Source of the DNA: an uncultured Chloroflexia bacterium
GTDB taxonomy: Bacteria; Chloroflexota; Limnocylindria; Limnocylindrales; CSP1-4
Direction: 5' to 3'
Assembly: GCA_963697275.1 (NCBI GenBank)
Contig: CAVONF010000003.1
Coordinates: forward strand, 607 to 64,606
Length of the DNA stretch: 64,000 nucleotides
The translations under genes were made by a program, and so were the position numbers. The notes under the pieces are model-generated. The model was not told the DNA's origin, did not search any database, and saw only the letters and a program-made list of their open reading frames with translations. How positions within the stretch are numbered: position 1 is the stretch's first letter; the number at the start of each line of letters is the position of its first letter. Below are positions 1-64,000 of this stretch, piece after piece.

Positions 1-237
1 TAAGCCATCCTCGCTGGGCATCGCGAGAGGGCGCGCCACCAACACCGCAGCGACGCGTGAGTCATCGCTTTGGACGTCTTGCTGGTCGCGTCCCATCGTC
101 TGGCTCCAGTGCGGTCGTTCCGAACGCTTCCGAACACATGGTGTCGTTCGAGGCTCATCGCGCCCCGATGGCTTGCTGTCATGCCCCGTCCATGCCCTCA
201 TGCAGCCATGGACACCAGCACCACGAAGGAGCGACCG

Positions 238-489
238 ATGGCCATCACCACGACCCGCGAGCAGCGCCGCATCGAGAACCACGAGCGCGCCCTGGCCGCC
301 TATCTGGAGCACCACGCCGCCGCGGTGGCGCTCGTCGAGCGCATCCAGGTCGCCATCGCCAACCACGACCTCGCCCCCGACCCCGAGGCCATCACCTGGG
401 GCACGGTCGGCGACATGGAGCGGGTTCGCCACGACCTCCAGGAGATTTGCGACTACCTGTTCAACGAGGGCGAGTACGCGGAGGCCTAG
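238..489 (+). CDS. hypothetical small acidic protein (83 aa)
   Basis: Tail of ORF 70..489. The ATG at 238 sits 6 nt after AAGGAG and GC3 is strong. MAITTTREQRRIENHERALAAYLEHH... has no domain I recognise. Confidence 0.5.
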   Translation: MAITTTREQRRIENHERALAAYLEHHAAAVALVERIQVAIANHDLAPDPEAITWGTVGDMERVRHDLQEICDYLFNEGEYAEA

Positions 490-514
490 ACGGACCACAG
501 GAAGGAGAGCCACG

Positions 515-743
515 ATGACAACGGCGAAGACCAGCACCGAGCTCCGCCGCTGCACGGGCAGCGCCCGCTTCGGCATCGAGCCGCACGAGGCGCCGGTCGC
601 GCGACTTCCCCAAGCAGCCCAGCCGCAAGGACGGCCTGGGCACGATGTGCACCGAGCACTGGCGGGCGTACGTGAAGGGCCTGCGGGAGGCGCGGAAGGT
701 GGCGACGGTGGCCGACGAGGGACCGGAGGCTGACGCCGCGTAG
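515..743 (+). CDS. hypothetical small Cys-containing protein, apparent 1-nt frameshift near 600
   Basis: GGAAGGAG RBS, then ATG 515 (MTTAKTSTELRRCTGSARFGIEPHEAP). It continues in another frame as FPKQPSRKDGLGTMCTEHWRAYVKGLREARK to TAG 741-743. Confidence 0.45.
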
Positions 744-761
744 CGCGACCGTCCGCCGCTC

Positions 762-852
762 CACGGGCCCCGGGCGAACGTCCGGGGCCTTCCTGCGTCC
801 GGTCGGGCAAGGACGCCACCAGCCGGCGGCGGCGCCCTCGGTGGCCCTGTGG
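762..852. repeat. repeat family B, copy 1
   Basis: CACGGGCCCCGGGCG..CCGGGGCCT.CCT.CGTCCGGTCG...GCGGCGCCCTCGGTGGCCCTGTGG recurs at 27385-27457. Confidence 0.6.
766..789 (+). terminator. GC-rich hairpin after small ORF
   Basis: GGCCCCGG (766-773) pairs with CCGGGGCC (782-789) around an 8-nt loop, followed by TTCCTG. Confidence 0.45.
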
Positions 853-902
853 GCCCGGGGCGGACGTCGCCTCGACCGGTGCGACCGTTCCTGGGGTCGG
901 GC

Positions 903-1036
903 GGATGACGCCCACGGGGCGTTAGCACCCTGCTAGACAGCGGTGGGAGAATCGTGGCGTAGCGGGAGGCATTGAGACGCGGCCCCGTGGTGGCCGCCTT
1001 GGACCGCGCCGAGCCACTGGCGAACCCGGCCCGCCC
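903..1036 (+). promoter_or_regulatory. conserved leader element, diverged copy L10
   Basis: Retains GCACCCTGCTAG, GTGGCGT, AGCGGGAGGC, GACGCGGCCCC...TGGCCGCC..GGACCGCGCCGAGCCACTGGCGAACCCGGCCCGCC, with an extra ~11 nt in the 5' half. It ends 18 nt before ATG 1055. Confidence 0.6.
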
Positions 1037-1054
1037 GAGTATGGGGGACTTGTC

Positions 1055-1979
1055 ATGCGCAGGTCGTGGGCCGCTGCTGCGGCCTTCCTTCTCTTCATGA
1101 GCGTCGGCGCGCTGGCGGCGTCCGCGGAGGAGTCCTCGACGTCAGCGAGCGTCGAGATCCCCGCGGTGTACGCGCACCCCGAGGTCCTCGTCGACGCGGC
1201 CTGGCTCGCTGCACACCTCGACGACCCGACGGTGCGGATCGTGGATGCGCGCATGCCCTTCGAGGCCTCGCTCTACGCGTCAGCACACATCCCCGGCGCC
1301 GTCTTCGTCAACGTGAGCAGCGACCTCTGCTGCCCCTCCGGCATCATGCCTGCCGATGCGTTCGCCTCGCTCATGGGCAGGCTGGGCATCGGGGATGACA
1401 CGACCGTGGTCGTCTACGACACCGAGGGCGGCCGCTGGGCGGCCCGGCTGTGGTGGGCGCTGCACTACTACGGCCATGACGATGCGGCCATGCTGAACGG
1501 TGGCCTGCGTGCGTGGGTCGGCTCGGGCGGCGCGGTCGAGACCGAGGCGCCCGCTGTCGGGCCGGCCGTCTTCACACCGGAGGTCCAGCCACGCTGGCGA
1601 GCAACGATCGACGAGGTCAAGGCGGCCATCGATCGGTCCGCGGTCCATCTCGTGGACGCCCTGCCGCGGTCCAGCTACGCCGGCGATTGGCCCGACTTCG
1701 GCGGCGGACACATCCCGAGCGCGGTCAGCCTGCCGGCCCCCCGACACGCTCAACGAGGTCACACTCGCGGTCCACAGCCCGGATGTGCTCTCGCCCATGC
1801 TCATGCGCCTCGGGCTCGACCCAGCGCAGCGCAACATCACCTACTGCGGCGGCGGTGTCTACGGCGCCCACGATGCGTTCGTGCTCTACCTCATGGGCTT
1901 CGACGAGGTCGGTCTCTACGACGGCTCGCTGGGCGAGTGGACGAGCGACCCCTCCAACCCCGTGGAGGTCGTGCCCTGA
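1055..1979 (+). CDS. exported two-domain rhodanese (thiosulfate sulfurtransferase-like), frameshift at C-run 1736-1742
   Basis: ORF 1055..1990 N-part (signal peptide MRRSWAAAAAFLLFMSVGALAASA, rhodanese-like HIPGAV, DDTTVVVYD, ARLWWAL) joins the 1500..1979 frame (ITYCGGGVYGAH active-site loop, EWTSDPSNPVEVVP). Confidence 0.8.
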
Positions 1980-2035
1980 CATCACCGTGACCGCCGGGCG
2001 CCCGGCCATGGTGTCCCCGGCGCCATCAGGAAGCT

Positions 2036-2060
2036 GGCCCGTCCCACTCCGGGGCGGGCC
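2036..2060 (+). terminator. conserved cassette terminator hairpin (GGCCCGTCCC-loop-GGGGCGGGCC)
   Basis: 10-bp stem 2036-2045 / 2051-2060 with a 5-nt loop, 57 nt after the rhodanese stop. Confidence 0.55.
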
Positions 2061-2084
2061 AGCCCTCATCTCGGTCGCGCCCCT

Positions 2085-2216
2085 TTCGTGACCTCCGCCT
2101 CTTGCGCCCCGTGCTGCGGCCGTGGCGTCATACACGGCAGAGCGGGAGGCGCTGACGCACGGTCCACACCCTGGTCGCCGGGACCGTGCCGAGCCACTGG
2201 CGGACCCGACCCGCCC
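2085..2216 (+). promoter_or_regulatory. conserved leader element L1
   Basis: TTCGTGACCTCCGCCTCTTGCGCC...GTGGCGTCATAC...AGAGCGGGAGGC...GCACGGTCC...GGGACCGTGCCGAGCCACTGGCGG. It ends 19 nt before ATG 2236, with GGAAGGAG in between. Confidence 0.75.
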
Positions 2217-2235
2217 ACAGCGGAAGGAGATCGTG

Positions 2236-2792
2236 ATGCGGACCACGCGACACTCTCTCGGGGGAACACTGCTGGCGTGTCTCCTCATGGCGACGGCACC
2301 GCTACCGGGCGTGCTGGCCGCCGATGACAGCGCAGCCATGGCCGAACATCCCTTCGTCGGCGTATGGGTGGCTGACAGCGATCCCGGTGACCAGCTCGAG
2401 GGGAACGAGCTGAGCATCGTCGAGCCGGGCGGCTCGGTGGTGAACGTCCGACCCGATGCCAGCAACGCCGGGTGTGGGCCCCGACCGGCGAGCGCAGCGC
2501 GGACATGACGTTCTACGTCGCCATGACCGATCCTGAGGCCGGGTTCCTCGGCTTCATGCTCATCCGTGGCGACGCCGTCGTATCCGAGGATGGGCAGACC
2601 TTCAGTGGGACCTGGACCATCGAGTTCCCGCCCGCCGTGGTCGCAGCGACCGGGATGCCCGCCGGTCAGCTCGGGCCCGGCGAAGTGACCGGACGACGTG
2701 TCGACCTCGAGTCGATGGGCACTCCCGTCGCGCCCTGGCCGCTGCCGGCTCCTGCGGAGGAGGGGGCAACGGGCGAGGGGAGCTCCGAGTAG
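2236..2792 (+). CDS. secreted protein with lipocalin-like G-x-W / DG repeat pattern, frameshift near 2470
   Basis: MRTTRHSLGGTLLACLLMATAPLPGVLAADDS signal peptide (in ORF 2122..2508) joins ORF 2472..2792 (VWAPTGERSADMTFYVAMTD...GTWTIEFPP). Confidence 0.65.
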
Positions 2793-2831
2793 CAGCGACC
2801 ATGGGCAGCAGGCCCTCGTGCACTGACCGAC

Positions 2832-2855
2832 GGCCCGTCCCGCGAGGGGCGGGCC
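2832..2855 (+). terminator. conserved cassette terminator hairpin
   Basis: GGCCCGTCCC / GGGGCGGGCC stem with a GCGA loop, followed by TCTTCCTGG. Confidence 0.55.
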
Positions 2856-2933
2856 TCTTCCTGGGTTCGCGCCCCACGAGCAAGGTGGGCGCCCTGTCGC
2901 GCCCGTCGGCGAACCTGGGAGTGGTGGTGGCCG

Positions 2934-3227
2934 TCATCGCTGCGCGCGCTCACGCCTCCGCCGCGAGGCACAGCGCGGCCCGCACAACACCGCCTGCCGG
3001 CGCCGACCGTCGAGCGACATGCCGCAGCAAGCGCAGATGCGTCCGGCAGGCCGGCGGCCGATGGCGGTGCGGTGGACCTCGCGCCAGACCAGGGGGCGGC
3101 CACGGCCGGGTCGGGCCTCGAGGTCGACGCCGCACTGGCGGCAGTGGCGGGGTGGGATGACCAGCGCCCGCAGCTGCGCCTTGCCCATCCGCGCCAGGGC
3201 CTCGAGGTCATCCATCACGGCCATCAT
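2934..3227 (-). CDS. small zinc-ribbon protein (CxxC...CxxC...C..RC), paralog of 12398..12691
   Basis: ORF 2934..3227, MMAVMDDLEALARMGKAQLRALVIPPRHCRQCG...CACCG...RRRQAVLCGPRCASRRRR. A second copy lies 9.5 kb away. Confidence 0.65.
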   Translation of the reverse strand: MMAVMDDLEALARMGKAQLRALVIPPRHCRQCGVDLEARPGRGRPLVWREVHRTAIGRRPAGRICACCGMSLDGRRRQAVLCGPRCASRRRRERAQR

Positions 3228-3305
3228 CCCATCGGGCGACCGGGTTTCCGCATCAATACGGCGTAATCAGGCGAAACGCGGCCGCGTGCGTTACGTGCGG
3301 CGTGG
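2934..3305. repeat. segmental duplication C, copy 1 (Zn-ribbon gene + upstream block + MFS 3' remnant)
   Basis: Aligns with 12398-12775. The block 3228-3300 is almost identical. 3253..3305 keeps only TTPHVT.AA.FRLITPY*, the C-terminus of the MFS gene intact in copy 2. Confidence 0.75.
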
Positions 3306-3422
3306 TTCCCGGGCGCCGATGTCGCACACATGTATATGCCCCGGGCTTCAGCACCCTGGCTGGTGCACCTCGCGGCGCATCAGTCCGTCGGTCGGTGACC
3401 GCTCCTGCGTCCCCGTCACCGA

Positions 3423-3871
3423 TCAGCGATGTCTCCAGAGGCGCCACGAACCGGCCGCCAGGAAGATCGCGCCGAGGGTCAGGCCGGCGAGACCTCCTTG
3501 CTGGAAGAGATCCTCAAGCCGCACGCGATGCCAGGCGTGCAGGACTGGACCAGCGGGTCCAGCGACTGGGCCGTGCATGCGGCTCCAGGCACCAGGAACA
3601 GGAAGCCCACCGCTACCAGCAACAGACCCACGTCGTCCGCCAGGTACCGCATCTCGAACACCCGCAGCGCTGCGGCACGAGTATCCTGAGCTGGGAGGCT
3701 GACTTCGTTGAAGGAGCCCCGGATGACTGCGCCTGAGCCAGCTGCGACCGCTGGCCCGACGATGGCCTCGTCCATGCTCGGGCTACCGACGGCGATGCAT
3801 GGGCATCTACGAGTGCTAGCCTCCTCGAGCATGGCGACGAGCTCGTCGAGCTCGGCGTCGGGAGCGGTCAT
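3423..3871 (-). CDS. hypothetical protein with C-terminal TM segment, probable frameshift near 3540
   Basis: ORF 3479..3871 (MTAPDAELDELVAMLEE...LLLVAVGFLFLV) with good GC3. An alternative frame continues ...LFQQGGLAGLTLGAIFLAAGSWRLWRHR* to 3423. Confidence 0.35.
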
Positions 3872-3929
3872 GTAGGGTTCGCACGGGAACGGGCTCCCGC
3901 CGCCCCTGGTCCGGTCGTGCGAGCCGCTA

Positions 3930-4418
3930 TCACCCCAAGTTCACCCACACCACGGTGGTCACGACCCACGGGGCACCGCATGCGAACACGAGGAGGAGCC
4001 AGTCGCCGACGAAGCCCGCCACTCCGGAGCGGCGGAGCAGGAGCAGGGCCATGACAGCGGCGCACACCGGCAGGGCGACGATGCCGACGAGGACGCCGAG
4101 GAAGAACACCGCCATCGCCGCCATGCCCGGTGCCGGGTGACCGGGGACGTGGAGCGTGTCGATCACGAGCAGGTAGTGACCGAGGCTGTAGAGGAGCCCC
4201 GCCGCGACGCTGACCACGAGCGCGAGCCCGAGCCGATCTCGCCTGCCCGTGTCAGGAGCCTCGGGTCTCGGAGGACCGAGCGGCTGACGGTCATGGTCAG
4301 CGAGTCCAACGGGAGGACGCCGCGAACCTCGGCGCGGCCTGGCAACAGGTGTACCCCACCGTGGAGCTGACCGCGAACCCCGGCGCCGCTTGGCCACAGA
4401 TGCACCCCACCCTGACAC
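3930..4418 (-). CDS. small 3-TM membrane protein, paralog family with 4591 and 5083 genes (start uncertain)
   Basis: ORF 3930..4418 with hydrophobic helices LGLALVVSVAAGLLYSLGHYLLVI, MAAMAVFFLGVLVGIVALPVCAAVMALLLL, WLLLVFACGAPWVVTTVVWV. The Arg-rich N-terminal part may not be translated. Confidence 0.5.
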   Translation of the reverse strand: MSGWGASVAKRRRGSRSAPRWGTPVARPRRGSRRPPVGLADHDRQPLGPPRPEAPDTGRRDRLGLALVVSVAAGLLYSLGHYLLVIDTLHVPGHPAPGMAAMAVFFLGVLVGIVALPVCAAVMALLLLRRSGVAGFVGDWLLLVFACGAPWVVTTVVWVNLG

Positions 4419-4590
4419 CGGCAGCGAGCGCGACCTCCCGGTGTCACTGCTATTCGTCCACGGCTGGCTCGGGAGGTCAAGGGCTGGACGGCCTAGCGAC
4501 CCGGAAGGCGTGATGGCGTGTGATACCCGCAGCTACACGGTATGCACCACCCACCGACGACCTCATGGGACGGGCAATGGCTCCTCGGGC

Positions 4591-4914
4591 CTATAGCCCC
4601 CACAGGTGCTGCCACGTCACGAAGGTCCCGACGAGCAGACCCGTAACGGAAAGCCCGAGCAATAGGGCGGTGTTTGTCCGGTCGCCTTTGCGCACCAGAA
4701 ACCAGAGGACAACCCCCACGACCACACCGACGAAGTAGACAAGAAGGACGCCCGCAAGGAGGAGGATCACAGCGCCTTCGACGGGTGGTGGCTTTTCGGG
4801 GTCGGGCCGCCAATCGGCAAGGACGAAGTACGGCAGGAGTCCCAGCAGCAACCCGACCGTCAGCGCCCCGACGGGCCCGAGCAGGGAACTTCGGTCCCTC
4901 ATGGCTCTCATCAT
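4591..4914 (-). CDS. small 3-TM membrane protein
   Basis: ORF 4591..4914, MMRAMRDRSSLLGPVGALTVGLLLGLLPYFVL... Its upstream region is conserved with that of the 5083 gene. Confidence 0.6.
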   Translation of the reverse strand: MMRAMRDRSSLLGPVGALTVGLLLGLLPYFVLADWRPDPEKPPPVEGAVILLLAGVLLVYFVGVVVGVVLWFLVRKGDRTNTALLLGLSVTGLLVGTFVTWQHLWGL

Positions 4915-5082
4915 CCGCTCGAGCCGCTGGCCGGCAAGGGACGAATGGCCCGCGACTCAAAGCGTGACGACCGAGGCACGCCCCGCGAAGACTCGTCACC
5001 CCTCAGGTCGTGTGACATCAGCAGGTACGCGGTACGCACTACCTGCGGACGCCCCCTCAAGGGAGAGCGGGGGACCTCGGGC

Positions 5083-5406
5083 TCAGAGCACGGTCCACGT
5101 CAGGATGAACCCGGCACCGAGACCTAGCACTGAGACGAGACCAAGCAACAGGCAGCCGAGGCCCGGGGAGTCCGCGGGGCCCTTGGGGGGCTTCAGGAGC
5201 CAGACCCACCAGATGACGCCGACGACCATCGGCAAGACCACCAACGAGAGGACGTGGAAGGCCCAGACGCCCAGCAGCCATTCCCCACGGTCGCGGTAGC
5301 CACCGAACTCCCAGAGGAAGTGGGGGGCGATTCCCAGCAGCACTCCAGCCGCGACCGCCGCGATGAGCGCGACCGTGAAGCTTCGGTCCCTCATGGGCCC
5401 CATCAT
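5083..5406 (-). CDS. small 3-TM membrane protein
   Basis: C-terminal part of ORF 5083..5706 starting MMGPMRDRSFTVALIAAVAAGVLLGIAPHF (ATGs at 5406/5403/5394). Confidence 0.6.
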   Translation of the reverse strand: MMGPMRDRSFTVALIAAVAAGVLLGIAPHFLWEFGGYRDRGEWLLGVWAFHVLSLVVLPMVVGVIWWVWLLKPPKGPADSPGLGCLLLGLVSVLGLGAGFILTWTVL

Positions 5407-5509
5407 CCGCTCGGGCCGCTGGCAGGCAAGGGACGAATGGCCCGCACCTCGAAGGGTGACGACCGAGGCCCACCCCCCCCGAGATGCAGGCCCATTCCCG
5501 CACCCGGAC

Positions 5510-5632
5510 TTCGTGACGTGACCTCCGCCTCTTGCACCCCGTGCTACCGAAGCGGCACCCTCGCAGCAGAGCGGGAGGCCACGACGCACGGCCCACACCC
5601 TGGCCGCCGGGACCGTGTCAAGCCACTGGCGG
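5510..5632 (+). promoter_or_regulatory. conserved leader element L2 (variant, cargo displaced by IS)
   Basis: TTCGTGAC-GTGAC-CTCCGCCTCTTGCACCCCGTGCTACCG, then GAAGCGGCACCCTCGCAGC replaces the GTGGCGTCATAC box. The 3' half is intact through GCCACTGGCGG. Confidence 0.7.
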
Positions 5633-5664
5633 CCTGCCCGAGAGGTGACTCGGACCGAGACGTA

Positions 5665-7097
5665 CCGACGGGCGGAAGCATCCAATTCCCTGTGCTGCAT
5701 GGTCACGCGATGACGGCCAGGGACGCCGTGACATCGCGGATCGCCCGGCCCAGTAGCGGCCCCAGGTGCCGTTCAGACGGAGCAGCCGCAGCTGCAGCAG
5801 ATGGCTGACGCCACGCCGGAACCAGCTCATGCCACGGATCTTGAAGCGACGGGCGATGACGATGTCGACGCCCTTCTCCATGGGCCCTGAGCGGCCAGCG
5901 GCACGATGCGGTAGTTGGCGATGGCCCGGGCGTTGTTCGCGACGTAGCCGATGACGGCCCGACAGCGGGAGGCCTGCTCGGGGTCGTCCGTCTCGAGCGC
6001 GCGGGCATGGGCGCGCAGGATCGCCAGGAGCGCCTCGACATCGCCGGGGGCTGCCGCCCCCGGCGCCGCCGCGAGGACGTCACCGTGCTCGCGGCCGGTG
6101 CCGAAGCGGAGCTGCTCGACGAGGTGGTACCAGTCGAGCAGCTCGATCGCGTCGGGGAAGCTGCGCTCGCGGATCCATCGATCGCGGCGGCCCCGTCCGA
6201 CACGAAGAGGATGCGCCGGGCCTCGTAGACGCCCAGCTCCGCGCAGAGGGCGGTGAAGCGCTCCGCGAACGTCGTCCACGACCCGGTGTCGCCGACGAGA
6301 TGCCGGTCGAGGAGCCGGCGGCGGTCCTTGCCGATCCGCTCGACGCCGCTGAAGACGAGCCCGAGCTTGACCTCCAGGTGGGTGCCGGAGCCGCGGTCGT
6401 TGACCATCGTGCCGTCGGCCTGGACCCAGACGTCCTCCTCGGATGGGGCGAGCGTCGGGCCGCGCTCCGGGTGGGTCCCGAAGACCGCCTCCTGGCGGGT
6501 CGCGATCTCGGCCTCGAGGTGGGTCCCTTCCTCCTTCACCCAGGGGTGGAGCTGGCCGTGGCTGACCGGCAGGTCGCGCAGCTCATCGAGCGCTCGAGCC
6601 GTCCTGGCATAGGAGAGCTCGGTCACGAGCCAGAGGGCCCGCTCGCGGACCCCGAGGGTGTGCTGCACACGGGGCTCGAGGCCGAGCGCCGCGTCGAGGG
6701 GCATGACCTCGGCCCCACAGGCACCGCACCGATAGCGACGGCGGGAGAGCTCGACCTCGCCCGCGAGGGTGACGAGGCGACGGCGGGCCCGGCCGTTGGC
6801 CTTCAGGATGCCGCCGCAGTCGACATGCCCGCGGCCCACGACGAGCGCAGCCTCGAGCGCGCTGACGATCTCCCGCCACAGTCGCTCCCCGACCTCCGCC
6901 AGGCCAGCGCTGACGGCACGCTCGAGCGAGCCGATGTCGGCACCCTCCGGATGCAGCTCGATGGTGAGCGTGACCGGGACGGCGATAGACTGCATGGCGA
7001 GCCCCTTCGGTGCTGGTTCCAACACCTCCAGCGTACGGATGGGGCTCACCCTGTTCCCGCCGCGCCAGCACAGACGTTTGGATGCAAACCCGACGGG
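5665..7097 (-). mobile_element. insertion sequence, ISLre2 (UPF0236)-like
   Basis: Imperfect terminal inverted repeats: 5665-5697 CCGACGGGCGGAAGCATCCAATTCCCTGTGCTG versus the reverse complement of 7066-7097 CAGCACAGACGTTTGGATGCAAACCCGACGGG. They enclose a single transposase gene. Ends are uncertain by about 20 nt. Confidence 0.7.
5703..6995 (-). CDS. ISLre2-family transposase, at least 2 frame changes
   Basis: MQSIAVPVTLTIEL...RRYRCGACG...DGTMV...ILFVSDGAAAI (ORF 5703..7235), then LLDWYHLVEQL (5827..6279), then IARRFKIRGMSWFRRGVSHLLQLRLLRLNGTW (5618..5881). This motif order is typical of UPF0236/ISLre2 transposases. Confidence 0.7.
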   Translation of the reverse strand: MQSIAVPVTLTIELHPEGADIGSLERAVSAGLAEVGERLWREIVSALEAALVVGRGHVDCGGILKANGRARRRLVTLAGEVELSRRRYRCGACGAEVMPLDAALGLEPRVQHTLGVRERALWLVTELSYARTARALDELRDLPVSHGQLHPWVKEEGTHLEAEIATRQEAVFGTHPERGPTLAPSEEDVWVQADGTMVNDRGSGTHLEVKLGLVFSGVERIGKDRRRLLDRHLVGDTGSWTTFAERFTALCAELGVYEARRILFVSDGAAAIDGSASAASPTRSSCSTGTTSSSSSASAPAASTVTSSRRRRGRQPPAMSRRSWRSCAPMPARSRRTTPSRPPAVGPSSATSRTTPGPSPTTASCRWPLRAHGEGRRHRHRPSLQDPWHELVPAWRQPSAAAAAAPSERHLGPLLGRAIRDVTASLAVIA

Positions 7098-7106
7098 CTG
7101 GAGCTG

Positions 7107-7136
7107 TTGACAGCCCCTCGCGCGGTGGACTACCCT
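7107..7136 (+). promoter_or_regulatory. candidate sigma70-type promoter just outside the IS right end
   Basis: TTGACA (7107-7112), 18-nt spacer, TACCCT (7131-7136). Confidence 0.3.
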
Positions 7137-7287
7137 GCCGCCTTCTCGGTCGCGTGCGGCGGCCCCGGTGGCCTGGCCGATCCGGCGACCCACCGTGATA
7201 GGGGGCGCGTGGGGGGAGAAGGAGGGTGCCGTCATGGCCGCACCGCCACCACCCCTGGACCGTCCAAGAGAGCAGCGCGGCTAGCCA

Positions 7288-7452
7288 ATGCTGCTCGGCG
7301 ACTGGCTCATCCTCAGCGGGATGGCCATGCTCATCATCGGTAGCGGCGGGTGGATCCTGCTCGAGTGGGTCGCGATCCTCCCGTCGCTGGGCCGCTCCGA
7401 ACGACAACGCCGTCCCACCACGCACCCCTCGTCGCCGACCCCGACGTGGTAG
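7288..7452 (+). CDS. possible small membrane peptide (54 aa)
   Basis: Self-translated MLLGDWLILSGMAMLIIGSGGWILLEWVAILPSLGRSERQRR...; below the ORF-track size cut-off and has no strong RBS. Confidence 0.25.
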   Translation: MLLGDWLILSGMAMLIIGSGGWILLEWVAILPSLGRSERQRRPTTHPSSPTPTW

Positions 7453-7475
7453 TAATCACCGGGGGGAGCAGGACG

Positions 7476-7551
7476 AGCCGCAGGCCCTCCACGTCCGCGG
7501 CCAGCTCGATGGCGTCGCTGAGCGTGGCCCCACCGGGCGTGCAGGGACCGA
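7476..7551. repeat. repeat family D, copy 1
   Basis: AGCCGCAGGCCCT.CACGTCCG.GGCCAGCTCGAT.GCG...GTGCA.GGACCGA recurs at 25968-26043. On the minus strand both copies read GPCTPGG....AIELA.DV.GLRL. Confidence 0.55.
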
Positions 7552-7757
7552 CGCGCCCGGGTCTCACGGTCGTGGCGGACGCGGAGCTGCTGGCCACGCC
7601 AGGGAACGGTGAGCGGGTCGGGGGCCTTCACGACGCTGGGCTAACGGTCGTGCCGCGCCGGGCCGGATGGCACTCCACGCGGTCGGGTCCGGTCCCGTAG
7701 CTTCCGCCATCGGGACACCGCACGCCTCCCGCTTTGGCGCTGCGTTCGCGCCCGAAA

Positions 7758-7782
7758 AGGCCCGTCGCACACTGACGGGCCT
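7758..7782 (-). terminator. hairpin with T-tract on minus strand
   Basis: AGGCCCGTC / GACGGGCCT 9-bp stem with a 7-nt loop. The minus strand continues TTTTCGGG. The transcript it would terminate is unclear. Confidence 0.35.
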
Positions 7783-7860
7783 CTCCTCATGCCGCTGGAC
7801 CCCGACCCTCTTGGCAACGCGTCGATGAGCCTGGTCCATCGTCGGAGACACCGCACCACC

Positions 7861-7979
7861 TTCGTGACCTCCGCCTCTTGAACGACGTGCTACCCCTGTG
7901 GCGTCATACGCAGCAGAGCGGGAGGCGATGACGCACGGCCCACACCCTGGCCGCCGGGACCGTGCCGAGCCACTGGCGG
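7861..7979 (+). promoter_or_regulatory. conserved leader element L3
   Basis: Full consensus with the TTGAACG variant of the -35-like box. It ends 29 nt before ATG 8009. Confidence 0.75.
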
Positions 7980-8008
7980 CGGCCCGTCGAGCGAGAAGGG
8001 TGCAGGCG

Positions 8009-8452
8009 ATGCAGCACAGCCGTCAGGAGATCCGGGTGGAGGCACCCGTCGAGCACGTCTGGGCGCTCTTCGCGGACACGTCGCGCTGGGAAGAGTGGAT
8101 GCCCGCGAGGTTCTCGGAGTTCAGTGGCCCGGTGGACGAGGTCGGGACGACGTTCGTCCAGAGCGTGCGGGTCATGGGCTTCGAGCAGAAGATGACGGGC
8201 ACGGTCGTCGAGTTCGAGCCGCTGCGGCTCTACCACGATCACGTCGAACCCGGGCCGTTCGACAGCACCTTCCGCTGTGAGCCCGATGGTGAGGCGACCC
8301 GCTTCGTCTTCGAAGCCGACTACGAGCTCCCGGCCCAGCTGCCGGGCGTCGTCAAGCGTGTCGTGAACTCGGGCTGGATCGCGCGGAACCACCGCAAGAT
8401 GCTGGCCGACTTCAAGGCCCTCGCCGAGGCGAAGGTCCCGACACACGCCTGA
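8009..8452 (+). CDS. SRPBCC (START/polyketide-cyclase-like) domain protein
   Basis: Intact frame within ORF 7898..8452, starting MQHSRQEIRVEAPVEHVWALFADTSRWEEWMP, which is typical of an SRPBCC N-terminus. Confidence 0.75.
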   Translation: MQHSRQEIRVEAPVEHVWALFADTSRWEEWMPARFSEFSGPVDEVGTTFVQSVRVMGFEQKMTGTVVEFEPLRLYHDHVEPGPFDSTFRCEPDGEATRFVFEADYELPAQLPGVVKRVVNSGWIARNHRKMLADFKALAEAKVPTHA

Positions 8453-8466
8453 CCGCACCTCACTGA

Positions 8467-8490
8467 GGCCCGTCCCAGGAGCGGCGGGCC
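8467..8490 (+). terminator. conserved cassette terminator hairpin
   Basis: GGCCCGTC / GGCGGGCC stem followed by TCTTCCTGG, 15 nt after the stop. Confidence 0.55.
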
Positions 8491-8510
8491 TCTTCCTGGT
8501 CGCCCCGCAA

Positions 8511-8640
8511 CTCATGACCTCCGCCTCTTGCATCCGGAGCTACGTCCGTGGCGTCATACCCGACAGAGCGGGAGGCCATGACGCACGGCCCACGCCCTGG
8601 CCGCCGGGACCGTGCCGAGCCACTGGCGGGACCGGCCCGC
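8511..8640 (+). promoter_or_regulatory. conserved leader element L4
   Basis: CTCATGACCTCCGCCTCTTGCATCC...GTGGCGTCATAC...full 3' half. It ends 22 nt before ATG 8663. Confidence 0.75.
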
Positions 8641-8662
8641 GCATCGGGGAGGGGGTCTCAGC

Positions 8663-9408
8663 ATGCGTCAGCTCGTCTCCACAGCCCTCGTGGCCTGCAT
8701 CGTCGGGGCCCTTGCGGGGGCCAGCTTCGGAGCCATGGCCCAGGCCCCGGCCGAGCCACCGGTCACGACCACGGCGCTCAACGCGGATACGGTGGACCGC
8801 TTGAGCGCCGTCAAGGCCACGAGCAAGAAGGCCAGGCGCAAGAACAAGCTCGTGGCCACCGACTCGAAGGGCTTCCTGCCAGCCAACATCGTGAAGGCCA
8901 AGTGGGGCCTCATCGGCGGCAAGCCCGCCTTCCTGGCCGATGACCAGATCGCGTGGAACGAGGTCCAGGGCATCCCGGCGAGCCTCGCCGACGGTCAGAT
9001 CGGCTGGGCGAGGTGGCTGGCATCCCCGCGAGTCTCGCCGACGGGGTGGACGATGCCGGGGTGACGGGCCTCAAGGTCATCCGGGCGTACGGACCGGGCA
9101 CCACGATCTACGCCAATGCCACCGGCACGGCGTACGGCCGTGCCACCGTGACGTGCCCAGCGGGGTCCAAGGTCACAGGCGGCGGCTTCTTCGCGTCGAA
9201 CGCCCTCGACTTCCACCTGGGCACCTCCCTGCCGAGTGACACGACCACCTGGTACGTAGATGGCTACAACACCGAGCCCAATGGGGCTGGAGGCACCTCG
9301 GTCACCATCCAGGCCCTGGCCATCTGCATGAGCGTCGAGCCTGCGGGTGCCTTCACCTCGGCCAAGAAGGGCCCGCTGCCTGCCCGCGTGAAGCGGGCCC
9401 AGAAGTAG
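8663..9408 (+). CDS. secreted protein with tail-fibre-like W..(V/I).G(K/I)PA.LAD repeats, frameshift near 9005
   Basis: MRQLVSTALVACIVGALAGASFGAMAQAPA signal (ORF 8612..9064) joins ORF 8953..9408. It has three tandem repeats KWGLIGGKPAFLADD / WNEVQGIPASLADG / W(G)EVAGIPASLADG. Confidence 0.65.
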
Positions 9409-9489
9409 GGGTGACGGCTGGCGTGGCCATCGTGTGCTCCATCCCGCGAGGACTGTGCCACATCCCGTGTCGGACATGGCGCGAGGCAG

Positions 9490-9620
9490 GTCGTGACCTC
9501 CGCCTCTTGCACCCCGTGCTACCGATGTGGCGTCATACGCAGCAGAGCGGGAGGCCATGACGCACGGCCCACACCCTGGCCGCCGGGACCGTGTCGAGCC
9601 ACTGGCGGGACCGGCCCGCG
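9490..9620 (+). promoter_or_regulatory. conserved leader element L5
   Basis: Closest to the consensus. It ends 22 nt before ATG 9643. Confidence 0.75.
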
Positions 9621-9642
9621 TCGTGTGTCGGGGGGCAGCCTG

Positions 9643-10606
9643 ATGCGAAGGGTCGTACTGGGCGCGGCCGCGGTCGCGACCGGCACCGTGGTCTGGCTAC
9701 GCTCCGCAGGACGCCTCCGAGCGATGCCGAAGGCGGCCGCCGGTGTCTTCCCGAACGGCGTGCCATACACCCGGTGGGGCACGGCCGGCAAGAACCTCCT
9801 GTGGATTCGTGGGAGGTCCCGGCGAGTCAGCCCCGCGGGGACTGAGCGTGGTGCTGGCCAGGTTCTGGCTCCGACCGTACCTCGACAGCGGCTACACCGT
9901 CTGGATGGTGTCCCGGAAGCAGCACATGCCCATGGGCTACACCATCGCCGACATGGCCGAGGACTACGCGCAGCTGATCGCCGACCGCTTCGACGGTCGG
10001 ATCGACCTCGTGCTCGGAGAGTCCTACGGCGGCATGATCGGCTTCTGGCTGGCCGCCCGCCATCCGGAGTGCTTCGCTCACATCGCCATCGTCGCCGCCG
10101 GTGCCTACGTGCCCGATGAGCGCGCCCGGACGATCGACCTCGAGTTCGCCCGCTTGCTCGCGGGCCGGACCGGCGAGGCCGGGGCCCTACTGGTCCGGTT
10201 CCTCTACCCCGACATGCGCGTCCCGGGTGCGGCCCGGGTCGTCGGAGCGGTCCTGGGGCACCTCATGTTCGCGGAGACCCACCCCTACTACCGGCACGAC
10301 GTGCTGATCGAGGCCCAAGCCGACCTGGCGTTCGACGCCCGCGAGGTCCTGCCCGAGATCCGGGTACCCGTCCTGCTCATCGGCGGCGACCGCGACCAGT
10401 ACACACCGAAGTCGGTCTACGAGGAAACGGCGCGGCTCATCCCCGACTGCACGCTCGTGCTCTACGAGGGCAAGGACCACCTCGGAGCGATCAATGACAG
10501 GCGTCTGCACCGGGACGTGCTCGACTTCGTGGCGCGGCAGCCGAGGACCCGCTCGGCTGAACGGCCTCGCGGTCCGGTCCCTGAGCCGGTCGTCGGCAGG
10601 GCCTGA
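9643..10606 (+). CDS. alpha/beta hydrolase, N-terminal TM/signal anchor, frameshift near 9808
   Basis: [19 protein letters not shown] (frame of ORF 9493..10119) joins ORF 9743..10606, with nucleophile elbow GESYGG and the late motif GGDRDQYTP...GKDH. Confidence 0.75.
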
Positions 10607-10613
10607 CCGCTTG

Positions 10614-10745
10614 TTCGTGACCTCCGCCTCTTGCACCCGGTGCTACCGCCGTGGCCTCATACCCCACAGAGCGGGAGGCCACGACGCACGGCCCACGCCC
10701 TGGCCGCCGGGACCGTGTCGAGCCACTGGCGGACCCGGCCCGCCC
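10614..10745 (+). promoter_or_regulatory. conserved leader element L6
   Basis: Starts 8 nt after the hydrolase stop and ends 20 nt before ATG 10766. Confidence 0.75.
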
Positions 10746-10765
10746 GGGCTAGAGGGGGTGTCGTG

Positions 10766-11582
10766 ATGCGCCGAGTCGTTTCCTCGCGGGTGTGACGAGG
10801 CCGCCGTCACGGGCGTCGCGTTCGCTCACGACCGCCTCCCGAGGTCAAGGACCGGAGACATCCCTGTCGTCCGGGGACGATACGCAGTACACGTGGTACG
10901 CACCGGGCGGACCGGAGGGCTTCTGGTTCAACGGGCCCGTGGGCTGGGCCTTCGCGAGGATCCAGCCGCTCAGCCACGCGGGCGTCTACACGGTCGTGGC
11001 CGAGATGCTCGACCTGCGGCCCGAGGACGAGTTGCTGGACATCGGCTGCGGACCCGGAGCGTTCCTGGCCACGAAGGCGCGGACAGGTGCGACGGGTCGT
11101 CGGGCCTCGATGCCTCCCCGACCATGCTGCACGCGGCCGAGAAGCGCCTGACGGAGCGCATCGCCGCGGGCACGGCCCGGCTCGTGCGGACCAGCTCCAT
11201 CGAGCTGCCCTTCGGCGACGACGAGTTCACGGCGGTCACGGCCATCACCGCGCCGGCCAACCTCGCCGAGGTGCTCCGGGTGCTCCGCCCGGGCGGACGC
11301 TTCGTGTGGGTGGACGAACTCACCGCCGACCCGAAGAAGCCCTCCGCCGAGCGGACGGGCCGCTTCGGCTGGAGCGAAGCCGACTTCCGAGGCATCCTCG
11401 GGGATGCCGGCTTCATCGAGCTGTCCGTCCGCTACGAGGACGTGTCGTTCCTCGCCGACAACCGCATCGTCGCCTGCCGCAAGCCGGCCGCGACGCGACC
11501 GGAGGCAGCGGTCGGCATCGGCGAGCCAATGGTTGACGCCGAGAAGGATGCGACCCCGGCGGAGCCCATTCCCACCGGCTGA
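10766..11582 (+). CDS. class I SAM-dependent methyltransferase, several frame changes (about 10790, 11070-11110)
   Basis: Motif I LLDIGCGPGAF (ORF 10792..11151), then VVGLDASPTMLHAAEKRL...LRPGGRFVWVD (ORF 10893..11582). Confidence 0.7.
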
Positions 11583-11632
11583 CGATGGGCCCGACCAGGC
11601 AGGACGTGCTCGCTGACGAAAGGAGGCCAGGG

Positions 11633-12333
11633 ATGGAGACCGAGAACTGGTATCTCAATCACAAGTCCGAGATCATGCGGCAGGTGAGGCTCTTCGTCCG
11701 GCCCTGCAGGAAAGACCTTACCGAGGCCTACGGCAAGGCGGAGGGAGAGGCCATCGCCAAGGAGACGCTGCAGGGCCTCGAGGTCCTGCTCCCAGACCTC
11801 CCCTACATCGGCGGTGATGAGAACCGCCTCACCCAGGCCCTGTACGTGACGGCTGCCTGGCTGGCCATGTACCGCTCGCTCCGGGCGCGTGGGGCCTCGG
11901 TCGAGGAGGCCGCCCGCCTCATCTACCAGGGGACAGCGAGCTTCTTCGACAGCTTCCCGACACGCTGGCTCATGCGCTGGCAGGGCCGACGGATGCTCCG
12001 GCCGGAAGTTCCTCGAGCAGCGCAAGCACGTGGCCGCCATCAGCCAGCAACGCCGTTACCGCGGACGACTGGGTGTTCGAGTTCGTCGAGGGCGACGGGC
12101 ACGACTTCGCGTTCGGCGCGGACTACACCGAGTGCGGGGTCGTCAAGTACCTCGCCCGCGAAGGTGCCCCGGAGCTCGCTCCGTACCGGTGCTGGCTCGA
12201 CTACCCCCAGTTCGCCGCGATGCACCTGCGGCTCGACCGGACCGAGACGATCGCGCAGGGCGGGCAGCGCTGCGACTTCCGGGTCAGTCGGCGGAAGCCT
12301 GTGCAAGTCGAGCCGGAGTTCCTGCACGCCTGA
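11633..12333 (+). CDS. L-2-amino-thiazoline-4-carboxylate (ATC) hydrolase family protein, 2 frame changes
   Basis: AAGGAGG RBS, METENWYLNHKSEIMRQV (ORF 11585..12637) joins the 11889 frame and ORF 12073..12333 (CGVVKYLAREGAPELAPYRCWLDYPQF...TIAQGGQRCDFRV). Confidence 0.65.
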
Positions 12334-12344
12334 CGGACCCGGCG

Positions 12345-12363
12345 ACAGGGCCGGGCGCCCTGT
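12345..12363 (+). terminator. hairpin after ATC hydrolase gene
   Basis: ACAGGGC / GCCCTGT 7-bp stem with a 5-nt loop. Confidence 0.4.
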
Positions 12364-12397
12364 TCACGCCCATGGGCCCAGCCGGGCGACCCACCGT

Positions 12398-12691
12398 TCA
12401 CGCCCGGTGCGTCCGGCGCCTGACGCGCGAGCGGCAGCGCTCCCCGCAGACGACCGCCTGACGGCGCCGGCCGGCGAGCGACACGCCGCAGCCCGGGCAG
12501 ACGCGTCCGCCGGGACGGCGGCCGCTGGCGGTGCGGTGGGCCTCGCACCAGACCAGGGGGCGGCCAGAGCCCGATCGGGCCTCCAGCTCGACGCCGCACG
12601 CGCGGCAATGGCGAGGTGGGGTGACCAGCGCCCGTAGCTGCGCCGTGCCCAACCGCGCCACGGCCTCGAGGCCATCCATCACGACCATCAC
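12398..12691 (-). CDS. small zinc-ribbon protein, paralog of 2934..3227
   Basis: ORF 12398..12691, MMVVMDGLEAVARLGTAQLRALVTPPRHCRACG...CPGCG...RRRQAVVCGERCRSRVRRR. Confidence 0.65.
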   Translation of the reverse strand: MMVVMDGLEAVARLGTAQLRALVTPPRHCRACGVELEARSGSGRPLVWCEAHRTASGRRPGGRVCPGCGVSLAGRRRQAVVCGERCRSRVRRRTHRA

Positions 12692-12775
12692 CCCAACGGG
12701 CGACCGGGTTTCCGCATCAATACGGCGTAATCAGGCGAAACTCGGCCGCGCGCGTAACGTGCGGCGTGGTCAGAC
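12398..12775. repeat. segmental duplication C, copy 2
   Basis: See 2934-3305. Here the upstream block overlaps the intact 3' end of the MFS gene. Confidence 0.75.
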
Positions 12776-14021
12776 CCGGCAACGACCGGGGCATGCGCGC
12801 CATGATCAGGCCGGTCTTGGCGGTGGCTCCGAAGATCAGGCCCAGGCCCAGGAATGCGAGGGGAGCGATGAACCACCAGTACGTCGTCTCGGCGCTCGCG
12901 AGTGCGAACAGTGCGGTCGCGGCGGCCATCATGAGCATCGACGCGAGGATGACGCGCACATAGCCATGACGACGCGTCAGCACCGGGGCGTAGAGGCCGC
13001 CGAGGAACAGCGGCACGATGTGCGGGATGAGCGCAGCGACCGCCAGCCATTCGCCCCAGTCGCGGACGATCTGCAGGTACGACCCGAAGTAGAGCAACGG
13101 CGCATTGAGGGCGAAGGACATGAACACCCCCACGAACAGCGCCACGATGATCATCCGGCTGGGCGTGACGCCTGCTGGGAAGATGCCCCTGCCCCGCCGG
13201 CGTCGGATGACGGCGATCGCGAGCCCGATCGCTCCGAGCAGCAGGAGGCCGAGCATGGCGAGGACATCCGCTTCGCCCGGGAGCAGCACGATGAGGAAGG
13301 TCGCGATGGTCAGTGGGATGGCCGCGGTGAGTGCCTGACCCATGACGTGCCTTCGCTTCAGTTCGCTGGCCGAGCGGCGCTCCGGTACGCGTGACCAGAC
13401 GAGGTAGAAGGCGAGGCTGCCTGCCGCCAGGGGCAGGAAGTAGATCGCCCACACGCCGATGAGGTCGTGGAGCACGTCCTGGATGACCGGCGCGACGATC
13501 TGGGCCACGCCCATCGACGCCAGCCCCAGGCCGATCCCGATGTCCTGCACCGTGCGTTCGGGGAAGGCATCGGCCACGATGGCGATGCCCAGGGGCATGG
13601 CAAAGCCGCTCCAGAAGGCTCCCAGAAGCCCGGCGATGAGCAGCCCCTCGTCGCTCTGGAAGACCATCCCGAAGAGGCACGTCGCCAGCAGTCCCGCGAG
13701 ACCGGCGAGCAGCCAACGCCGATGTCCGGTGACGTCGCCGGTGGCACCGCCGAGCAGCAACGTCCCGGCGCCGAGTGCGATGCCGGCGATGACGACGAGG
13801 CCCAGCGAGCCGGGGTCCTGCTTGAGGTTCCGCTGGATGGCTTCCGCGCCGGGCGAGAAGTAGGGCGGGAAGATCGACAGCGCGAACATCGCAGCGACGC
13901 TGGCCAGCAGCACGCTGACCCGCTCCGGCTGTTCCCACAGTGCCGGGACCTCCGGCGGCACCCGTCCGCGGTAGCGGTCCGGGATGCGGCCCAACAGCCG
14001 ATCTGGCAGGCGTTCACTCAC
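12717..14021 (-). CDS. MFS transporter (434 aa, intact)
   Basis: Single uninterrupted ORF 12717..14021 with about 12 hydrophobic helices. Confidence 0.8.
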   Translation of the reverse strand: MSERLPDRLLGRIPDRYRGRVPPEVPALWEQPERVSVLLASVAAMFALSIFPPYFSPGAEAIQRNLKQDPGSLGLVVIAGIALGAGTLLLGGATGDVTGHRRWLLAGLAGLLATCLFGMVFQSDEGLLIAGLLGAFWSGFAMPLGIAIVADAFPERTVQDIGIGLGLASMGVAQIVAPVIQDVLHDLIGVWAIYFLPLAAGSLAFYLVWSRVPERRSASELKRRHVMGQALTAAIPLTIATFLIVLLPGEADVLAMLGLLLLGAIGLAIAVIRRRRGRGIFPAGVTPSRMIIVALFVGVFMSFALNAPLLYFGSYLQIVRDWGEWLAVAALIPHIVPLFLGGLYAPVLTRRHGYVRVILASMLMMAAATALFALASAETTYWWFIAPLAFLGLGLIFGATAKTGLIMARMPRSLPGLTTPHVTRAAEFRLITPY

Positions 14022-14148
14022 GCGGACGAGCCTCGGGTCATCATCCCGATGCTAGGACGTCGCCGCCATCGGATTCCGGAAGTGTGCCGCACAGGCGCTT
14101 CCGGGGGCACGATACTGTGCGCGCATCACCCGCACCGCGGAGCCCACC

Positions 14149-16549
14149 GTGAACGAGCAGGCGACGGCGTCCGAACCGAAGACAGCGTTCGAGGAGCGGC
14201 TTCAGACGGCGCCCCAGAAGCCTGGTCTGGCGCATCGCATCGCGTCTGTCTGGAAAGACGAGTACGACACGGCCATGAACTGGCCACGTGGCAAGCGGCA
14301 CCTCGTCACGCGCGGTCTGACCATCCTTATCATCAACACCATCGCGCTGCTGCTCGTGAGCGAGTTCATGGACGGCATCCACTTCTCCGGCGACGCCTGG
14401 GAGGACATCTTCGCGGCGCTGCTGGTCACGCTCGTTGCCGGCGCGTTCACGTTCCTGGTCCGTCCGTCGTCTTCGTGGCCCTGGGCATCAACAACGTCCT
14501 CGTGACCGCGGTCCTGACCATCGTCTTCATGGGCCTGACCCTGCTGGTCGGCGCGGCTCGTGCCAGGCATCGAGGTCGATGGATTCATCGTCGCCTTCAT
14601 CGCCTCGATCCTCATCGCCGCGGTCAATACCATCCTCGTGGGCATCATCGGGCTCGACGAGGACGAGTCCTTCTTCCGTCACTCGATGAAGCGCATGGCA
14701 CGGGTGGGCGGCGATGTCGACGACCGGCCAGGCCCGGGCTTCGTCATCCTCCAGATCGACGGGCTCGCTGAGCCCATCCTGCGCGACGCCCTGCGCACCG
14801 GCTACATGCCGTTCCTCAATGACTGGCTCAGCAACGGCACGCACCGCCTGGGCAAGTACGAGGCGCTGGCACCGTCGATGACCAGCGCCGGCCAGGTGGG
14901 CATCCTCCACGGCGTCCAGCCGGGCATCCCCGCGTTCCGCTGGTGGGAGAAGGAACGCAACTACCTCATGGTCAGCAACCATCCCGACGACGCCTTCGAG
15001 ATCGAGCGCCGGGCATCGAACGAGCGGGACCTGCTGCGTGACGGGGGCGCCAGCATCAGCAACCTCGTGTCGGGTGGAGCCACGCGTGCCATCGCCACAA
15101 ACAGCCAGCTGGGCAAGCAGGGCCAGGGACTGCAGATGAAGTCCTTCAGCATGTTCCTGTACAACCCTTACAACCTGACTCGCGGGATCGCCCAGTTCGT
15201 GACCGCGGTCATCGTCGAGTACTTCCAGGCCCGGCGGCAGCGAGTCCGCGATGTCAAGCCGCGCATCGCCCGGGGCATGCCCTTCCCCTTCCTGAAGGCC
15301 AGCACCACAACCATCCTGCGCGACATGGTCGTCGATCTCATCATCGGCGAGATGGGCCGGGGTACGCCCGTCATCTACGCGGACTACCTGGGCTACGACG
15401 AGGTCGCCCACCACGCCGGCCCGGAGCGGCCTGAGACGATGCAGCAGCTGGACCGCGTCGATCGCATGATGCGCTCGCTCTCGCGCGCCGCCGAGGATGC
15501 GCCTCGCGACTACCATTTCATCCTCGTCTCGGACCACGGCCAGACCCAGGGCGCGCCCTTCGAGGACCGCTACGGTATCGGCCTCGAGGAGCTGGTGCGC
15601 TCGCTCATGGAGGGTGACGTCAGCTCGCTCGACGCCTCGAACGATGTCGAGGGCTGGGGGCCCATCAACACCTTCCTGACCGAGGCCAGCCGAGCGCCAG
15701 GGGCCTCAGGCCGCATCGTCAGCCGCGCACTGCGCAGCGACACCGAGGACGGCGTCGTCCACCTCAACGACGAGGCCGAGGTCAAGGGGGCGACGCGGCG
15801 AGGACGAGATTCCCGACCTGATCGTCGCCGCCTCGGGCAACCTCGCCAACATCTACTTCACCGAGATCCGCGAGCGCGTCAGCCTCGAGGGCATCGCCAG
15901 GATGCACCCCGAGCTCATGCCCGGGCTCATCCGCCACGAGGGCATCGGCTTCATCATGGTGCGCTCCGAGGAGCACGGGCCCCTGGTCATCAGCCGCGAC
16001 GGGGTGCGCAACCTCGAGACCGACGAGGTCGAGGGCGAGGACCCGCTGCGCTGGTACAGCGAGCACACCGCCGGCAACCTGCGCGAGCTCGACTCGTACC
16101 AGCACATCGGCGACATCTTCATCATCAGCATGTACGACCCTTCGACCGAGGAGGTCGCGCCCTTCGAGCACCAGGTCGGCTCACACGGCGGCCTCGGCGG
16201 CCTGCAGACGAAGGCCTTCGTGATGTATCCCGCCGCCTTCGCCACCCAGGACAAGACGGTCGACCTCGTCGGCGCGCAGGAGGTCAACCGCAAGATCCAC
16301 GAGTGGATGGACCGGGCCAAGGAGCTCTACACGACCGGCGCGGCGCCGGAGGAGGTCGCCGTCGAGGAGGAGCACGAGCTGCCCTCGGTGCTCAGGACCA
16401 ACGAGCGCGACATGCCGAAGAAGGCGTCCCAGCAAGCGCGTCGGAGCAGCCAGGAAGGGCCGATCCGCCGACAAGGGCGCAGCCGCAGCGGGTGCGTCGG
16501 AGGACCGATGACGGACGGATCCCGAGCCCACCCGGGCAGACTCGGATGA
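14149..16549 (+). CDS. phage-holin-family-4 (DUF360-like) membrane domain fused to alkaline-phosphatase/nucleotide-pyrophosphatase family domain; at least 3 frame changes
   Basis: ORF 14149..14505 (LTILIINTIALLLVSEFMDGIHF), the 13467 frame (VFVALGINNVLVTAVLTIVFMGL), ORF 14560.. (VPGIEVDGFIVAFIASILIAAVN, ILQIDGL, YDEVAHHAG, LVSDHGQTQG), and ORF 15902..16549 (FEHQVGSHGGLGG). Confidence 0.7.
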
Positions 16550-16604
16550 GCCGGCCACGGGCGCAGCGACCCAAGAGGCTGCCGACCGGTCGGCCCGCAA
16601 GCGG

Positions 16605-17645
16605 ATGCTCATCGGTCTCGGCGGCACGCTACTGGTCCTGGTCGTCGTCTTCTGGTTCATCTTCACCTTCGTCATCGACCCGCAGGTCGTGGTCGACGCC
16701 TTCCTCAGCCTCGACCCTGTGGCAGCTCGCGGTCCTGGCGCTGATGTCCGCCGCCACGTACGTCCTGCTGGGCATCACGCTTCAGGAACATCGCTGGGTG
16801 ACCTGGGCGTCAAGGACGCCACGCTGGGCATGCTCGCTTCGCTCGCGGTCAAGGGCTCGATCCCCGGACCGATGGACACGGCCTTCCGCTTCCGTCTGGC
16901 GATCGCCTACGACTACTCGGTCGAGGAGTCGACGCTCAGCGCCGCCATGCTCAAGGCGCTCGACTGGATCGCGCGCCTGCTGATGATCCCCATCGCCATC
17001 GGCATCCTGCTCATCTTTGGCCAGGGCATCGCCGGCCTCGAGTGGCTCGCCGTTCTTGGCCTGACCGTCAGCATCGTGGGCATCGCGCTGCTCGTCGGCG
17101 TCGTCCGGTCGGAGCGCCTCGCGAAATGGGTCGGGGACAGGTTGCAGGATGCGGTCGGCTGGCTCATGGGCAGGCTGAATCGCGAGCCCCCGCACGGGCT
17201 GACCGACCGGGTCATGGGCCTGCGCGAGATGGGCAGCACGCTGTTGGATACGACCGGTCTGCTGGGCCTCGGGCTGCAGATCATCATCCAGGCCGCCTGG
17301 GCCTCCATCCTCACGCTGGCGATGGCCTTCGTGGGAGTCGACTTCGACATCCTGGCGGTATCGGTCGTGTGGGCCTCGGTCGCACTCGTGTACATGCTGC
17401 CCATCGGGCCCGGCTTCATCGAGATCGCCTACGTCGCGCTCTTCGGACTCGCCATCGGCTTCGACGACCCGATGCTGGATCTCGCCGTGGCCGGCGTCAT
17501 GATCTTCCGCCTCTTCCAGTGGCTCATCCCGATCCCCATCGGCTACGGCCTCATCTTCTACTGGCAGAGACGCGACAACTTCAACCTGCTCTCGACCGAG
17601 TCAGCCCAGGTACCGGCTGGTAAGCCCGGCGAAGGTGAAGCGTGA
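16605..17645 (+). CDS. UPF0104 / lysylphosphatidylglycerol-synthase-TM-like membrane protein, 2 frame changes near 16715-16790
   Basis: ORF 16605..17645, with an internal segment read in the 14560 frame (LWQLAVLALMSAATYVLLGITLQE). Multi-TM. Confidence 0.65.
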   Translation: MLIGLGGTLLVLVVVFWFIFTFVIDPQVVVDAFLSLDPVAARGPGADVRRHVRPAGHHASGTSLGDLGVKDATLGMLASLAVKGSIPGPMDTAFRFRLAIAYDYSVEESTLSAAMLKALDWIARLLMIPIAIGILLIFGQGIAGLEWLAVLGLTVSIVGIALLVGVVRSERLAKWVGDRLQDAVGWLMGRLNREPPHGLTDRVMGLREMGSTLLDTTGLLGLGLQIIIQAAWASILTLAMAFVGVDFDILAVSVVWASVALVYMLPIGPGFIEIAYVALFGLAIGFDDPMLDLAVAGVMIFRLFQWLIPIPIGYGLIFYWQRRDNFNLLSTESAQVPAGKPGEGEA

Positions 17646-19321
17646 CCGAGCAGCGCCAGGTCGACCGTGGCGAGCGCATCGACCGCTATGGCGAGATCGC
17701 CGGCATCCTCATGGACGAGCGGCTGTACGAGCTGCTCACGCCAGGCACGCTCGATCGGCTGTTCGTCGGCCCTGCGGCCAAGGCCCGGCCGGTCGAGGAT
17801 GACCCCATCGAGGCCCGTGTGCGGCGCGCGCTCGAGCGACTCGGCCCCGCCTTCATCAAGGCCGGCCAGCTGGCTGCGACGCGGCGTGACCTCGTCGCGC
17901 CGGCCCTCGTGGCCGAGCTGGAGAAGCTGCAGGACGACGTGCCGGCGGTGCCCTACGAGCAGATCGTCGCACGCATCGAGGCGGAGCTCGGCGCCCCGCC
18001 CGAGGTGGTCTTCGCCACGTTCGAGACCGAGCCGCTCGCGGCTGCGTCGATCGGGCAGGTCCACCGCGCGACGCTGCCCGACGGGCGACGGGTCGTGGTC
18101 AAGGTCCAGCGACCCGGCGTCACCGAGCAGATGGCCGTCGACCTCGACATCATGGAGCGCCAGTCGCGCTCCGCCGGCAAGCGGCTGTCCATCGCGCGCG
18201 ACCTCGACGTGCCCGGCGTGACCGCCCGTTTCCTCGAGGCCCTCCGCTCCGAGCTCGACTACCTGCGCGAGGCCCAGCATATGGAGCTCTTCCGCGAGCG
18301 CTTCGACGAGGGAGGGGAGGTGGCCATCCCCTGGGTCGACTGGGAGCGCACGACGTCACGCGTCCTGACGATGGAAGAGCTCGACGGCATCCCCGGCACG
18401 CGGACCGCCGAGATGGACGCCGCCGGCGTCGACCGAGCGGCCATGGTGCAGGCTGGCGTCAACGCCTACTTCGTGCAGATCTTCGAGATCGGTTCGTTCC
18501 ACTCCGACCCCCACCAGGGCAACCTCTTCGCCATGACCGACGGACGGGTCGGCTTCGTCGATTTCGGTCGCGTCTCCACCATCTCCGACCGCGACCGCGA
18601 GCGGGCCATGGAGCTGGTGAGCGCGCTCATGGACTCCGACGAGGTGCGTGCGACCGAGGTGCTCATCGAGACCACGCGGGCCGACCCCTCCGTCGACCGG
18701 GCGGCGCTGCAGGTCGAGGTCGCCGATCTCATCGACGCCTTCACCGCCAAGGGCGCCAACGCCATCGGCCTCGACGGCGTCTTCGAGCGAATGTTCGGCA
18801 TGATCCGCCGCTACGGGCTGCAGATGCCCGACAGCCTGGCCATGCTCTTCATCACCATGGGCACGCTCGAAGGTGTGGCCAGCACGCTCGACCCGGACTT
18901 CGACTTCGTGACCTCGGCCAAGCCGATGGTCGAGCGACTGCTGCCGCAGCGCTGGGGCCGGCAGCGCCTCGAGCGCGCAGCCCGCCGCTCCGGCTTCCGC
19001 TACTTCCGCCTCGTGGAGGACTTCCCCTTCCTGGCCGACCTCGTCCTGCGCCGGGCCGGCAGCGGCGAGTTCAAGGTGGCCGTCCGCCCGACCGAGACCG
19101 ACGAGCTCGTCGACCGTCTCGATGGCATCGTCGACAAGCTGTCGTGGTCGGTCATCCTCGCCGCGCTCATCCTCGGCACGGCCATCCTGCTCTCTCGTAG
19201 CGACACCATCCCCGACTCGCTGATGCTGGTCATCGAGGTGGTCGCCATCCTGGGCCTCGCCACCGTCGGGTGGATGCTGGTCAGCGCCTTCCGGCGAGGC
19301 CGGCGCCGGAAGCGTCGCTAG
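17642..19321 (+). CDS. ABC1/UbiB-family atypical kinase (559 aa, intact)
   Basis: ORF 17642..19321 with AFIKAGQLAATRRDL, AAASIGQVHRA, VKVQRPGV, HSDPHQGN and a C-terminal TM pair. The GTGA start-stop overlaps the upstream gene. Confidence 0.85.
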   Translation: MTEQRQVDRGERIDRYGEIAGILMDERLYELLTPGTLDRLFVGPAAKARPVEDDPIEARVRRALERLGPAFIKAGQLAATRRDLVAPALVAELEKLQDDVPAVPYEQIVARIEAELGAPPEVVFATFETEPLAAASIGQVHRATLPDGRRVVVKVQRPGVTEQMAVDLDIMERQSRSAGKRLSIARDLDVPGVTARFLEALRSELDYLREAQHMELFRERFDEGGEVAIPWVDWERTTSRVLTMEELDGIPGTRTAEMDAAGVDRAAMVQAGVNAYFVQIFEIGSFHSDPHQGNLFAMTDGRVGFVDFGRVSTISDRDRERAMELVSALMDSDEVRATEVLIETTRADPSVDRAALQVEVADLIDAFTAKGANAIGLDGVFERMFGMIRRYGLQMPDSLAMLFITMGTLEGVASTLDPDFDFVTSAKPMVERLLPQRWGRQRLERAARRSGFRYFRLVEDFPFLADLVLRRAGSGEFKVAVRPTETDELVDRLDGIVDKLSWSVILAALILGTAILLSRSDTIPDSLMLVIEVVAILGLATVGWMLVSAFRRGRRRKRR

Positions 19322-20353
19322 CGGGCTGCGCGCAGCAGGCGAGACAGGTCGTCGCGGTGCGGCCGATCCCGGCGACGGGCAAAGGCCCGCGCACGCGTCT
19401 CGCTCGGGGATTCGCCGAAGAGGCGGCGGTACTGGCCCGCGAACTCCCCCTGGTGCGAGATGCCCATCGACAGGAGCAGCTCCAGGATCGTCCGTTCCGG
19501 CCGCGCCGGGTCGAGGAGCGCGTCACGCACGATGGTCACGCGTCGTCGAAGCATGTACTGGTACGGGCTGATGCCCACCGCGTGGCTGAAGGCATAGCGC
19601 AAGGTGCGCGCGGTCACGCCCACTCGCGCCGCCAGTTCCGCGACGGTAAGCATGGGGTCGGGCTCCGCCTCGATGGCAGCCATGGCGCGCCGATAGGTGC
19701 TGTAGAGATACACGCGCGGCGCCGGTGGTGCTGACTGGTCGGCCGAGTCCAGTGCCCTCGAGAGCGTGTCGAGCACGGCTCGTTGATCGGTTCGCGGCAC
19801 CGTGGTGCGTGTCGACCCCGCAGTGACCATGGGCGCCACGAGCCTGGCGAAGGCATCCGCGAGAGCCCGCTGCGGATACACGCCGAACGCTGGCTCCAGC
19901 CAGCGTTCGAGGCCCGCGGAGGCCAGGAGCTCGTCGGGGATGTGCGCTTCCAGCGTGTGTCCGCCCGCCGGGCTGATGATCTCGTACTCGGTCCGTGGCT
20001 GGAGCAGCGCCAGTGACATCGGCTCGAGGCGGCGACCTCGGACCCTGAAGACGTCCCCGCTGCCGGTGGGCAGCACGAGGACGAACGCAGTGACCCCCTC
20101 GTCCTTGACGTAGACCTCGCGCAGCGCCGTCTCGGTCGAGTAGCGGTTGAGCATGATGCCCGGGAGGATCCTGTGTGACCCAGCGGACGTGGAAGTGCCA
20201 ATGATCGAGCGGGACGGCCTCCAGCACCCAGCCAGGGAGGAACGCCCGATACGCCTCGACCTCCCCCAGCTCATGGAGGACCGGCGAGCCGCGCCAGACC
20301 GTCGTGTCGTCGTCCGTGTTCCGTTCTCCGATAGCACCTGGACCGAGTGCCAT
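19318..20353 (-). CDS. AraC-family transcriptional regulator, frameshift near 20165
   Basis: MALGPGAIGE... (ORF 19523..20428 frame) joins ORF 19318..20478. C-terminal HTH: LTVAELAARVGVTARTLRYAFSHAVGISPYQYMLRRR. Confidence 0.75.
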
Positions 20354-20498
20354 CGTATCCTTGCCCCTGCCGCCGCGCCCACCCGAGCGGGCCGTGCCCC
20401 TGCTGCCGGCCGGAGAACCGGCCACCATAGCGGCGGAGCGACGCAGTCAGTCGCTGAGCTCAGATGATGCGAGGACACGCACCTTGACCCTTGACTGG

Positions 20499-21111
20499 AT
20501 GCAGGTGGTGCAGGCCACCGTCTCGGTCTGGACCCTGGTCGGCCCGCTATCGCGCGGTGTCTTCTTCCGCATGCTCACCGAGGGCAAGACCGCCGAGGAG
20601 CGACGCCGGGGTGCCATCACGGTCCTCGTGGCCGTGGCCGCCATCCTCTACACGTCTGCCATCGTCGGCCGCGAGCTGCTCGAGCTGCTTGGTATCAACC
20701 TCGGGGCCTTCGGCATCGCTGGTGGTCTTGTCCTCGCCGCCATGGGTTTCGAGATGCTCTCGGGCCACAACACGAGGGCTCAGGGCGGCGACGACGTCTA
20801 CGCGGAGCCCGAGGAAGACGACGGCTACATCGTGCCTTTCGCCACGCCGTTCATCGCCGGACCTGGAGCGGATCACCGCGGTCATCACCCTATCGGCGCG
20901 GGGTGACGACCTCGGGTCGATCGTGACGGTGCTCATCGCCATCACCATCCCGTTGATCGCGCTGGTCTTCGGCATGTTCAAGTTGGGCAACCTGGACATC
21001 AGCCCCAAGGTCATGAAGATCATCGGGCAAGTGGGCGGCATCTTCATCGCCACCATCGGCATCCAGCTCATCCTTGGCGGCCTGGCCAGCTACATCGAGG
21101 GTCTCAGTTGA
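20499..21111 (+). CDS. MarC/UPF0056 family membrane protein, frameshift near 20868
   Basis: ORF 20304..20906 from MQVVQATVSVW joins ORF 20491..21111 (FIAGPGAITAVITL...IATIGIQLILGG). Confidence 0.7.
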
Positions 21112-21292
21112 TGATCCTCGGCGGGGGCCGCTGTCCCGGCACCCGCCACCTCAGGAGCGCATATGCCATCCCGCGGTCGGGTTCGACCACGGCCCCACGA
21201 CGGGCGATGACCGCGATGGATGGCGGCCGCCAGCAGTCCCCCGGACGGGGCCCCGGCCTTGATCGTGCCCCCAGTAGCGTGACAAGCCGCAG

Positions 21293-22620
21293 ATGAGTGC
21301 GGTGACCGGACCCGCCAGCACCGTCGACACGGAGGACCAGCCTCCGAAGCGGTCCCCGTTCGAGTGGTGGATGGTCTCGAACTTCGCGGTCGGCGCCGGG
21401 TTCGCGGCCTTCGTGGCGCTGCTCATCCCGCCTTACGTCACCGAAGTCACCGGCTCTGCCGCCGACGCCGGCATCGTGATGATGTTCATCAGCCTGGCGG
21501 CGGTCCTGGCGCCGGTGCTGGGGAACTTCGCCGACCGCTACGCGGCCCACCGTCTCGTGCTCACGGGCGGAGTCGCCGGCATGGCCCTGGCCTTCGCGAT
21601 GTATGCGCTGTCGTCGGAGAACAGCGCGGTGCTCGCTCTCGATGCTCTCATCATGGGTGTGTCCATCGCGGCACAGCAGGCCGTGGCGCCGGTCTTCGTC
21701 ATCGCCGCGGGACTCGACCAGGGCACGCAGGCCAAGCGCCTCACGACGCTGAACCTCGTCTACCCCGCTGGCCAGGTCGTCGGCGGCGCGCTGCTTGCGC
21801 GGCTGCCTCGGCGAGCCTCGGCTTCAGCGAGCGCTTCTGGATCGCCGCCGCGTTCATGGGCATCGCCGCGCTCGTGACCTGGTTCGGTAGCGCCGACGCC
21901 GCCAAGCGCATCCAGGCATCCCCGCCACCGAGCAAGGAGCAGGTCGACAGGACGCGGAAGTCGGGCCTGAGCGCGGTGCTCTTCTCCACCTTCGGCATCT
22001 ACCTCGCGATCCTGGTGCTGAGCTCGATCACCAACAACGGCATCAACAACCAGATCGCCAACATTCTGCCCAACGTCTACGGCATCGACGCCACGACCAC
22101 ATCCGCGCTCATCTCGCTGGCGGGCCTCATCAGCCTCGGCTTCTATCTGGCGGCCGGCGCGATGATGGCCCGAACCGGAGCGCTCCCGACCTTCGCGCTC
22201 GGCGCGGTCCTGCGCCTCGTGGGCTCTGCGGGCATGGCCATCCTCGGCCTCGTCGCCAATGCGCCCGTGCTCATCGTGGCCGCCGCGATGCAGGCGCTCT
22301 ACCAGGGCGCACCGTTCATCCGCATGGCCCAGCCGGTGGTGGGTGTGCGCTTCTCGACCTTCGGTGCAGGGGCCGCGGCCGGCTGGGTCATCGGCGCGTC
22401 GGCGGTGGGCTCGGCCATCGGTTCGTTGCTCGGCGGCTGGCTGGGCCAGAACGTCGGCTTCAACGCCATCAACTGGATGGGCGCGATCTCGGCCGCGGCA
22501 GCCATCGCGCTGCTGGTCTTGTATCTGTGGCCGGCCGACAGGCAGGGTGCTGGCAAGGGGGGCACCGGAACGACGGACACCTCGAGCGAGGATCCCCAGG
22601 GTGTGCCGGCGAACACGTGA
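21293..22620 (+). CDS. MFS transporter, frameshift near 21800
   Basis: ORF 21293..21877 joins ORF 21364..22620 with about 12 TM helices. Confidence 0.75.
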
Positions 22621-22680
22621 ATGCGGAGCCGAACGCAAGGCGCCGAGCCCGAGAGGTTCCTTGAGGCGCGACGGAAGGAG

Positions 22681-24375
22681 ATGACGATGTCGAACCCGTA
22701 TACGGTCGAGCGCAGCTGGCCACCTTACTTCCTCGAGCATCGCAAGCTGGTGGCCGAGCGACAGGGCACGTACAAGGCCGGGCCACACCCGGTCTGGACC
22801 GTCCACGTACCCGACGGCTGGATCGGCAACAGCACCATCATCGAGGGCGATGACGGCCTCATCGTCTACGACACCAGCGTGGGCCTGGAGGCTGGACGGG
22901 TCATCGCCGACGAGATCGCCAAGATCAGCGACAAGCCCGTCGTGGCGGTCTTCTACTCGCACCACCACGCCGACCACTTCGGTGGCACCAGCGCGCTCGT
23001 CTCGGAGGAGGACGTCCGCTCCGGCCGCGTCCGGATCTACGCCTGGGAGAACTTCGAGGCCGAGGTGGCGGCCGAGTTCGGCGCCATCATGCCCCGCCAG
23101 GCCGCCGGCGTCGGCTACTACGGCGGCGCCGTGCTGCCGCCCGAGGACCTCCATCATCATGGCATCGCGCTGAGGCTGATCGGCGGGACGAGCGGCTACA
23201 TCCCGCCTACCCACACCTTTGACGCGGACACCGAGCTGACCATCGCCGGGGTGCGCCTGAACGTCTTCTACACGGGTGGCGAGGCCATCAGCGAGTTCGG
23301 TATCCACCTGCCTGACTTCGACATGGTCATCATCGGTGACGAGTTCTTCTACGGACTGCCCAACATCCACTCCATCCGCGGCTCCAAACCGCGAGAGCCG
23401 GAGAACTACATGCGGGCGCTCGATCGCGTCCGCACCCTGGCGCCCGAATGGCTCCTCGGCTCGCACATCATCCCCATCGAGGGCCGGGACACGATCGAGC
23501 GTGTCGTCACGAAGTCCCGCGATGCGGTCCAGTACCTCTGGGACCAGTCGATCCGCCTCATCAACCAGGGCATGACACCGGCGGAGCTGCAGCACGCCTT
23601 GCGGGACCTGCCCGAATGGCTCGTCGAGGCCCCGTACACGACCTCGACCTATGGCACGCCGTTCACCACCGTGCCGGAGTTCTATACCGGCTGGGTCTCT
23701 TGGTTCGACGGTGATGCCACCAACCTGCTTCCGACGCCACGCGGCGAGAAGGCGCGCCGGTTCGTGGCGCTGATGGGCGGCTCGGATCGTGTGCTGGCAG
23801 AGGCTCGGACGGCGCTGCGGGGTGATGACCCCCAGTATGCGGCGGAGCTGGCACAGCTCGTTGTCAGCGCCGACCCCGCGAACGAGGACGCGCGCCTGCT
23901 GAAGGCGGCTGCGCTGCGCGCACGCGGCTACGCCGAGCTCAATCCCATCGCTCGCTCGTGGTACCTCACGGGGGCGCTCGAGCTCGAGGGTGCCTTCGAC
24001 CCCAACCAGGTCGTCGCCCAGGGCATCGCATCGCTGGCGGGGTCGATGCCGCTCGCGGAGGTCGTCCGCAACTGGCGCTATCGGATCGACGCGGCACGCG
24101 CCGGAGCCGAACCCGTCGCCATCGACCTTCGTGTCAGCGACACGGGCGAGTCCTTCCGTCTCCTGCTTCGCAACGGCGTGCTCATCGTCGATGGTGTCGA
24201 CGACGGGGACGCGGACGCGACGATCGGGATGCCCGCGGCGCGTGCGCGCGGCCTCGCCGAGGAGCCGACGCTCGAGGCACCGGATATCGAGGTGAGCGGC
24301 GACCGGGCAGCCGCGGAGCGGTTGATTGACGCCTTCGCCACATCGGCTCCGGACTTCGCCATGCACAGCCGCTGA
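22681..24375 (+). CDS. alkyl/aryl-sulfatase (MBL fold + dimerisation + SCP2-like C-terminus), intact
   Basis: GGAAGGAG then ATG 22681 within ORF 22621..24375, with HHHADHFGG metal motif and ARSWYLTGALELEG. Confidence 0.8.
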   Translation: MTMSNPYTVERSWPPYFLEHRKLVAERQGTYKAGPHPVWTVHVPDGWIGNSTIIEGDDGLIVYDTSVGLEAGRVIADEIAKISDKPVVAVFYSHHHADHFGGTSALVSEEDVRSGRVRIYAWENFEAEVAAEFGAIMPRQAAGVGYYGGAVLPPEDLHHHGIALRLIGGTSGYIPPTHTFDADTELTIAGVRLNVFYTGGEAISEFGIHLPDFDMVIIGDEFFYGLPNIHSIRGSKPREPENYMRALDRVRTLAPEWLLGSHIIPIEGRDTIERVVTKSRDAVQYLWDQSIRLINQGMTPAELQHALRDLPEWLVEAPYTTSTYGTPFTTVPEFYTGWVSWFDGDATNLLPTPRGEKARRFVALMGGSDRVLAEARTALRGDDPQYAAELAQLVVSADPANEDARLLKAAALRARGYAELNPIARSWYLTGALELEGAFDPNQVVAQGIASLAGSMPLAEVVRNWRYRIDAARAGAEPVAIDLRVSDTGESFRLLLRNGVLIVDGVDDGDADATIGMPAARARGLAEEPTLEAPDIEVSGDRAAAERLIDAFATSAPDFAMHSR

Positions 24376-24380
24376 GATAC

Positions 24381-24881
24381 GTGCGCGAAGACGGCAGCGC
24401 CGAGGTCGTCTGGCTGGCCCGTCGAGCAGGGCACGTCTCGAAGAGCGTCAAGGGCCTGCTCATCGGTCTGGCCGCGGTCCTCGGCCTTGAGCTGACCCAG
24501 GATGCCGGCGCAGCGGCCCTGGCGCTGGCAGGAACCGTGATCGCGGTGCTGCTGGGCAACATCTATGGCGATGCCATCCAGCACGAGATCCAGCTGGGAC
24601 GGCGACTGGACCGCCATGCGCTCGCGACCGTGGTCTGGCACTCCGTCGGCGTCGTCGTGGGGGCGCTGCCGGCGTTCCTGCTCCTCGTTGCGGCCTGGCT
24701 GGGCGTCATCGACATGCAGCTGGCTGTCGACCTGGTCGTCTGGAGCGGCATCGGCCTGCTCCTGGTGCTGGGCTACGCCGGCGGCCGCCTGGGTGGCGTC
24801 ACGCAGCGAGGCGCCCTCATCCACGGTGCGTTGCTCGCATCGCTCGGTGTCGTCGTGCTCGCCGTCAAGTCGCTGCACTGA
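24381..24881 (+). CDS. hypothetical 4-TM membrane protein
   Basis: ORF 24381..24881 (GTG start) with good GC3 and hydrophobic helices. Confidence 0.5.
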   Translation: MREDGSAEVVWLARRAGHVSKSVKGLLIGLAAVLGLELTQDAGAAALALAGTVIAVLLGNIYGDAIQHEIQLGRRLDRHALATVVWHSVGVVVGALPAFLLLVAAWLGVIDMQLAVDLVVWSGIGLLLVLGYAGGRLGGVTQRGALIHGALLASLGVVVLAVKSLH

Positions 24882-25070
24882 CGGGCTGACCGCATCGAGC
24901 GATCGGACATCGTCCCTGGCCGTCGAAGTCAAGGCCACGGTGCCGGGTTGGCCAGGGGTCAGCGTAGGGGTCAGGCTTTGCTATTTCCGCCCACGGACGG
25001 CCATACACCGGTCATGTCACGGGTGGAGAGTGGAGCCGACACTTGGGTTGAACCGAGGACCTGCTGTTCA

Positions 25071-25124
25071 CGAAACGGGTAGGAGGCGGGCTGCGATCTC
25101 GATGCTCCTGCCTACCACGTTTCG
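25071..25124. other. long imperfect inverted repeat
   Basis: CGAAACGGGTAGGAGG (25071-25086) pairs with CCTGCCTACCACGTTTCG (25107-25124), giving 7+9 bp stems. It lies just downstream of the minus-strand HTH gene. Confidence 0.5.
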
Positions 25125-25179
25125 CAGGGCGTGCCCGGGCTTCCACGCTGGGCTTCGCCAGATTCCCAACGCATGTGCG

Positions 25180-25446
25180 CTACCTCCCTGCAGGCGATCC
25201 TCGCGGCTGAGAGGCCGCCAGCGGTGTCGCGTCGCTGTAGATGTGCCTCGTGCCCAGCCAGTACGCCGCCTGCGCCGCGTTCACACATCCCGTCCGCCGA
25301 TACAACCCCGACAGGTGCTGACGCACGGTCGTCTCGCTGATGCCGAGCTCGTGCGCCGCGGCAGCCACCGACCCCGCCCGGATGTACGCTCGCAGGACCT
25401 CCAGCTGCCGCCGGGTCGGGTGGTCGCGGCGGAGGGGAGGACGCGC
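25180..25446 (-). CDS. LuxR/GerE-type HTH protein, start codon unresolved
   Basis: Self-translated open frame ...HPTRRQLEVLRAYIRAGSVAAAAHELGISETTVRQHLSGLYRRTGCVNAAQAAYWLG. There is no canonical start between the upstream TGA (25447-25449) and the domain. Confidence 0.5.
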   Translation of the reverse strand, partial: ARPPLRRDHPTRRQLEVLRAYIRAGSVAAAAHELGISETTVRQHLSGLYRRTGCVNAAQAAYWLGTRHIYSDATPLAASQPRGSPAGR

Positions 25447-25486
25447 TCACATGGCCTCCGCGTACCAATCAAGCGTTGTGGCAATT

Positions 25487-25514
25487 GGCGGTTCGAGTCC
25501 GTCCGGGGGCGCCA
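25487..25514 (+). other. tRNA 3' fragment (T-arm + acceptor 3' strand + CCA), att-like
   Basis: GGCGG-TTCGAGT-CCGTC-CGGGGGC-G-CCA fits positions 49-76 of a tRNA exactly. No matching 5' acceptor strand, D-arm or anticodon arm lies upstream. Confidence 0.6.
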
Positions 25515-25603
25515 CCAGCCAACTGCAGGCTCAAGCTCCTCCTGCTCGCCGACGTTTGCCGCGAAGGCCGGACACGAATGGCTGCGGTCGTGCACGACTT
25601 GTG

Positions 25604-25633
25604 TGGACAATGTATACCGCCGCGCTGTATATT
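25604..25633 (+). promoter_or_regulatory. candidate promoter in locally AT-rich spacer
   Basis: TGGACA, 18-nt spacer, TATATT, 33 nt before ATG 25666. Confidence 0.35.
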
Positions 25634-25665
25634 CCATCCTTACTGCTGAAGAGGACGGAGGCCAG

Positions 25666-25917
25666 ATGCTCCCTCACCACGTACCGGACAGCCCCGAGGG
25701 ACGTGACAACCTCGCGATGCTCCGACTCCGCGATGCGATGCCCAAGGGCTGGACCATCGAAGCTCGAGGCCCGATCCTCTATCGGCATGGGGTGGTCAAC
25801 TGGGAGGTCGAGGCGTGCGACACGAACCATGCTCACTGCGAGCGTGGCTACGGGTCCTCGTTGGCCGACGCCGCGGATCGGTGCTGGGAGACCGTGGCAC
25901 GGGCCGATCGCCGCTGA
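25666..25917 (+). CDS. hypothetical small protein (83 aa)
   Basis: GAGGACGGAGG RBS, MLPHHVPDSPEGRDNLAMLRLRDAMPKGWTIEARGP..., tail of ORF 24565..25917. Confidence 0.5.
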   Translation: MLPHHVPDSPEGRDNLAMLRLRDAMPKGWTIEARGPILYRHGVVNWEVEACDTNHAHCERGYGSSLADAADRCWETVARADRR

Positions 25918-25967
25918 CGGCGCCTGGGCTGGGTTGACGGATGGCCCCGTGAAGCACGGGCCTAGCT

Positions 25968-26043
25968 AGCCGCAGGCCCTGCACGTCCGAGGCCAGCTCG
26001 ATAGCGCTGCGGATGACGCCACCCCCCGGGGTGCATGGACCGA
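25968..26043. repeat. repeat family D, copy 2
   Basis: See 7476-7551. Confidence 0.55.
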
Positions 26044-26301
26044 GGTGCGGCTCGTCATGTCGCATGCGCGTTTGGTGCCTAGTCTGCGTCAGTGCCGGAG
26101 TCGTGGGTACTGATTCGTCGCACCACTGTCTAGGGCCGAGCAGCCAACTCCCATCCCAACCACAGGCAGGGGGCACCGAGCGCGACAGCGGCAGCCGCCC
26201 CGAACCTCCTGCTCAGGCCCAGGCCGACCGCCACGAACAGGGTCACCAGGACGACGCAGAGGCCGAGAAGGAGCTGACCGAGGCCCACCTTCGCGAAGGG
26301 G

Positions 26302-26598
26302 TTGGTGAGCCAGCGACGCCGCTATCCGGACGACTGGGTGTACGAGGTCGTCGAAGGTGACGGGCACGACTTCGACTTCGGCGTGGACTACACCGAGTGC
26401 GGGATCGTCAAGTACCTCGCCCGCGAAGGTGCCCCGGAGCTCGCGCCGTACCTGTGCTGGCTCGACTATCCCCAGTTCGCCGCGATGGGCCTGCGGCTCG
26501 ACCGGACCGAGACGCTCGCCCAGGGGGGCCAGCGCTGCGACTTCCGGCTCAGTCGCGGGCAGCCCGTGCAGGTCGAGCCGGAGTTCCTGCACGTCTGA
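26302..26598 (+). pseudogene. C-terminal fragment of a second ATC-hydrolase-family gene
   Basis: ORF 26302..26598 aligns with residues from ...QQRRYPDDWV to the stop of the 11633..12333 gene. The N-terminal two thirds are absent. Confidence 0.7.
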
Positions 26599-26711
26599 CG
26601 GACGTTTCCGCGAAACTCGGCTGCGCGCGCAAGCGGCCACGGGGTCCCCGGGCGCCGATATCGTTCATTCGTGGGTACCCCCGGGGGTCAGCCCGGATCG
26701 CCCCGCTGCGC

Positions 26712-27014
26712 CTATTCGGGTGCCTCGACCTCCTCGTCCGGGTTGGGGTCACTGGCCTCAGCGGCCGCCATGGCCTGCTGATCCTCGGCCGTCACCGGCT
26801 GGGCTTGGACACCGGCCTGCGCCATGGCGGCGTCCAGCTCCTCGGGCTCCATCGCCTCGGGCGACTTGCCCGTCGTCTGCTGGATCTTCTCTGCGTCCTG
26901 CTGGGACATCTTCCGCATCGCTGCCGAGGACCCCACGATCAGCATGCCGCCGACGATCAGCCGTCGTCGCCGTCGCCGTCGGATCATGCGCCGCATCGCC
27001 CGTCGTCTGAACAT
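26712..27014 (-). CDS. hypothetical small protein with Arg-rich N-terminus + one TM segment (100 aa)
   Basis: AGGAGGA RBS then ATG at 27014 within ORF 26712..27065. MFRRRAMRRMIRRRRRRRLIVGGMLIVGSSAA...acidic tail. Confidence 0.55.
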   Translation of the reverse strand: MFRRRAMRRMIRRRRRRRLIVGGMLIVGSSAAMRKMSQQDAEKIQQTTGKSPEAMEPEELDAAMAQAGVQAQPVTAEDQQAMAAAEASDPNPDEEVEAPE

Positions 27015-27214
27015 GTCCCTGTCCTCCTGTGTCCTGCCAGACCGTGGTGGTCGCCGACCGAGCATAGGTCGGTGCCGGGAATCGCGTCGTGGTCCCCGCG
27101 GACTGCTATCTCACACGTGTGGGTACCGGCAGCTCACCGCCGCCGCTGACTGCAAGGCCTGGCGCGCGTAGCAGCACGCGCGCAGGACACTTGGGCGCGC
27201 CGGCGGCGGCTGGC

Positions 27215-27321
27215 CACCGAGAACGAGCGGCGCCGGATAGTCGGCCGCGAACTGGCAGGGCCACAAGATGCTCGAGGACTTCAAGGAGCTCGCCGAGGCC
27301 ACCGTCCCGGCGCACGCCTGA
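27215..27321 (+). pseudogene. C-terminal remnant of an SRPBCC paralog
   Basis: Self-translated ...HKMLEDFKELAEATVPAHA*, versus RNHRKMLADFKALAEAKVPTHA* at the end of 8009..8452. Followed by the family terminator hairpin. Confidence 0.55.
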
Positions 27322-27340
27322 CGGCCGGCGGAGCGATCGA

Positions 27341-27365
27341 GGCCCGTCCCACTCCGGGGTGGGCC
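27341..27365 (+). terminator. conserved cassette terminator hairpin
   Basis: GGCCCGTCCC-ACTCC-GGGGTGGGCC. Confidence 0.5.
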
Positions 27366-27384
27366 TCACGCCACATAGCGACAC

Positions 27385-27457
27385 CACGGGCCCCGGGCGC
27401 GAGCCCGGGGCCTGCCTCCGTCCGGTCGAGTCAGCGGCGCCCTCGGTGGCCCTGTGG
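27385..27457. repeat. repeat family B, copy 2
   Basis: See 762-852. Confidence 0.6.
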
Positions 27458-27657
27458 CGTCCACGGGCCGACCGGCGGCCAGAGCCGCCTGGCGACCGGC
27501 GACGGGGCCGTCCGGGACCTGTCGCGGCCAGCATCGGCACCCGAGGATGCCCACGAGCGGAGGCGAGCGAGGGGCGATGGACCACGAGCAGGCCGCAGGT
27601 ACGGAGTCGGGAACCTGAACGCCCCCGCCCGCGCCTCGGCTCCCGCCGCGCTGGTTC

Positions 27658-28082
27658 ATGCGGTCGTTCTGGGTAGGTCACCGGGCGCTGTGCGCGGTCA
27701 CCGGCGATCCCATCGGCCTGCGGCATCCGAAGGGCGACAGGGCGGGCATGTTCCGGCTCAGGACCGTCGGGCGCCGCTCCGGCACGGAGCGCGTCGCGAT
27801 CCTCGGCCATTACGAGACGGGCCGAACCTGGTGACCCTCGCGATGAACGGCTGGGGCGAGGGAGAGCCTGCCTGGTGGCTCAATCTCCAGGCGCATCCCG
27901 AAGCGACGGTCGACCTGCGGGGAGGCCGGCGTGCGGTCCGGGCTCGTGCAGCCACCGGCGCTGAGCGCGAACGACTGTGGGCTCGGTGGCACGAGATTGG
28001 GAGACGCCGACCTCGACGCCTACGCCACCCGCCGCTCGACGGAGACCGCGGTCGTCATGCTCGAGCCGCTGTCGACGGCATG
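27658..28082 (+). CDS. deazaflavin(F420)-dependent nitroreductase-family protein (DUF385-like), 2 frame changes
   Basis: Self-joined MRSFWVGHRALCAVTGDPIG...RLRTVGRRSGTERVAILGHYE / NLVTLAMNGWGEGEPAWWLNLQAHPEATVDLRGGRRAVRARAATGAERERLWARW / ...TETAVVMLEP. This is the typical order for the family. Confidence 0.6.
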
Positions 28083-28345
28083 ATCAGGGCGAGGGTGCGT
28101 CGACCTGGCTGCGCGGGTTCCCGCACTCGATGGGCGGGCTGGGACGTCGGCCCGTAGACCGGGACAAGACGCTAGCCCGGCCGCGCGTACACGGGAAACG
28201 CGGCGGACTGCCGGAATGCCCCCGACAACGTGGGCACCCGGGCGCGTCTCGTTGACTGCATCCTGCGCTGGCCTTGGGGCGGGCGCCTACCATACGCGGC
28301 GAGTACCGACCGGGGGCGGTGATCTTCACACATAGGGAGAGAACC

Positions 28346-28723
28346 GTGACCCGGCGGATGATCAACGCGCCCGACGCCCCCGTCACGGCCGGCTACAGCC
28401 AAGCGGTCAAGGCGGCCGGGCTCGTGTTCGTGTCCGGACAGGGTCCCTTCGACCCCGCCACGGGCGCCGTCGTGGGGACGACCATCCAGGAGCAGACGCG
28501 ACAGGCCCTGACCAACGTCCAGGCGATCCTGAACGCTGCCGGCAGTTCCATGGCCAAGGTCGTCAACGCCACGTTCATCCTCCGCCACCCCGAGGATTTC
28601 GCGGGCATGAACGAGGAGTGGCTGCGCTGGTTCCCGACCGACCCGCCGGCTCGTCAGGGCGCCCGCCACCCTCTCGAGGTCGAGGGCTTGCGAGTCTCCA
28701 TCGCAGTGGTCGCCGAGGCCTGA
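28346..28723 (+). CDS. ridA: RidA/YjgF-family reactive-intermediate deaminase
   Basis: GGGAGAGAA RBS then GTG 28346 within ORF 28274..28723, with YSQAVKAAGLVFVSGQ and ARQGARHPLEVEGLRVSIAVVAEA. Confidence 0.8.
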   Translation: MTRRMINAPDAPVTAGYSQAVKAAGLVFVSGQGPFDPATGAVVGTTIQEQTRQALTNVQAILNAAGSSMAKVVNATFILRHPEDFAGMNEEWLRWFPTDPPARQGARHPLEVEGLRVSIAVVAEA

Positions 28724-28744
28724 CCCCTCTGGCGGATGGCCACG

Positions 28745-28950
28745 AGGTTGGCCCGCGCGTGCAACCGCCTCGCTACCCCACCGGCGGTCGTGGGTCGTCG
28801 TCTTCAGCCTGTGGTGACGAGCGCAGAGGCTCTGGAGGCTCGAGGGCTCGTCGCTCCCGCCGTGAACCTTCGGGACGATGTGGTCGACATCGGTCGCGCG
28901 GTGACCGCACTGCACATCATCGACGGCCTGCCACTCGCACGTCGGATGGC
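28745..28950 (-). pseudogene. HNH endonuclease fragment
   Basis: N-part of ORF 28172..28915: CEWQAVDDVQCGHRATDVDHIVPKVHGGSDEPSSLQSLCARHHRLKT. An in-frame stop lies just upstream, and the long ORF tail is antisense to ridA. Confidence 0.6.
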
Positions 28951-28991
28951 GTAGGAGTCAACACGCTGACGCCAGACAGCGGGTCGATAGT

Positions 28992-29075
28992 CATGGTGAG
29001 CGGGAGGCGTCGACGCACGGTCCACACCCTGGCCGCCGGGACCGTGACGAGCCACGGGCGGACCCGACCCGCGCA
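28992..29075 (+). promoter_or_regulatory. conserved leader element L8, 5'-truncated
   Basis: Homology starts at CAT-GGTGAGCGGGAGGC. The whole TTCGTGACC...GTGGCGT part is replaced by the HNH remnant. The 3' half is intact, ending 17 nt before ATG 29093. Confidence 0.7.
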
Positions 29076-29092
29076 GGCGAGGGGGGCGAACC

Positions 29093-29895
29093 ATGCGCAG
29101 GCTGTGGGCCGTGGGAGCGGCCATCATGCTGTGCCTCGCGCTTCGGTCGCCGGTCGTCGGGCAGGAGGCTGCAACGAGTTGAAGTGCCGACCTGCCGGTG
29201 GCAGACGTGCATCCCGAGGTCCTGGTGGACCTGGAATGGGTCGCCGCGCACCTTGACGACCCGACCGTGCGGATCGTGGACGCTCGAATCAGCTGGCCGG
29301 CCTACTCGATGGGCCACATCGCCGGTGCTGTCTCCATCGACATCTTCGACGAGCTCTGTTGCCCCTCCCACATCATGGATGCCGAGCCGTTCGCGAAATC
29401 GATGGGCGAGAAGGGCATCGGAGATGACACGACCGTGATCGTGTACGACACCGAAGGCGGGACGTGGGTCGCCCGGCTGTGGTGGGCATTGCGGTACTAC
29501 GGCCACGAGGAGGCCAAGCTCCTCGACGGCGGCCTCCGTGCCTGGGAGGCCGGCGGTCTGCCGCTCGAGACGGAGGCGCCGGTCATCGAGCCGGCGATCT
29601 TCACGGCCCAGATCCAGCCCCAGTGGTACGCCACGATGGACGACGTAAGGGCCGCCATCGACGATTCCGACATCAGCATCGTGGATGCCCTGCCCGCCGA
29701 TAGCCACGCCGACGAGCACATCCCCACGGCTGGAAGCTCCCGGCACGGGAACTGCTCGACTGGACGGGAGTGGTCAAGGGAGCCGAGGACCTCTCGGCCA
29801 TGCTAGTTGGCGGGGCGCTGACCCAGCGGACGAGCGACCCTTCGAACCCGGTGGAGGGCGGGTCGCAGGCATCGCTCCTGGATGCGCGTCCCTGA
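29093..29895 (+). pseudogene. rhodanese paralog, frameshifted and lacking the catalytic-Cys segment
   Basis: MRRLWAVGAAIMLCLAL signal, then a stop. ORF 29198..29806 matches domain 1 of the 1055 gene. Domain 2 jumps from ...LSAML to TSDPSNPVE, so no CGGG loop is present. Confidence 0.7.
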
Positions 29896-30358
29896 CGAAC
29901 GAGGACGATGGGCCCACCGCGAGGGGGGCCTCGCCTATCGGGGCACCTTGTCGTTGGCGGCCCTCCACGCTCAGCCCACGCCCATCCAGGTACGCTTTGC
30001 CGGGGTCATGCGGGAGGTCCCCGACCTGCCCGATGGCGCGCAGCCCCATGAGCGCGTCGACGCCTACCCGGGTATCCGCCTCCACCGGAACACGGATGCC
30101 GGCCACAACGCCGAGGAGTGGGACTGCGAGGTGGACGCCGTCCTCGAGCGCCGGGAGGGCGACGCCGCGTGTGAAGCAGCGGGACGCCACCAGACGGGCC
30201 AGCGGCGCCCTCAGTGGCCCCGTCGCGCCCATGGCCGGAGGTGGCCTCCGGACGGTCGAGTGCTCATGCCCCGCCGCCGCAGCCCCACGACGCTGTCGCC
30301 GCCGCCGTGGAATGAGGGCCGGCGTAAGTCTCAGACCGATGACCCCATCGCGCCTTAG
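29882..30358 (+). CDS. hypothetical protein (uncertain)
   Basis: ORF 29882..30358 has nearly uniform G/C at codon position 3 over 29990-30180 (VMREVPDLPDGAQPHERVDAYPGIRLHRNTDAGHNAEEWDCEVDAVLERREGD). The quality of the 3' part drops. Confidence 0.3.
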   Translation: MRVPDERGRWAHREGGLAYRGTLSLAALHAQPTPIQVRFAGVMREVPDLPDGAQPHERVDAYPGIRLHRNTDAGHNAEEWDCEVDAVLERREGDAACEAAGRHQTGQRRPQWPRRAHGRRWPPDGRVLMPRRRSPTTLSPPPWNEGRRKSQTDDPIAP

Positions 30359-30400
30359 TCCGATGATGAGGGTGAGTGAAACGCCATCGGGGACAGAGAC

Positions 30401-30598
30401 ATGCATGACGGACCAGGGCAACAGCCGATGGGACACGCCGGGCTGCGCGGCCTCGCGGGCATCATCGTCCTCGCCTTCAGCTTCCCCATCTTCTTCGTCG
30501 CGAGCTACTGGCTGGACTGGGCTGCCGCCATCGTGTTCGTCCTTACGCTGGTGGTGGCCATCGGTCTGCTGCGCTCGGGGATGCGCCACTCCCGCTAG
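30401..30598 (+). CDS. small 2-TM membrane protein
   Basis: ORF 30401..30598, ...LRGLAGIIVLAFSFPIFFVASYWLDWAAAIVFVLTLVVAIGLL. Confidence 0.4.
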   Translation: MHDGPGQQPMGHAGLRGLAGIIVLAFSFPIFFVASYWLDWAAAIVFVLTLVVAIGLLRSGMRHSR

Positions 30599-30666
30599 GC
30601 ATCCGAGCCTGCGCCCCGCTGTCCCAGGTGGCGGAGCACACCAGTGCAGTGGAGCCGCTCGCTGGC

Positions 30667-30796
30667 TTCGTGACCTCCGCCTCTTGAACCATCTGCTAGC
30701 CCTGTGGCGTCATACCCGGTGAGCGGGAGGCGATGAGGCACGGCCCATGCCCTGGCCGCCGGGACCGTGCCGAGCCACTGGCGGACCCGGCCCGCG
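30667..30796 (+). promoter_or_regulatory. conserved leader element L7
   Basis: Full consensus with the TTGAACC variant. It ends 19 nt before ATG 30816. Confidence 0.75.
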
Positions 30797-30815
30797 TCTA
30801 GGGGGGAGCTGAACC

Positions 30816-31978
30816 ATGCGCAGGATGTGGACCGCAGGCGCGGCCATCGTGGTGTGCCTGGCTCTCGGTGGAGCGCCCATGTCGGCTGCAGAGCTGCCCG
30901 AGAGCACCGGCATGCCCGGCAGTATCTGGCAACCTGAGACCGGCACCTCCACCTTCGTCATCGTCCATCCTGACGGGACGATGGTCGTCCAGCACGCCTT
31001 CTGGGGCATCGGGCTCGGGATACTGGGAACCGACCGGCGATGGCTCGCTGTCGAGTCGCGTCGACTTCACCTCCGGGTACGAGGGTGAACGAGGGACGCG
31101 GACCAGCCGATCCGACTGGCTCGTCGACGAAGCGGCCGAGACCGCGACACTGACGACCGATGAGACGTTCACCGGCCCCGACGGCGTCCCGCAGCCGCTC
31201 GAGACCAGTACCGAGACCCTCAGGCGGCTACACATGGCCCCGATGCCGGAGAATGCGGTCGCGCCCACCCCGCCCGATCCGGGCTGGCAGGCGGTCATCG
31301 GTCCAGCACGCTACGACCGCAGCGAGGCCGGGGTCATGGTCGAACCGTACAGCCCGCCCAACTACACCCTCGAACACGCCGACGGCACCGCGTTGTTCCT
31401 CAACCCCTACGTCAGTGATGGGGTCGGTCTCTGGGCCCCGGTCGGGGAGCGTGCCTACGTGGCGACGGCGTGGTTCCCGCGATGGCGGGGTGCCAACAGC
31501 CCGCTGGTATCGCAGGCCCTGGCCAATGAGGACACAGGCAGCAAGTCCCGTCGCTACGGGACATCGAACGGCTTCGAGGGCACGTCGTATGAGATGCCGA
31601 TGCGCTTCGAGCCGCTCGAGGGGGACCTCGCCGCCCCCGACCCGGGCCTGTGGCCCACGATCGGCAGCGTCTGGCAGGAGCCCTACGCCGAGGGCGACGG
31701 CCTGATCGATCCGCGTTGCCTACCTGGCGGACGGCACCATCGTGACCACCCATCCCAAGTACGGCATCGGTGTCGGTGAGTGGCTGCCGATCGATGAGGA
31801 CACGATCGCCAGCAACATCCTCTACAAGGGCGGGGACTGGTCCCTGAAGGCCGAGTCCACCGTCAGTGAGGATGGGGAGAGCCTCAGCACCCGGTGGGAA
31901 GCTGATGCCAACCTGGGCAATCCGGCCGAGGACGCAGCGGGGTCGTCGACCGCCAGCCGGATGCACCTCGAGCCATAG
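30816..31978 (+). CDS. secreted multi-repeat (lipocalin-like G-x-W...DGT...G-x-W-x-P-x-G) protein, at least 2 frame changes
   Basis: ORF 30816..31088 (MRRMWTAGAAIVVCLALGGAPMSAA), ORF 30868..31779 and ORF 31742..31978 join into about 387 aa. Confidence 0.65.
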
Positions 31979-32003
31979 GGTACGCCACGGGGAGGAACGA
32001 GTC

Positions 32004-32515
32004 ATGCGGGGGCTATGGGCTGCGAGTGCGGCCATCGTGTTGTCCATCCCGTTCGGCGGGCTGCCGGTGGTCGCGCAGGACGGTGCCACCTGGATCAGCG
32101 GCAGCGTGACGTGCGAGGTGTCCGACTGGGGCACGGAGAGCCAGGAGGGTGGGGTGGCGTCCATCCGTGACCGGCTGGCGACGTGCGCCGTCGCGGCGAG
32201 CGACCCACGCGCCAGCGGCTCCGGACCCCACGTCTACAACGAGGACTGCCGCTCCGCGAGCTGCATCGACTGGGGCACCTACGAGGTGATCGGAGCGGAT
32301 GGCTCATGGTCCGGGCCGTGGACCGGCATCGAGATCACCCGCTGGGATCCTCGGGGCGTACAGCGTCCAGACCGGCGGCGGCGCCTACGCTGGCTGAATT
32401 CGTCGTCACCCAGAACATCTGCGACTGCACGACCGGGACCATCACGCTCGAGGGCGTCATGTACGAGGGGCCGCCGCCACCCTTCGGACTCCTGCCGTCA
32501 GCGGCGAGCGAGTAG
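32004..32515 (+). CDS. secreted Cys-rich protein, multiple frame changes near 32340-32400
   Basis: GGGGAGGAA RBS, MRGLWAASAAIVLSIPFGGLPVVAQDG (in ORF 31866..32897), and C-terminal end in ORF 32183..32515 (AEFVVTQNICDCTTGTITLEGVMYEG). Confidence 0.55.
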
Positions 32516-32536
32516 TCCTTCGCATCCCCCCGTGGT

Positions 32537-32560
32537 GGCCCGTCCTGCGAGGGGCGGGCC
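32537..32560 (+). terminator. conserved cassette terminator hairpin
   Basis: GGCCCGTCCT-GCGA-GGGGCGGGCC. Confidence 0.5.
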
Positions 32561-32604
32561 TCACCTCCTGTCGCCACGCGACGGGCCCGGGCGCGAGGCC
32601 CAGT

Positions 32605-32881
32605 TCACGCGGACCCACCCCAGAGCAGCGCGACCAGGATGCCCCACAGCGGACGATGGGCGAAGCGCTGCAGGGCGAAGACGATGGCCACCGCGACCGC
32701 GCCGTAGACGACCCAGACCGCGATGGCCGCGAGCCCCGTCGCGCCGAGCTGGGCCACGAAGCTGCCGTTCTCGCGCCACAAGGTCCAGGCCCCGAGGGCC
32801 GAGATCGACGAGCATGGTCACGAGGATGGGCGAGACCACGCGCCCACGGACCGCTGAGGCTGCCGTCGTGGTGGTGGTCAC
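32605..32881 (-). CDS. small 2-3 TM membrane protein, frameshift near 32800
   Basis: GGGAG RBS then GTG 32881. Self-joined VTTTTTAASAVRGRVVSPILVTML / SISALGAWTLWRENGSFVAQLGATGLAAIAVWVVYGAVAVAIVFALQRFAHRPLWGILVALLWGGSA*. Confidence 0.45.
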
Positions 32882-33325
32882 GCGCCGTCTCCCGTGATCG
32901 TCAGGGTCGTGAGCATGTCGATGATCTCGTCGTGCATCGAGGTCCAGGCGGTGTCGGAGCCGCTCGCGTTCGGCCGTCTGTGCCTGGCCGTCCCGCACGA
33001 TGACCGCATCGACGTCGAACAGCGTCGGGGTCAGCGCGGTCACGTACAGCCCGTCACCGCCATCGGCGGTGACCAGGGGCCGGGGTCGCTGACCTGCCAG
33101 TGCGCATCAGGGTCGCTCGAGGCCGCGATGATCGGCGTCCATCATGCGGGCGGCGTCGCCGGTCGCCGGCCCCGGCCGGTAGGCGTCGATCTGGGCGCCG
33201 TCCTTGCGCAGCACCAGGACGACCGGACCGGGAGGATTCCGAGATCGGCAGTCCACAGGTCCGGAGAAGCGCTCGTGTTCGGGACTTCGTCGCCGCGGCA
33301 CGCGCCACGGAGGTAGTACGCTCAT
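32878..33325 (-). CDS. hypothetical protein, several frame changes; stop overlaps next start (GTGA)
   Basis: Pieces PVVLVLRKDGAQIDAYRPGPATGDAARMMDADH / DPDAHWQVSDP / LVTADGGDGLYVTALTPTLFDVDAVIVRDGQAQTAERERL / SDTAWTSMHDEIIDMLTTLTITGDGA*. Confidence 0.3.
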
Positions 33326-33365
33326 GCAGTGGCCATCCGATCTGGCCGAATGTCGAGGAGAACTG

Positions 33366-33647
33366 ATGACAGCGAACGCGCACTTCACCGCTGACGAAGC
33401 CCGAGTGATCGGGACCGAGATCGGTATCGATTGGGCCGATAGCCTGTTCGACGTGGACGAGTTCCGGGATGGGCTCGACGTGGAGCTGGAGCACGGCTTG
33501 CACGACCCACAGACCAACGTGAGCGGAAGTGATCCGATCGTGACGGGCAAGATCGCGCTCGCTCATCTCAAGGAGTTCCCGGACTACTACACGCGCCTCA
33601 AGAAGATGGAGGCAGAAGCAGAAGCTGCCTGGGCGCAGGACGATTGA
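33366..33647 (+). CDS. small DUF5661-like protein (93 aa)
   Basis: GAGGAG RBS then ATG 33366 in ORF 33204..33647, with FTADEARVIGTEIGIDW, VELEHG and KIALAHLKEFPDYYTRLKKME. Confidence 0.6.
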   Translation: MTANAHFTADEARVIGTEIGIDWADSLFDVDEFRDGLDVELEHGLHDPQTNVSGSDPIVTGKIALAHLKEFPDYYTRLKKMEAEAEAAWAQDD

Positions 33648-33939
33648 CGACCATCCAGCGCGGCGCTCGCGGACAACGGGCGACCGACACGATGCGCGTC
33701 AACGGTGCGTGGGTAGAGGTGCCCAGCGTGTCTGTGACGCTGGGTGACCGCGGTAGTCAGGGACCTTGCTGGTTGGGCCGGGTGTACACCAAGAGCCTCT
33801 CGCGCACGCTACCCGGTGCAAACAGTCCGGCGCGGATGAGGTCATCGGCCTTGTGAGCGTGACGGGGCCGAGGAGCGCGAGGTGCTCGCCTGTGACGCCG
33901 AGGTGGCGGGCGGCGATGGTCAGGGGGATCGCCGCCGGT

Positions 33940-34812
33940 TCACGGTCGCGACCTGGGCCGTTTCCGGTTCAGCGGGGCGGTCGACCCTTTGACCCGCCCC
34001 AGATCTGGCAGGAGCATGAGCGCGCCGACGAAGAAGCACACCGCACCCACGAAGGTGAAGGCATTGGCTGCCGCCACGTTGAGGAGCTCGCCATCGGTGG
34101 GATCGATGAAGGCGGCGATGGCGGAGATGCCGAAGGCGACCGAACCCGCCAGGTTGATCCAGGCGATGGCGGTCTCGAGCGATGGGCGCCAGCCACGGCC
34201 GATCCCGTCGCGTGCCTCCGCCAGGGCGAAGCCGCTGGCCACGAGGAAGAGGATCGATCCGATGGCATCCGGCGCCCAGATCAGCGACTCCTCCTGTAGC
34301 ACGGTCAGCAATTCCCGCGTGCTGGCGAAGGTGGTGAGGTTGAACCACAGGGTCCCCAGGAACTGTGAGGATGCCGCCCACCAGCCAAGCGACGCCAGGC
34401 GTACACCGAGCGGCCGCCTGGCCGCGGCCGAGCCGCGGATGTCGTCGCCCTCGTTGCTGGCCTCGAAGTACTGCAGGTACGCCGCCGAGGTGAAGAAGAG
34501 TCGAGCCGATGAAGAAGACCCAGACGACGGCGTCGCCGACCGCTGCCGCGAACGCCGGGACCGACCCGAGCGCGAAGCACAGCGAGCCGATCATGAAGAG
34601 CACGGCGATCCACCAGCCGCGTCGTTGTGGCGCCCACCACGGGACTGCTGCCGACTGCTCGGGCAGCGGTCGCGTCGACCAGCGCCGTGGCCCTTGCGGT
34701 GGCGCCACGCGGTGAACAGCGGTTCCGAGCCATCGGGCCGCCGAAGCACCATCGAGGTGGTGAACGGTCCGATACGGTGGCGGTCGAACGCTCGCCCAGC
34801 CAGCTGGAACAT
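33940..34812 (-). CDS. integral membrane protein with cytosolic N-terminal domain, at least 2 frame changes
   Basis: MFQLAGRAFDRHRIGPFTTSMVLRRPDGSEPLFTAWRHRKG (ORF 34591..34944), then WWIAVLFMIGSLCFALGSVPAF (33920..34816), then ORF 33940..34311. Confidence 0.55.
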
Positions 34813-34833
34813 CCATGAAGGGAGGGTAGCGTC

Positions 34834-36218
34834 ATGGTCATCAAGCGAGTGAGCGCAGAGCAGCTGGCGGACGAGATCGTCGCGCCGGCGTACACGCACC
34901 GCGCGGACCTGGGCCTCATGCCCAAGTACCGACTGCCCGAGCACGGGGCCTGGCCGGACGTCGCTGAACGGCTGGTCTACGACGAGCTCATGCTCGACGG
35001 CAACGCCCGCCTCAACCTCGCCACCTTCGTGACGACGTGGATGGAGCCACAGGCCGAGGCGCTCATGAAGACCGCCTTCGACAAGAACATGATCGACAAG
35101 GACGAGTACCCCGCGACCGCCGAGATCGAGCGGCGCTGCGTCAACATCGTCGCCGACCTCTTCAACGCTCCGGCCGATGGCGACGCGGTCGGCGTCTCGA
35201 CGACGGGCTCATCAGAGGCCGTGATGCTCGCCGGGCTGGCCATGAAGTGGCGCTGGCGCCAGCAGCGCGAGGCGCGGGCGAGGACACCACCCGGCCGAAC
35301 ATGGTCCTGGGCTCGAACGTGCAGGTGGTGTGGGAGAAGTTCTGCCGCTACTGGGACGTCGAGCCGCGCTACGTCCCGGTGGCGAAGGGCCGCTACACGG
35401 TCACGCCCGAAGACGTCGTCGAGCGCGTCGACGAGAACACCATCGGCGTCATCGCCATCCTGGGCACGACGTACACCGGCGAGTACGAGCCCATCGAGGC
35501 CATCCACGATGCCGTCGTGGCCAACAACGAGGCCAAGGGCCTGCCGGTGCCGGTCCACGTCGACGCTGCCTCGGGCGGCTTCGTGGCGCCCTTCCTGCAG
35601 CCCGACCTGAAGTGGGACTTCCGCCTGCCGAACATCGTGTCGATCAACGTCTCCGGGGCACAAGTACGGGCTCGTGTACCCAGGCATCGGGTTCGTCGTC
35701 TGGCGCGGCGAGGAGGACCTGCCCGAGGACCTCATCTTCCACGTCAACTACCTCGGCGGCGACATGCCCACGTTCACGCTCAACTTCAGCCGCCCCGGCA
35801 ACCAGATCGTGGGCCAGTACTACAACTTCATCCGCCTCGGCCGCTCGGGCTACACCAGGGTCATGGAGACGCTGCGAGGCATCGCCCAGACGCTGTCCGC
35901 GCGGATCGGCGAGATGGGTCCGTTCGCCATCGTCAGCGACGGCACGTGACATCCCGGTGCTGTCGTTCACGGTCCGCGATGACCTTCCCTACACGGCCTA
36001 CGACGTGTCCGACCGTCTGCGCTACCACGGCTGGCAGGTGCCGGCCTACTCGATGCCCGACAACGCCACCGACGTCGTGGTGCTGCGCATCGTCATCCGC
36101 GAGGGCTTCACGCGCGATCTCGCCGACAACCTGCTGGCCGACCTGAAGGCAGCGACGGAGCGACCTGCAGGACGACCCTCCGCTGAGGTCGGCGACGCGA
36201 ACAGGCTTCAGCCACTAG
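34834..36218 (+). CDS. gadB: glutamate decarboxylase (PLP-dependent), about 4 frame changes
   Basis: ORF 34834..35610, 35037..36146, 35674..35949 and 35330.. join. Motifs include LDGNARLNLATFVTTWMEP, TTGSSEA, HVDAASGGF, SINVSG(HKYG)LVYPGIGFVVWR and VLRIVIREGF. Confidence 0.85.
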
Positions 36219-36243
36219 GTCGGTTCCGAGCGCAGGCACCGCG

Positions 36244-37446
36244 ATGCCGGAGGCACCACGCGCTCGGGGCACCGAGAGCGGACCACGCGCGGGATCCTGG
36301 AGGCTGCTCGGCTACGCCGCGCTGCTGGGCGTCGTCGGCGTCGTCGCCGGCCTCGTCTTCATCAGCGTCACCGAGCCTCGGTGCCCGCTGGTACGGACAG
36401 ACCGGCTCCGGCTGGTTCGAGGGCCACGCCTGGTGGATCCCCGTCGCTGCAGGTGCCGGCCTGCTGGTCGGGCTTCTGCGGCGGCTACCTGCAGATGCCC
36501 GAGCAAGATGCCCGGGCTGGTCGAAGACCTCGCAGGCGAGCACGTCGAGCGCAAGGCCGTCGCGTCGATCGTCGCGGTCTCCGCGGTGTCGCTGGTCGGC
36601 GGCGCCAGCCTCGGCCCCGAGGTCGCGCTGGGGCAGATCGGCGGCGGCAGCGGCGGACCTCGTCGCCGGTCAGCGCGAGCTCGCCGAGGACGACACGAAG
36701 GCCCTCACGCTCAGCGGGCTGGCGGGAGCGTTCGGCGGCCTCTTCTCCAGCCCGTTGCTTGCGTCCTTCCTGGTGCTCGAGGTCGCGCGGCCCGCGCCCG
36801 GGACGCTTCGAGCGAGCCTTCTTCGGGTCGCTCGTCGCATCGAGCGTCTCGTTCGGCGCCACGTTCGCCATCGCCGGCAGCCTGTTCCTCGGGCATCTAC
36901 GAGGTGCCGGCCTACGAGTACGACGGACTGGCAGCTGCTGGCCGGGATCGTGCTGGGGCTGCTCGCCGCGCGTCAACCGTCGTCTTGCTGGCCGTGATCG
37001 GCAGCCATCGCCAGTGCCCGCGTTCGCCCGGCTGCCCGGGCCCGCGGTCGCCAAGCCCGTCGTCGGCGGCGCTCGCTGTTCGGGCTCGTCGGCGTAGCCC
37101 TGCCGCTCACGAACTTCACCGGCAGCGAGCAGCTCGCGGTCGTCGCTGCAGGAGGCAGACGGACTCGGGCCGGCGCTGCTCGCCGCGACCCTGCTGGGCA
37201 AGATGGTCGCGTTCGTGGTGAGCTCCGCCTCCGGTTTCATCGGCGGCCCGATCTTCCCGGTCCTGTTCATGGGCGGCACCGCCGGCACGGTCGTCCACGA
37301 GCTGCTCCCGGCCGTGCCGCTCGGCCTGGCCTTCTCGTGCATGCTCGCCGCCGTGCCCGGCTCAGTGGTCGTCAGCGCCGTTCTCGATGGTGCTCCTCGC
37401 CGCGCTGTTCACCCAGGTCGGCTCGCCGCATGGCGAGGAGGCGTGA
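36244..37446 (+). CDS. clcA: ClC-family chloride channel / H+-Cl- antiporter, many frame changes
   Basis: Pieces of ORFs 36244..37221, 35330..36997, 36381..37097 and 37203..37589, with the GGASLGPEVALGQIGGG selectivity motif and FIGGPIFPVLFMGGTAG. Confidence 0.7.
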
Positions 37447-37951
37447 GTCTCGTCCGCCCATCCCCGCCAGGCGTCAGCTGCGAGACGTCGACTGCGTCGG
37501 GCACCGTGGTGCAGGTGTGCGACACCGGACCGGGACGTGCCGGACTCGAGCAGCCGGAGACCGATGGGGTTCGGCAGCCGCGACCATGAGGGACTCGTGA
37601 GCTCCTGGCACGCCGGTGGTCCCTTCCGGGGACCGATCGAACGGGTCGGGGTCCTCGACCGTGGTGACCCGCGCCAGGCCCGGATCCGATGCGACCATGC
37701 GCCACGCCGGATGCAACGATCCAAGCCACCGTCGAATGCGATCGTGACCAGCGTGGGCCACGTCCGCTGTGCCAGTGTCCAGCCGGTAGGGGCTTGATCT
37801 GCGTGCCGGATACCTCTGCTCGCAGAGCCGTGGCCCGACGGTGGATGCTAGTGACGGCGCAGCCCACCACGTAAGTGGCCAGAAGTACTCCACAGTGGCA
37901 CGGTCACCCACCATCGTCACCGCTTCGTCCAGACAGAGGTTTCTGTGCGCC

Positions 37952-38107
37952 TTCGTGACGTCGGCGGACGCCCGTGGCGCCACGCGATGGCCGGAGCGTG
38001 GCGAAGGTGACCCGCGACTCTTGTGCCAACCGCTACCCCCGTGGCGTCATAGGCACCAGAGCGGGAGGCGACGACGCGCGGCCCACGACCTGGCCGCCTG
38101 GTCGTAC
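37952..38107 (+). repeat. conserved leader element L9, degenerate with 47-nt insertion
   Basis: TTCGTGAC-[47 nt]-GTGACCCGCGACTCTTGTGCC...CGTGGCGTCATAGGCACCAGAGCGGGAGGCGACGACGCGCGGCCCACGACCTGGCCGCC. The 3' part has diverged and no GCCACTGGCGG is present. Confidence 0.6.
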
Positions 38108-38177
38108 TCAGGCGTCCCCAGCGGCTCGCTCGGCTGGGTCAGCAGCCGCTGGACGGATGCCGCGCCCCCACGCTCCG

Positions 38178-38285
38178 ATCTACCCGCTCATGGCCGAGGC
38201 CCTCGACCTGCGCCCGGAGGATGAGCTCCTCTAGGTCGCCTGTGGCTCGGCTGTCTTCCTGCCCCAGCACGCCGCCCAGGCGGGA
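38178..38285 (+). pseudogene. fragment of a methyltransferase paralog (motif I region only)
   Basis: YPLMAEALDLRPEDELL*VACGSAVF, versus VAEMLDLRPEDELLDIGCGPGAF of the 10766 gene. Confidence 0.6.
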
Positions 38286-38402
38286 TGTCGGAGATGTTCG
38301 CAACAGCCGCCCAACCGACCACCCTTGCCCCAGCTCTCCACGCTCAAGAACAGACGGTCACTCCGCCACGGCAGGGGCTGAGGAAGCCCGCAGGCGGTCG
38401 CA

Positions 38403-38515
38403 GTGAAGCGGGTCCGGGACTACGCGAAGCTCGGGCGCCAGTTCATCAGCACCGACATCTCCCTGCGCGAGCTGTGTCGGCGCCACGGCATCTCCGCCCA
38501 TGTCATGTGGACGGT
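38403..38515 (+). pseudogene. HTH fragment (terminase-small-subunit or transposase-like N-terminus)
   Basis: N-part of ORF 38403..39179, VKRVRDYAKLGRQFISTDISLRELCRRHGIS. Near-100 percent GC3 holds only for the first ~35 codons. Confidence 0.4.
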
Positions 38516-38865
38516 CAACCAGCCTGCGCTTCGCGGCACACAGCTCCATCACCAGCTCGCTGACACCCTCGGTTGCGAACGTTGGCCGATCCCGACGACC
38601 TGCGCGTCGGACGCCGTCGGACGTACCCGTTGCGGTCGAGGATGGCCACCATCGCGACGAGCCCGACGCGCTTGTTCCCATCGACATGGGGGGTGGTTCC
38701 TGATCAGCCCGAAGGCAGACGCGGCAGCGAGGTCGGTCCTACCGGCCTCATGGTGTGGAGTCAGCGCTGCTTCGGACGCCCGAACCAGCGAGGCTCGGAC
38801 CGGCTCACTCCGCCAGCTCGCGAGGTGCGGCCCGATACCGCTTCGCGGCTCGACGGGTGGCCGCG
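38515..38865 (-). pseudogene. Doc (death-on-curing, Fic-fold) toxin remnant, frameshifted, no start
   Basis: Self-translated ...VRASLVRASEAALTPHHEAGRTDLAAASAFGLIRNHP / HVDGNKRVGLVAMVAILDRNGYV, i.e. the H-x-F-x-DGNKR core. The frame breaks at a C-run near 38680. Confidence 0.5.
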
Positions 38866-38869
38866 AGTC

Positions 38870-39736
38870 CTATGGCGCCGGTCGGAACCCGAACCCGGCC
38901 AGGACCGCCTGCGCGTCCGGCCCGGTGAGGAAGGACAGGAACTCCGAGGCGAGCCCGGGATGTGGCGCATCGATGGTGGCCACGGCCGCGTACGTGGCCG
39001 GTACGTTCGCGGCGTCCGGGATGGCCACCGTCTCGACCAGCTCGGAGGCCGCCGCATCGGTCGCGTACACGATGGCCGCGTCACCCTCACCCAGTTCGAT
39101 CTTCGCGAGCACCGCGCGCACGTTGTCCTCCTCCGACACGGTGTTCGCCGTGACGGCGGCGACGAAGTCGGCCGGGTAGTCAGGCAGTGAGGCGAGGTTC
39201 TCGATGGCCTCGGTGGCGTAGCGCGTGATGGGTGCCTCCGGACCGGCCATCACGTAGCGCACGCCGGGGCGCGCCAGGTCCGCCGCAGTCTCGATGCCGG
39301 CGGGGTCGCCCGACGGCACCACCACGACCAGGGCATTGCCGGCGAAGGGCGTGATGGGCGCCGGGGCCAGGCAGGCGTCCACGAGCAGCTGGGCGTTGCG
39401 GGTGTCCGCCGACGCCAGGACGTCCGCAGGTGCGCCCTGTTCGATCTGGGCGCGCAGGGCGCTCGAGGCGTCGAAGGAGAGGATGAGCGTGGACCCGGGG
39501 TGCGTCGTCTCCCACGGGCCAGCGAGGGCTTCGAAGGCGTCCCGCAGCGAGGCCGCCGCGTAGACGGTCACATCGGCTACCTCGGCAGCGGCGCCTGGGC
39601 TCTCTGCCGCCACCGGTTCGATCGGTGGGCAGCTCGGCAGCGGTGACGGCGACTGCGCCGACGCGGGGCTGGCCACGATGACCGCCAGCCAGAGCGCGAG
39701 AGCGACACCCGGGTGGCGCAGGCGTGGAACGAGCAT
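38870..39736 (-). CDS. modA: molybdate ABC transporter substrate-binding protein
   Basis: Intact ORF 38870..39736 with a signal peptide, VYAAASL, LSFDASSAL, ADVLASAD and IVYATDA. Confidence 0.85.
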   Translation of the reverse strand: MLVPRLRHPGVALALWLAVIVASPASAQSPSPLPSCPPIEPVAAESPGAAAEVADVTVYAAASLRDAFEALAGPWETTHPGSTLILSFDASSALRAQIEQGAPADVLASADTRNAQLLVDACLAPAPITPFAGNALVVVVPSGDPAGIETAADLARPGVRYVMAGPEAPITRYATEAIENLASLPDYPADFVAAVTANTVSEEDNVRAVLAKIELGEGDAAIVYATDAAASELVETVAIPDAANVPATYAAVATIDAPHPGLASEFLSFLTGPDAQAVLAGFGFRPAP

Positions 39737-39788
39737 GGCGCCCTCCTTCGGTGGCGTTCGATAGCAGGAATCTGGCCATCTGCACCAG

Positions 39789-39812
39789 ATTGTATTGTGC
39801 GAACATACGCAC
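39789..39812 (-). promoter_or_regulatory. candidate modA promoter -10 (TACAAT) with adjacent GTGCG-N6-CGCAC inverted repeat
   Basis: On the minus strand, GTGCGTATGTTCGCAC (39812-39797) sits 2 nt before TACAAT (39794-39789), in the only AT-rich stretch of the modB-modA spacer. Confidence 0.35.
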
Positions 39813-39865
39813 GTACCATGTACCTGGCTCGGCGATGTGTCGAGCGGCCGAGGGCCCTCAGCCGG

Positions 39866-40742
39866 TCAGGTGGGCAACACCGCGCGCCAGTGGGTCAGGC
39901 GAACCGCGAGGAGGACCCCGATGGCCGCTACGACGAGCACCGTGGCCGCGGCCAGGGCGGCGTCGAGGCTGCCCTGGAACTCGCTGTACACCAGCAGCGG
40001 CAGCGTGCGCGTCCGGCCAGCCACGTTGCCGGCGAACATGATCGTGGCCCCGAACTCGCCCAGCGCCCGCGCCCAGGCCAGCACCAGGCCGGCGGCCAGG
40101 GACGGAGCAGCGAGCGGGATGGTGACGTGCCGGATGGTGCGACCGCCCGAGGCACCGTCGACGGCGGCAGCCTCCTCGAGGTCCCGCTCGATGCCTTCGA
40201 AGCCGGCCCGGGCGGCCCGGATGTAGAAGGGCGCCGCGACGAAGACCTGGGCGACCACCACGGCGAGGGTGGTGAACGGGATCGTGAGGCCGACCAGCTC
40301 GAGGCTGGGGCCCACCAGACCACGGCGTCCGAAGGCGAGCAGCAGGGCCAGGCCGGCCACCGTGGGCGGCAGGACGATGGGCAGGTCGACGAGGGTCTCG
40401 GCGACGGCCTTGCCGCGGAAGGATCGCCTTGCGAGGACCCACGCGAGAGGCGAGCCGAGCACGACGACGGTGACGACCGCGACCGTGGATGCCACGAGGC
40501 TCAACGCGAGGGCCTCGAGCACGGCCCCGAGTGGGGCACCAGAGAGCCCACCGCCGAGCAGGCCACGCAGCAGCAGGGCGACCACCGGCAGGGCCAGGAA
40601 GAGCAGGCAGATCGCGGCAAGCGTCCCGGTGCCGAACCGGGCGACCCGACCGTTGCCCGGCAGCCCGGGAGCCCGCCCGCGATCGTCGGCCGCCCGGTCC
40701 CCGGCGATGCGCGCTGGGTCCGGTGTGGACGCTGACGTTCAT
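39866..40742 (-). CDS. modB: molybdate ABC transporter permease, frameshift near 40700
   Basis: ORF 39866..40585 (LPIVLPPTVAGLALL, EEAAAVDGASG, LGEFGATIMFAGN). Its N-terminus continues upstream in-frame without a start, and ATG 40742 lies in the neighbouring frame. Confidence 0.8.
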
Positions 40743-40817
40743 GGATGGGTGCCCGTGGGGGTCCCGCGGCCGGGGGAGCGCAGGCCTGTGAGCCAGGTCA
40801 GATCGCGGCCCGCCAGG

Positions 40818-41237
40818 TCACCCGGGCACCTCGACGATGACGTTCGTCGCCTTCACGACACAGACGGCCTCGGAGCCGACGTCCAGTCCGAGCTCGTCGA
40901 TGGCTTCGGCGGTCATCAGGCTCACGACACGGTGCGGGCCGGCCTGGACCTCGATGAGCCCGACGATGGCGTCGCGCTCGATGCGCGTCACGATACCGAC
41001 GAAGCGGTTGCGCGCCGACTGCGCCACGATGGGTCGCTCCTGGCCGGCCCGGCGACGGTCCGCGAGGAGATGTGCGACGTCCGCCCTGCGGACGAGGCGC
41101 TGGCCGCCGGGGGAACGCTCGGCCGGGAGCAGTCCATCGTCCGACCACCGCCGGACCGTGTCCGGGCTGACCCCCAGGATCTCGGCCGCCTCGCCCAGCC
41201 GAATGCGTTCCTCATCCCTGGCGCTCGATTTGTTCAT
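40818..41237 (-). CDS. excisionase/MerR-type HTH + TOBE (Mop) molybdate-sensing regulator
   Basis: ORF 40818..41237: LGEAAEILGVSPDTVRRWSDDGLL, then SARNRFVGIVTRIERDAIVGLIEVQAGPHRVVSLMTAEA...VVKATNVIV. Confidence 0.75.
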   Translation of the reverse strand: MNKSSARDEERIRLGEAAEILGVSPDTVRRWSDDGLLPAERSPGGQRLVRRADVAHLLADRRRAGQERPIVAQSARNRFVGIVTRIERDAIVGLIEVQAGPHRVVSLMTAEAIDELGLDVGSEAVCVVKATNVIVEVPG

Positions 41238-41239
41238 GC

Positions 41240-42000
41240 CCGGGAGTATCGCGTACGAAGGTGCCGATGTCTATGGAGCCGATCGGGATAGCCCCGGCGA
41301 TCTTGAGGCGCTCGACGCTCGGCGCGTCCCGCGGGGGATACGCGTCCGCGAGCGCCCTGAGTCCCTGCGTCGTGGGCGTGCCGACGACGTCAAGGTTCTC
41401 CGTGATGATGAAGGGCTGACCCCGCTCCCCATGCCCCTCAAACCGGACCACGAGCCGTCCGCCGATGACCACCACTTCTGCTCCGCGGCTCAGCATGAGC
41501 CGGACGCGCAGGTCGGAGAATCCGCGGCTGGAAGACGTACCGGCCGCAGAGGTCGGCCCACACCTCCGGGTGGTGGGAGACGGCGTTTCGTGCTTCGCCA
41601 GGGACGCCGAGGAGGCGTCGCAGCACGCGGTCGAGCTCGATCTGGAGCCATTCGAACGCGCCGCTCGAGCCATTCGTGAAGGCGACGATGCCGACCCTAT
41701 CGTCGGGCGCGACCAGGAGCGCGGAGTTGAAGCCCGGCAGGACCCCGTCGTGGCCAACGACCCGATGCTCGCCGAGCTCGCTTCGGAAGAAGCCGAGGCC
41801 GATGTCGGGGATACGCGGGTCGGGCTGGAACCGGGAGCGGTCACCGTCGTGAGGATCGGCGGCTCGAAGATCGCCCGTGCTGCTTCGCGCCACCCCCCTG
41901 GAGTGCGGCAGTGAACCGCGCCAGACGGCGATGACCGAGGCCGCGGGGCCATCGGCCAGGCGGGCCGTCCGGCCCTTGACCACCCGGCCTCGCCGCCGAT
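41240..42000 (-). pseudogene. C-terminal half of a beta-lactamase-family serine hydrolase
   Basis: ORFs 41438..42484 and 41212..41952: PDIGLGFF...GHDGVLPGFNSALLVAPDDRVGIVAFTNG. No SxxK N-terminal domain is present. Confidence 0.55.
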
Positions 42001-42110
42001 GATGGCTGAGCATCATCCGCGAGGGGCCCCGCGATGGCCGAACACCCGCTCGATCCGGGGCCCAGGGATGGCTCCGTGGTTCGATCTGCGACAAGGGAAG
42101 GGCACTGCTC

Positions 42111-42674
42111 ATGAAGACAGCCAGGGACAAGCACGTCGTCGTCAGCGCCGACTTCGCGGGTTTCCCGCTGAAGGAAGTAGTCAGGAAGCACCTCATCGAA
42201 CGGGGCTGGACCGTCGAGGACCTGACACCGGTCCTCGAGGAGTCACCGATGTACCACCGGGCTGGCTTCATGCTCGGCGCCAAGATCGCGGAGCGGGAGT
42301 TCGAGAAGGGCCTGGCGTTCTGCGGCACCGGGATGGGCATCCACGTCGCCGCCAGCAAGGTCCCGCACGTGCACGCGGCGGTTTGTGAGAGTGTGCCGGC
42401 CGCCCTGCGCTGCGCGACCGGGAACAACTGCAACGTGCTGGCGATGGGAGCCTTCTTCATCGGACCGAGGCTCGGGATGGCCATGGCGGATGCGTTCCTC
42501 GACCACTCCTTCGGCGAGGGCTACGAGGACTGGCCGGGCTTCTACGAGTACCACGTGGTCGGCTACGAGGAGACCGAGCACTTCGACTACGAGGCCTACA
42601 AGGCCAACGGGTTCCGGCTGGCCGACGAGACGGTGCCACCGCTCGGCCCGCCGCCGCAGGGGCTGGCGTTCTGA
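42111..42674 (+). CDS. RpiB/LacA/LacB-family sugar-phosphate isomerase with C-terminal extension
   Basis: Intact ORF 42111..42674 with GLAFCGTGMGIHVAASKVPHVHAAVC and GNNCNVLAMGA. Confidence 0.75.
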   Translation: MKTARDKHVVVSADFAGFPLKEVVRKHLIERGWTVEDLTPVLEESPMYHRAGFMLGAKIAEREFEKGLAFCGTGMGIHVAASKVPHVHAAVCESVPAALRCATGNNCNVLAMGAFFIGPRLGMAMADAFLDHSFGEGYEDWPGFYEYHVVGYEETEHFDYEAYKANGFRLADETVPPLGPPPQGLAF

Positions 42675-42838
42675 CGGCCGATCCGACACCACTGTCGTCG
42701 TAGCGCCACGTCAGCACCGCGCGACGAACGCTGTCGTTGACGTGACCGCGGACTCTGGCGCACGATCAGCTGTGCGGTCCACGCTCGGCCCGTCCATCCG
42801 TGGAACAGCTGCGACTCGGTTCGCGCAAGGAGGATGCT

Positions 42839-43474
42839 ATGGGCAGGTTCTCATCCATCGCGGTCATCTCGATCGTCCTGCTGGTCGCTCTTCCTGCGAC
42901 CGCACACGGGTTCGAATCTAGGGCCGTGTGCATCCGCGTGACGTCGGCAGAACCGATCGCGGATGCTGACCTCGGGAATGCCGTCGCCGGGGGAAGAGCA
43001 TTCATCCAGGTCGTCGATGACGCTGAGTGCGCCCCAAGCGACGCCGGCCCCATTGGCCCGCAAGCCGCGTTCGGTCTGTTCGTCGGCCGTCTCATGGAGA
43101 GCCTCGCCTCCACCCAGCCGGGGCGCGAGAGGCTCATGTCCGACGATCTGAGTCAGCAGCTCTTGAGCCTCGATGAGTTGCGACTCTGGTCCGTCGGCGA
43201 ACTGGCGTGGCTGAACGCGAACCCACCGTCCAGCTGCTACGAGGCCCTGTATGCGTATTGGCGCAAGTCGGTCCAGAAGATCAAGAACGGCACCCTGAAT
43301 GCGCAAGCAGCCATCACCGAGCAGCGGTTCGGAAAGACCCGGGCCGGCATCCGGCAAGCGGCCAGCGGCGCTGAGCGCTTCGACCAGGTCCCTACCATGC
43401 TGACCGTGGCGCTGGCCACGTGTTCGTCGGCCAGTCCCATGCTGTTCCCATCGTCGACCACCCCGACCGGATAG
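42839..43474 (+). CDS. secreted hypothetical protein, lower GC3 than neighbours
   Basis: AAGGAGG RBS then ATG 42839 in ORF 42800..43474, with MGRFSSIAVISIVLLVALPATAHG signal peptide. Confidence 0.5.
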   Translation: MGRFSSIAVISIVLLVALPATAHGFESRAVCIRVTSAEPIADADLGNAVAGGRAFIQVVDDAECAPSDAGPIGPQAAFGLFVGRLMESLASTQPGRERLMSDDLSQQLLSLDELRLWSVGELAWLNANPPSSCYEALYAYWRKSVQKIKNGTLNAQAAITEQRFGKTRAGIRQAASGAERFDQVPTMLTVALATCSSASPMLFPSSTTPTG

Positions 43475-43612
43475 CGCGCCCGCCCGCCGCCAGTACCGCA
43501 GGCATCCCGGGCCAGGTCGACCGCGTCGTTCATGAGGAAGGTGCGAACGTCCTGCCCCGACTGGCGCAACGTCCCGGTCAGGCGGAGCCCGTTCCAGGTG
43601 ACGTCGCTCCCG

Positions 43613-44629
43613 TCACAGGGACGGGCCGGGCAGAGCAGCCACCGAACTGGCCCTGACGCGCAAGGTCGGCTGCAGCAGGACCTCGCGGACGGCACCCTCA
43701 TAACCCTCGATGCGACCCAGCAGCAGCCGTGCTGCCTCGGCTCCGACGTCATAGGTCGGCTGGGCGATGGTGGTCAGTGAGGGCCGCATCAGGGGCGCCC
43801 AGGGCGTGTCATCGAATCCGACGATGGCGATGTCGCGCGGTACGTTCAGACCGGCCGCGTCGATCGCCTGCAGCGCACCGACGGTCATGAGGTGATTGGC
43901 CACGAACACGGCATCCGGCCGATGCGTCGACTCCAGGAGGCTGCGCATGGCCTCATACCCGGTCCCTTCACGGAAGTCGCCGGTCCTGATGAGGTCCGGA
44001 CGGCTGACGAGGCCGGCCCTGGCCAGCCCGCGCTCGTAGCCCAGGAGCCGCTCCGACCCCGTCGTCGTGCTCGGTGGACCCGTGATGCAGGCGATGCGCG
44101 TGAACCCATTGGCCGCCAGATGCGTGACCGCCAGCTCTCCGCCATGCGCGTTGTCAACCACGACGTGATCGACGGCGTGGCGCTCCAGCCTGCGGTCGAC
44201 GGTGATGACGCGCACGCCCGCCGCGATGAGCGCGCCGATGTCCGTCTCCGTCCCCGACTCCGGACTGAGGATGACACCCGACATGCGCTCCGCGGCTGCG
44301 AGCAGCAGGTAGCGGCGCTCCTTGTCGAGGTCCTCCTGGGAATTGCAGAGGACCACCGAGTAACCCGCCGAATCCGCGACCGCCTCCACGGCGATGGCGA
44401 CGTCCGTGAAGAAGGAGTTGCGGACGTCCGAGAGGATCAGGGCCCACATCGCACTGCGCCGCGTCCGCAGGCTGCGGGCCGCTCGATTGGGCCGATAGTC
44501 CAGGCGCGTGGCTGCGGCATGGACGCGCTTGGCCAGGACCGGGTCGACGTTGGCACGCCCGCCCAGAGCCCGCGAGACGGTCGCGACCGAGACCCTGGCC
44601 TCCCTGGCGACATCGGCCATCGTGGTCAC
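43613..44629 (-). CDS. LacI-family transcriptional repressor
   Basis: ORF 43613..44677 with VTTMADVAREARVSVATVSRAL HTH and a periplasmic-binding-fold core (IVGFDDTPWAPLMRPSLTTIAQP). Confidence 0.85.
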   Translation of the reverse strand: MTTMADVAREARVSVATVSRALGGRANVDPVLAKRVHAAATRLDYRPNRAARSLRTRRSAMWALILSDVRNSFFTDVAIAVEAVADSAGYSVVLCNSQEDLDKERRYLLLAAAERMSGVILSPESGTETDIGALIAAGVRVITVDRRLERHAVDHVVVDNAHGGELAVTHLAANGFTRIACITGPPSTTTGSERLLGYERGLARAGLVSRPDLIRTGDFREGTGYEAMRSLLESTHRPDAVFVANHLMTVGALQAIDAAGLNVPRDIAIVGFDDTPWAPLMRPSLTTIAQPTYDVGAEAARLLLGRIEGYEGAVREVLLQPTLRVRASSVAALPGPSL

Positions 44630-44688
44630 GCCACGCAACTCCTGCTGCTGGTGATGTGTCTGGCATGGTACAGGCACACGCCCGCTCG

Positions 44689-44702
44689 AGCAATCGATTA
44701 CT
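44689..44702. promoter_or_regulatory. LacI-type operator O1
   Basis: AGCAATCGATTACT, a near-palindrome about central CG, roughly 60 nt upstream of the lacI-like start. Confidence 0.5.
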
Positions 44703-44767
44703 CATCGACTGGCACGCTGACAGGACCTCGACCGAGTCTTAACAGGGTCGGATGGTGGCGGGATTCC

Positions 44768-44797
44768 TTGACACGCGCAGAGGCCGTATGGTGCAAT
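44768..44797 (+). promoter_or_regulatory. candidate promoter of the sugar ABC operon
   Basis: TTGACA, 18-nt spacer, TGCAAT. Confidence 0.45.
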
Positions 44798-44801
44798 GTC
44801 G

Positions 44802-44815
44802 AGCAAACGATTACC
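44802..44815. promoter_or_regulatory. LacI-type operator O2
   Basis: AGCAAACGATTACC, 4 nt after the -10 hexamer; similar to O1. Confidence 0.5.
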
Positions 44816-45092
44816 GCCCATGCGAGAGGGCCTTGGGAGGGGTAGCGTATGGCGTGACACCAGGTTCAACCGCCCTTGCGGCTCCGTTTCCTCGACGAGA
44901 GGAGTGGTATGCCAATCCTCCGAACCCCGTGATCAACAGCGGCATGGCCCCGCCCCGGATCGCCCCGCCTCAGACGACCATCGTCGGCAGGACAGGCGCG
45001 ACCCCGGCCCACAGGCTCGAGCCGCCGGTCTCACCGGCATCGACCGGCTCCGTGTCCGGAGCGTCGGGGATGTCGGGCGCCCGGGAGAGCTC

Positions 45093-46697
45093 GTGACCAG
45101 CGCCCTGATGCCGCGCCCAGCGCAGACCGAGGCTCACGGACAGCGTGTCATCCTCAGCATGCGCAACATCACCAAGCGCTTTCCCGGCGTGGTCGCACTG
45201 GACGATGTGTCCTTCGATGTGCAGATGGGCGAGGTCCACGGCCTGGTCGGCGAGAACGGCGCGGGCAAGTCCACCCTCGTGAAGATCATGAGCGGGGTCT
45301 ACACGGAGTTCGACGGCGCGATGCTGCTGAACGACCTGCCTGTGTCCTTCCGCACGACCCGTGAGGCCATCGACACCGGCATCGCCATGATCCACCAGGA
45401 GCTGAACCTGGTGCCCGAACTGACGGTGTACGAGAACATCTTCCTCGGCCGGGAGCACAAGACGCGACTGGACACGCTTGACCGGCGGTCCATGCGCAGG
45501 GCGGCCGAAGGGCTGATGTCCCGGCTGGGACTGGACATCGACCCGAACCGCACCATCGAGCGGCTGCGGGTCAGCCAGCGTCAGCTCGTCGAGATCGCCA
45601 AGGCGCTCAGCCTGGACACGCGCATCATCATCATGGACGAGCCCACCTCGGCGCTGAGCGACAGCGAGGTCGAGTACCTCTTCGGCGTCGTGCGTGGCCT
45701 CCGCGAGCATGACGTGGCGGTGGTCTACATCTCCCACCGGCTCGACGAGGTCTTCGCCATCGCCGACCGGATCACCGTCCTGCGCGATGGACGCGTCGTC
45801 GGGTCCGCTGTCACCGCTGAGGTCAGTCGCCGCGAGGTCATCAGCATGATGGTCGGGCGCGATCTGGAGAACCTCTATCCCAAGGCGCCCGTCGAGCTGG
45901 GTGACGAGGTCCTGCGGGTGGAGGGACTGACCTACCTGCAGGGCCGCACCAAGGTACTCGACGATGTCTCCCTGACGGTGCGGCGCGGTGAGATCGTCGG
46001 CGTGGCCGGGTTGATGGGTGCCGGTCGCACACAGCTGCTCGAGGCCATCTTCGGGGTCTACCCCCCCGACAGTCTGCGCGGATCGATCGCTCTCAACGGG
46101 CGCACGGTGCGGTTCAGCTCGCCGCAGGACGCCATCCGCGAGGGCCTGGGGCTGGTCGCGGAGGACCGCAAGCTGCAGAGCCTGGTGCTGGAGCGGTCGG
46201 TGACCGAGAACACGACGCTGGCATCGCTTCGGCTGTTCATGAACCGGCTTCGGATCATCAGCCAGCGCAGCGAGAAGCGGGTCGTCGAACGGGTCGTCGA
46301 CGATCTGCAGATCAAGACCCCGACGATCGATGCCATGGTCGCCAACCTCAGCGGCGGAAACCAGCAGAAGGTCGTCATCGGCAAGTTCCTGCTCTCTGAG
46401 ATCGTCCTGTTCCTGCTCGACGAGCCGACGCGCGGGATCGATGTCGGAGCCAAGGCCGAGATCTACCACCTGGTCGGCGAGCTGGCGAAGGGGGGCACGT
46501 CGTTCCTCCTGGTCTCGAGCGAGATGCCCGAGCTGCTGGCCGTGTGTGATCGCATCTACGTGCTCTGCGACGGGCGGCTGACCGGCGTCTTCGAGCGGAA
46601 GTCGTTCGACCAGGAGGCCATCATGGAAGCGGCGACCCGTTTCATGGAAGGTGACCGAAGCGCCGCCAGGCCGGCGGCGCAGGGGGCGAGCGGATGA
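45093..46697 (+). CDS. CUT2-family sugar ABC transporter ATP-binding protein (two ABC domains)
   Basis: ORF 44796..46697. The plausible start is GTG 45093 or ATG 45108. Motifs: GENGAGKST Walker A, LSVSQRQLV-type signature, IIIMDEPTS, and a second domain LSGGNQQKV / FLLDEPTRGID. Confidence 0.85.
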   Translation: MTSALMPRPAQTEAHGQRVILSMRNITKRFPGVVALDDVSFDVQMGEVHGLVGENGAGKSTLVKIMSGVYTEFDGAMLLNDLPVSFRTTREAIDTGIAMIHQELNLVPELTVYENIFLGREHKTRLDTLDRRSMRRAAEGLMSRLGLDIDPNRTIERLRVSQRQLVEIAKALSLDTRIIIMDEPTSALSDSEVEYLFGVVRGLREHDVAVVYISHRLDEVFAIADRITVLRDGRVVGSAVTAEVSRREVISMMVGRDLENLYPKAPVELGDEVLRVEGLTYLQGRTKVLDDVSLTVRRGEIVGVAGLMGAGRTQLLEAIFGVYPPDSLRGSIALNGRTVRFSSPQDAIREGLGLVAEDRKLQSLVLERSVTENTTLASLRLFMNRLRIISQRSEKRVVERVVDDLQIKTPTIDAMVANLSGGNQQKVVIGKFLLSEIVLFLLDEPTRGIDVGAKAEIYHLVGELAKGGTSFLLVSSEMPELLAVCDRIYVLCDGRLTGVFERKSFDQEAIMEAATRFMEGDRSAARPAAQGASG

Positions 46698-48246
46698 GCA
46701 CAGAGACCGCGGAGCGGACCGTCTCGGCCCGGACCCACGCCTGGACCCACCTCTCGCTCGTCGACGTCGTCTGCCTCGTATCGACCGCCGCCATGCTGGT
46801 GTCGTTCGTCCTCCTGCCCTGGCTGATCGAGGCGAGCGCCAGCATCACCGGCCTCAGCCTGCTGCTCTCGGGGTCGCCTCCCATGACGGCGGAGGTCAGC
46901 GCCGCCCAGGCAGAGATCCGCTGGGCGCTGCTGCTGGTCCCGCTCGGCGCGCTGATCGCCGCCGTCGGGCTCGGGCTCAGGTTCTCCCGGCGCAGCAGTC
47001 AGCGATGGCTGGACCGGCTCGTGCCACTGGGCGCACTCGTCTCATTCGCCTACTTCGCGGTCTACTTCATCCACGACCGCCAGATCGCCCCGCAGCTCAT
47101 GCAGTACACCGGCGTCGGCTTCTGGGTGGCAGGGTTCGCGTCCGGCATCCTGTTCCTGCAGCACTTCGCGGCGCGATCGACGGCCTCGGTGCATGCGGCC
47201 CCAACGCGCACGGGGCTCACCGAGCGGCTGCACCGCCTCTTCGGCAGGGTGCTGGACAGTCCCCGTGCCGGCCGCATCATCCGCAGCACGTTCCGGCTGC
47301 AGAGTCTCTTCGGGCTGTTCATCGTCATCGTCCTGGCCATCATCTTCTCGCCCGTCCGTGACGACTCGATCCTGTTCCTGAGCCAGCGCAACCTCAGCAA
47401 CGTCGCCCGGGACGTCTCGGAGACCGGCATCCTGGCGGTGGGCATGCTCCTCGTCATCATCGTCGGGGGCATCGACCTGTCGGTCGGCTCGGTCGTGGCC
47501 CTGGCCGCCACCGGCGTGGCCTACCTGCTGATGCGCGACCTGGTGCCCGCCTACGCGGCCATCGCGATCATCCTGGCCCTGGGATTGTTCATCGGGTGGT
47601 GGAACGGCTACGTGTCCGAGCGCTTCCGGGTCCCGGCCTTCGTGACCACGTTGGGCATGATGAGCATCGCGCGCGGCCTGGCCGTGATCTGGTCCAACCG
47701 CATCGCCGTGCCGCTCTCCTACGGAGAGGGCGGGGCGGACCCCATGTTCGAGACGATCGGCTTCGCATCGACGGCGTCATCCCGGTGCCGGCCATCATCA
47801 TGGTCGGCGTCGCCATCACCATGGCCCTTGTCCTGCGCTACTCGGCCTTCGGCCGCTATCTCTACGCCATCGGCGGCAATCAGACGGCGGCGCGCCTCTC
47901 CGGCGTGGCGGTCATGCGCGTCAAGATCGCCGCCTTCATGCTCTGTTCGCTCTTCGCGGCGCTGGCCGGCATCGTCCATGCCGCGCAGCTCGATCAGGGC
48001 AGTCCCAATGAGGCGCTCTACTACGAGCTCAACGCCATCGCGGCGGTCGTCATCGGCGGTGCCAGCCTGGCCGGGGGCAAGGGCACCGTCGCGGGTGCCA
48101 TCGCAGGCGCCCTCATCCTCAGCGTCCTCGACAACATGCTTAGCCTGAACAACGTCGACAGTGCCGCCCAGCAGGTCATCAAGGGACTCATCGTCGTGGG
48201 TGCGGTGGCACTGCAGCAGCTACGACCCCGCAGTGCTGAAGCCTAG
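46694..48246 (+). CDS. sugar ABC permease with about 190-aa N-terminal multi-TM extension, frameshift near 47765
   Basis: ORF 46694..48148 joins ORF 47596..48246, with the core GGIDLSVGS...GGNQTAARLSGV...GGASLAGGKGT. Confidence 0.75.
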
Positions 48247-48367
48247 AAGGGAGGGTGGCAGGCACGTGATGGTCCCCGGACGAGTGGTGGGAGGAGGTGG
48301 TCCCGGAACGACACGGTCCAACGGTCAAGGGTCCAGTCAACACGACTGACATGCAGGAGGTAATCGG

Positions 48368-49450
48368 ATGAGGAAGAGCATCTTCACGGGGGCCCTGGTC
48401 GCAGCGCTGTCGCTGAGCTCTGTGACCGTGGTGCTGGGGCAGGATGGTTGGGTCCCGTACACCGAGGATCAGCTCGGAGGCGGCACGGTCCAGCTCGATG
48501 CCAGGGCAGAGGGCCCGCTGCCGGCCTCGTGCCCCCAGCCTGAACCCAAGGACAGCTATGTCATCGGCATGTCCCAGGCCAACCGTGCCGAACCCTGGCG
48601 CGAAGCCATGGACAGCCAGATCGCCGCGGCAGCGGAAGGCTACCCGAGCATCGAGGTCGTCTTCCAGGATGCCGCCCAGGACAACGCCGACCAGGTCAGC
48701 GACGTCGAGAACCTGCTGACGCAGGGCATCGACCTGCTGATCATCTCCCCAAACGAGGCAGCACCCCTGAACGACATCGTCAAGGAAGCCTGGGAGGAGT
48801 GCGTCCCGGTCATCGTCCTGGACCGCAACCTCGTCGATCCCAACTACTCGATGTTCATCGGTGCTGACAACGTCGCCATCGGACGCGCTGCCGGCGCCTA
48901 TGCCGCCGAGTGGTGCGCAGCCAACGGCCGCGAGGAGTGCAAGGTCGCCGAGATCCGCGGCCTCGAGGGTGCTCCGCCGGCCAAGGACCGCGGTGACGGC
49001 TTCCGCATGGGCCTGGCTGACGGTGGCCTGAGCGAAGACAACATCGTCTTCTCGCAGAACGCCGACTGGCTTCGCGAGAAGGCCGTACCGGCTGCCGCCG
49101 CGGCCTTCCAGGCACATCCCGACGTCGATGTCCTCTATGGGCACAACGACCCCATGGCTGAGGGCTCCTTGATCGCCGCCCAGGATGCCGGCGTCGACGT
49201 GTCGCAGATCCTGTTCATCGGTATCGACGCCCTGCCGACGCCCGATGGCGGCATCATGTCCGTCCTCGATGGTCGCCTCGGCGTCACCTTCGTCTATCCC
49301 ACCGGTGGCCAGCAGGCCATCGACTGGGCCTACAACATCCTCAACGAGGGCGTGAACCCGCCGCTGTGGCTGGTCCTGCCCTTCGACACCGTTTCCCCGG
49401 ACAACGCACAGGAAGTCTGCAACCAGTTCGCCTGCCCGAAGGCGGAGTAG
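48368..49450 (+). CDS. sugar ABC transporter substrate-binding protein
   Basis: Intact ORF 48368..49450 with a signal peptide and RbsB-like type I periplasmic-binding fold motifs (VIGMSQAN, LLIISPNE, VIVLDR, GADN). Confidence 0.8.
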   Translation: MRKSIFTGALVAALSLSSVTVVLGQDGWVPYTEDQLGGGTVQLDARAEGPLPASCPQPEPKDSYVIGMSQANRAEPWREAMDSQIAAAAEGYPSIEVVFQDAAQDNADQVSDVENLLTQGIDLLIISPNEAAPLNDIVKEAWEECVPVIVLDRNLVDPNYSMFIGADNVAIGRAAGAYAAEWCAANGREECKVAEIRGLEGAPPAKDRGDGFRMGLADGGLSEDNIVFSQNADWLREKAVPAAAAAFQAHPDVDVLYGHNDPMAEGSLIAAQDAGVDVSQILFIGIDALPTPDGGIMSVLDGRLGVTFVYPTGGQQAIDWAYNILNEGVNPPLWLVLPFDTVSPDNAQEVCNQFACPKAE

Positions 49451-49464
49451 CCGCAGGCAGACCC

Positions 49465-49495
49465 GGGCCACGGGAGGACCTTCCTCCCGTGGCCC
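49465..49495. terminator. strong 13-bp hairpin
   Basis: GGGCCACGGGAGG-ACCTT-CCTCCCGTGGCCC, 14 nt after the SBP stop. Confidence 0.6.
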
Positions 49496-49629
49496 GCTCT
49501 CTGGCCGCCTGAAGGACGAGTGGTCCCCAGAGCCCTCGGGTCAACAGGTGCGCAGGGACTCCAGCACGCAGGCGGGGGAGAGCAGGGCCCCGCGAGTGCC
49601 CGGGCGGGTCTGCGCCTGCTTCCGTGCCG

Positions 49630-49800
49630 GCAGCACACCTCCTGCGCGTACGTAACGCCATCGTCCAGGCTGTCGAAGGTCCGGCCGGCGTAGAGGTCCG
49701 GCGTGTGCACGGAGTGCCCGGCGCGCCGCAGCCCGTCCGCGAACTCGAGGAACCCGGCGGTCCGGCCCTGAGCGTGGTGGAACGACAGCACCTCAGCCAT
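49630..49800 (-). pseudogene. N-terminal fragment of a dienelactone-hydrolase-family gene
   Basis: GAGGAGG RBS, MAEVLSFHHAQGRTAGFLEFADGLRRAGHSVHTPDLYAGRTFDSLDDGVTYAQEV, then the sequence degenerates into the SBP terminator. Confidence 0.5.
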
Positions 49801-49975
49801 CTCGTGCACCTCCTCGCTTCGGCAGAGGGGAGCCGGGCTCACCCCGCCGCGAGGTGACACCCTGCGATGTCCACCCTGAGACCGTGATCCGCGCGCGCGA
49901 AGATGGACCTTGCGGGCGGGAGAGGGGCACTGCAGTCCGATAGGCTGTACGCGTCGGAGAGTGGAGGCCGCAGAC

Positions 49976-52411
49976 ATGGTCGCGACGGTCCGCGTCCGCG
50001 ACACCGGCAGTACCGAGGGCGGGCGTCACGCCCTGCTCGGCATGGCCATCCTGTCCGGCGCAACGCTCCTGCTGCAGGTCGTCCTGACGCGCTTCCTCTC
50101 GGTGGCGCAGTTCTATCACTTCGCCTTCCTCGTGGTCAGCCTCGCACTGCTGGGGTTCGGGGCCAGCGGATCGCTGCTGGCGCTCTGGCCCGGCCTTCGC
50201 AGCCGCCGCCTGGATCCCTGGTACGCGCTCGGCTTCTCGCTGGCGGCCGTCGTCGCGCTACCTCTTCGTCGACCACTACGCCTTCGACTCGTACAGCATC
50301 GCCTGGGACTCGCTCCCAGGTCGTGCTGCTGGTCACGAACCTGCTCGCCCTGGCGACGCCCTTCGTCTTCGCCGGCCTCCTCATCGGCAGCCTGCTCAGC
50401 GCGTCCGCCGGCGAGGCCGGGCACATCTATGGCGCGAACCTGGTGGGCTCCGCCGCTGGCGCCATCCTGGCGCCGGTCGCCATGACCTGGCTCCCGGCAC
50501 CGCAGACGGTCCTGCTGTGCGCCCTGCTGGGCAGCCTGGCCGCCCTCGCACTGACGACTGGACCGGCGGGCCCCGCACGGGTCGTGCGCGGCCGCGAGCC
50601 TGGTCGGTATCGGGGCGACGCTCCTGCTCATGATCGTCTTCCCGTCCCAGTTGGAGGTGCGCACCTCGCCGTACAAGGCCCTGAGCCAGTTCCGCCTGAA
50701 CCCCGATGCGGAGATCGTGCGCACCGCCGAGAACGCCTACAGCCGCGTGGACATCGTGCGCAGTCCGACCATCCACTCCGCCCCGGGGCTGAGCCTGGCC
50801 TACCTGGGGGACCTGCCAGCGCAGATGGGCCTGGTCGTCGACGGCGGGGAGGTGCTCTCCGTGTCGCGGGCGGAGACGACGGACCCTGAGCTCCTCCGCA
50901 ATCTGCCCTCGGCGGTCGCCTACGCGGCCAGGCCCGATGCCGACGTCCTCGTCATCGGCTCCGGCGGCGGGATGGAGGTCCTCGCGGCGCTCGCCAACAG
51001 CACCGGCCACATCACCGTCATCGAGCCCAATGCCCTCGTCCACGACGCGCTGGTGACCGATCTGCGGGCGTGGGCCGGGCTGGCTGACCACCCGCGGGTG
51101 ACGCTCATCGGGGACGACATCCGGACGGCCGTCGAACGGCTCGACGACACCTTCGACGTCGTCGTCCTCACCCTCAGCGAGGGCTACCACCCCATCTCTT
51201 CAGGCGCCTTCACCCTCAACGAGGACTACCGCTGGACGGTCGAGGCCCTGGGCTCGTACTTCGAACGCCTGGAGGATGACGGGCTGTTCGTGACCCACCG
51301 CTGGCTCCAGGAGCCGCCCAGCGAGAGCCTCCGCGCCCTGGGCACGATCGTCGCGGCGCTCGGCGAGGGCGACCCACGCGAGCGGATCGTGGGCTTCCGC
51401 TCCTTCCAGCACGCCACCTTCATCGTCCGACCATCGGGCTACCCGGACGCCGAGGTCGAGACGCTCCTGGCGGGCATCGAGGACCTGCGCTACGACCTCA
51501 CGCTCGCGCCGCGCATGCCCGAGGACATGGTCAACCGCTACGCGCGGCTACCGATCCGACGTCTACCGGGATAGCCTACGCCGCCCTCATCGACGCGCCC
51601 GACCGCGGCGCGTTCCAGGCCGGCCTACCCCTTCGACATCACGCCGCCGACAGACGCTCGCCCGTTCTTCTTCCACTTCTTCCGCTGGGAGCAGACGCCC
51701 GAGGTGCTGGAGGGCCTGGGCAGCCGCTGGCAGCCCTTCGGTGGGAGCGGCTACCTCGTGCTGCTGGCGCTGCTGGCCTTCGCGATCGTCGCGGCGCTGG
51801 TCTTCGTGCTCCTGCCGGTGCTGGCGCGCCGCCGCTTCCGCGAGGCGCTGACCGCCGTCGGCGGTGCGCGGGCCGCCCGGTTCCTCGGCTACTTCATCCT
51901 GCTCGGCCTCGCGTTCCTGCTCGTCGAGGTCTCGCTCATCCAGCAGTACATCCTCCTGCTGGGCCAGCCCACGCTCGCTATCGCCACGGTCATCGGAGCG
52001 CTGCTGCTGTCCTCGGGCCTCGGCAGCCTGCTGTCGGTCCGGCTGTCGCGATGGATCGGGTGGGGTCCCGGCCTGGTCGCGCTCACGATCCTCATCGTGG
52101 TCCACCCACTGCTCGTGGACTTCCTGGCACCCGTCCTGCTGCCGCTGCCACTGGCGCTCCGGATCCTCGTCACGGCGCTCCTCATCGCGCCGGTGGGGTT
52201 CCTGATGGGCATGCCCTTCCCGCGGGGCATCGCGGCCCTGCGCGAAGCCACCGATCTCGTGCCCTGGGCCTGGGCGGCCAACGGCAGTGCCTCGGTCATC
52301 AGCGCCGTGCTTGCGGCGATGCTGGCACTGTCATTGGGGTTCCCGGCGGTCCTGCTGATCGGCGGCGGCCTCTACCTGCTGGCGGCACTTACCCGCTGGT
52401 CTCTCTCGTGA
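49976..52411 (+). CDS. membrane-embedded spermidine-synthase-like protein (N- and C-terminal multi-TM blocks), at least 5 frame changes
   Basis: ORFs 49910.., 49903.., 50630..51574 (VLVIGSGGGMEVLAAL, VIEPN, DVVVLTL) and 51704..52411 (C-terminal TM block). Confidence 0.7.
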
Positions 52412-53210
52412 ACGGTACGAACATCACCTCGATGAGACGCTCCATGGCCACGTCGTCCCCATCCCGCGTCACCAGCCACAGCGTCTGCACGTCCCCGACT
52501 GGCCCGATGGGGATGACCATGCGCCCGCCATCGGGGTCCAGCTGGTTCACGAGCGGCCGGGGCAGGTGGTCCGGAGCAGCGGTCACGATGATGGCGTCGA
52601 AGGGAGCGTAGTCCTCCCAGCCGAAGTAGCCATCGGCGCGCTTGAGGGAGACCTCGTCCTCGTAGCCGAGCGCATCGAGCACGGCACGTGCGATACCCGC
52701 CAGCTCCGGGACGATCTCCACCGAGTAGACCTCGTCGGTGAGCTCGGCCAGGATGGCCGCCTGGTAGCCCGACCCGGTCCCGATCTCCAGCACCCGGTCG
52801 CCCGGCTCGACTTCCAGGAGTGCGGTCATCAGGGCCACCAGCGAGGGCTGGGAGATGGTCTGGCCGTAGCCGATGGGCAGGGGATGGTCGCCGTAGGCGA
52901 GGTCGAGGTGCTCGGTCGGCACGAAGGCGTGTCGAGGGACGGCACGCATGGCCGCGATGACTGCCTCGTCCGGCATGGCCGGCTCGAACCAGTCCACGAG
53001 CTGCTCGCGCCGGGTTCGCATCTCCTCGCTGTCCTCGAGGTCGCGATCGAGCTCCTCCGGAGCGACCAGGGGCTCCAGCGAGGCCTCCGCGCCGATCACG
53101 GATGGGGACGGCGACGCAGATGCCTGGGCCGCAACGGACATCGCCAGCAGGGTCACCAGGGACGCCGTGCACAGGAGCACGACGATGCTCGACAGACGGA
53201 TGCGGCTCAT
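52389..53210 (-). CDS. pcm: protein-L-isoaspartate O-methyltransferase with N-terminal signal peptide
   Basis: GGAGGG RBS then ATG 53210 in ORF 52389..53606: MSRIRLSSIVVLLCTASLVTLLAMSVAAQA, then GYGQTISQPSLVALM, VLEIGTGSGYQAAILA, IIVTAA. Confidence 0.8.
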   Translation of the reverse strand: MSRIRLSSIVVLLCTASLVTLLAMSVAAQASASPSPSVIGAEASLEPLVAPEELDRDLEDSEEMRTRREQLVDWFEPAMPDEAVIAAMRAVPRHAFVPTEHLDLAYGDHPLPIGYGQTISQPSLVALMTALLEVEPGDRVLEIGTGSGYQAAILAELTDEVYSVEIVPELAGIARAVLDALGYEDEVSLKRADGYFGWEDYAPFDAIIVTAAPDHLPRPLVNQLDPDGGRMVIPIGPVGDVQTLWLVTRDGDDVAMERLIEVMFVPFTRETSG

Positions 53211-53440
53211 CGATGATCCCTCCATGACATCGGTCCGGCAGGCCGGTGTGCAGGTCGACTGCGCCAACGAGACCATCGACGCGGCTCGTCTGCCCTGGCA
53301 AGCTGCCATCGGCAACCCACCCCCGCTGCGTAGCCGAGGGCCACCAGACCTGAGGTCCCCCTGGACTGGAGAAGGCGTCTGGGCTGGAGCAGACGTCGCG
53401 AGGGACGACGTCTGCCGCTGCGACGATCTCGACCAGCCCG

Positions 53441-56294
53441 TCATGGTCGCCCGACGGGCTCGGGCCGTCTCCGTGCCAGGTCGTCCCGCCGGACGGCGTC
53501 GACCAGGCTTCGCCAGGTCGGTCGAGGCCGCCACCTCCCGCGCGGCCTCCAGGGCCTCCGGGGCCAGCCGCGCCGCGATCGCGTCGAGGGTGGGCTGCGC
53601 GACCATGCGGTAGGTCGGCGGGCATGCGCGGCGTGCTCGAGCGACGCGATGAGCAGCTCGGCGGCTCGCCGCGTCGTCGCCCTCACCGGCCAGCAGGACG
53701 CCGACCCCACTGAGGGCGTGGAGGACGAGCGACTGCGCCTGGCCCCGCTCGGCCAGCTCGAGGGCCCGGCCGAGGTCCCGGCGAGCCGCGCTCGCCGTCG
53801 CCCATCGCGGCCTCCGCGAAGCCCAGCCGACAGAGCGCCGAGATGACGCCCCAGCGGTGATTGACGCTCGCTGAATGCCTCGTAGCCGGCGCGCGCGAGC
53901 CGGAGCGCCTCCGGCGTAGTCACCCGAGGCAGTAGGCGCTCATGCTCGAGCGGCTGTAGCGTGTAGCCGGTCCCGCCGACGTCGCCGACGCCTGTGAACA
54001 GCTCCTGGGCGCGGCAGGTGGAGCGCATCGCCGCCCGGTAGTCGCCCTCGGCGTCGGCCAGCAGCCCCAGCTTGCTCAGGAGGTAGGCGCGGTAACAGCG
54101 GGTTCCCGGACTCGTCCGTCGTCGCGTAGCCGGCCTCGTAGGCCGACACGCGCGCCGGCGAGGTCTCCACATGAACTGTCGGGCGACCCCGAGCCAGGCG
54201 AGCGACGCCCCCCGGCCCAGCGGATCGCGCGAGGCCCCGGAACACCACGTCGGCCTCGGTCAGCCAGGTCGTGGCCGCCGGCGTAGTCGTCGCGGTAGAG
54301 GGCGAACGTCCCGAGCGCCAGGAGGCACGAGCCGATCTCGGGCGCGAGTCCCGCCTGCGCGGACCGCGGCAGGCACTCCCGGGCGACCTGTTCGCAGCGA
54401 TCGTCGTAGCCGAGCCAGGCCGCAGACCGCGCGCGGTAGGCGAGGCGCTCAGATCGCTTGGGGCCGGTCGTGCCGGCCCGCCTCCGGGCGGACGCGATGC
54501 GCTCGAACGTCTCGCTGCCCTCGTGCTCGCCGCGCACGAAGAAGAGGATGGAGAGGTCCGCGAAGACCTCCCTGGCGCCGGTCATCCTGCCAGTGGACGG
54601 CGACCCACTCGGCCGCGGCCCGCAGGTCCGCGAGATCGCTCCGCAGCTCGTCGCGAGCCTCGGCGACGCGAGGCCCGAGCAGGTCCGCTCGTCGCGACCG
54701 CAGCCGCCCCGAGAAGTACGCCGCGTGGTCCTCGCAGCGTGCGGCGACGGCGCGCCAGGCTCCCGGACAGTCGCTCGGCGGCGTACTGGCGCAGGAGCTC
54801 GTGGATCTCGAAGCGGCCGAAGCCCCGATCGTCGCACGAGCGAGGCGCCGACGAGCTCGGAAAGCAAGCGCAGGTCGGCCCCGGCGACGACCGCGGCTGC
54901 CGTCCCGGGTGAAGGCCCGCGCCGGAAGACCGACAGCCGCTCGAAGACGTCGCGCTGCTCGTCGGTGAGCAGGCGCCATGAGTGATCGAACACCGCCCGC
55001 AGGCTCCGATGTCGCTCAGGCACGTCATGGCCACGTCGTCGAGAGGATGTCGAGGCCGCGCTCGATCTCGTCGCCGATCTCCGCACAGCGGAGCAGTGGC
55101 GTCCAGGCAGCCGCCAGCTCGATCGCCAGCGGCAGGCCCTCGACGAGGCGGCAGATCCGGACGACCTGCGGTCGCAGGTCGTCGGTCAGCGCGAAGGAGG
55201 CATGGCCTGGCGGGCCCGTTCGACGAACAACCGGGAGGCGCCGTTCCCGTGGTCACCGTCGCCTCGAGACCGCCAGCCCGCTCGACGTCGAAGACCCACT
55301 CGGTCTGGATGCCGAGGCGCTCCCGGGATGTGGCCAGCAGACCGACGCCGGGCGCCTGCTCGACGATCTCGGAGAGGAGCGGTCGAGCCCTCCGCGAGGT
55401 GCTCGAGGTTGTCGAGGACGAGCAGCGTCGGCGCTCGCGCAGGAAGTCGACGAGCTGCTCGCGTGCGGCGGCGTCGCTGTACTGGAAGTCGATCTGGAGC
55501 TGGAGCGAGGCGGCCATCGCAGCCGGCAGGAGGTCGGCCGAGGCGACCGACACGAGCGGGATGAAGTGGACCCCGTGCTGGTAGCGGTCGGAGACGCCGC
55601 GATGCGGCCTCGAGCGCGAGTCGCGTCTTGCCGGCCCCGCCGGGGCCGACGAGGGTGAGGAGGCGGCAGGCCGGGTCGTCCAGCACGTCGGTCGATCGAG
55701 GCCAGCTCATCCGTCTGCGCCCGATGAACGACGTCCGCGGGGCGGGCAGGTGTGAACTCCCGGACTCGAGCGTCCGCAGCGGCGGGAACTCGGAGGGCAG
55801 ACCCTCGATCTCGAGTTGGAGGATGCGCTCCGGGACGCGAGGTATCCCTGAGTCGGTGCGGCCCGAGGTCCCGAACGTCGATCTCGACGAGCGCGCCCGT
55901 GGCCTGTGACAGGAGGACCTGGCCCCCATGCCCGACGGCCGCGATGCGCGCAGCTCGATGGACATCGAGCCCGAGGTAGCCCTCGCCGGTGAGCTCGAGG
56001 CTCGCCGGTGTGGAGACCCATCCGGACCTTGAGCGGGCCGTCGGCCAGCGCACGCTGGGCCTCGACGGCCGCGCTGACGGCCTCCGGATGCCCGCGCGAA
56101 GGCCGACGAAGAACGCGTCGCCCTGGGTGTCGACTTCCACGCCGTCGTGGGCCGCGACGGCGCCGCGGACGATCCGGCGGTGCGTCGGCCAGGGCCTCCG
56201 CCCAGGCGGACCCGAGCTCGCGCATCAGGCGCGTCGAACCCTCGATGTCGGTGAACAGGAGGGTCACCTCACCGGTCGGCAGCGGCGCGCTCAT
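53441..56294 (-). CDS. class III adenylate/guanylate cyclase - AAA/STAND NTPase - TPR signalling protein, many frame changes
   Basis: [38 protein letters not shown] (ORFs 55707..57047, 55253..56140). Walker [12 protein letters not shown] (55186..55965). LLVLDNLEH, then helical repeats (54582.., 54076.., 53441..54172). Confidence 0.7.
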
Positions 56295-56483
56295 GGCTTG
56301 CCTGGATGATGCGCGCCAGACGTCGCGGTGTCGAGGGTCAGTCAGCCTCTTCTGCCCGGAAGGCGAGCCAGGGGACAGGCCTCGACCAGCGCGGCAGGGC
56401 ATGGCCCATCCCCGGAGTAGCGTGGCCGCCGAGCGAACGGTGACCTGGGCCGCGCCACCGGCGCGATGCCCCATGATGGACAC

Positions 56484-57737
56484 ATGACGACACCGCCCAC
56501 CGTCGTGCTGCTGGGCACCCTCGACACGAAGGGTCCCGAGCACGCCTACGTCCGTGATCGACTCCTCCAAGCCGGCGTGCACGTCACCCTTGTCGATGTC
56601 GGCATCCTGGACACGCCCACCGTGGAGCCGGACGTGGCGGCGCACGATGTCGCCCGCGCCGCCGGCACCACCATCGAGGAGCTGCGCACAGCCGGGCTGA
56701 AGGCCGGACACCGCGCCATCGCGCTGGAGGCCATGGCCCGCGGCGCCTCCGCGCTGGTGGCTGACCGGCGCGAGGAGGGACGCTGTGACGGCGTCATGGG
56801 CCTGGGCGGCAGTGGCGGCTCGGCCATCATCTCCGCGGTCCTGCGTTCGCTGCCCATCGGCGTCCCCAAGCTGCTCGTGTCGACGATGGCCTCCGGCGAC
56901 GTGCGGCCCTACGTGGGCACGCGCGATCTCATGCTCGTGCACCCGGTCACGGACATCCAGGGCCTCAACCGCGTCTCGCGGCACGTCCTGGCCAACGCCG
57001 CCAACGCGATGGCGGGCATGGTTCACGGGGCGGCGACCGCGCACCACGGCGATGCGCCCCTCATCGCCATCTCCATGATGGGCGTCACCACGCTGGGCGC
57101 CCAGGGCATCCAGTCACAGCTCGAGGCCACCGGCCTGGAGACGATCGTGTTCCATGCCAATGGTGCGGGCGGCATGGCCATGGAGGAGCTCATCGACTCG
57201 GGGGTGGTGGACGGCGTCATCGACCTCACGACCAACGAGCTCACCTCGGAGCTGTACGGCGGCATCCTCTCGGCCGGTCCGGGCCGGCTGACCACCGCCG
57301 GCCGCATGGGTATCCCACAGGTCGTCGCTCCGGGGGCTCTTGAGGTCATCAACTTCGGACCGCGGGACGGCGTGCCGGAGCGATTCGCGGGGCCGGAGCG
57401 CCGCATCGTCATCCACAGCGCCTCGGTCACGTCGGTGCGCGCCACGGTCGCCGAGTCGGCCGAGATCGGCGCCCGCTTCGCCGAGCGGGTGAACACCGCG
57501 ACCGGTCCGACGACCGTGCTCCTGCCACTGCGGGGCTGCTCCAGGTACGAGCTGCCGGGCGGCCCCTTCATCGACACCGGAGCCGACGCCGCGCTCTTCG
57601 CGGCCATCCGGGCGGGCCTGCGGGCCGACATCCCCTGCCATGACGTGGATGCCAACATCAACGACCCGGCCTTCGCCGAGGAGGCGGTTCGAGTGCTGCT
57701 CGCGCTCCGGGAACGGGCCCGACGGCGAACCGCTTGA
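56484..57737 (+). CDS. UPF0261 (Tm-1-like ATP-binding) family protein
   Basis: Intact ORF 56466..57737 from MTTPPTVVLLGTLDTKG, with GLGGSGG and VVAPGALEVINFG. Confidence 0.75.
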   Translation: MTTPPTVVLLGTLDTKGPEHAYVRDRLLQAGVHVTLVDVGILDTPTVEPDVAAHDVARAAGTTIEELRTAGLKAGHRAIALEAMARGASALVADRREEGRCDGVMGLGGSGGSAIISAVLRSLPIGVPKLLVSTMASGDVRPYVGTRDLMLVHPVTDIQGLNRVSRHVLANAANAMAGMVHGAATAHHGDAPLIAISMMGVTTLGAQGIQSQLEATGLETIVFHANGAGGMAMEELIDSGVVDGVIDLTTNELTSELYGGILSAGPGRLTTAGRMGIPQVVAPGALEVINFGPRDGVPERFAGPERRIVIHSASVTSVRATVAESAEIGARFAERVNTATGPTTVLLPLRGCSRYELPGGPFIDTGADAALFAAIRAGLRADIPCHDVDANINDPAFAEEAVRVLLALRERARRRTA

Positions 57738-57754
57738 TCCGGGTCGCGAGCCAG

Positions 57755-60700
57755 TCAGCCCTCGCCGGCGCGGCTGACACGCAGCAGCTTGTCCTCGTCC
57801 CAGGTCAGCAGCAGGTCGCCGCTGACCGAGTCAAAGGCCATCTCGGTGATGCCTGGAAGGCCCTCGATGACAGGCTGGAGGCGGCCCTTCTCCTCGACCG
57901 CCCACAGGATGCCAGCGGTCGGATCGGTGACGTAGAGGCCGGGATCCAGGACGCCGCCGGGCGAGGACCCCACGGCACCGAAGTTGGGGCTGCCCTCGGG
58001 CGGGGCGACCACCAGCTTCACCGTGCCGTCAGGCTTGAGGCGGAAGAGACCGGCTGGGCCATCGAGCGGCCAGGAAGTCAGCACACTGAGAGCGTAGACC
58101 GTGCCCTTGCCATCAACGGCCAGATCGACGATCCCGTAGAGCGGCTCACCGCCGCGGATGAGCGGCTGGGCCTCGGCGGCCTCGCCGGAGACGAGGAAGA
58201 TGTTGTCGCTCTCGAAGTCGGATACCAGCATCCCACCCTCCGGCGCCTGCTGCAGGTCGCTCAGGCCACCGAACGACGGAGGCGTGGCCCAGGCGCGGAA
58301 CGCACCCTCCTCATCCAGCTCCGCGATGCCCGAGTACGGGTTGCCACCCTCGTACCAGCCGTCCACGCCGACCAGCAGCCGATCCTCGAGCCAGAGGCCC
58401 GACTTGCGGTTCAGGCCAGCCAGGGCGGCGTCCTCGTAGACGACTCGGCTGCCGTCGGGGCTCGAGTCGCAGCAGCACCGCCTCGTCGTGATGGCTTGCG
58501 AATACGTACGCGTCGCCGGCAGCATCCAGGAAGACCCGACCGAGCGGGAAGGGCGCCCGATAGGCTCGGGCGGTCAACCCTTCGGGCAGCACCAACCCAG
58601 CCGGCAGGTCGGCTGCGATCGTGACGCTGCAGGACTCCGGCCCCCAGGGCTCCAGCACCCCAACGTCGGGGCCATCCGCGAAGCGCTCGACATGGAAGAC
58701 CGCGTCGACAGCAGCCGGGATGGTCGCATCCCACTCGTTGCTGAGGAGTGCACGAAGGTAGAGCGGCGAGTCGATCGCGGAGTCGCTGACCGAGAGATCG
58801 TGCCAGCTGCAATCGCCCCAGTAGCCGGCGAGGATGCGGTCGTCCTGGCGACGTAGCCGCAGCCACGTCGATGGCGAGCGGCGCGATGGGGCTTCCCTGA
58901 AGCCCAGGGAGCCCCCTTCGACCTGCAGGCTGGCAGCCATGGCCCGGCGGTAGCCGGTCTCGTGGAAGCCGATAGCCGCCTGGTCCCGCTCATCGAGCGA
59001 CGAGAGTTGCAGCAGCAGGGAGCGGGCCTCGCCTTCCTGGCGCGTCCAGGGCTGGGCATCGACACGCACCACGACCTCGAAGTCGCCCTCGAGGGCGCGG
59101 CCGCTCTGGGCACTGACGTGCCCGATGGTCGAGCCATCGAGGGCCAGTCGCAGCGGCAGGTCCTCCAGCCATGGTGGCGGTGGATCTACCGCTGTCGAGC
59201 GCCACCTCTGTCGTCGCTGCCTGCCCCAGGGCGGCGAGGTCCGACGTCTCGAAGGACGGCTGCCGGAGCGGCGGCACGGCGGGCAGCACATCGACGGTGG
59301 CCCAGTCGACCGGCTCGGAGATGAGGTCCCAGGCCGGCGGGGGCAGCGACCCGGACGGAGCGCTCAGCAGGCGGACACCGGAGAGGCTGGTCGTCGCGTC
59401 CTCCTCGACCAGCCCGTCGTGAGCCGTTCGCTTGAAGACCCAGCCGGCCCAGACCGTCTCGGGGACCAGGATGCGCCGCTGTCCGGTGACGATCCAGTCG
59501 TCTCCGTCGCGACGATAGGTGGTCCAGAAGTCCCCGCGGCGGGACAGTCGGACGCCGACCGGCTCACGACCGGCATCGGGGCAGAGGTCCGCGTAGACCC
59601 AGGCATCCACGCAGGCGCGGCTGGCCAGCTCGTCGCCGCCATGGACCCGCACCCAGCCGCCACCGAGCACCTGGCTGTCGGCCGCCGGCCCATCAGCGCT
59701 CATCTGCCCGGCCAGGGCTCCGATGGAGCTGCCGGGTGACTCGATGATGAACTCGGCACTGGCCAGGGCCGTGGCCGCCGTGCTCAGCAGCAGGTCGGCT
59801 TCCAGGTCGAAGTCACCGCTCACCTTGTGCAGCAGGCGCGGCGCCGAGGCCTCCCCGCCCCAGAGCTCGTTTCCTGGCGGGGTCGTGACCGACAGGCTGT
59901 CGGGTCCCGGGACGGTGAAGGTGGCATCGCCACCGACATCGAGCCAGGTCCAGTCATCGACGGATTCGCCCGGCTCGGCCAGGACGCCGAAGTCGGCCGG
60001 CTGATCGCCGTAGGGCGCGAGGGTGCCATCATCGAGCGGCAGGAGCGGGAAGAGCGGGTCGCCCACCAGCGGATCATCGGGGGCCGGCTCGGCAGCGCCG
60101 AGACCACCATCCGGCCAGGCGAGCTGCTGTCCGGCAGCGACCTCGATGGTCGTCCCATCGGCGTCGGTGATGAGCGCGACGCCCTCGAGGACCACCACCC
60201 GCCCACCACCGCCGTCCGTCGCCTCGACGATGAGGTCGGTGCCCTGAGGGGTGACGGTCCGTCCGCCGACGGCCACGGGCAGGGGTGCGCCACCAGGCGA
60301 GGGTGCGACTGCGCAGGCCGCCCTGCTCGAGCACCAGGCCCGGCGCACCAGCACCGCAGGCGTCGGTCGACTCCGCTCGATCCGAGGCCGGACGTGACGG
60401 CGCTGCTCCCGCGTATGCGTACAGCGGCGAAGCCGGGGACCAGCAGCGTGGTGGTGCCGTTGTCGCCAACGGTCAGCCGGTCGCCCGGAGCCAGGCGGCT
60501 GCCGGGGCGGGCCGGCGCATCGCTCTTCGGCTCGACCAGGGCCACCTCGACCGTCCCGGATTGCCCGAAGCAGCTACCGGTGAGCGGTCCACTGCCGCCT
60601 GCGGCGCCGATGGTGCCCCACAGGCGGCCGGGGCCCGGCAGCTCGGCGGTGGCTTCGACGTGGGTATCGCTCTCGTCAGGCGCCTCGCAGGCCAAGGCCA

Positions 60701-63131
60701 GGGCGGCGATGGTCTGCGAGGGTCCCTCGTTGCGGCCGATGACCGGCGTGTAGCTGATGGCGGCGCTGACCCCGGAGTTGTAGAGGCTCCACACGCACGG
60801 CACGGGCGGACCGCCGTCCAGGGTGACGCGCACCGTGCCACCCGAGGACACGTCGACCGGACCGAGGGACACGGGCAGGTCGCAGGGTTCGTCGACCGGC
60901 TTCTCTGCGAACGAACCGCTGCCGCTGAGCAGCACGCCGCCATCCACCGGTGGTCGGGCCGGACGGACGGTGGCGTTGCGCGCCGCCTTGATGACCGGCC
61001 GGTCAGCGCAGGCGGTGGCCTGCCCGGCCGGCGGCCAGGTCTTGCGGAAGGACTCGTACTGGCTGCGCAGCGCCGCCTCGTAGGACTCCGGGGTGCCGGC
61101 CGGGTGGTAGAGGTGCCAGAGCAGGTTCTCGATGGTCTCGTCGGTGAAGGGGATGCCGTCGCGGGTCAACTGCTCCCTGAGGCGCATCTCGGCCTCGAGC
61201 AGCGCCGCCAGCCTGGCCTGGTCGTCGGCCGTCAGAGCCGCCAGGTCGGAGGTGCTCAGGAGCGCGATGCCGGCCTTGTCCAGCCAATCGACCAGCGCTT
61301 CGATGCGCGCCGTCATCTCGGCCGCAGACCGCTCGGCGACCAGGCGGCGAGCGAAGTAGTCGGCCAGCAGCTTGCGGATCTGCGCGTCAGAGAGGTTGGG
61401 ATCCTCCATCTTGAGATCGACGGCCAGCTGACGAAGACCGCCGGAGTACCAGCCCACCACGGACTGGATGTCGAGCAGGAAGTCGAGATCGCCCGGGTCC
61501 CTGGCGTAGCGCGCATAGAGCTCCTCGAGCACCGCGTTCTTGTAGGCGCTGGCACCGAGCTGGACCGCTCCGGCGGTCAGCTGGGCCACCAGCTCGGCTA
61601 CGGCCAGGACCGGCACGCCGGCCTGCATGGCCTCGATGAAGGCTCGACCCATGGCGCTACCGACAGCCACCGCGGTGCCGTGGCGGGAGGCCTGCTGGTA
61701 GGCACTCCAGATGGCGTAGCCGGAGAAGACGTAGCCGGTGACCCGAGCGGCCTTGCCCAGGAAGGACTCGGCGACCTCATCGGCACCGTGGAGGACCGAC
61801 CGCTCGGCGTCGCTGAGCTGGTCGTAGCGCTTGCCGAAGCGAGGCCATGGCGGCGTCGTCGAAGTGGGTCAGGCCCCAGGCGACGCGACGCTCGAAGGCG
61901 TTGGCCATCCTGACGATCTCGTCGGTCTTCGACGCGCCGAAGCGCTCGGTCAGCAGCTCCACCGCGGCGATGCGCTGGGCCCGTGGCAGGTTGGCCAGGG
62001 AGGCTGCCAGCTCATTGGAGAGCTGGAGCGTCGCCTTGCTGTCGGCCAGCGAACTGGCCATCAGGGAGAGATGGGCATCCGCGACATGGCGACCCATGCT
62101 GCCGTTCAGCTCATCCATGCCGCGCAGGTAGGCCGACAGCGCCCGGTCAGGGTCCATCTCGCCGGTGATGGTCATCATGCGGCCGATGGCTGCCTCGGTC
62201 TTGCCGTTGCGCAGCATCTCCGCCGCCGAGAGCAGGGCCCGGTCGGCCTCGGAGAGCTGGCCGCCGGCGAGGCGGAAGGCGTCGGCGTTGCGCAGATCGT
62301 ACTTGGCCTGCTTGAGCGCCAGCAAGCGCGGCTCGCTGACGCTCTCGCCCAGGAGCGAGCGGAACTTGCTGTTGTCGCTGAACCAGCCCAGCGCATCGCC
62401 CTTGGTCAATGCCGGCGGCGGTGTACGCACCACCGACTCGTAGAAGACTTCCTTCATCTTCCCCGTGGTCGGGTCGAAGCGCCACAGGTTCGGCTTCTGG
62501 AGGGCCTCCTCGCCGGCCAGCCACTTGTTCCCCCCGACGGTGTTGTACTTCTCGACGTTCGAGGCAGCGGCGTAGCGCCCCGGCCACTTCGAGGGGTCGG
62601 AGGGATCGAGGGCATTCACATCAAGGCTGCCGGGCGCGATGCCGAAGCGCTTCTGGAAGGTCGTGGTGAAGTCCTGCGCGGCCTCGCTGGCCTTGGCGCC
62701 GCGGGGGATGAAGTCCTTGTCGCTCTTGCCGGGCAGGTAGGCGCTGTTGGTCAGGCGGTGACCGAGGGTGCCCACCGGGACGACGTGGTCGAGGCCACTG
62801 CCGTACTTCACCGAGACGTCCCGCCAGGCCTCCTGGCACATGCCGACCAGCTGCTCGTCGAGCTTGCGGGCCAGGGTCTTGTCGATGCGTCCAGAGGCCA
62901 CGGCCTGCTTGTAGTCACCGTAGCGCTTGAAGACCTCGAGCGCCGCCTGGCGCTGCTGGGCCGGGGAACCCTTCAGGGAGGTGGAGAACGTCCTGACCAG
63001 GTCCTCCAGTCCGCCCTCCTGTGCCATGGCTCCTGTGGCGGGACTCCGGGGGACACGCCGGTACCCAGCACCAGGATCAGGCTGAGCACGGCCACCAGGC
63101 TGCGCCGCGGGAGCGCCACGAGGCTCGACAT
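57755..63131 (-). CDS. giant secreted multidomain protein (about 1790 aa): helical N-region with nucleotidyltransferase-like G-x/DxD motif, FecR-like, two ConA/DUF1349-like, C-terminal NHL/SMP-30-like beta-propeller; at least 6 frame changes
   Basis: Joins ORFs 62973..63227 (MSSLVALPRRSLVAVLSLILVLGTG), 61777..63027, 59820..61670, 58990..60354, 58311..59291 and 57755..58525. Every junction continues sensibly in the adjacent frame. Confidence 0.65.
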
Positions 63132-63305
63132 CGATCCACCCCCCAGCAGATGCCGGCTGCCGCCGGCAGGCCGCTCGGCCAGAGGCCGGGCTCGGGTCAG
63201 CATCGGTCGTCCCTGGTCGGCAGTCAAGCGAACGACGTGGTCATGACCGCCGCATAGGTCCTGGTCATCGGGGTGACGGATCCCACGGCAAGGCGGCCTG
63301 CATGG

Positions 63306-64000
63306 TCAGGTCGACGTGATGGTCAGCCGGACCCCGCTGCCGTCGACAGGAACCTGCGGCACCGTCAGCAGTCCATCGGCATCCGCGGTGATCGTCCCGG
63401 CCCTGATGATGTGGCCGTCGAGGACCGCGCTGATCTCGTAGGCGTAGGCAGCTCCCGGTGCCACCCGGAAGTGCTGGAGCCGGCGCGGCGTGATGCTCGA
63501 CCTCGTGCGACCGCCCGTCCACCGCTCGCAGCGACATCGACCAGGCATCCGGCGTCGTCGACGGGCACGCCGTCCCAGGGGTCCCAGGAGGCCGACCAGG
63601 CGATGCCGGTCGCGATGTCCGCCTCGCCGTCCGGCGGCCAGTCGCCGGCCAAGGGCCTCGTCGCCGAACCCGGGGACCGTCTCACGAAGGATCGACCCGC
63701 AGCCCAGCGAACGGCACCAGTGCCTCGTCAGGCGCCAGCGTCGCCGGCAGGCCCTCGAACCCGAGCCAGGTGTGGCCGGCCTGGCGAACGGCTCCACCGA
63801 ACGTGCGCGCCGAGGCCGCCAGCGCCGGGTAGAAGGGCTCGCCCTGCGTGGACCACTCGACGACGTCGTCACGAGTTCCGTGGGCGACGCCGAAGGGCAC
63901 GCTCTCATCGGCGCGCCGCGCCAGCACGTTGGCAGCGTGGTCCTGCCAGGAGTAGACGCCAGTGCCTTCGTACCGCCTCGATCGTGGCCGCCCAGCTGGC
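63306..64000 (-). CDS. partial (5' end outside window) secreted protein with C-terminal Ig-like domain, frame changes
   Basis: ORFs 63682..63927, 63365..63685 and 63306..63908, ending ...HFRVAPGAAYAYEISAVLDGHIIRAGTITADADGLLTVPQVPVDGSGVRLTITST*. Confidence 0.4.
   Translation of the reverse strand, partial: QLGGHDRGGTKALASTPGRTTLPTCWRGAPMRACPSASPTELVTTSSSGPRRASPSTRRWRPRRARSVEPFARPATPGSGSRACRRRWRLTRHWCRSLGCGSILRETVPGFGDEALGRRLAAGRRGGHRDRHRLVGLLGPLGRRARRRRRMPGRCRCERWTGGRTRSSITPRRLQHFRVAPGAAYAYEISAVLDGHIIRAGTITADADGLLTVPQVPVDGSGVRLTITST

Follow-up and report, generated by a model that had tools for sequence, protein, structure and literature searches.

A repeated leader in a Chloroflexota genome joins a promoter-like module to a riboswitch aptamer of a catalogued type

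The 64-kb stretch of Chloroflexota DNA analysed here (the window) carries nine full copies, RS1 to RS9, and one remnant of an element of 125-135 nt, every copy being on the + strand. This element consists of a promoter-like module and a catalogued riboswitch aptamer; it is regulatory, and not a new RNA class. As the unit combines such a module with an aptamer of 85 nt, the conservation of ~100 nt of leader is explained. A mechanical repeat search, together with reading of the copies, recovered repeat families D1-D4 at the coordinates given below, where an earlier note on this DNA had already located ten + strand copies. The aptamer-core pattern had 8 exact matches on the + strand, versus 0 expected from 100 shuffles, and the 5′-half pattern had 8 matches versus 0.3 expected. 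Our own covariance model (R1) produced 10 hits in the window, on the + strand only and all within 903-38135, while a covariance model scan of 38-64 kb gave no hits.

The aptamer was assigned with Rfam. Of the 10 window copies, nine passed the gathering threshold of either RF03169 or RF03170, with scores of 41-68 bits and E-values as low as 2e-11; another 37 copies, in 18 related loci, passed as well. The earlier note had proposed a new class without an Rfam match, and had itself held that such a match would speak against it; this proposal falls. RF03169 is c-di-GMP-II-GAG and RF03170 is c-di-GMP-II-GCG, two riboswitch aptamer variants in clan CL00127. They were reportedly defined by Weinberg et al. 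in PNAS in 2017, and are said to have been separated there because their binding-site nucleotides differ; c-di-GMP binding is therefore not to be assumed. A literature search found no experimental paper on the c-di-GMP-II-GAG/GCG variants. For every copy, the variant models outrank RF01786 as best clan member, and the window aptamers align with them end to end (1-85/86). Helices, k-turn, the GCCACUGGCG…ACCGNCC 3′ strand and placement in the 5′-UTR are common to the Rfam families and the window copies, but the Rfam families have no attached promoter module. Between the pseudoknot helices lies a bulge of three nucleotides, which reads GAC, AAC or GGA in the window copies whereas the two Rfam consensus lines have AGA and AGC. 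Since this bulge differs from both consensus lines, the window copies are intermediate between the two curated subtypes, and both models match neighbouring units of one genome. Judging from sequence, the window aptamers most likely function as orphan riboswitches, of the variant type that c-di-GMP-II-GAG/GCG represents.

The aptamer takes up the 3′-terminal ~85 nt; it is built from P1, P2 and P3, a k-turn and a pseudoknot. Fold statistics were taken from an alignment of 146 copies (A2), in which standard pairs fill 94% of the cells, a share that drops to 27-43% once the partners are slid. Covariation, one of the checks proposed in the earlier note, was found as compensatory changes in both P1 and P3. 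One of the P3 pairs reads GC in 103 cases and AU in 19, and in P3 of RS1 an A-U is swapped for a G-C. The GA/GA signature of the k-turn is conserved at 94-99%. Pairing reaches 91-94% in both helices of the pseudoknot, which hardly varies in sequence and is thus supported by conservation, without covariation. MFE folds disagree between copies. No specific anti-SD sequence emerged, and SD-to-aptamer duplexes were no better than shuffled controls.

Another 167 copies were found in public genomes by pattern scan and covariance model, nearly all of them in Chloroflexota/Limnocylindria MAGs. An SD lies downstream of nearly all 146 aligned copies, with a start codon a few nt further on. Counting copies in related genomes and checking their placement, as the earlier note had advised, showed that in 109 of 144 copies the start codon follows the end of the model by 10-24 nt, GGAGG or GGGGG lying in between. 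Its description of a structured, non-coding, cis-regulatory leader ahead of start codons is borne out by the fold and by this SD/ATG placement. Between aptamer and ATG, no terminator-like hairpin was detected in 800-11000 (7 of the 10 units), nor is there room for one.

The 5′ ~50 nt of the element form a separate promoter-like module, TTCGTGACCTCCGCCTCTTG…CGTCATAC, ending just before P1. At the same position upstream of the aptamer, unrelated modules are found in other copies and in other genomes: there are three unrelated upstream modules, each ending 0-5 nt 5′ of the aptamer. The class-a module lies 27-32 nt ahead of the aptamer in 16 of 20 occurrences, and its TCRYGA core varies (TCGTGA, TCACGA, TCGCGA, TCATGA) without a compensating partner. 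In the related loci L002, L022, L035, L056 and L058, 0-5 nt separate the end of the class-b module, …GGAC/AGACA…GAGAAT(C), from the aptamer. Unlike most window copies, RS1 and RS8 have an upstream module of the form …AGACAGCGG…GAGAAT/GATAGT. A scan of the promoter module with the E. coli sigma-70 consensus found 0 sites. The geometry suggests that the 5′ half works as DNA, in the role of a promoter.

Along the window, RS1 begins with a class-b module (TAGACA…GAGAAT, 934-955, a putative promoter read from the sequence, with a -10-like hexamer at 947-952), followed by a complete aptamer with bulge AAC at 956-1040 (RF03169, 49.4 bits for a gathering score of 40; R1, 80.5 bits), the SD GGGGGA and an ATG at 1055. 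Its gene (1055-1990, +) encodes a secreted two-domain rhodanese, as read from translations and the Pfam Rhodanese matches among downstream proteins; it is frameshifted near 1740 and has 87% DNA identity to L002. RS2 has a class-a module at 2085-2135, whose promoter function is suggested by geometry (TTCGTGAC at 2085-2092, TTGCGC at 2102-2107, 18 nt, CGTCAT at 2126-2131), and an aptamer with bulge GAC at 2136-2220 (RF03170, 61.8 bits; R1, 99.7 bits; P1 5′ strand GCGGG at 2142-2146); the SD GGAAGGAG and the ATG at 2236 lead into a frameshifted gene for a secreted protein of unknown function. In RS3, the promoter-like module (5510-5564) has a duplicated GTGAC and a diverged -10 region, and the aptamer (5565-5643) lacks 6 nt in the pseudoknot/P1 3′ region and barely passes gathering (RF03169, 41.0 bits). 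No ORF follows on its strand; next comes a convergent, frameshifted UPF0236 transposase-like ORF on the minus strand (5706-7280; Pfam PF06782, E=1.2e-6, and translation), by reading an ISKra4-type insertion sequence, and the cargo gene of RS3 appears to have been displaced. The copy described earlier at 5510-5632 as nearly intact and preceding a gene is thus real, but gapped and without a gene.

RS4 (module 7861-7911, from the 5′-half pattern and reading of copies; aptamer 7912-7993, RF03169, 49.6 bits) is, in the alignment, 3 nt short at the subtype bulge and precedes an intact SRPBCC gene of 147 aa (8009-8452, +; Polyketide_cyc2, assigned by the SRPBCC cluster and Pfam). RS3 and RS4, both gapped in the pocket/pseudoknot region, may be without function or may reflect errors of assembly. 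The module of RS5 (8511-8561) carries CTCATGACC, a variant of TCRYGAC; its aptamer, with bulge GGA (8562-8646; RF03169, 60.9 bits), is followed by a frameshifted gene for a secreted protein (8663-9405, +; read from translation), for which a Pfam search gave no hit. RS6 (module 9490-9540, again from the 5′-half pattern and reading; aptamer 9541-9625, bulge GGA, RF03169, 67.8 bits, E=2e-11) precedes an alpha/beta hydrolase gene frameshifted early (9643-10606, +; Abhydrolase_1, E=1.5e-12), whose orthologues stand behind riboswitches in L097 and L055. RS7 (module 10614-10664, same basis; aptamer 10665-10749, bulge GAC, RF03170, 49.3 bits) precedes a frameshifted class I SAM methyltransferase gene (10766 to about 11582, +; Methyltransf_11 match), of a nine-member orthologue group located behind riboswitches.

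RS8 has a complete aptamer with bulge GAC (28994-29078; RF03170, 55.2 bits) behind a class-b-like module (…AGACAGCGGGTCGATAGT), and its gene, with ATG at 29093, is a second rhodanese paralogue (29183-29803, +; Rhodanese, E=1.6e-22). RS8 and RS1 had been described as a 5′-truncated copy (28992-29075) and a diverged one (903-1036); in both, only the upstream module differs. RS9 (module 30667-30716, from the 5′-half pattern and reading; aptamer 30717-30801, bulge GAC, RF03170, 61.7 bits, 97% identical to L088:2763) precedes a frameshifted gene for a secreted protein (ATG 30816), with no hit in a Pfam search. RS8 and RS9 are mosaic: they have in common aptamer, SD and the beginning of the coding sequence (~50 nt), and differ in promoter and mature protein. 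The remnant (38004-38101) keeps a class-a module and the aptamer 5′ half up to GGCCGCCTGG; it had no Rfam match at E<=1 and scored only 33.9 bits with R1. Described earlier as a diverged copy at 37952-38107, it has lost the aptamer 3′ half. On its 3′ side, at 38180-38300 (+), lies a decayed methyltransferase fragment (…MAEALDLRPEDELL*VACGS…), recognised by eye against the methyltransferase group and unscored. Genes are thus docked at 8 of the 10 copies, with their ATGs 15-30 nt past the element, and several are frameshifted in this assembly; the claim that all ten copies precede different genes holds except for RS3 and the remnant, which lack an intact gene.

Among 133 downstream proteins, 8 methyltransferases, 7 SRPBCC, 5 SnoaL, 3 hydrolases and 2 rhodaneses were counted, and the listed Pfam families match only a minority. 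By a crude test, 87 of 119 had a signal-peptide-like N-terminus. The controlled genes are diverse, and their products mostly look exported.

We consider it likely that the element is an orphan riboswitch gating translation initiation, downstream of a regulon-specific promoter and with its 3′ end abutting the SD of a single gene or short operon. The promoter would consist of TCRYGAC, 4-8 nt, GCCTCTTG as -35 region, ~18 nt and CGTCAT, and transcription would start a few nt 5′ of P1. The first ~80 nt of the mRNA would then fold into P1, P2, k-turn, P3 and the pseudoknot, in which the P3 loop pairs with nucleotides immediately 5′ of the 3′ strand of P1. A small molecule may sit in the pocket that the pseudoknot bulge provides, and the analogy with the parent class, c-di-GMP-II, makes a second messenger of nucleotide type the leading candidate. 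Once bound, the molecule would fix the C-rich 3′ half of the aptamer and alter the accessibility of the G-rich SD, 5-15 nt further on, and this change would gate translation initiation. The same analogy also slightly favours an ON polarity. In Limnocylindria-type Chloroflexota, the dozens of units per genome would make up a regulon whose products are mostly exported.

Alternatively, the whole ~130 nt could be transcribed; the module's CCUCC (in GACCUCCGCCUC) would pair with the SD or with the GGGAGG of the aptamer 5′ end and thereby serve as anti-SD or anti-aptamer strand. CCUCC/GCCUC is complementary to the aptamer GGGAGGC and to GGAGG-type SDs, the module hardly varies between window copies, and it failed the sigma-70 scan. 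We nevertheless find this improbable: complete aptamers have unrelated, CCUCC-free upstream sequence in RS1, RS8 and most members elsewhere, the spacing of 27-32 nt from TTG motif to aptamer fits a -35/-10/TSS geometry, the TCRYGA variation has no compensatory partner, and P1 is where the Rfam models start. Recognition of the leader by a protein or sRNA, with no small molecule, is about equally doubtful; the leader would then serve a secretion-related regulon as a translational operator bound by protein. The variants have no known ligand, the controlled genes give no metabolic clue, and the extreme sequence conservation exceeds pairing needs, as is typical of protein-binding leaders too. Homology within clan CL00127 nonetheless relates the leader to a crystallographically proven ligand-binding aptamer (PMC7583470; PMC4316175), and the k-turn and pseudoknot architecture of this parent is kept.

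Least probable, and in our view very unlikely, is that the unit spreads by copying itself before genes as a MITE-like or integron-like cassette, mobile or recombining, with an incidental RNA fold. Near-identical copies ahead of unrelated genes, many within 38 kb, would agree with it, as would the transposase adjoining one copy, the decayed copy and the RS8/RS9 mosaic. However, a search for terminal inverted repeats or target duplications around the unit found none, orientation and start-codon distance are strict in many genomes, and base-pair-preserving substitutions indicate selection on RNA. Moreover, aptamer identity is similar within one genome (0.80) and between genomes (0.78), the closest relative of RS9 is the orthologous unit in another MAG, and the transposase is a separate UPF0236-family gene without riboswitch sequence. 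These observations also tell against the earlier suggestion of a recombination or mobility signal with single-gene cargo.

The translation-gating riboswitch that we favour can be compared with known systems. In c-di-GMP-II, the ligand is held in a pseudoknot triplex and translation is turned ON (PMC7583470). The canonical form (RF01786; 3Q3Z, the Clostridium acetobutylicum aptamer) has in common with the window copies the clan, the k-turn and the pocket-building pseudoknot (PMC7583470; PMC4316175), but the window copies are best matched by the variant models, and the studied examples come from Clostridium/Clostridioides (Bacillota) whereas the window host belongs to Chloroflexota. Tandem and multiple arrangements of second-messenger riboswitches are known (PMC9481103). 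The c-di-GMP-I/II regulons of Clostridioides difficile, before surface-protein genes, likewise have many copies per genome, each ahead of a different gene often encoding an exported or surface protein; the window units differ in their common conserved promoter module and in being orphans. With MITE/REP-type repeats the units have in common that they are short, multi-copy and intergenic, but they lack terminal inverted repeats, they keep a strict orientation and start-codon distance, and their RNA fold is maintained by compensatory changes.

The earlier note had described a repeat of ten copies, all on the + strand and each placed just upstream of a gene, and this repeat proved to be real. Mechanical repeat finding recovered the window families D1-D4 where the note had placed them, and shared sequence was seen by reading the ten sites. 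The core pattern GGGAGGC-N3-GA-N2-C-N-CGG…GCCANTGGCG has 8 exact matches on the + strand and 0 in 100 shuffles, the pattern for the 5′ half of the element has 8 matches versus 0.3 expected, and a covariance model built from the copies gave exactly ten matches in the window, all on the + strand and none past 38.2 kb.

Using cmscan with curated gathering thresholds, nine of the ten copies were assigned to two families of clan CL00127, with E values down to 2e-11. RF03169 (c-di-GMP-II-GAG) matched at 956-1040, 5565-5643, 7912-7993, 8562-8646 and 9541-9625, and RF03170 (c-di-GMP-II-GCG) at 2138-2220, 10665-10749, 28994-29078 and 30717-30801, all on the + strand; these nine aptamers are numbered RS1 to RS9, from 5′ to 3′. 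Scores ranged from 41.0 to 67.8 bits, for thresholds of 40 and 47.9, and the models were covered end to end. The remnant copy at 38055 scored below both thresholds, and no other Rfam family was above threshold in the rest of the window. The author of the note, who knew of no Rfam class matching the element, had proposed a new structured cis-regulatory leader, and had named a significant Rfam match as the observation that would count against it. Because such a match exists, the claim of novelty fails, while the proposal of a structured cis-regulatory leader was right in kind. We conclude that the element is a promoter-like module followed by an already known orphan riboswitch candidate, and not a new RNA class. 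The two families were reportedly defined by Weinberg et al. (PNAS 2017) in a survey of riboswitch variants whose binding-site nucleotides are altered, and to our knowledge no ligand has been reported for them. Full-text literature searches turned up their names solely in listings of Rfam models, and no experimental study of them.

The aptamer corresponds to the 3′ ~85 nt of the element only. In RS6 coordinates (9541-9625), it is composed of P1 (GCGGG/CCCGC), P2 (GGC/GCC), a k-turn signature (a 3-nt bulge then GA, opposite the GA of the other strand) and P3 (GCACGG/CCGUGY), whose loop GGCCGCC can form a pseudoknot with GGCG…CCG directly 5′ of the P1 3′ arm. In A2, an alignment of 146 copies from many genomes which was fitted to the model and is biased towards the structure, standard pairs occupy 94% of the cells (P1 96%, P2 98%, P3 92%), versus 27-43% when partners are slid by 1-3 columns, and the observed values were matched by none of 500 shuffles. 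Both-sided changes affect 7 of the 14 pairs in P1-P3, or 9 of 21 when the pseudoknot is counted; one pair of P3 is GC in 103 copies and AU in 19. The GA/GA columns of the k-turn are 94-99% conserved (columns 21-22 are GA in 144 copies, column 97 is G in 137 and column 98 is A in 142), and columns 18-20, the 3-nt bulge, vary. The pseudoknot is paired in 91-94% of cells, with almost invariant columns and no covariation either way, so that for it and for P2, which is also nearly invariant, the support comes from conservation. In the parent class, c-di-GMP-II, a k-turn is present (PMC4316175) and the ligand is bound in a pseudoknot triplex (PMC4316175, PMC7583470).

Three unpaired bases separate the two pseudoknot helices, and at this subtype bulge the Rfam consensus lines read AGA for GAG (RF03169) and AGC for GCG (RF03170). 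In A2 (columns 110-112) we counted AGA 58 times, AAC 37, GAC 15, AAA 9, GGA 8 and AGC 7. In the window, the bulge is GGA in RS5 and RS6, GAC in RS2, RS7, RS8 and RS9, and AAC in RS1. Where the two consensus lines differ (A versus C), RS5 and RS6 have A and RS1, RS2, RS7, RS8 and RS9 have C, and the bases beside this position are unlike both consensus lines. With GGA, GAC and AAC bulges present, the window therefore mixes both curated types and in-between forms. No consistent link was found between subtype and gene family, and in the methyltransferase, SRPBCC and “MAEYGLF” groups, xGA precedes the orthologous gene in some genomes and xAC in others. Judged from these orthologous genes, the argument is that the bulge subtypes would be functionally equivalent; and because both types and intermediates co-occur in one genome, interchangeably before orthologous genes, it can be argued that they share one ligand.

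Upstream of the aptamer, the element has ~50 nt of the form TTCGTGACCTCCGCCTCTTG-NAC-N~17-CGTCATAC, ending a few nt 5′ of P1. RS1 and RS8 have instead the sequence …AGACAGCGG…GAGAAT/GATAGT. The copy at 903-1036 (RS1) had been taken as diverged, and the one at 28992-29075 (RS8) as 5′-truncated; they are neither, as both aptamers are complete and only the upstream sequence differs. In other genomes, at least 3 unrelated upstream modules were found, each ending 0-5 nt before the aptamer. Generalised as TCRYGAC-N4-8-GMCTCTNG, the window module occurs 20 times in 0.79 Mb, and 16 of these occurrences are 27-32 nt before an aptamer. This is the distance expected of a -35 element followed by an 18-nt spacer, a -10 hexamer and a transcription start site (TSS) just 5′ of P1. 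TTGNNC, 18 nt and CGTCAT have a sigma-70-like geometry, with a predicted TSS 2-6 nt 5′ of P1 and a non-canonical -10; a scan of positions 800-11000 for E. coli-type promoters, based on the E. coli sigma-70 consensus, gave 0 sites. The two patches in which the earlier note saw substitutions cluster are the putative promoter spacer and the stretch from the -10 hexamer to P1. The core of the module varies as TCGTGA, TCACGA, TCGCGA and TCATGA without a compensating partner, which fits a DNA site for a protein and not an RNA helix. A helix TTCGTGAC/GTCATACG in the 5′ module was rejected, since other genomes have TCACGA for TCGTGA and no compensating substitution. On sequence grounds, the 5′ half is a putative promoter/operator module; if this is true, transcripts should start 0-10 nt before GCGGGAGGC, and not upstream of TTCGTGAC. 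The remnant unit has a degenerate AAGGTGACC motif of its own, and an additional TTCGTGAC is present ~50 nt before it, at 37953-37960, which suggests that sequence was inserted or duplicated within this decayed promoter module.

The element lies in the 5′ UTR and is oriented like the gene that follows. The ATGs assigned in the earlier note were found 15-30 nt past the element for eight copies, and the placement facing start codons is kept in related genomes: in 109 of 144 copies the start codon is 10-24 nt past the model end, with GGAGG or GGGGG (SD-like) between. A terminator scan of positions 800-11000 detected none between any aptamer and its ATG, where there is no room either. Given the start-codon and SD geometry, together with neither room nor signal for an intrinsic terminator, control at translation initiation would be the natural reading. 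The search for an anti-SD, in which RNAduplex paired the SD segment with its own aptamer, yielded no preferred aptamer columns and energies no better than those of shuffled SDs (-12.7 versus -13.4 kcal/mol), and MFE folds of eight window units were inconsistent from copy to copy. In 32 copies of other genomes, mostly AGA-type, an invariant GCGUCCC is present 6-9 nt after P1, directly 5′ of the SD (loci include L025, L074, L097, L093, L077, L084, L090, L072, L081, L085 and L049). It could pair either with GGGAC at the P3 loop/3′ strand or with GACGC at the k-turn/P3 5′ strand.

The other reading offered in the earlier note, a recombination or mobility signal, is not borne out. No inverted repeats bracketing the units were found. 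Aptamer identity is 0.80 within one source versus 0.78 between sources, and concerted evolution or recent transposition was rejected on this basis; the nearest relative of RS9 among the matches listed (97%) comes from another MAG. Whereas MITE/REP-like repeats are placed independently of genes, the element is strictly oriented and spaced to them, nearly every copy facing an adjacent start codon, and this, the lack of bracketing inverted repeats and the similar identity within and between genomes speak against a mobile repeat of this kind.

Ordinary genome dynamics can nevertheless be seen in individual units. RS1 and RS8 are members of a duplicated rhodanese unit. RS3, which appears to have lost its gene, is the sole full unit lacking one, and a UPF0236 (ISKra4-type) transposase-like ORF (5706-7280, − strand) lies directly downstream in convergent orientation. 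The tenth copy is a half-aptamer upstream of a decayed methyltransferase. RS8 and RS9 have the aptamer and SD in common, as well as the signal-peptide coding sequence over its first ~50 nt, and differ in promoter and mature protein; a possibility is that leader-plus-signal-peptide modules were shuffled between genes. Gene starts homologous at the DNA level over ~50 nt were observed at 1054-1110, 29092-29148, 30815-30871 and 32003-32059, as well as in the related loci L088, L012 and L002. They encode the signal peptide MRRxWAAxAAI…, followed by different mature proteins (rhodanese, periplasmic binding protein, or no assigned family), and have a conserved GGCCGC-N4-GCGGCC hairpin right behind the start codon, the GCGGCC of which is also complementary to the aptamer pseudoknot strand GGCCGC. 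At 32003, this gene start is not preceded by a riboswitch. Another short repeat, in two or three copies (761-860, 27384-27471, 30190-30239), is a GC-rich hairpin (CCACGGGCCCCGGGCG…CCGGGGCC) followed by CAGCGGCGCCCTCGGTGGCCCTGTGGCG; it has no Rfam match and may be a terminator or a REP-like element. Dispersed direct repeats of 80-300 nt (2953-3252 with 12417-12716, 85%; 12062-12338 with 26327-26603, 91%; 7476-7556 with 25968-26048) are probably paralogous gene fragments unrelated to the riboswitch. Since 11615-12334 is 82.5% identical to the gene following a riboswitch-controlled methyltransferase in locus L017, the methyltransferase and its next gene form a conserved two-gene arrangement.

Many ORFs of the window are frameshifted. 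Most riboswitch-controlled genes (1055-1990, 2236-2790, 8663-9405, 9643-10606, 10766-11582, 29093-29860, 30816-31990), and the transposase (5706-7280), contain single-base frameshifts: the GC3 phase jumps mid-gene, and beyond the jump homology is found in a different frame. The pattern is consistent with indel errors in assembling long metagenomic reads, or it may reflect genuine decay or pseudogenisation, and the gaps in RS3 and RS4 may be explained likewise.

When the GTDB genome collection was scanned for the core pattern, at least 119 loci were found, and the covariance model gave at least 136 + 31 copies in these loci. The matches listed are almost all MAGs labelled Chloroflexota, Chloroflexia, Candidatus Limnocylindria or Limnocylindrales, among them many long-read Microflora Danica bins, plus a few short contigs in otherwise-labelled bins. 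Closest to the window (G+C 69.6%) among these matches is L002, with 87% across the rhodanese locus; the genome of the window is itself absent from the matches listed, and most likely is a related one of Limnocylindria type. Dense arrays like the window's are typical, as up to six copies were seen in single 8-kb loci among the matches listed, and at least 13 in four loci of one MAG. Rfam reported 37 riboswitch matches in 18 related loci, with RF03169 and RF03170 both within single loci. Among the matches listed, the family is concentrated in Chloroflexota of the Limnocylindria type, a lineage of soil and freshwater that is abundant but uncultured.

In the window, the genes behind riboswitches encode two rhodanese paralogues, an SRPBCC protein, an alpha/beta hydrolase, a methyltransferase and three secreted proteins without Pfam match. 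Among 133 downstream proteins, Pfam detected 8 class I methyltransferases, 7 SRPBCC, 5 SnoaL-like proteins, 3 alpha/beta hydrolases, 3 collagen-like proteins, 2 rhodaneses and 2 periplasmic binding proteins, and most of the set matched none of these families. A crude test found a signal-peptide-like N-terminus in 87 of 119. Such a regulon, in which exported proteins and small SRPBCC/SnoaL/methyltransferase proteins predominate and not a metabolic pathway, points to a signalling molecule. With GGDEF and EAL queries, tblastn against 0.94 Mb (window and loci) gave no GGDEF and one EAL fragment, and Pfam detected no GGDEF, EAL or PilZ in about 40 window ORFs, a sample too small to judge c-di-GMP signalling in these genomes. 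At L039:927-3061 (− strand), the leader of one riboswitch copy is unusually long (~260 nt). The gene behind it encodes a secreted repeat protein of 523 aa and continues at its 3′ end, through a frameshift, as the C-terminal half of an EAL domain (c-di-GMP phosphodiesterase); among the matches listed and in the window, no other connection with c-di-GMP enzymes was seen.

The gain is incremental: it provides a context for an orphan riboswitch, which could help the ligand search. The residual interest lies in the identity of the ligand, the co-occurring subtypes, the common promoter module and the exported-protein regulon of an uncultured lineage. That the promoter module is conserved suggests that transcription is a second layer of control. 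As a tentative and rather doubtful proposal, the GAG, GCG and GAC/AAC/GGA types might be one functional class for a single second messenger other than c-di-GMP, which together with a dedicated promoter and transcription factor (TCRYGAC-GCCTCTTG module) would govern exported proteins throughout the uncultured class Limnocylindria, as a large regulon with two layers.

For canonical c-di-GMP-II riboswitches the best model of the clan is RF01786, whereas here it is a variant model for every matching copy; as the Rfam scan reports the best clan member only, the variant models must have outscored RF01786 for the 9 window copies and the 37 in related loci. The heterogeneous, export-rich gene set appears closer to the regulons of second-messenger riboswitches than to those of metabolite riboswitches.

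Follow-up and report, generated by a model that had tools for sequence, protein, structure and literature searches.

The four repeated leaders at 7862-11582 of the window (the whole 64-kb stretch of DNA that was analysed) are copies of a catalogued riboswitch aptamer; every copy has a separate promoter-like block and leads a separate gene. We therefore read the array as a co-regulated run of riboswitch-controlled expression units of one regulon and not as mobile gene cassettes (probability about 0.85). The original prediction had proposed a cassette array, possibly a non-canonical integron; that reading is not supported, since the repeat is a known aptamer placed 5' of each ORF.

The geometry on which the cassette reading was built was largely accurate. 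A direct-repeat search places the leader copies of units L3, L4, L5 and L6 at 7862, 8512, 9491 and 10615, all on the + strand and head to tail, with start-to-start spacings of 650, 979 and 1124 bp as had been noted. The reported 8-nt gap between L5 and L6 is likewise correct, the L5 stop codon lying at 10604-10606 and the L6 repeat beginning at 10615. To call the repeats near-identical would be an overstatement, since over about 140 nt the leaders share 79-87% identity. The shared element of about 170 nt consists of a promoter-like block of about 50 nt, an 85-nt aptamer and a G-rich Shine-Dalgarno sequence about 18 nt ahead of the start codon.

The leaders contain variant c-di-GMP-II aptamers

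Rfam covariance models assigned the aptamers to RF03169 and RF03170 (the c-di-GMP-II-GAG and c-di-GMP-II-GCG variants; clan CL00127) above the curated gathering thresholds of 40 and 47.9 bits, respectively. Nine matches exceed the gathering threshold in the 64-kb window, four of them inside the array:

7912..7993, + strand: L3 aptamer, c-di-GMP-II-GAG variant, 49.6 bits, E = 9e-7
8562..8646, + strand: L4 aptamer, c-di-GMP-II-GAG variant, 60.9 bits, E = 1e-9
9541..9625, + strand: L5 aptamer, c-di-GMP-II-GAG variant, 67.8 bits, E = 2e-11, the top score in the window
10665..10749, + strand: L6 aptamer, c-di-GMP-II-GCG variant, 49.3 bits, E = 7e-6

The E-values of the aptamer copies (7e-6 to 2e-11) are far beyond chance, and the array aptamers cover model positions 1-85/86, the full model length. 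On the window aptamers the parent c-di-GMP-II model scores lower than the variant models; the weaker hits that other members of the clan gave at the array sites were set aside. A permissive Rfam scan of positions 1-40000 returned no further RNA families.

An alignment of 40 aptamers from many genomes showed the sequence to be almost invariant, which is why the leaders look like repeats. RNAalifold recovered P1 and the inner helices from this alignment, with 21 pairs almost always paired. Compensatory changes occur in only 3 of the 21 (for example column 25/56, GC 19 and AU 11), a thin covariation support that follows from the near-invariance of the aptamers.

Several window copies carry GGACC or GACCC where the consensus sequences of the two Rfam families have AGACC or AGCCC. 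The copies follow the two models in their A/C difference (GGACC versus GACCC) but depart from both consensus sequences at an adjacent position. The variant binding pocket of this class suggests a ligand other than c-di-GMP, probably a second messenger of nucleotide type that is related to c-di-GMP but perhaps not identical with it. The two variants reportedly derive from work by Weinberg et al. in PNAS in 2017, and to our knowledge no ligand has been established for either. In the literature that we searched they are mentioned only in lists of Rfam models, without a ligand.

Each aptamer in the array is preceded by a conserved promoter-like block

A block, here termed class B, lies immediately upstream of each array aptamer:

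7862..7911, + strand: L3 class-B promoter-like block, TTCGTGACCTCCGCCTCTTGAAC...GCTAC...GTGGCGTCATAC
8512..8561, + strand: L4 class-B promoter-like block
9491..9540, + strand: L5 class-B promoter-like block, with TTGCAC at 9507-9512, an 18-nt spacer and CGTCAT at 9531-9536
10615..10664, + strand: L6 class-B promoter-like block, beginning 8 nt past the L5 stop

The class-B motif is TTGCAC or TTGAAC, about 18 nt, and CGTCAT. Of 36 matches in different loci, 29 place the block at a constant distance of 36-39 nt from the core of the aptamer. A consensus scan of 7600-11800 detected no canonical sigma70 promoter and no U-tract terminator. The class-B block resembles a promoter for an alternative or ECF-type sigma factor more than a housekeeping one, judged by its motifs. 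Among 155 distinct leaders, 21 belong to class B and 23 to class C, while in 39 a sigma70-like -10 hexamer ends 9-12 nt ahead of GGGAGGC. Because the hexamer in homologous leaders of other genomes sits so close to the aptamer core, transcription would be expected to start just 5' of the aptamer.

Other roles for the repeat were considered and rejected. One was that the block upstream (ACCTCC...) is transcribed and serves as an anti-Shine-Dalgarno or anti-aptamer strand; against it, leaders of the other upstream classes show an identical Shine-Dalgarno layout, and elsewhere the equivalent position is taken by sigma70-like -10 hexamers. A MITE- or REP-like repeat was discarded on the fixed orientation and start-codon distance of the element and its lack of terminal inverted repeats.

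In total the window holds nine aptamers and one remnant. The direct-repeat search found further full or partial repeat copies at 2086, 5517, 30670 and 38007, and the aptamers at 956 and 28994 have an upstream block different from class B. The copies outside the array are as follows:

956..1040, + strand: aptamer followed by a rhodanese gene (1055-1990); its promoter is class A, sigma70-like (GAGAAT)
2138..2220, + strand: aptamer with a class-B leader, before a small secreted protein
5565..5643, + strand: class-B block and the lowest-scoring aptamer copy (41 bits)
28994..29078, + strand: aptamer before a rhodanese paralogue with an in-frame TGA at codon 30
30717..30801, + strand: aptamer with a class-B leader, before a secreted protein of about 383 aa with two frameshifts
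38007..38101, + strand: remnant consisting of a class-B block and the 5' half of an aptamer only, fused to a methyltransferase-like gene fragment

The copy at 5565..5643 is followed by neither a Shine-Dalgarno sequence nor a start codon, and an IS lies about 30 nt downstream of it.

The array heads unrelated genes, most of them frameshifted

Each array aptamer is followed by its own Shine-Dalgarno sequence, start codon and gene of 147-320 codons:

8009..8452, + strand: L3 cargo, SRPBCC (Polyketide_cyc2) protein of 147 aa, intact, E = 8e-18
8663..9408, + strand: L4 cargo, secreted protein of about 248 aa with a signal peptide and a frame shift near 9005
9643..10606, + strand: L5 cargo, alpha/beta hydrolase (Abhydrolase_1, E = 1e-12) bearing a hydrophobic segment at the N terminus
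10766..11582, + strand: L6 cargo, SAM-dependent methyltransferase
11624 (probable start)..~12340, + strand: leaderless gene 'G7' with an AAGGAGG Shine-Dalgarno sequence and two frameshifts

The four cargo genes encode, as had been described, unrelated small enzymes or exported proteins. The claim of exactly one ORF per unit does not hold, in that the SRPBCC gene at 8009-8452 is the sole intact ORF and L6 is followed by the further leaderless gene G7. The same order of methyltransferase and then G7 is found in the relative L026 (three-digit handles denote loci other than the array units), so G7 is probably co-transcribed with the methyltransferase, making L6 a two-gene unit.

The L3 gene (Shine-Dalgarno GAAGGG at about 7995-8000) has orthologues at 78-88% identity, and SRPBCC homologues with an upstream aptamer occur in L001, L008, L088, L054, L102 and others. 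An exact-protein look-up of the window SRPBCC protein gave no record, and a metagenome scan with it gave no confirmed relatives. The L4 protein contains repeats of the types W..I.GKPA.F and GIPASLADG; the 'tail-fibre repeat' label that it had been given is a resemblance at motif level, and neither this protein nor the small secreted cargo matched Pfam or NCBIfam. The hydrolase has one frameshift near 9800 and occupies two frames relative to its aptamer-led homologues in L053 and L081, which are intact at 342 aa. The methyltransferase frame is broken soon after the ATG (about 10790) and again at about 11090, and aptamer-led homologues are present in L013, L026, L070, L101, L112 and others. The frame changes in L4, L5 and L6 (about 9005, 9800, 10790 and 11090) were located by a GC3 frame plot and by comparison with intact homologues. 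They may be either real decay or assembly error; with three of the four cargo genes frameshifted, the array of this genome may be less than fully functional.

Proposed control at translation initiation

The start codon of a unit lies 16-20 nt past the aptamer, the distance being 16-18 nt for the array aptamers, and each array gene has a G-rich Shine-Dalgarno sequence before its start codon. Over 170 aptamer-led ORFs the median aptamer-to-start gap is 19 nt, and most have a Shine-Dalgarno sequence. Two hairpins were found around L3:

7758..7782, + strand: GC-rich hairpin (10-bp stem, z = -2.1) followed by UCUCCUC, no U run, terminator-like
8465..8492, + strand: terminator-like GC hairpin after the SRPBCC gene (10-bp stem, -26.8 kcal/mol)

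The first closes the region upstream of unit L3. The second is kept in alignments with the relatives L088 and L054. Flanking L3 as they do, the predicted hairpins would also speak against a shared upstream promoter.

A unit would accordingly run from, in some cases, the GC hairpin of the preceding gene through the class-B block, the aptamer and the Shine-Dalgarno sequence to the start codon. Control is likely to be exerted at translation initiation, given that the Shine-Dalgarno sequence directly adjoins the P1 3' strand and that a U-tract terminator is lacking. Such a riboswitch acts cistron by cistron, so that units only 8 nt apart would still be individually controlled. Ligand binding may free the Shine-Dalgarno sequence, making this an ON switch, a prediction that we hold with low confidence: leader MFE folding and the duplex test favour neither ON nor OFF, and the duplex between the P1 3' strand and the Shine-Dalgarno sequence (-7.8 versus -7.1 kcal/mol) beats shuffles in 80 of 127 cases, which is a weak test.

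The aptamer-gene pairing is conserved across Chloroflexota

More than 100 other instances of the aptamer were found in soil Chloroflexota MAGs, with dense clustering in relatives of up to 6 aptamers per 5.5-8 kb stretch. In many different MAGs the aptamer stands directly before homologues of the array cargo, at 29-83% identity for SRPBCC, 36-73% for methyltransferases and about 50% for alpha/beta hydrolases, and this recurrence of the same cargo families indicates an old, conserved, regulon-like pairing. A Pfam census of 132 aptamer-led proteins was headed by SRPBCC (13), methyltransferase (9), SnoaL (5) and hydrolases. About 60% of the 170 aptamer-led ORFs are predicted to be secreted, and the gene set combines SRPBCC, SnoaL, methyltransferase and esterase genes with a large secreted-protein family whose members have about 180 aa. 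The regulon would thus comprise secreted proteins and small ligand-binding or ligand-modifying enzymes, with no single metabolic pathway apparent.

Canonical c-di-GMP-I and c-di-GMP-II riboswitches occur in many copies per genome before genes for surface and secreted proteins. The present regulon is similar in that one aptamer class heads many unrelated genes, rich in secreted and surface proteins, but the host belongs to the Chloroflexota instead of the Firmicutes. Tandem and clustered arrangements of c-di-GMP-II are known (PMC9481103); here, in contrast to tandem aptamers on one 5' UTR, each aptamer has its own ORF, and no ORF of the array is preceded by two or more aptamers. The Rfam GAG/GCG variants share with our copies the sense orientation directly before an ORF, full-length model scores and the type of genome, soil Chloroflexota MAGs. 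What distinguishes the window is the coupling to a specific conserved promoter-like block and the packing, with four copies within 3.7 kb and ten within 64 kb. A barely described riboswitch class thereby emerges as abundant in uncultured soil Chloroflexota, densely clustered and joined to a few distinct conserved promoter types. The coherent gene set and well-scoring aptamers such as 9541-9625 are ready material for ligand identification.

Evidence against an integron-like system

Chromosomal integron arrays resemble the locus in their same-strand, head-to-tail units of about one gene and 0.65-1.1 kb, encoding unrelated small proteins and separated by a repeated element of about 100 nt. A non-canonical cassette system, in which the element of about 170 nt is a recombination site and units are shuffled by a recombinase encoded elsewhere, would account for this layout and for the differing neighbours of the SRPBCC unit in the window, L001, L008 and L016; the array also lies in a non-syntenic, rearranged region that contains an IS. 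We consider it extremely improbable. Here the repeat is a riboswitch aptamer that stands 5' of each ORF with a promoter-like block and a ribosome-binding site, and its pairing with each cargo family is retained across species. Cassettes are promoterless and are transcribed from one shared promoter upstream, whereas each unit appears to have a conserved -35/-10-like block set at a constant spacing from the aptamer. The rearrangement breakpoints observed lie within genes or aptamers and not at element edges (L008 101-290; window 38007-38101; window about 12765).

Neither attC core, RYYYAAC or GTTRRRY, is present in any of the four leaders, and the whole window holds one core pair per strand versus about 3 expected in shuffles. 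No IntI or other tyrosine recombinase (Phage_integrase) was matched by Pfam among 50 window ORFs, where the sole mobility gene is a UPF0236/ISKra4-like transposase, and none was found among called neighbours in L001-L012. Both absences had been noted in the original prediction and are borne out. No gain or loss of units was seen in the short conspecific contigs that were compared, 5 for one relative and 4 for another (98.9-100% identity); both relatives' arrays are collinear in them across units. A false lead is removed, there being no new integron-like system in the window.

Leader divergence and unit turnover

The original prediction offered repeated duplication of a promoter-leader module as a fallback. 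The promoter-leader module is essentially borne out, the duplication only in part: the copies differ as much among themselves as they do from those of other species. Were recent segmental duplication or gene conversion of one module responsible, the likeness of the leaders would reflect copying and not function. Class-B leaders average 0.77 within the window versus 0.66 between window and other genomes, L4, L5 and L6 are mutual best matches (0.86-0.87), and whole-unit paralogues exist (957-1971 versus 28995-29860); between 28995 and 30718 the leader and signal-peptide stretch is 82% identical over 148 nt, with different mature proteins. Yet 79-87% identity is not recent, copies from other species (L072, L059, L097) are equally close (0.84-0.86), the matching positions are those invariant throughout the family, and orthologous cargo genes of distant genomes are already aptamer-led. 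The L3 and 30717 copies have their closest counterparts in other genomes. We hold recent copying to be very unlikely; the similarity appears to reflect mostly functional constraint on the conserved aptamer and promoter.

Functional leaders about 1 kb apart might also recombine homologously or unequally, with no dedicated enzyme, so that units are gained, lost or re-headed. Homology between the window and L008 spans the L3 aptamer and the SRPBCC gene and extends across the aptamer that follows up to its 3' end, past which the cargo differs; in L016 SRPBCC is followed directly by the methyltransferase; one signal peptide is found on unrelated mature domains; and a half-aptamer remnant is left at 38007. 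These unit changes come from interspecies comparisons, however, in which loss of synteny is expected anyway, and a clean single-unit indel was seen in no genome pair compared, the conspecific contigs included. Leaders that are 79-87% identical in short exact stretches are also a poor recombination substrate, and we regard such passive turnover as unlikely. It seems quite improbable that promoter-riboswitch leaders, in some cases joined by a conserved signal peptide, serve as portable 5' modules whose recombination re-heads, deletes or inserts single genes; if true, it would amount to recombinase-free, cassette-like remodelling of a secreted-protein regulon under a signalling ligand in these Chloroflexota.

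Under the preferred reading of a riboswitch regulon, rearrangement is still to be accommodated. The best relatives of the window are L130 (87-91% identity) and L131. Synteny with both stops at about 12765, with the array beyond this breakpoint, and no close relative of the window's own array was found. The breakpoint and the differences between species in gene order around the units indicate that some form of unit turnover occurs.

Each array repeat carries a variant c-di-GMP-II aptamer

The four head-to-tail leader and gene units L3-L6 had been described as consecutive on one strand at spacings of about 650, 980 and 1120 bp, and this geometry held: the repeats start at 7862, 8512, 9491 and 10615 on the + strand with spacings of 650, 979 and 1124 bp, and the 8-nt distance between L5 and L6 was likewise recovered. 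The same direct-repeat family also occurs in the window (G+C 69.6%) at 2086, 5517, 30670 and 38007. Rfam identified a c-di-GMP-II-GAG or -GCG variant aptamer inside every array repeat, each scoring 49-68 bits where the curated cut-offs are 40 and 47.9 bits; the "leader" is thus a catalogued riboswitch aptamer with its flanks. The original prediction was largely right in what it observed. The array adds a new and unusually dense example to a variant riboswitch class already known, here linked with a conserved putative promoter type. Its overall interest is modest.

Features of the array and its surroundings (window coordinates)
5674-7089: insertion sequence, transposase on the - strand, 24-bp imperfect inverted ends GGAAGCATCCAATTCCCTGTGCTG / CAGCACAGACGTTTGGATGCAAAC
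7758-7782: GC-rich hairpin followed by UCUYCUC, upstream of L3
7912-7993, + strand: L3 aptamer (RF03169/RF03170); start codon 8009; SRPBCC protein, 147 aa, intact
8465-8492: GC-rich hairpin followed by UCUYCUC, 3' of the L3 gene
8562-8646, + strand: L4 aptamer (RF03169/RF03170); start codon 8663; secreted protein, ~248 aa, without Pfam or NCBIfam match; frameshift at ~9005
9541-9625, + strand: L5 aptamer (RF03169/RF03170); start codon 9643; alpha/beta hydrolase; frameshift at ~9800
10665-10749, + strand: L6 aptamer (RF03169/RF03170); start codon 10766; SAM methyltransferase; frame broken at ~10790 and ~11090
11624-12340: G7, the gene after the L6 methyltransferase, without a leader; probable start 11624, Shine-Dalgarno AAGGAGG; two frameshifts (~12000 and ~12060)

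Outside the array, Rfam found five other aptamers, all on the + strand, at 956, 2138, 5565, 28994 and 30717; a permissive scan of positions 1-40000 returned no RNA family beyond these aptamers. Alignment of ten copies divided each unit into three parts: an upstream block of ~50 nt (TTCGTGACCTCCGCCTCTTG(C/A)AC, ~4 nt, GCTAC, ~5 nt, GTGGCGTCATAC), an aptamer of ~85 nt, and a ribosome-binding region with a G-rich Shine-Dalgarno and an ATG 16-18 nt 3' of the aptamer. The hairpin at 8465-8492 is kept 3' of the SRPBCC gene in two loci from other genomes (L088 and L054; three-digit numbers denote such comparison loci), and no notable hairpin was found in the L4-L5 interval. The window copies differ from the Rfam consensus in the pseudoknot/bulge segment (for example 9606-9616 and 10730-10740), which reads GGCGGGACCGG or GGCGGACCCGG in the window, GGCGAGACCG and GGCGAGCCCG in the consensus pair and often GGCGAACCCGG in relatives' copies. 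Additional sub-variants of the binding pocket may exist.

Upstream blocks define promoter-like classes

Sorting the upstream regions of 155 distinct leaders gave class A (n=39), the window's own class B (n=21), class C (n=23) and 72 leaders with no common signature. Class A consists of TGGAC, ~17 nt and GAGAAT or GACAAT; this -10 hexamer ends 9-12 nt 5' of GGGAGGC, so that transcription would be predicted to start right at the aptamer 5' edge. Class B carries TTGCAC or TTGAAC and CGTCAT at the equivalent -35/-10 positions with an 18-nt spacer, a putative promoter resembling the AAC...CGT type of ECF-type sigma factors. For 29 of 36 matches across ~0.96 Mb scanned, block B lies a fixed 36-39 nt 5' of the aptamer; one exception, in L007, has block B with a decayed aptamer 5' of a G7 homologue. 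Class C leaders (L081, L125, L025, L123, L048, L106 and others) have a small hairpin CACCGGGCGTCCGGGGG, then CCGTTCGCCTCTCGCCAGA...CTACGGTGA, then the aptamer, and this class appears specific to certain lineages. Promoter class seems to track the genome rather than the type of cargo. A reading of the upstream block as a transcribed anti-Shine-Dalgarno strand was rejected because the other leader classes share the same downstream layout.

On the - strand, small membrane proteins (~100 aa) are encoded by two paralogous genes in tandem, at ~4591-4903 and ~5083-5395. Their stretches 4822-4984 and 5314-5476 are 79% identical over 163 nt, with ~80 nt upstream conserved; as this upstream stretch has no Rfam match, it could be another common leader.

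The array is probably a slice of a conserved, secretion-rich regulon

Searching for the aptamer core by exact pattern gave at least 117 stretches; among the matches listed, nearly all came from soil Chloroflexota MAGs ('uncultured Chloroflexia', Candidatus Limnocylindrales or Chloroflexota). Together with the other loci included, the listed stretches yielded at least 214 nhmmer matches in at least 129 loci, with up to six in a single locus of 5.5-8 kb. When the window cargo was mapped onto these loci, the aptamer lay directly 5' of homologues of the SRPBCC protein (29-83% identity), the methyltransferase (36-73%) and the hydrolase (~50%) in many different genomes. In L001-L003, the SRPBCC orthologue with 83% identity has an Rfam-confirmed aptamer 5' of it, and Rfam likewise confirmed several aptamers in L008. 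Given this conserved pairing of aptamer and cargo, the window array is a representative part of a regulon that is conserved.

When 132 aptamer-led proteins were classified with Pfam, SRPBCC proteins (13), methyltransferases (9) and SnoaL proteins (5) were followed by several alpha/beta hydrolases, and most of the remainder had no family. A family of secreted proteins of ~180 aa makes up the largest cargo cluster (31 of 133). Its signal peptide, MRTLRLSL...AQ, is highly conserved, near-invariant as MRTLRLSLVGTVILALLGG..AVVAQ, and the family is found in L008, L039, L088, L090, L093, L103 and others; it matched no Pfam or NCBIfam model, and the signal peptide also occurs at the start of unrelated esterases. 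Of 170 aptamer-led ORFs, about 60% look secreted, and the start codon lies a median of 19 nt from the aptamer.

Control most likely acts on translation initiation, cistron by cistron. We propose this level because the Shine-Dalgarno lies within ~10-15 nt of the P1 3' strand and a consensus search of 7600-11800 found no U-tract terminator. Pairing is possible between the P1 3' strand (CCCGC) and the G-rich Shine-Dalgarno, in which case binding of the ligand would switch expression ON; statistical support for this pairing is weak, and minimum-free-energy folds of the leaders were ambiguous. We know of no established ligand for the c-di-GMP-II-GAG/GCG variants, for which the defining paper reportedly proposed a different bacterial signalling molecule. 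A second messenger fits the varied, secretion-rich regulon better than a metabolite does, and the gene associations and well-scoring aptamers are of value for ligand discovery.

No integron hallmarks, and rearrangement scars off the element edges

The proposal that the units form a non-canonical, integron-like cassette array was not borne out: the leaders have no attC cores, no tyrosine recombinase was found among 50 window ORFs, and the rearrangement scars seen lie away from the element edges. Both absences had already been noted from the sequence. The two attC cores are missing from every leader, the window as a whole holds one core pair where shuffled sequence yields more, and none of the 50 ORFs covering the window's coding capacity encodes a tyrosine recombinase. 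The sole mobility gene is a UPF0236/ISKra4-like transposase, its C-terminal part out of frame, in the insertion sequence at 5674-7089, which has its 9-bp target site CCGACGGGC duplicated at 5665-5673 and 7090-7098 and sits ~30 nt 3' of the weakest aptamer (5565-5643).

The scars off the element edges are at L008 101-290, window 38007 and window ~12765. The first comprises an aptamer and a truncated SRPBCC N-terminus (57 codons) ending at a riboswitch unit of opposite orientation, evidence of a rearrangement with an intragenic breakpoint. Synteny with the closest relatives, L130 (87-91% DNA identity) and L131 (~73%), ends at ~12765, inside an MFS gene (12717-14021, - strand) without its last 135 codons; the transporter aligns to residues 1-419 of its 554-aa L130 homologue (87% identity) and then stops. 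Compared with L130, the window has an extra ~2.5 kb at 14022-16602. At 38007-38285, a deletion scar inside the aptamer leaves the class-B block and the 5' aptamer half running straight into a methyltransferase-like fragment, which shares 84% amino-acid identity with the L026 methyltransferase across 43 aa.

Within species, the riboswitch units of two relatives are fully collinear in 5 and 4 further, short conspecific contigs from independent samples (98.9-100% identity). Between species, unit order varies: the methyltransferase is directly 3' of SRPBCC in L016, there are two methyltransferase units in L101 and two for SRPBCC in L102, G7 adjoins SRPBCC in L007 and L118, and a further aptamer, heading a different secreted protein, comes after the SRPBCC unit in the window, L008 and L088. 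This variation fits ordinary synteny loss; recombination between leaders is a less probable contributor. The possibility that leader repeats promote unit turnover adds to the value of the array.

Frame damage and leader similarity

Frame changes were read from a GC3 frame plot and, for L5, L6 and G7, also against intact homologues. Besides the array, the cargo of the 30717 aptamer (30816-31978) has two frameshifts, and the rhodanese gene after the 28994 aptamer (29093-29806) has an in-frame TGA at 29180, codon 30. Since neighbouring genes are intact (ABC1 kinase, 560 aa; alkyl sulfatase, 584 aa; ABC transporters; an LPG-synthase-like gene collinear with L130), the damage is concentrated in riboswitch-led genes (8663-12340, 29093-29806 and 30816-31978). 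It reflects either regulon decay in this lineage or local assembly errors; long homopolymers are absent at the frameshift sites, and the window's closest relatives among the matches listed include long-read MAGs.

Forty aligned aptamers, drawn from many genomes, are almost invariant in sequence, with GCGGGAGGC and GAGCCACUGGCG fixed, and in such near-invariant sequences only 3 of 21 pairs showed compensatory change. Class-B leaders of the window are 61-87% identical among themselves (mean 0.77; array pairs 0.79-0.87) and average 0.66 against other genomes, single foreign copies reaching 0.84-0.86; the nearest neighbours of the L3 and 30717 leaders are foreign copies. With aptamers near-invariant and foreign copies equally close, the window copies are best read as old paralogues kept similar by function. 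L4, L5 and L6 are nearest to one another, which may be a slight within-genome signal.

Paralogous pieces are common to the first 13 kb and 26-31 kb of the window, including whole rhodanese units (957-1971 and 28995-29860). Positions 26327-26603 are 91% identical to the G7 3' end (12062-12338), region 26308-26602 being a duplicated fragment, and 2953-3252 is 85% identical to 12417-12716.

Follow-up and report, generated by a model that had tools for sequence, protein, structure and literature searches.

A variant c-di-GMP-II class aptamer and a candidate ECF-type promoter precede a hydrolase gene in an uncultured Chloroflexota bacterium

The 64,000-nucleotide stretch of Chloroflexota DNA analysed here (the window) contains, at positions 9490-9645, a region that raises the question of how the translation of the gene behind it might be controlled. 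The initial annotation of this region proposed two RNA hairpins, the first of which would pair a CCUCC string with an internal GGGAGG that mimics a Shine-Dalgarno (SD) sequence, and exchange of CCUCC between this decoy and the true SD would turn translation on and off. The bases described there were confirmed from the sequence. The region holds one of the window's ten copies of a known riboswitch aptamer, and its reading as a new anti-SD/decoy-SD switch is not upheld. Taken as a whole, 9490-9645 is best explained as a unit of a promoter and a riboswitch, a reading that we regard as probable. All features described below lie on the + strand.

The segment 9541-9625 was found to match the Rfam family RF03169 (c-di-GMP-II-GAG) over the full length of the model (positions 1-86 of 86), with 67.8 bits against a gathering score of 40 and an E-value of 2e-11 for the whole window. 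Judged by its sequence, the segment is shown by this match to be an aptamer of the variant c-di-GMP-II class (RF03169, GAG type) and belongs to an already curated family. Matches to RF03169 or RF03170 at the gathering level occur at nine sites in the window, and a tenth copy (38055) is truncated. Three of the units (8562, 9541 and 10665) are arranged in tandem on the same strand, without terminators. Both subtypes occur within the 64-kb window, the subtype position being defined by comparison of the RF03169 and RF03170 consensus sequences (GGCGAG-A-CCG and GGCGAG-C-CCG, respectively). The copy at 9541 reads GGCGGGACCGG and is of the A type (A at 9610) with RF03169 as the top-scoring model; the copies at 2138, 10665, 28994 and 30717 are of the C type with RF03170 top-scoring. 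The two models are not cleanly separated, since the copy at 956 is of the C type by its junction nucleotide (GGCGAACCCGG) yet scores best with RF03169.

The window copies share P1, P2, P3, the conserved junctions and the location in a sense-strand 5' leader with RF03169 and RF03170 (clan CL00127), and no structural difference from these families was observed, although P1 is effectively limited to 5 bp here. Compared to the families in general, the density of ten copies per 64 kb is striking. The parent c-di-GMP-II family (RF01786) belongs to the same clan and has the same helices and the same architecture of a pseudoknot between loop and 3' tail, but it scores below the variant models at the window copies. 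The c-di-GMP-II-GAG and c-di-GMP-II-GCG variants were reportedly defined by Weinberg et al. in 2017 (PNAS 114:E2077). They were separated from c-di-GMP-II because their putative ligand-contacting nucleotides differ, and binding of c-di-GMP by the variants is therefore not to be assumed. We know of no ligand established so far for RF03169 or RF03170, and none is reported in the searchable literature, which lies outside the defining paper and in which mentions merely list the families.

The aptamer fold was tested on 148 listed copies, mostly from soil Chloroflexota MAGs, with slid registers and 500 shuffles as controls. In the Rfam fold 79.6% of cells pair compared to 30-39% in the slid registers, and none of the 500 shuffles matched the observed fold on any of five measures. 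The fold is equally supported in the 53 copies that carry the conserved upstream block described below. The Rfam fold of the aptamer is supported by its homologs, including compensatory changes in P3. Helix P1 pairs GCGGG (9547-9551) with CCCGC (9615-9619) and is followed by a bulged A (9552), after which GGC (9553-9555) pairs with GCC (9598-9600) to form P2. Standard pairs are found in 73-96% of the copies at the five P1 pairs (93-99% at the inner four), while pairing falls to about 38% at the outer six positions of the Rfam P1 in the 148 listed copies and P1 stops at 5 bp. P2 is paired in all 148 and shows no covariation because its columns are invariant.

Double-sided changes were observed in the P3 hairpin (9562-9594; 9562-9569 with 9587-9594), which is 85% paired and has such changes at five of its eight pairs. 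At columns 26/62 both sides change in 22 cells, nineteen of them being A-U against the common G-C, and at columns 30/58, 32 copies have U-A and 16 have C-G in place of a C.A mismatch. The second hairpin of the initial annotation is this helix in the Rfam register, a real one that covaries across the 148 listed copies. Of the substitutions that had been pointed out, the C to T change opposite an A is present in the copies at 2138 and 28994, and the G to A change in TCGTG in the copy at 8562. A change of CACGG/CCGTG was located as CGCGG/CCGCG in the copy at 956 and is absent from the truncated copy at 38055. The pseudoknot strands CUGG (9576-9579) and CGCC (9581-9584) lie in the P3 loop, with their partners CCGG (9611-9614) and GGCG (9604-9607) in the 3' junction GGCG-GGA-CCGG (9604-9614), which also includes the subtype nucleotide A 9610. 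The CGCC/GGCG pairing (helix 5) is kept in 99% and three of the four CUGG/CCGG pairs (helix 4) are well kept; the pseudoknot shows no covariation as its columns are almost invariant.

This fold also accounts for GGGAGG, which is invariant in 148 of 148 listed copies, those without the block included. Its GGG forms the inner part of P1 (with CCC 9615-9617), its A is bulged, and GGC pairs with GCC 9598-9600. The motif forms an invariant core at the 5' side of the aptamer, where it spans P1 and P2 and pairs downstream, and is not the decoy SD it was taken for.

The first hairpin fares differently from the second. Its arms (9491-9507 and 9544-9560) do have the 14 base pairs of complementarity that were described, and an RNA of 9487-9562 alone folds in this way at -32.3 kcal/mol (z = -2.1), with 8 of 200 shuffles folding equally well. 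Hairpin 1 is also part of the minimum free energy (MFE) structure of the 174-nt RNA, for which z is -0.13. Among random 24-mers from the window, 2.3% bind the 5' strand of the aptamer at least as well, and the complementarity is not clearly beyond chance in DNA of 70% GC. No covariation was found in the 21 or the 53 copies bearing the upstream arm: 82.8% of cells are paired in the former compared to 83.0% after shuffling, and 84.4% compared to 84.2% in the latter, where 174 of 500 shuffles score at least as high and four cells show double changes. Such cells number just one to four across the two tests. Of the outer pairs, one fails to form in 40 and another in 27 of the 53 copies, and AGAG is absent from most copies. 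Hairpin 1 is a possible complementarity without evolutionary support; covariation is seen for the Rfam fold, the second hairpin included, and not for the first. A small hairpin (UGCUAC/GUGGCG) in the variable patch was rejected, as inspection of alignments A2 and A4 shows that the other copies do not retain it.

The imperfect hairpin had alternatively been read as a single-stranded DNA recombination substrate, which might correspond to an integron attC site with the repeats as cassette boundaries. A repeat of about 170 nt that precedes several small genes on the same strand and forms such a hairpin does invite this comparison. However, a curated RNA family accounts for the repeat, with covariation confined to the + strand; core sites of the RYYYAAC/GTTRRRY type are absent at the arms, and no integrase turned up in the scanned window genes. 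Moreover, the copies also occur singly in many genomes, and in the window the array is broken by genes on the opposite strand and is not a uniform cassette array. This reading is effectively refuted.

The upstream arm of hairpin 1 lies within a conserved block that ends shortly before the aptamer. The 5' part of the block (gTCGTGACCTCCGCCTCTTGCACC; 9488-9513) holds the CCUCC arm (9497-9501) and a -35-like TTGCAC(C) element (9507-9513), and its family consensus is TTCACGACCTCCGACTCT-TGAACC. It is followed by the GTGGCGTCATAC box (9527-9538), conserved in alignment A4, in which CGTC (9531-9534) is a candidate -10 element of the extracytoplasmic function (ECF) type. Eight of the ten window copies carry the block in conserved form, as do 53-64 units of other genomes and metagenomes. 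In 64 units, conservation sets in about 10 nt before GACCTCC and amounts to 0.04-0.08 bits further upstream, with no conserved sequence there that could act as a promoter for the block itself. The CGTC lies 18 nt past the xAC of the -35-like element, at the position that is occupied by sigma70-like -10 hexamers elsewhere. Thirty-four class A copies have a [GT]AnAAT -10 hexamer at -16 to -11 from GGGAGGC followed by a conserved tAGC, and in many aptamers a sigma70-like -10 ends 9-11 nt before the aptamer.

Promoters recognised by ECF sigma factors are characterised by AAC at -35 and CGT(C) at -10 (PMC3426412, PMC5758882), with an AAC-to-CGT spacing of 14-17 bp (PMC5758882). The block consensus TGAACC-N17-CGTC, with a short putative 5' UTR that would begin a few nucleotides downstream, resembles this signature. 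On the other hand, the spacing of 18 nt is at or just past the quoted range, the copy at 9541 reads TTGCACC-N17-CGTC and has CAC in place of AAC, and the block is strongly conserved for a further 17 nt upstream of the -35 (TTCACGACCTCCGACTC). A scan of approximately 40 window ORFs yielded no ECF sigma gene. A simple sigma70 scan of the block gave no match, and a canonical sigma70 promoter was rejected as the spacer between TTGCAC and TCATAC is 20 nt. We infer that the block (9488-9538) is a promoter acting at the DNA level, with the ECF-sigma type as the best match. The CCUCC arm, about 44 nt upstream of the probable start, is then probably not transcribed. The -10 hexamers of 34 copies and a P1 limited to 5 bp are in keeping with such a start.

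The block might instead be a DNA-level operator or activator site combined with a promoter of another type, in which case CCUCC would likewise not be a functional RNA partner. The positions that are most invariant (G.CTCT.G and GAC) do not include a canonical -35, the copy at 9541 has TTGCAC instead of TGAAC, the AAC-CGT spacing is long at 18 nt, conservation reaches 17 nt upstream of the -35-like box, and the scanned window genes hold no ECF sigma gene nearby. An imperfect inverted repeat, TTCGTGA-N9-TCTTGAA, also points in this direction, but it is weak with only five of seven positions matching, and the ECF signature is well matched by the TGAACC...CGTC consensus and by where this lies with respect to the start of the aptamer. 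An operator of this kind is unlikely, though it is the strongest of the competitors to the ECF-type promoter.

How closely the block and the aptamer belong together bears on the remaining explanations. The aptamer follows 39 of 40 boxed blocks in a metagenome sample, and a block without an aptamer was found in four genome cases (L013, L016 twice and L070), in one of which (L013) an SD and a start codon follow the block at about 35 nt. The autonomy of the block is down-weighted because it rests on these four genome cases only. Functional coupling at the RNA level would predict the same tight linkage. A reading of the unit as a MITE with terminal inverted repeats was rejected, as its ends are not inverted repeats.

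If the block were transcribed, CCUCC could alternate between the internal GGGAGG, as hairpin 1, and the true SD. The free energy of the 14-bp complementarity and its place in the MFE structure of the 174-nt RNA are in keeping with this switch, as are the high conservation of both arms in 53 units, the linkage just described and an upstream gene with no terminator after it. Evolution of the sequences argues otherwise. CCTCC is absent from the 70 nt upstream of the aptamer in 123 of 150 listed aptamers, a -10 hexamer precedes many aptamers by 9-11 nt, and two units (L053 and L076) have lost CCTCC and retain the rest of the block. Covariation is lacking in both the 21- and the 53-copy tests, the outer pairs are mostly unpaired, and random 24-mers of the window pair with the aptamer strand equally well at the frequency given above. 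In addition, the invariance of GGGAGG is explained by the aptamer, also where the block is absent, and the DNA upstream of the block offers no conserved promoter from which the block could be transcribed. The alternation of CCUCC between SD and decoy, the core of the initial proposal, is accordingly dropped as quite improbable.

A further role for the complementarity can be considered on transcripts that enter from upstream. The upstream gene stops at 9408. No terminator-like site was found in 9350-9700, and since there is none between the upstream gene and the block, read-through transcripts containing CCUCC are possible; their predicted fold is hairpin 1. On such transcripts the CCUCC arm might capture the invariant GAGCGGGAGG strand and disable ligand sensing, thereby insulating the riboswitch from read-through. 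The tandem units at 8562, 9541 and 10665 without terminators would provide the setting for this, hairpin 1 would dominate the folding of read-through RNAs, and the tight linkage of block and aptamer agrees with it. Against this stand the lack of covariation in hairpin 1, the occurrence of the block before genes that have no aptamer and the lack of direct evidence of read-through. We consider insulation very unlikely; if true, the riboswitch would exert control only from its own (ECF-type) promoter and two inputs would be combined.

Returning to the promoter and riboswitch unit, the downstream end of the region contains the SD, a GGGGGG run (9630-9635) read from the sequence, which lies 10 nt after the 3' side of P1 in the aptamer end region and 7 nt before the start codon (ATG at 9643). 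Its distance from GGGAGG is about 80 nt and not 60-70 nt as previously estimated. In 128 of 150 listed copies an ORF preceded by an SD starts 30-41 nt after GGCG. The putatively regulated gene here (9643-10606) encodes an alpha/beta-hydrolase (Pfam Abhydrolase_1, Hydrolase_4) with a signal-peptide-like N-terminus. It is split over two frames, the ATG at 9643 opening frame 1 to about 9808 and the body (9743-10606) lying in frame 2; in two other loci (L097 and L056) the N-terminus and the body are in a single frame, likewise with the aptamer upstream. The sequence around 9805, like that around 29100 and 30860, may reflect either a true pseudogene or an indel of the assembly.

The location of an aptamer of a riboswitch family just before the SD and start codon makes a ligand-driven translational switch plausible for the copy at 9541. 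What stands of the translational switch first proposed is therefore a cis-regulatory RNA of a riboswitch family, without the anti-SD/decoy architecture. The leader resembles translational riboswitches that sequester the SD in lacking a terminator and in placing the SD 10 nt from the 3' strand of P1 and 7 nt ahead of the start codon; in contrast to them, no covarying anti-SD helix is definable here, the 3' strand of P1 being just weakly preferred. This strand (CCCGC, 9615-9619) may be the likeliest alternative partner for the SD, as in unconstrained ensembles of 128 copies it pairs with the SD more often than any other segment of the aptamer (0.11 of 0.34). The modelled accessibility of the SD gives a weak result, being higher in 57 copies, lower in 21 and unchanged in 50, and for the copy at 9541 it goes the opposite way (0.62 to 0.25). 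SD accessibility, weak and contradictory for this copy, was thus rejected as a guide to the direction of its switch; across the family the modelling weakly favours an ON switch.

The following mechanism is proposed for the unit. Transcription would be initiated at about 9541-9547 from the ECF-sigma type promoter (-35 TTGCAC/TGAAC, -10 CGTC). With this start the CCUCC arm would lie outside the mRNA, which would make its complementarity to the 5' strand of the aptamer an incidental match of two G+C-rich sequences, each under its own constraint. A ligand, plausibly a cyclic dinucleotide or a related signal, would stabilise P1 and the pseudoknot, and this in turn would alter the availability of CCCGC for pairing with the SD and thereby control translation.

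Beyond the window, at least 141 further copies were found in at least 119 loci, and the best locus among the matches listed is 87% identical. The hosts of the listed copies are almost entirely uncultured soil Chloroflexota MAGs, and the family is greatly expanded in these organisms. A Streptomyces or other actinomycete origin of the window, which 70% GC might suggest, was rejected in view of these hosts. Within the family, the aptamer and a dedicated ECF-like promoter often appear to travel together. The genes behind the listed aptamers encode SRPBCC, SAM-methyltransferase, SnoaL-like, rhodanese, hydrolase and beta-helix proteins, and about two-thirds of the products have a signal-peptide-like N-terminus. 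Riboswitches for second messengers typically control secreted or surface-type proteins, and the putative regulon observed here is, as for the parent c-di-GMP-II class, diverse and largely secreted. No GGDEF/EAL or other cyclic-nucleotide genes were found among the approximately 40 window ORFs scanned. The putative regulon and the two co-occurring subtypes provide concrete material for a ligand hunt, and may open a way into second-messenger-type signalling in a phylum for which genetics is almost lacking.

The region 9490-9645 represents one instance of a repeat about 170 nt long, in a window with a G+C content of about 70%. A scan of the window against Rfam 15 at the curated gathering thresholds gave nine matches to the sibling families RF03169 (c-di-GMP-II-GAG) and RF03170 (c-di-GMP-II-GCG), which are variant aptamers within the c-di-GMP-II clan. 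All nine lie on the forward strand (956-1040, 2138-2220, 5565-5643, 7912-7993, 8562-8646, 9541-9625, 10665-10749, 28994-29078 and 30717-30801). The highest score, 67.8 bits against a gathering score of 40 bits, was obtained for the focal copy at 9541-9625, where the full model is covered. In the Rfam model the inner part of P1 is formed by GCGGG (9547-9551) with CCCGC (9615-9619) and is followed by a bulged A (9552), a P2 of three base pairs (GGC 9553-9555 with GCC 9598-9600) and a hairpin (9562-9569 with 9587-9594). This last element confirms the second hairpin of the initial annotation (9562-9593), which has exactly the register of the model, C.A mismatch included. The loop strands CUGG (9576-9579) and CGCC (9581-9584) are complementary to the 3' junction strands GGCG (9604-9607) and CCGG (9611-9614), a predicted pairing that is the pseudoknot layout of the clan. 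A Shine-Dalgarno (SD) G-run (9630-9635) and an ATG start codon (9643) can be read on the same strand. The region belongs to a known riboswitch family and is sited before an SD.

The fold is supported in an alignment of 148 distinct aptamer copies. The Rfam fold with its pseudoknot contains 79.6% standard pairs, compared to 30-39% with slid 3' partners, and none of 500 column shuffles reached the observed value on any of five measures. At hairpin columns 26/62 both sides are changed in 22 cells, 19 of them being A-U against the common G-C, while 32 copies have U-A and 16 have C-G at the site of the C.A mismatch. P1 is kept in its inner five base pairs only; farther out, the six "pairs" drawn in the model are about 38% paired, which is near random. 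Every copy retains complementarity in P2 and in one pseudoknot helix, yet these helices are invariant. The suggestion that the imperfect first hairpin of the initial annotation (described below) could be a single-stranded DNA (attC-like) recombination substrate was rejected: the covariation is strand-specific and at the RNA level, no integrase was found among the window genes scanned and no core sites at the arms, elsewhere the aptamer is also found as single copies, and in the window the array is broken up by opposite-strand genes.

The first hairpin of the initial annotation (9491-9507 with 9544-9560; hairpin 1) pairs a CCUCC arm (9497-9501), located in a conserved promoter-like block at about 9488-9538, with an internal GGGAGG. 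All 14 proposed pairs can form, but they do not covary and their complementarity is probably incidental. Because hairpin 1 uses the 5' strand of the aptamer, the supposed GGGAGG decoy is in fact the aptamer's 5' core, which pairs downstream in the Rfam fold. Folded alone, RNA 9487-9562 adopts hairpin 1 at -32.3 kcal/mol (z = -2.1; 8 of 200 shuffles equally stable), a stability only marginally unusual for such a G+C-rich sequence. Of 24-mers drawn at random from the window, 2.3% bind the strand of the aptamer no worse than the block does (-20.1 kcal/mol), and the complete 174-nt RNA is no more stable than its shuffles (z = -0.13). In 21 block-bearing copies, hairpin 1 is 82.8% paired and has one double-change cell; its shuffles average 83.0%, and 340 of 500 do at least as well. 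When this set was enlarged with metagenome units to 53 copies, the values were 84.4% and 84.2% (174 of 500). Covariation of hairpin 1 therefore shows no excess over shuffles in either set, and the aptamer fold exceeds its controls on the same alignments. The variable aptamer-side positions (NNN of GGC-NNN-GA) have no compensating changes upstream, two of the outer pairs are unpaired in 40 and 27 of the 53 copies, and most block-bearing copies lack the AGAG partner of CUCU. The leftover complementarity (CCUCC/GGAGG and CUC/GAG) joins two near-invariant strings, and since GGGAGG is equally invariant in copies lacking the block, its invariance is explained by the aptamer. Two loci (L053 and L076) keep the block but carry GGATG or GAATG in place of CCTCC. 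The block is carried by a minority of copies, and no CCTCC was found in the 70 nt upstream of 123 of the 150 listed aptamers.

The block consensus of 53 sequences is GCCTTCACGACCTCCGACTCT-TGAACC-N17-CGTC-ATAC. Nothing was found in it by a simple sigma70 scan. ECF sigma promoters have a conserved AAC in the -35 element and CGT, often CGTC, in the -10 element (PMC3426412, PMC5758882); the fit of the block is good but imperfect, with 18 nt from AAC to CGT and TTGCACC in the focal copy where AAC is expected. Block-bearing copies have the box GTGGCGTCATAC in the position of the sigma70-like -10 of other copies. This -10 ([GT]AnAAT) was observed in 34 copies at offset -16 to -11 from GGGAGGC, followed by a conserved tAGC; the window copies at 956 and 28994 belong to this group. 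The position of this -10 would put the start about 3 nt ahead of GCGGG, in agreement with a P1 limited to 5 bp. An ECF-type promoter in the block would start transcription at about 9541, precisely where the Rfam match begins, and would place CCUCC at about -44. Judging from these motifs, transcription of the aptamer mRNA probably starts near the aptamer's 5' end. The block could instead be an operator or another type of promoter. Conservation across 64 units begins abruptly about 10 nt before GACCTCC (0.04-0.08 bits per position farther upstream), so that the module has no other sequence able to act as a promoter transcribing the block. Four blocks without an aptamer, of the pattern GACCTCCGnCTCTTGnAC...GTGGCGTC, were found in L013 (- strand, 2464), L016 (+4604 and +6708) and L070 (+4786), the one in L013 being followed, after about 35 nt, by an SD and a start codon. 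Together with the conservation edge, they support a DNA-level role of the block. Block and aptamer usually travel together: in a metagenome sample examined independently, 39 of 40 boxed blocks have the aptamer behind them. Block-less copies share a different motif, TGGAC(R)-N7-8-GAnAAT (920-955 and 28960-28993 in the window; elsewhere e.g. L036, L039, L049, L112), whose TGGAC(R) box, only 7-8 nt upstream of the sigma70-like -10, is too near for a -35.

A switch in which CCUCC alternates between GGGAGG and the true SD, as originally envisaged, is improbable, being contradicted by the distribution of CCUCC among the aptamers, the missing covariation and the probable transcription start; what stands is a riboswitch before the SD in the general sense only. 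Hairpin 1 could otherwise insulate against read-through: the upstream gene is not followed by a terminator, and the hairpin is predicted to dominate RNAs arriving from that gene, but we consider this role very unlikely indeed.

No terminator-like site was found within 9350-9700, which makes translational control the natural reading. In unconstrained ensembles the P1 3' strand CCCGC is the aptamer segment most often paired with the SD. Under our working model P1 would compete with the SD for this pairing, giving an ON switch. The folding predictions point weakly in this direction: with the aptamer enforced, SD accessibility goes up in 57 copies, down in 21 (including the focal copy, from 0.62 to 0.25) and is unchanged in 50. 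Many copies, taken from different genomes, share a linker, GCGCAUGAG, that joins the P1 3' strand to the SD (alignment columns 86-105; e.g. L012, L013, L016, L027, L089, L115, L116); it could belong to the expression platform or reflect plain shared ancestry.

An SD-preceded ORF starts 30-41 nt after the aptamer GGCG in 128 of the 150 listed copies, and, by a crude test, the N-terminus is signal-peptide-like in about two thirds of the products. Most products had no Pfam match; the remainder include SRPBCC/Polyketide_cyc2 (10), SAM-methyltransferase (9), SnoaL-like (4), beta-helix/NosD (3) and rhodanese (2) proteins. The regulon is broad, with many apparently exported products, as expected for a signal-sensing rather than a single-pathway riboswitch. 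The focal copy precedes an alpha/beta-hydrolase gene, whose homologs in L097 and L056 likewise follow an aptamer and, unlike the gene split at 9643, are single frames. Riboswitch-controlled genes in the window are often frame-split or stopped within a few codons (9643/9743 with the junction at about 9808, 29092/29198, 30816/30868, 2236/2472, 8663/8953 and 10765), reflecting either a pseudogene cluster or indel errors of long-read assembly. Segmental duplications of 71-91% identity (~950-2000 and ~28990-29860; 2953-3252 and 12417-12716; 12062-12338 and 26327-26603) take in a second rhodanese locus, which has an aptamer of its own, along with two ATC_hydrolase-like fragments. A molybdate-type transport cluster at 38870-41237 on the reverse strand (SBP_bac_11 solute-binding protein, BPD_transp_1 permease and a ModE-like MerR-HTH and TOBE regulator) appears unrelated to the riboswitch units.

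The copy at 5565-5643 has the lowest score (41 bits), a partly deleted 3' junction and no downstream gene. It is directly followed by a reverse-strand ORF of 510 aa (5703-7235) matching UPF0236, an ISLre2-type transposase family, and its regulated gene may have been destroyed by IS insertion. A tenth, truncated copy (~38055-38100, forward strand) belongs to a decayed unit at about 38007-38100, in which the block carries mutations (GTGACCCGCGACTCTTG) and the aptamer ends after the P3 loop; this unit gives no Rfam match and is not followed by any plausible ORF. With it the 64 kb of the window hold ten copies in all. Within one window cluster the A-type (GGCGrrACCG) and the C-type (GGCGrrCCCG) are intermixed. 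Across 146 copies the subtype tracks the upstream class: where the ECF-like block or the sigma70-like -10 is present the aptamer tends to be C-type, and with the other boxes A-type.

A degenerate aptamer pattern, for which the chance expectation is zero matches in the window, recovers each of the nine full copies there and finds at least 119 loci in a species-representative genome collection, bringing the total compared to 150 copies. Among the matches listed, nearly all loci belong to soil Chloroflexota MAGs (Limnocylindria or "uncultured Chloroflexia"), commonly with several copies per locus, and the closest has only 87% identity to the window. A few aptamers occur in MAGs labelled Acidimicrobiia, Actinomycetes, Thermaceae, Isosphaeraceae, Armatimonadota and Patescibacteria (L007, L026, L065, L076, L096, L111), which could reflect horizontal transfer or contaminated bins; in the 148-copy alignment L007 and L065 diverge most. 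The literature searched lists the variant families and names no ligand for them, the defining paper being outside the search. What is noteworthy here is the scale and context of a ligand-orphan riboswitch in Chloroflexota.
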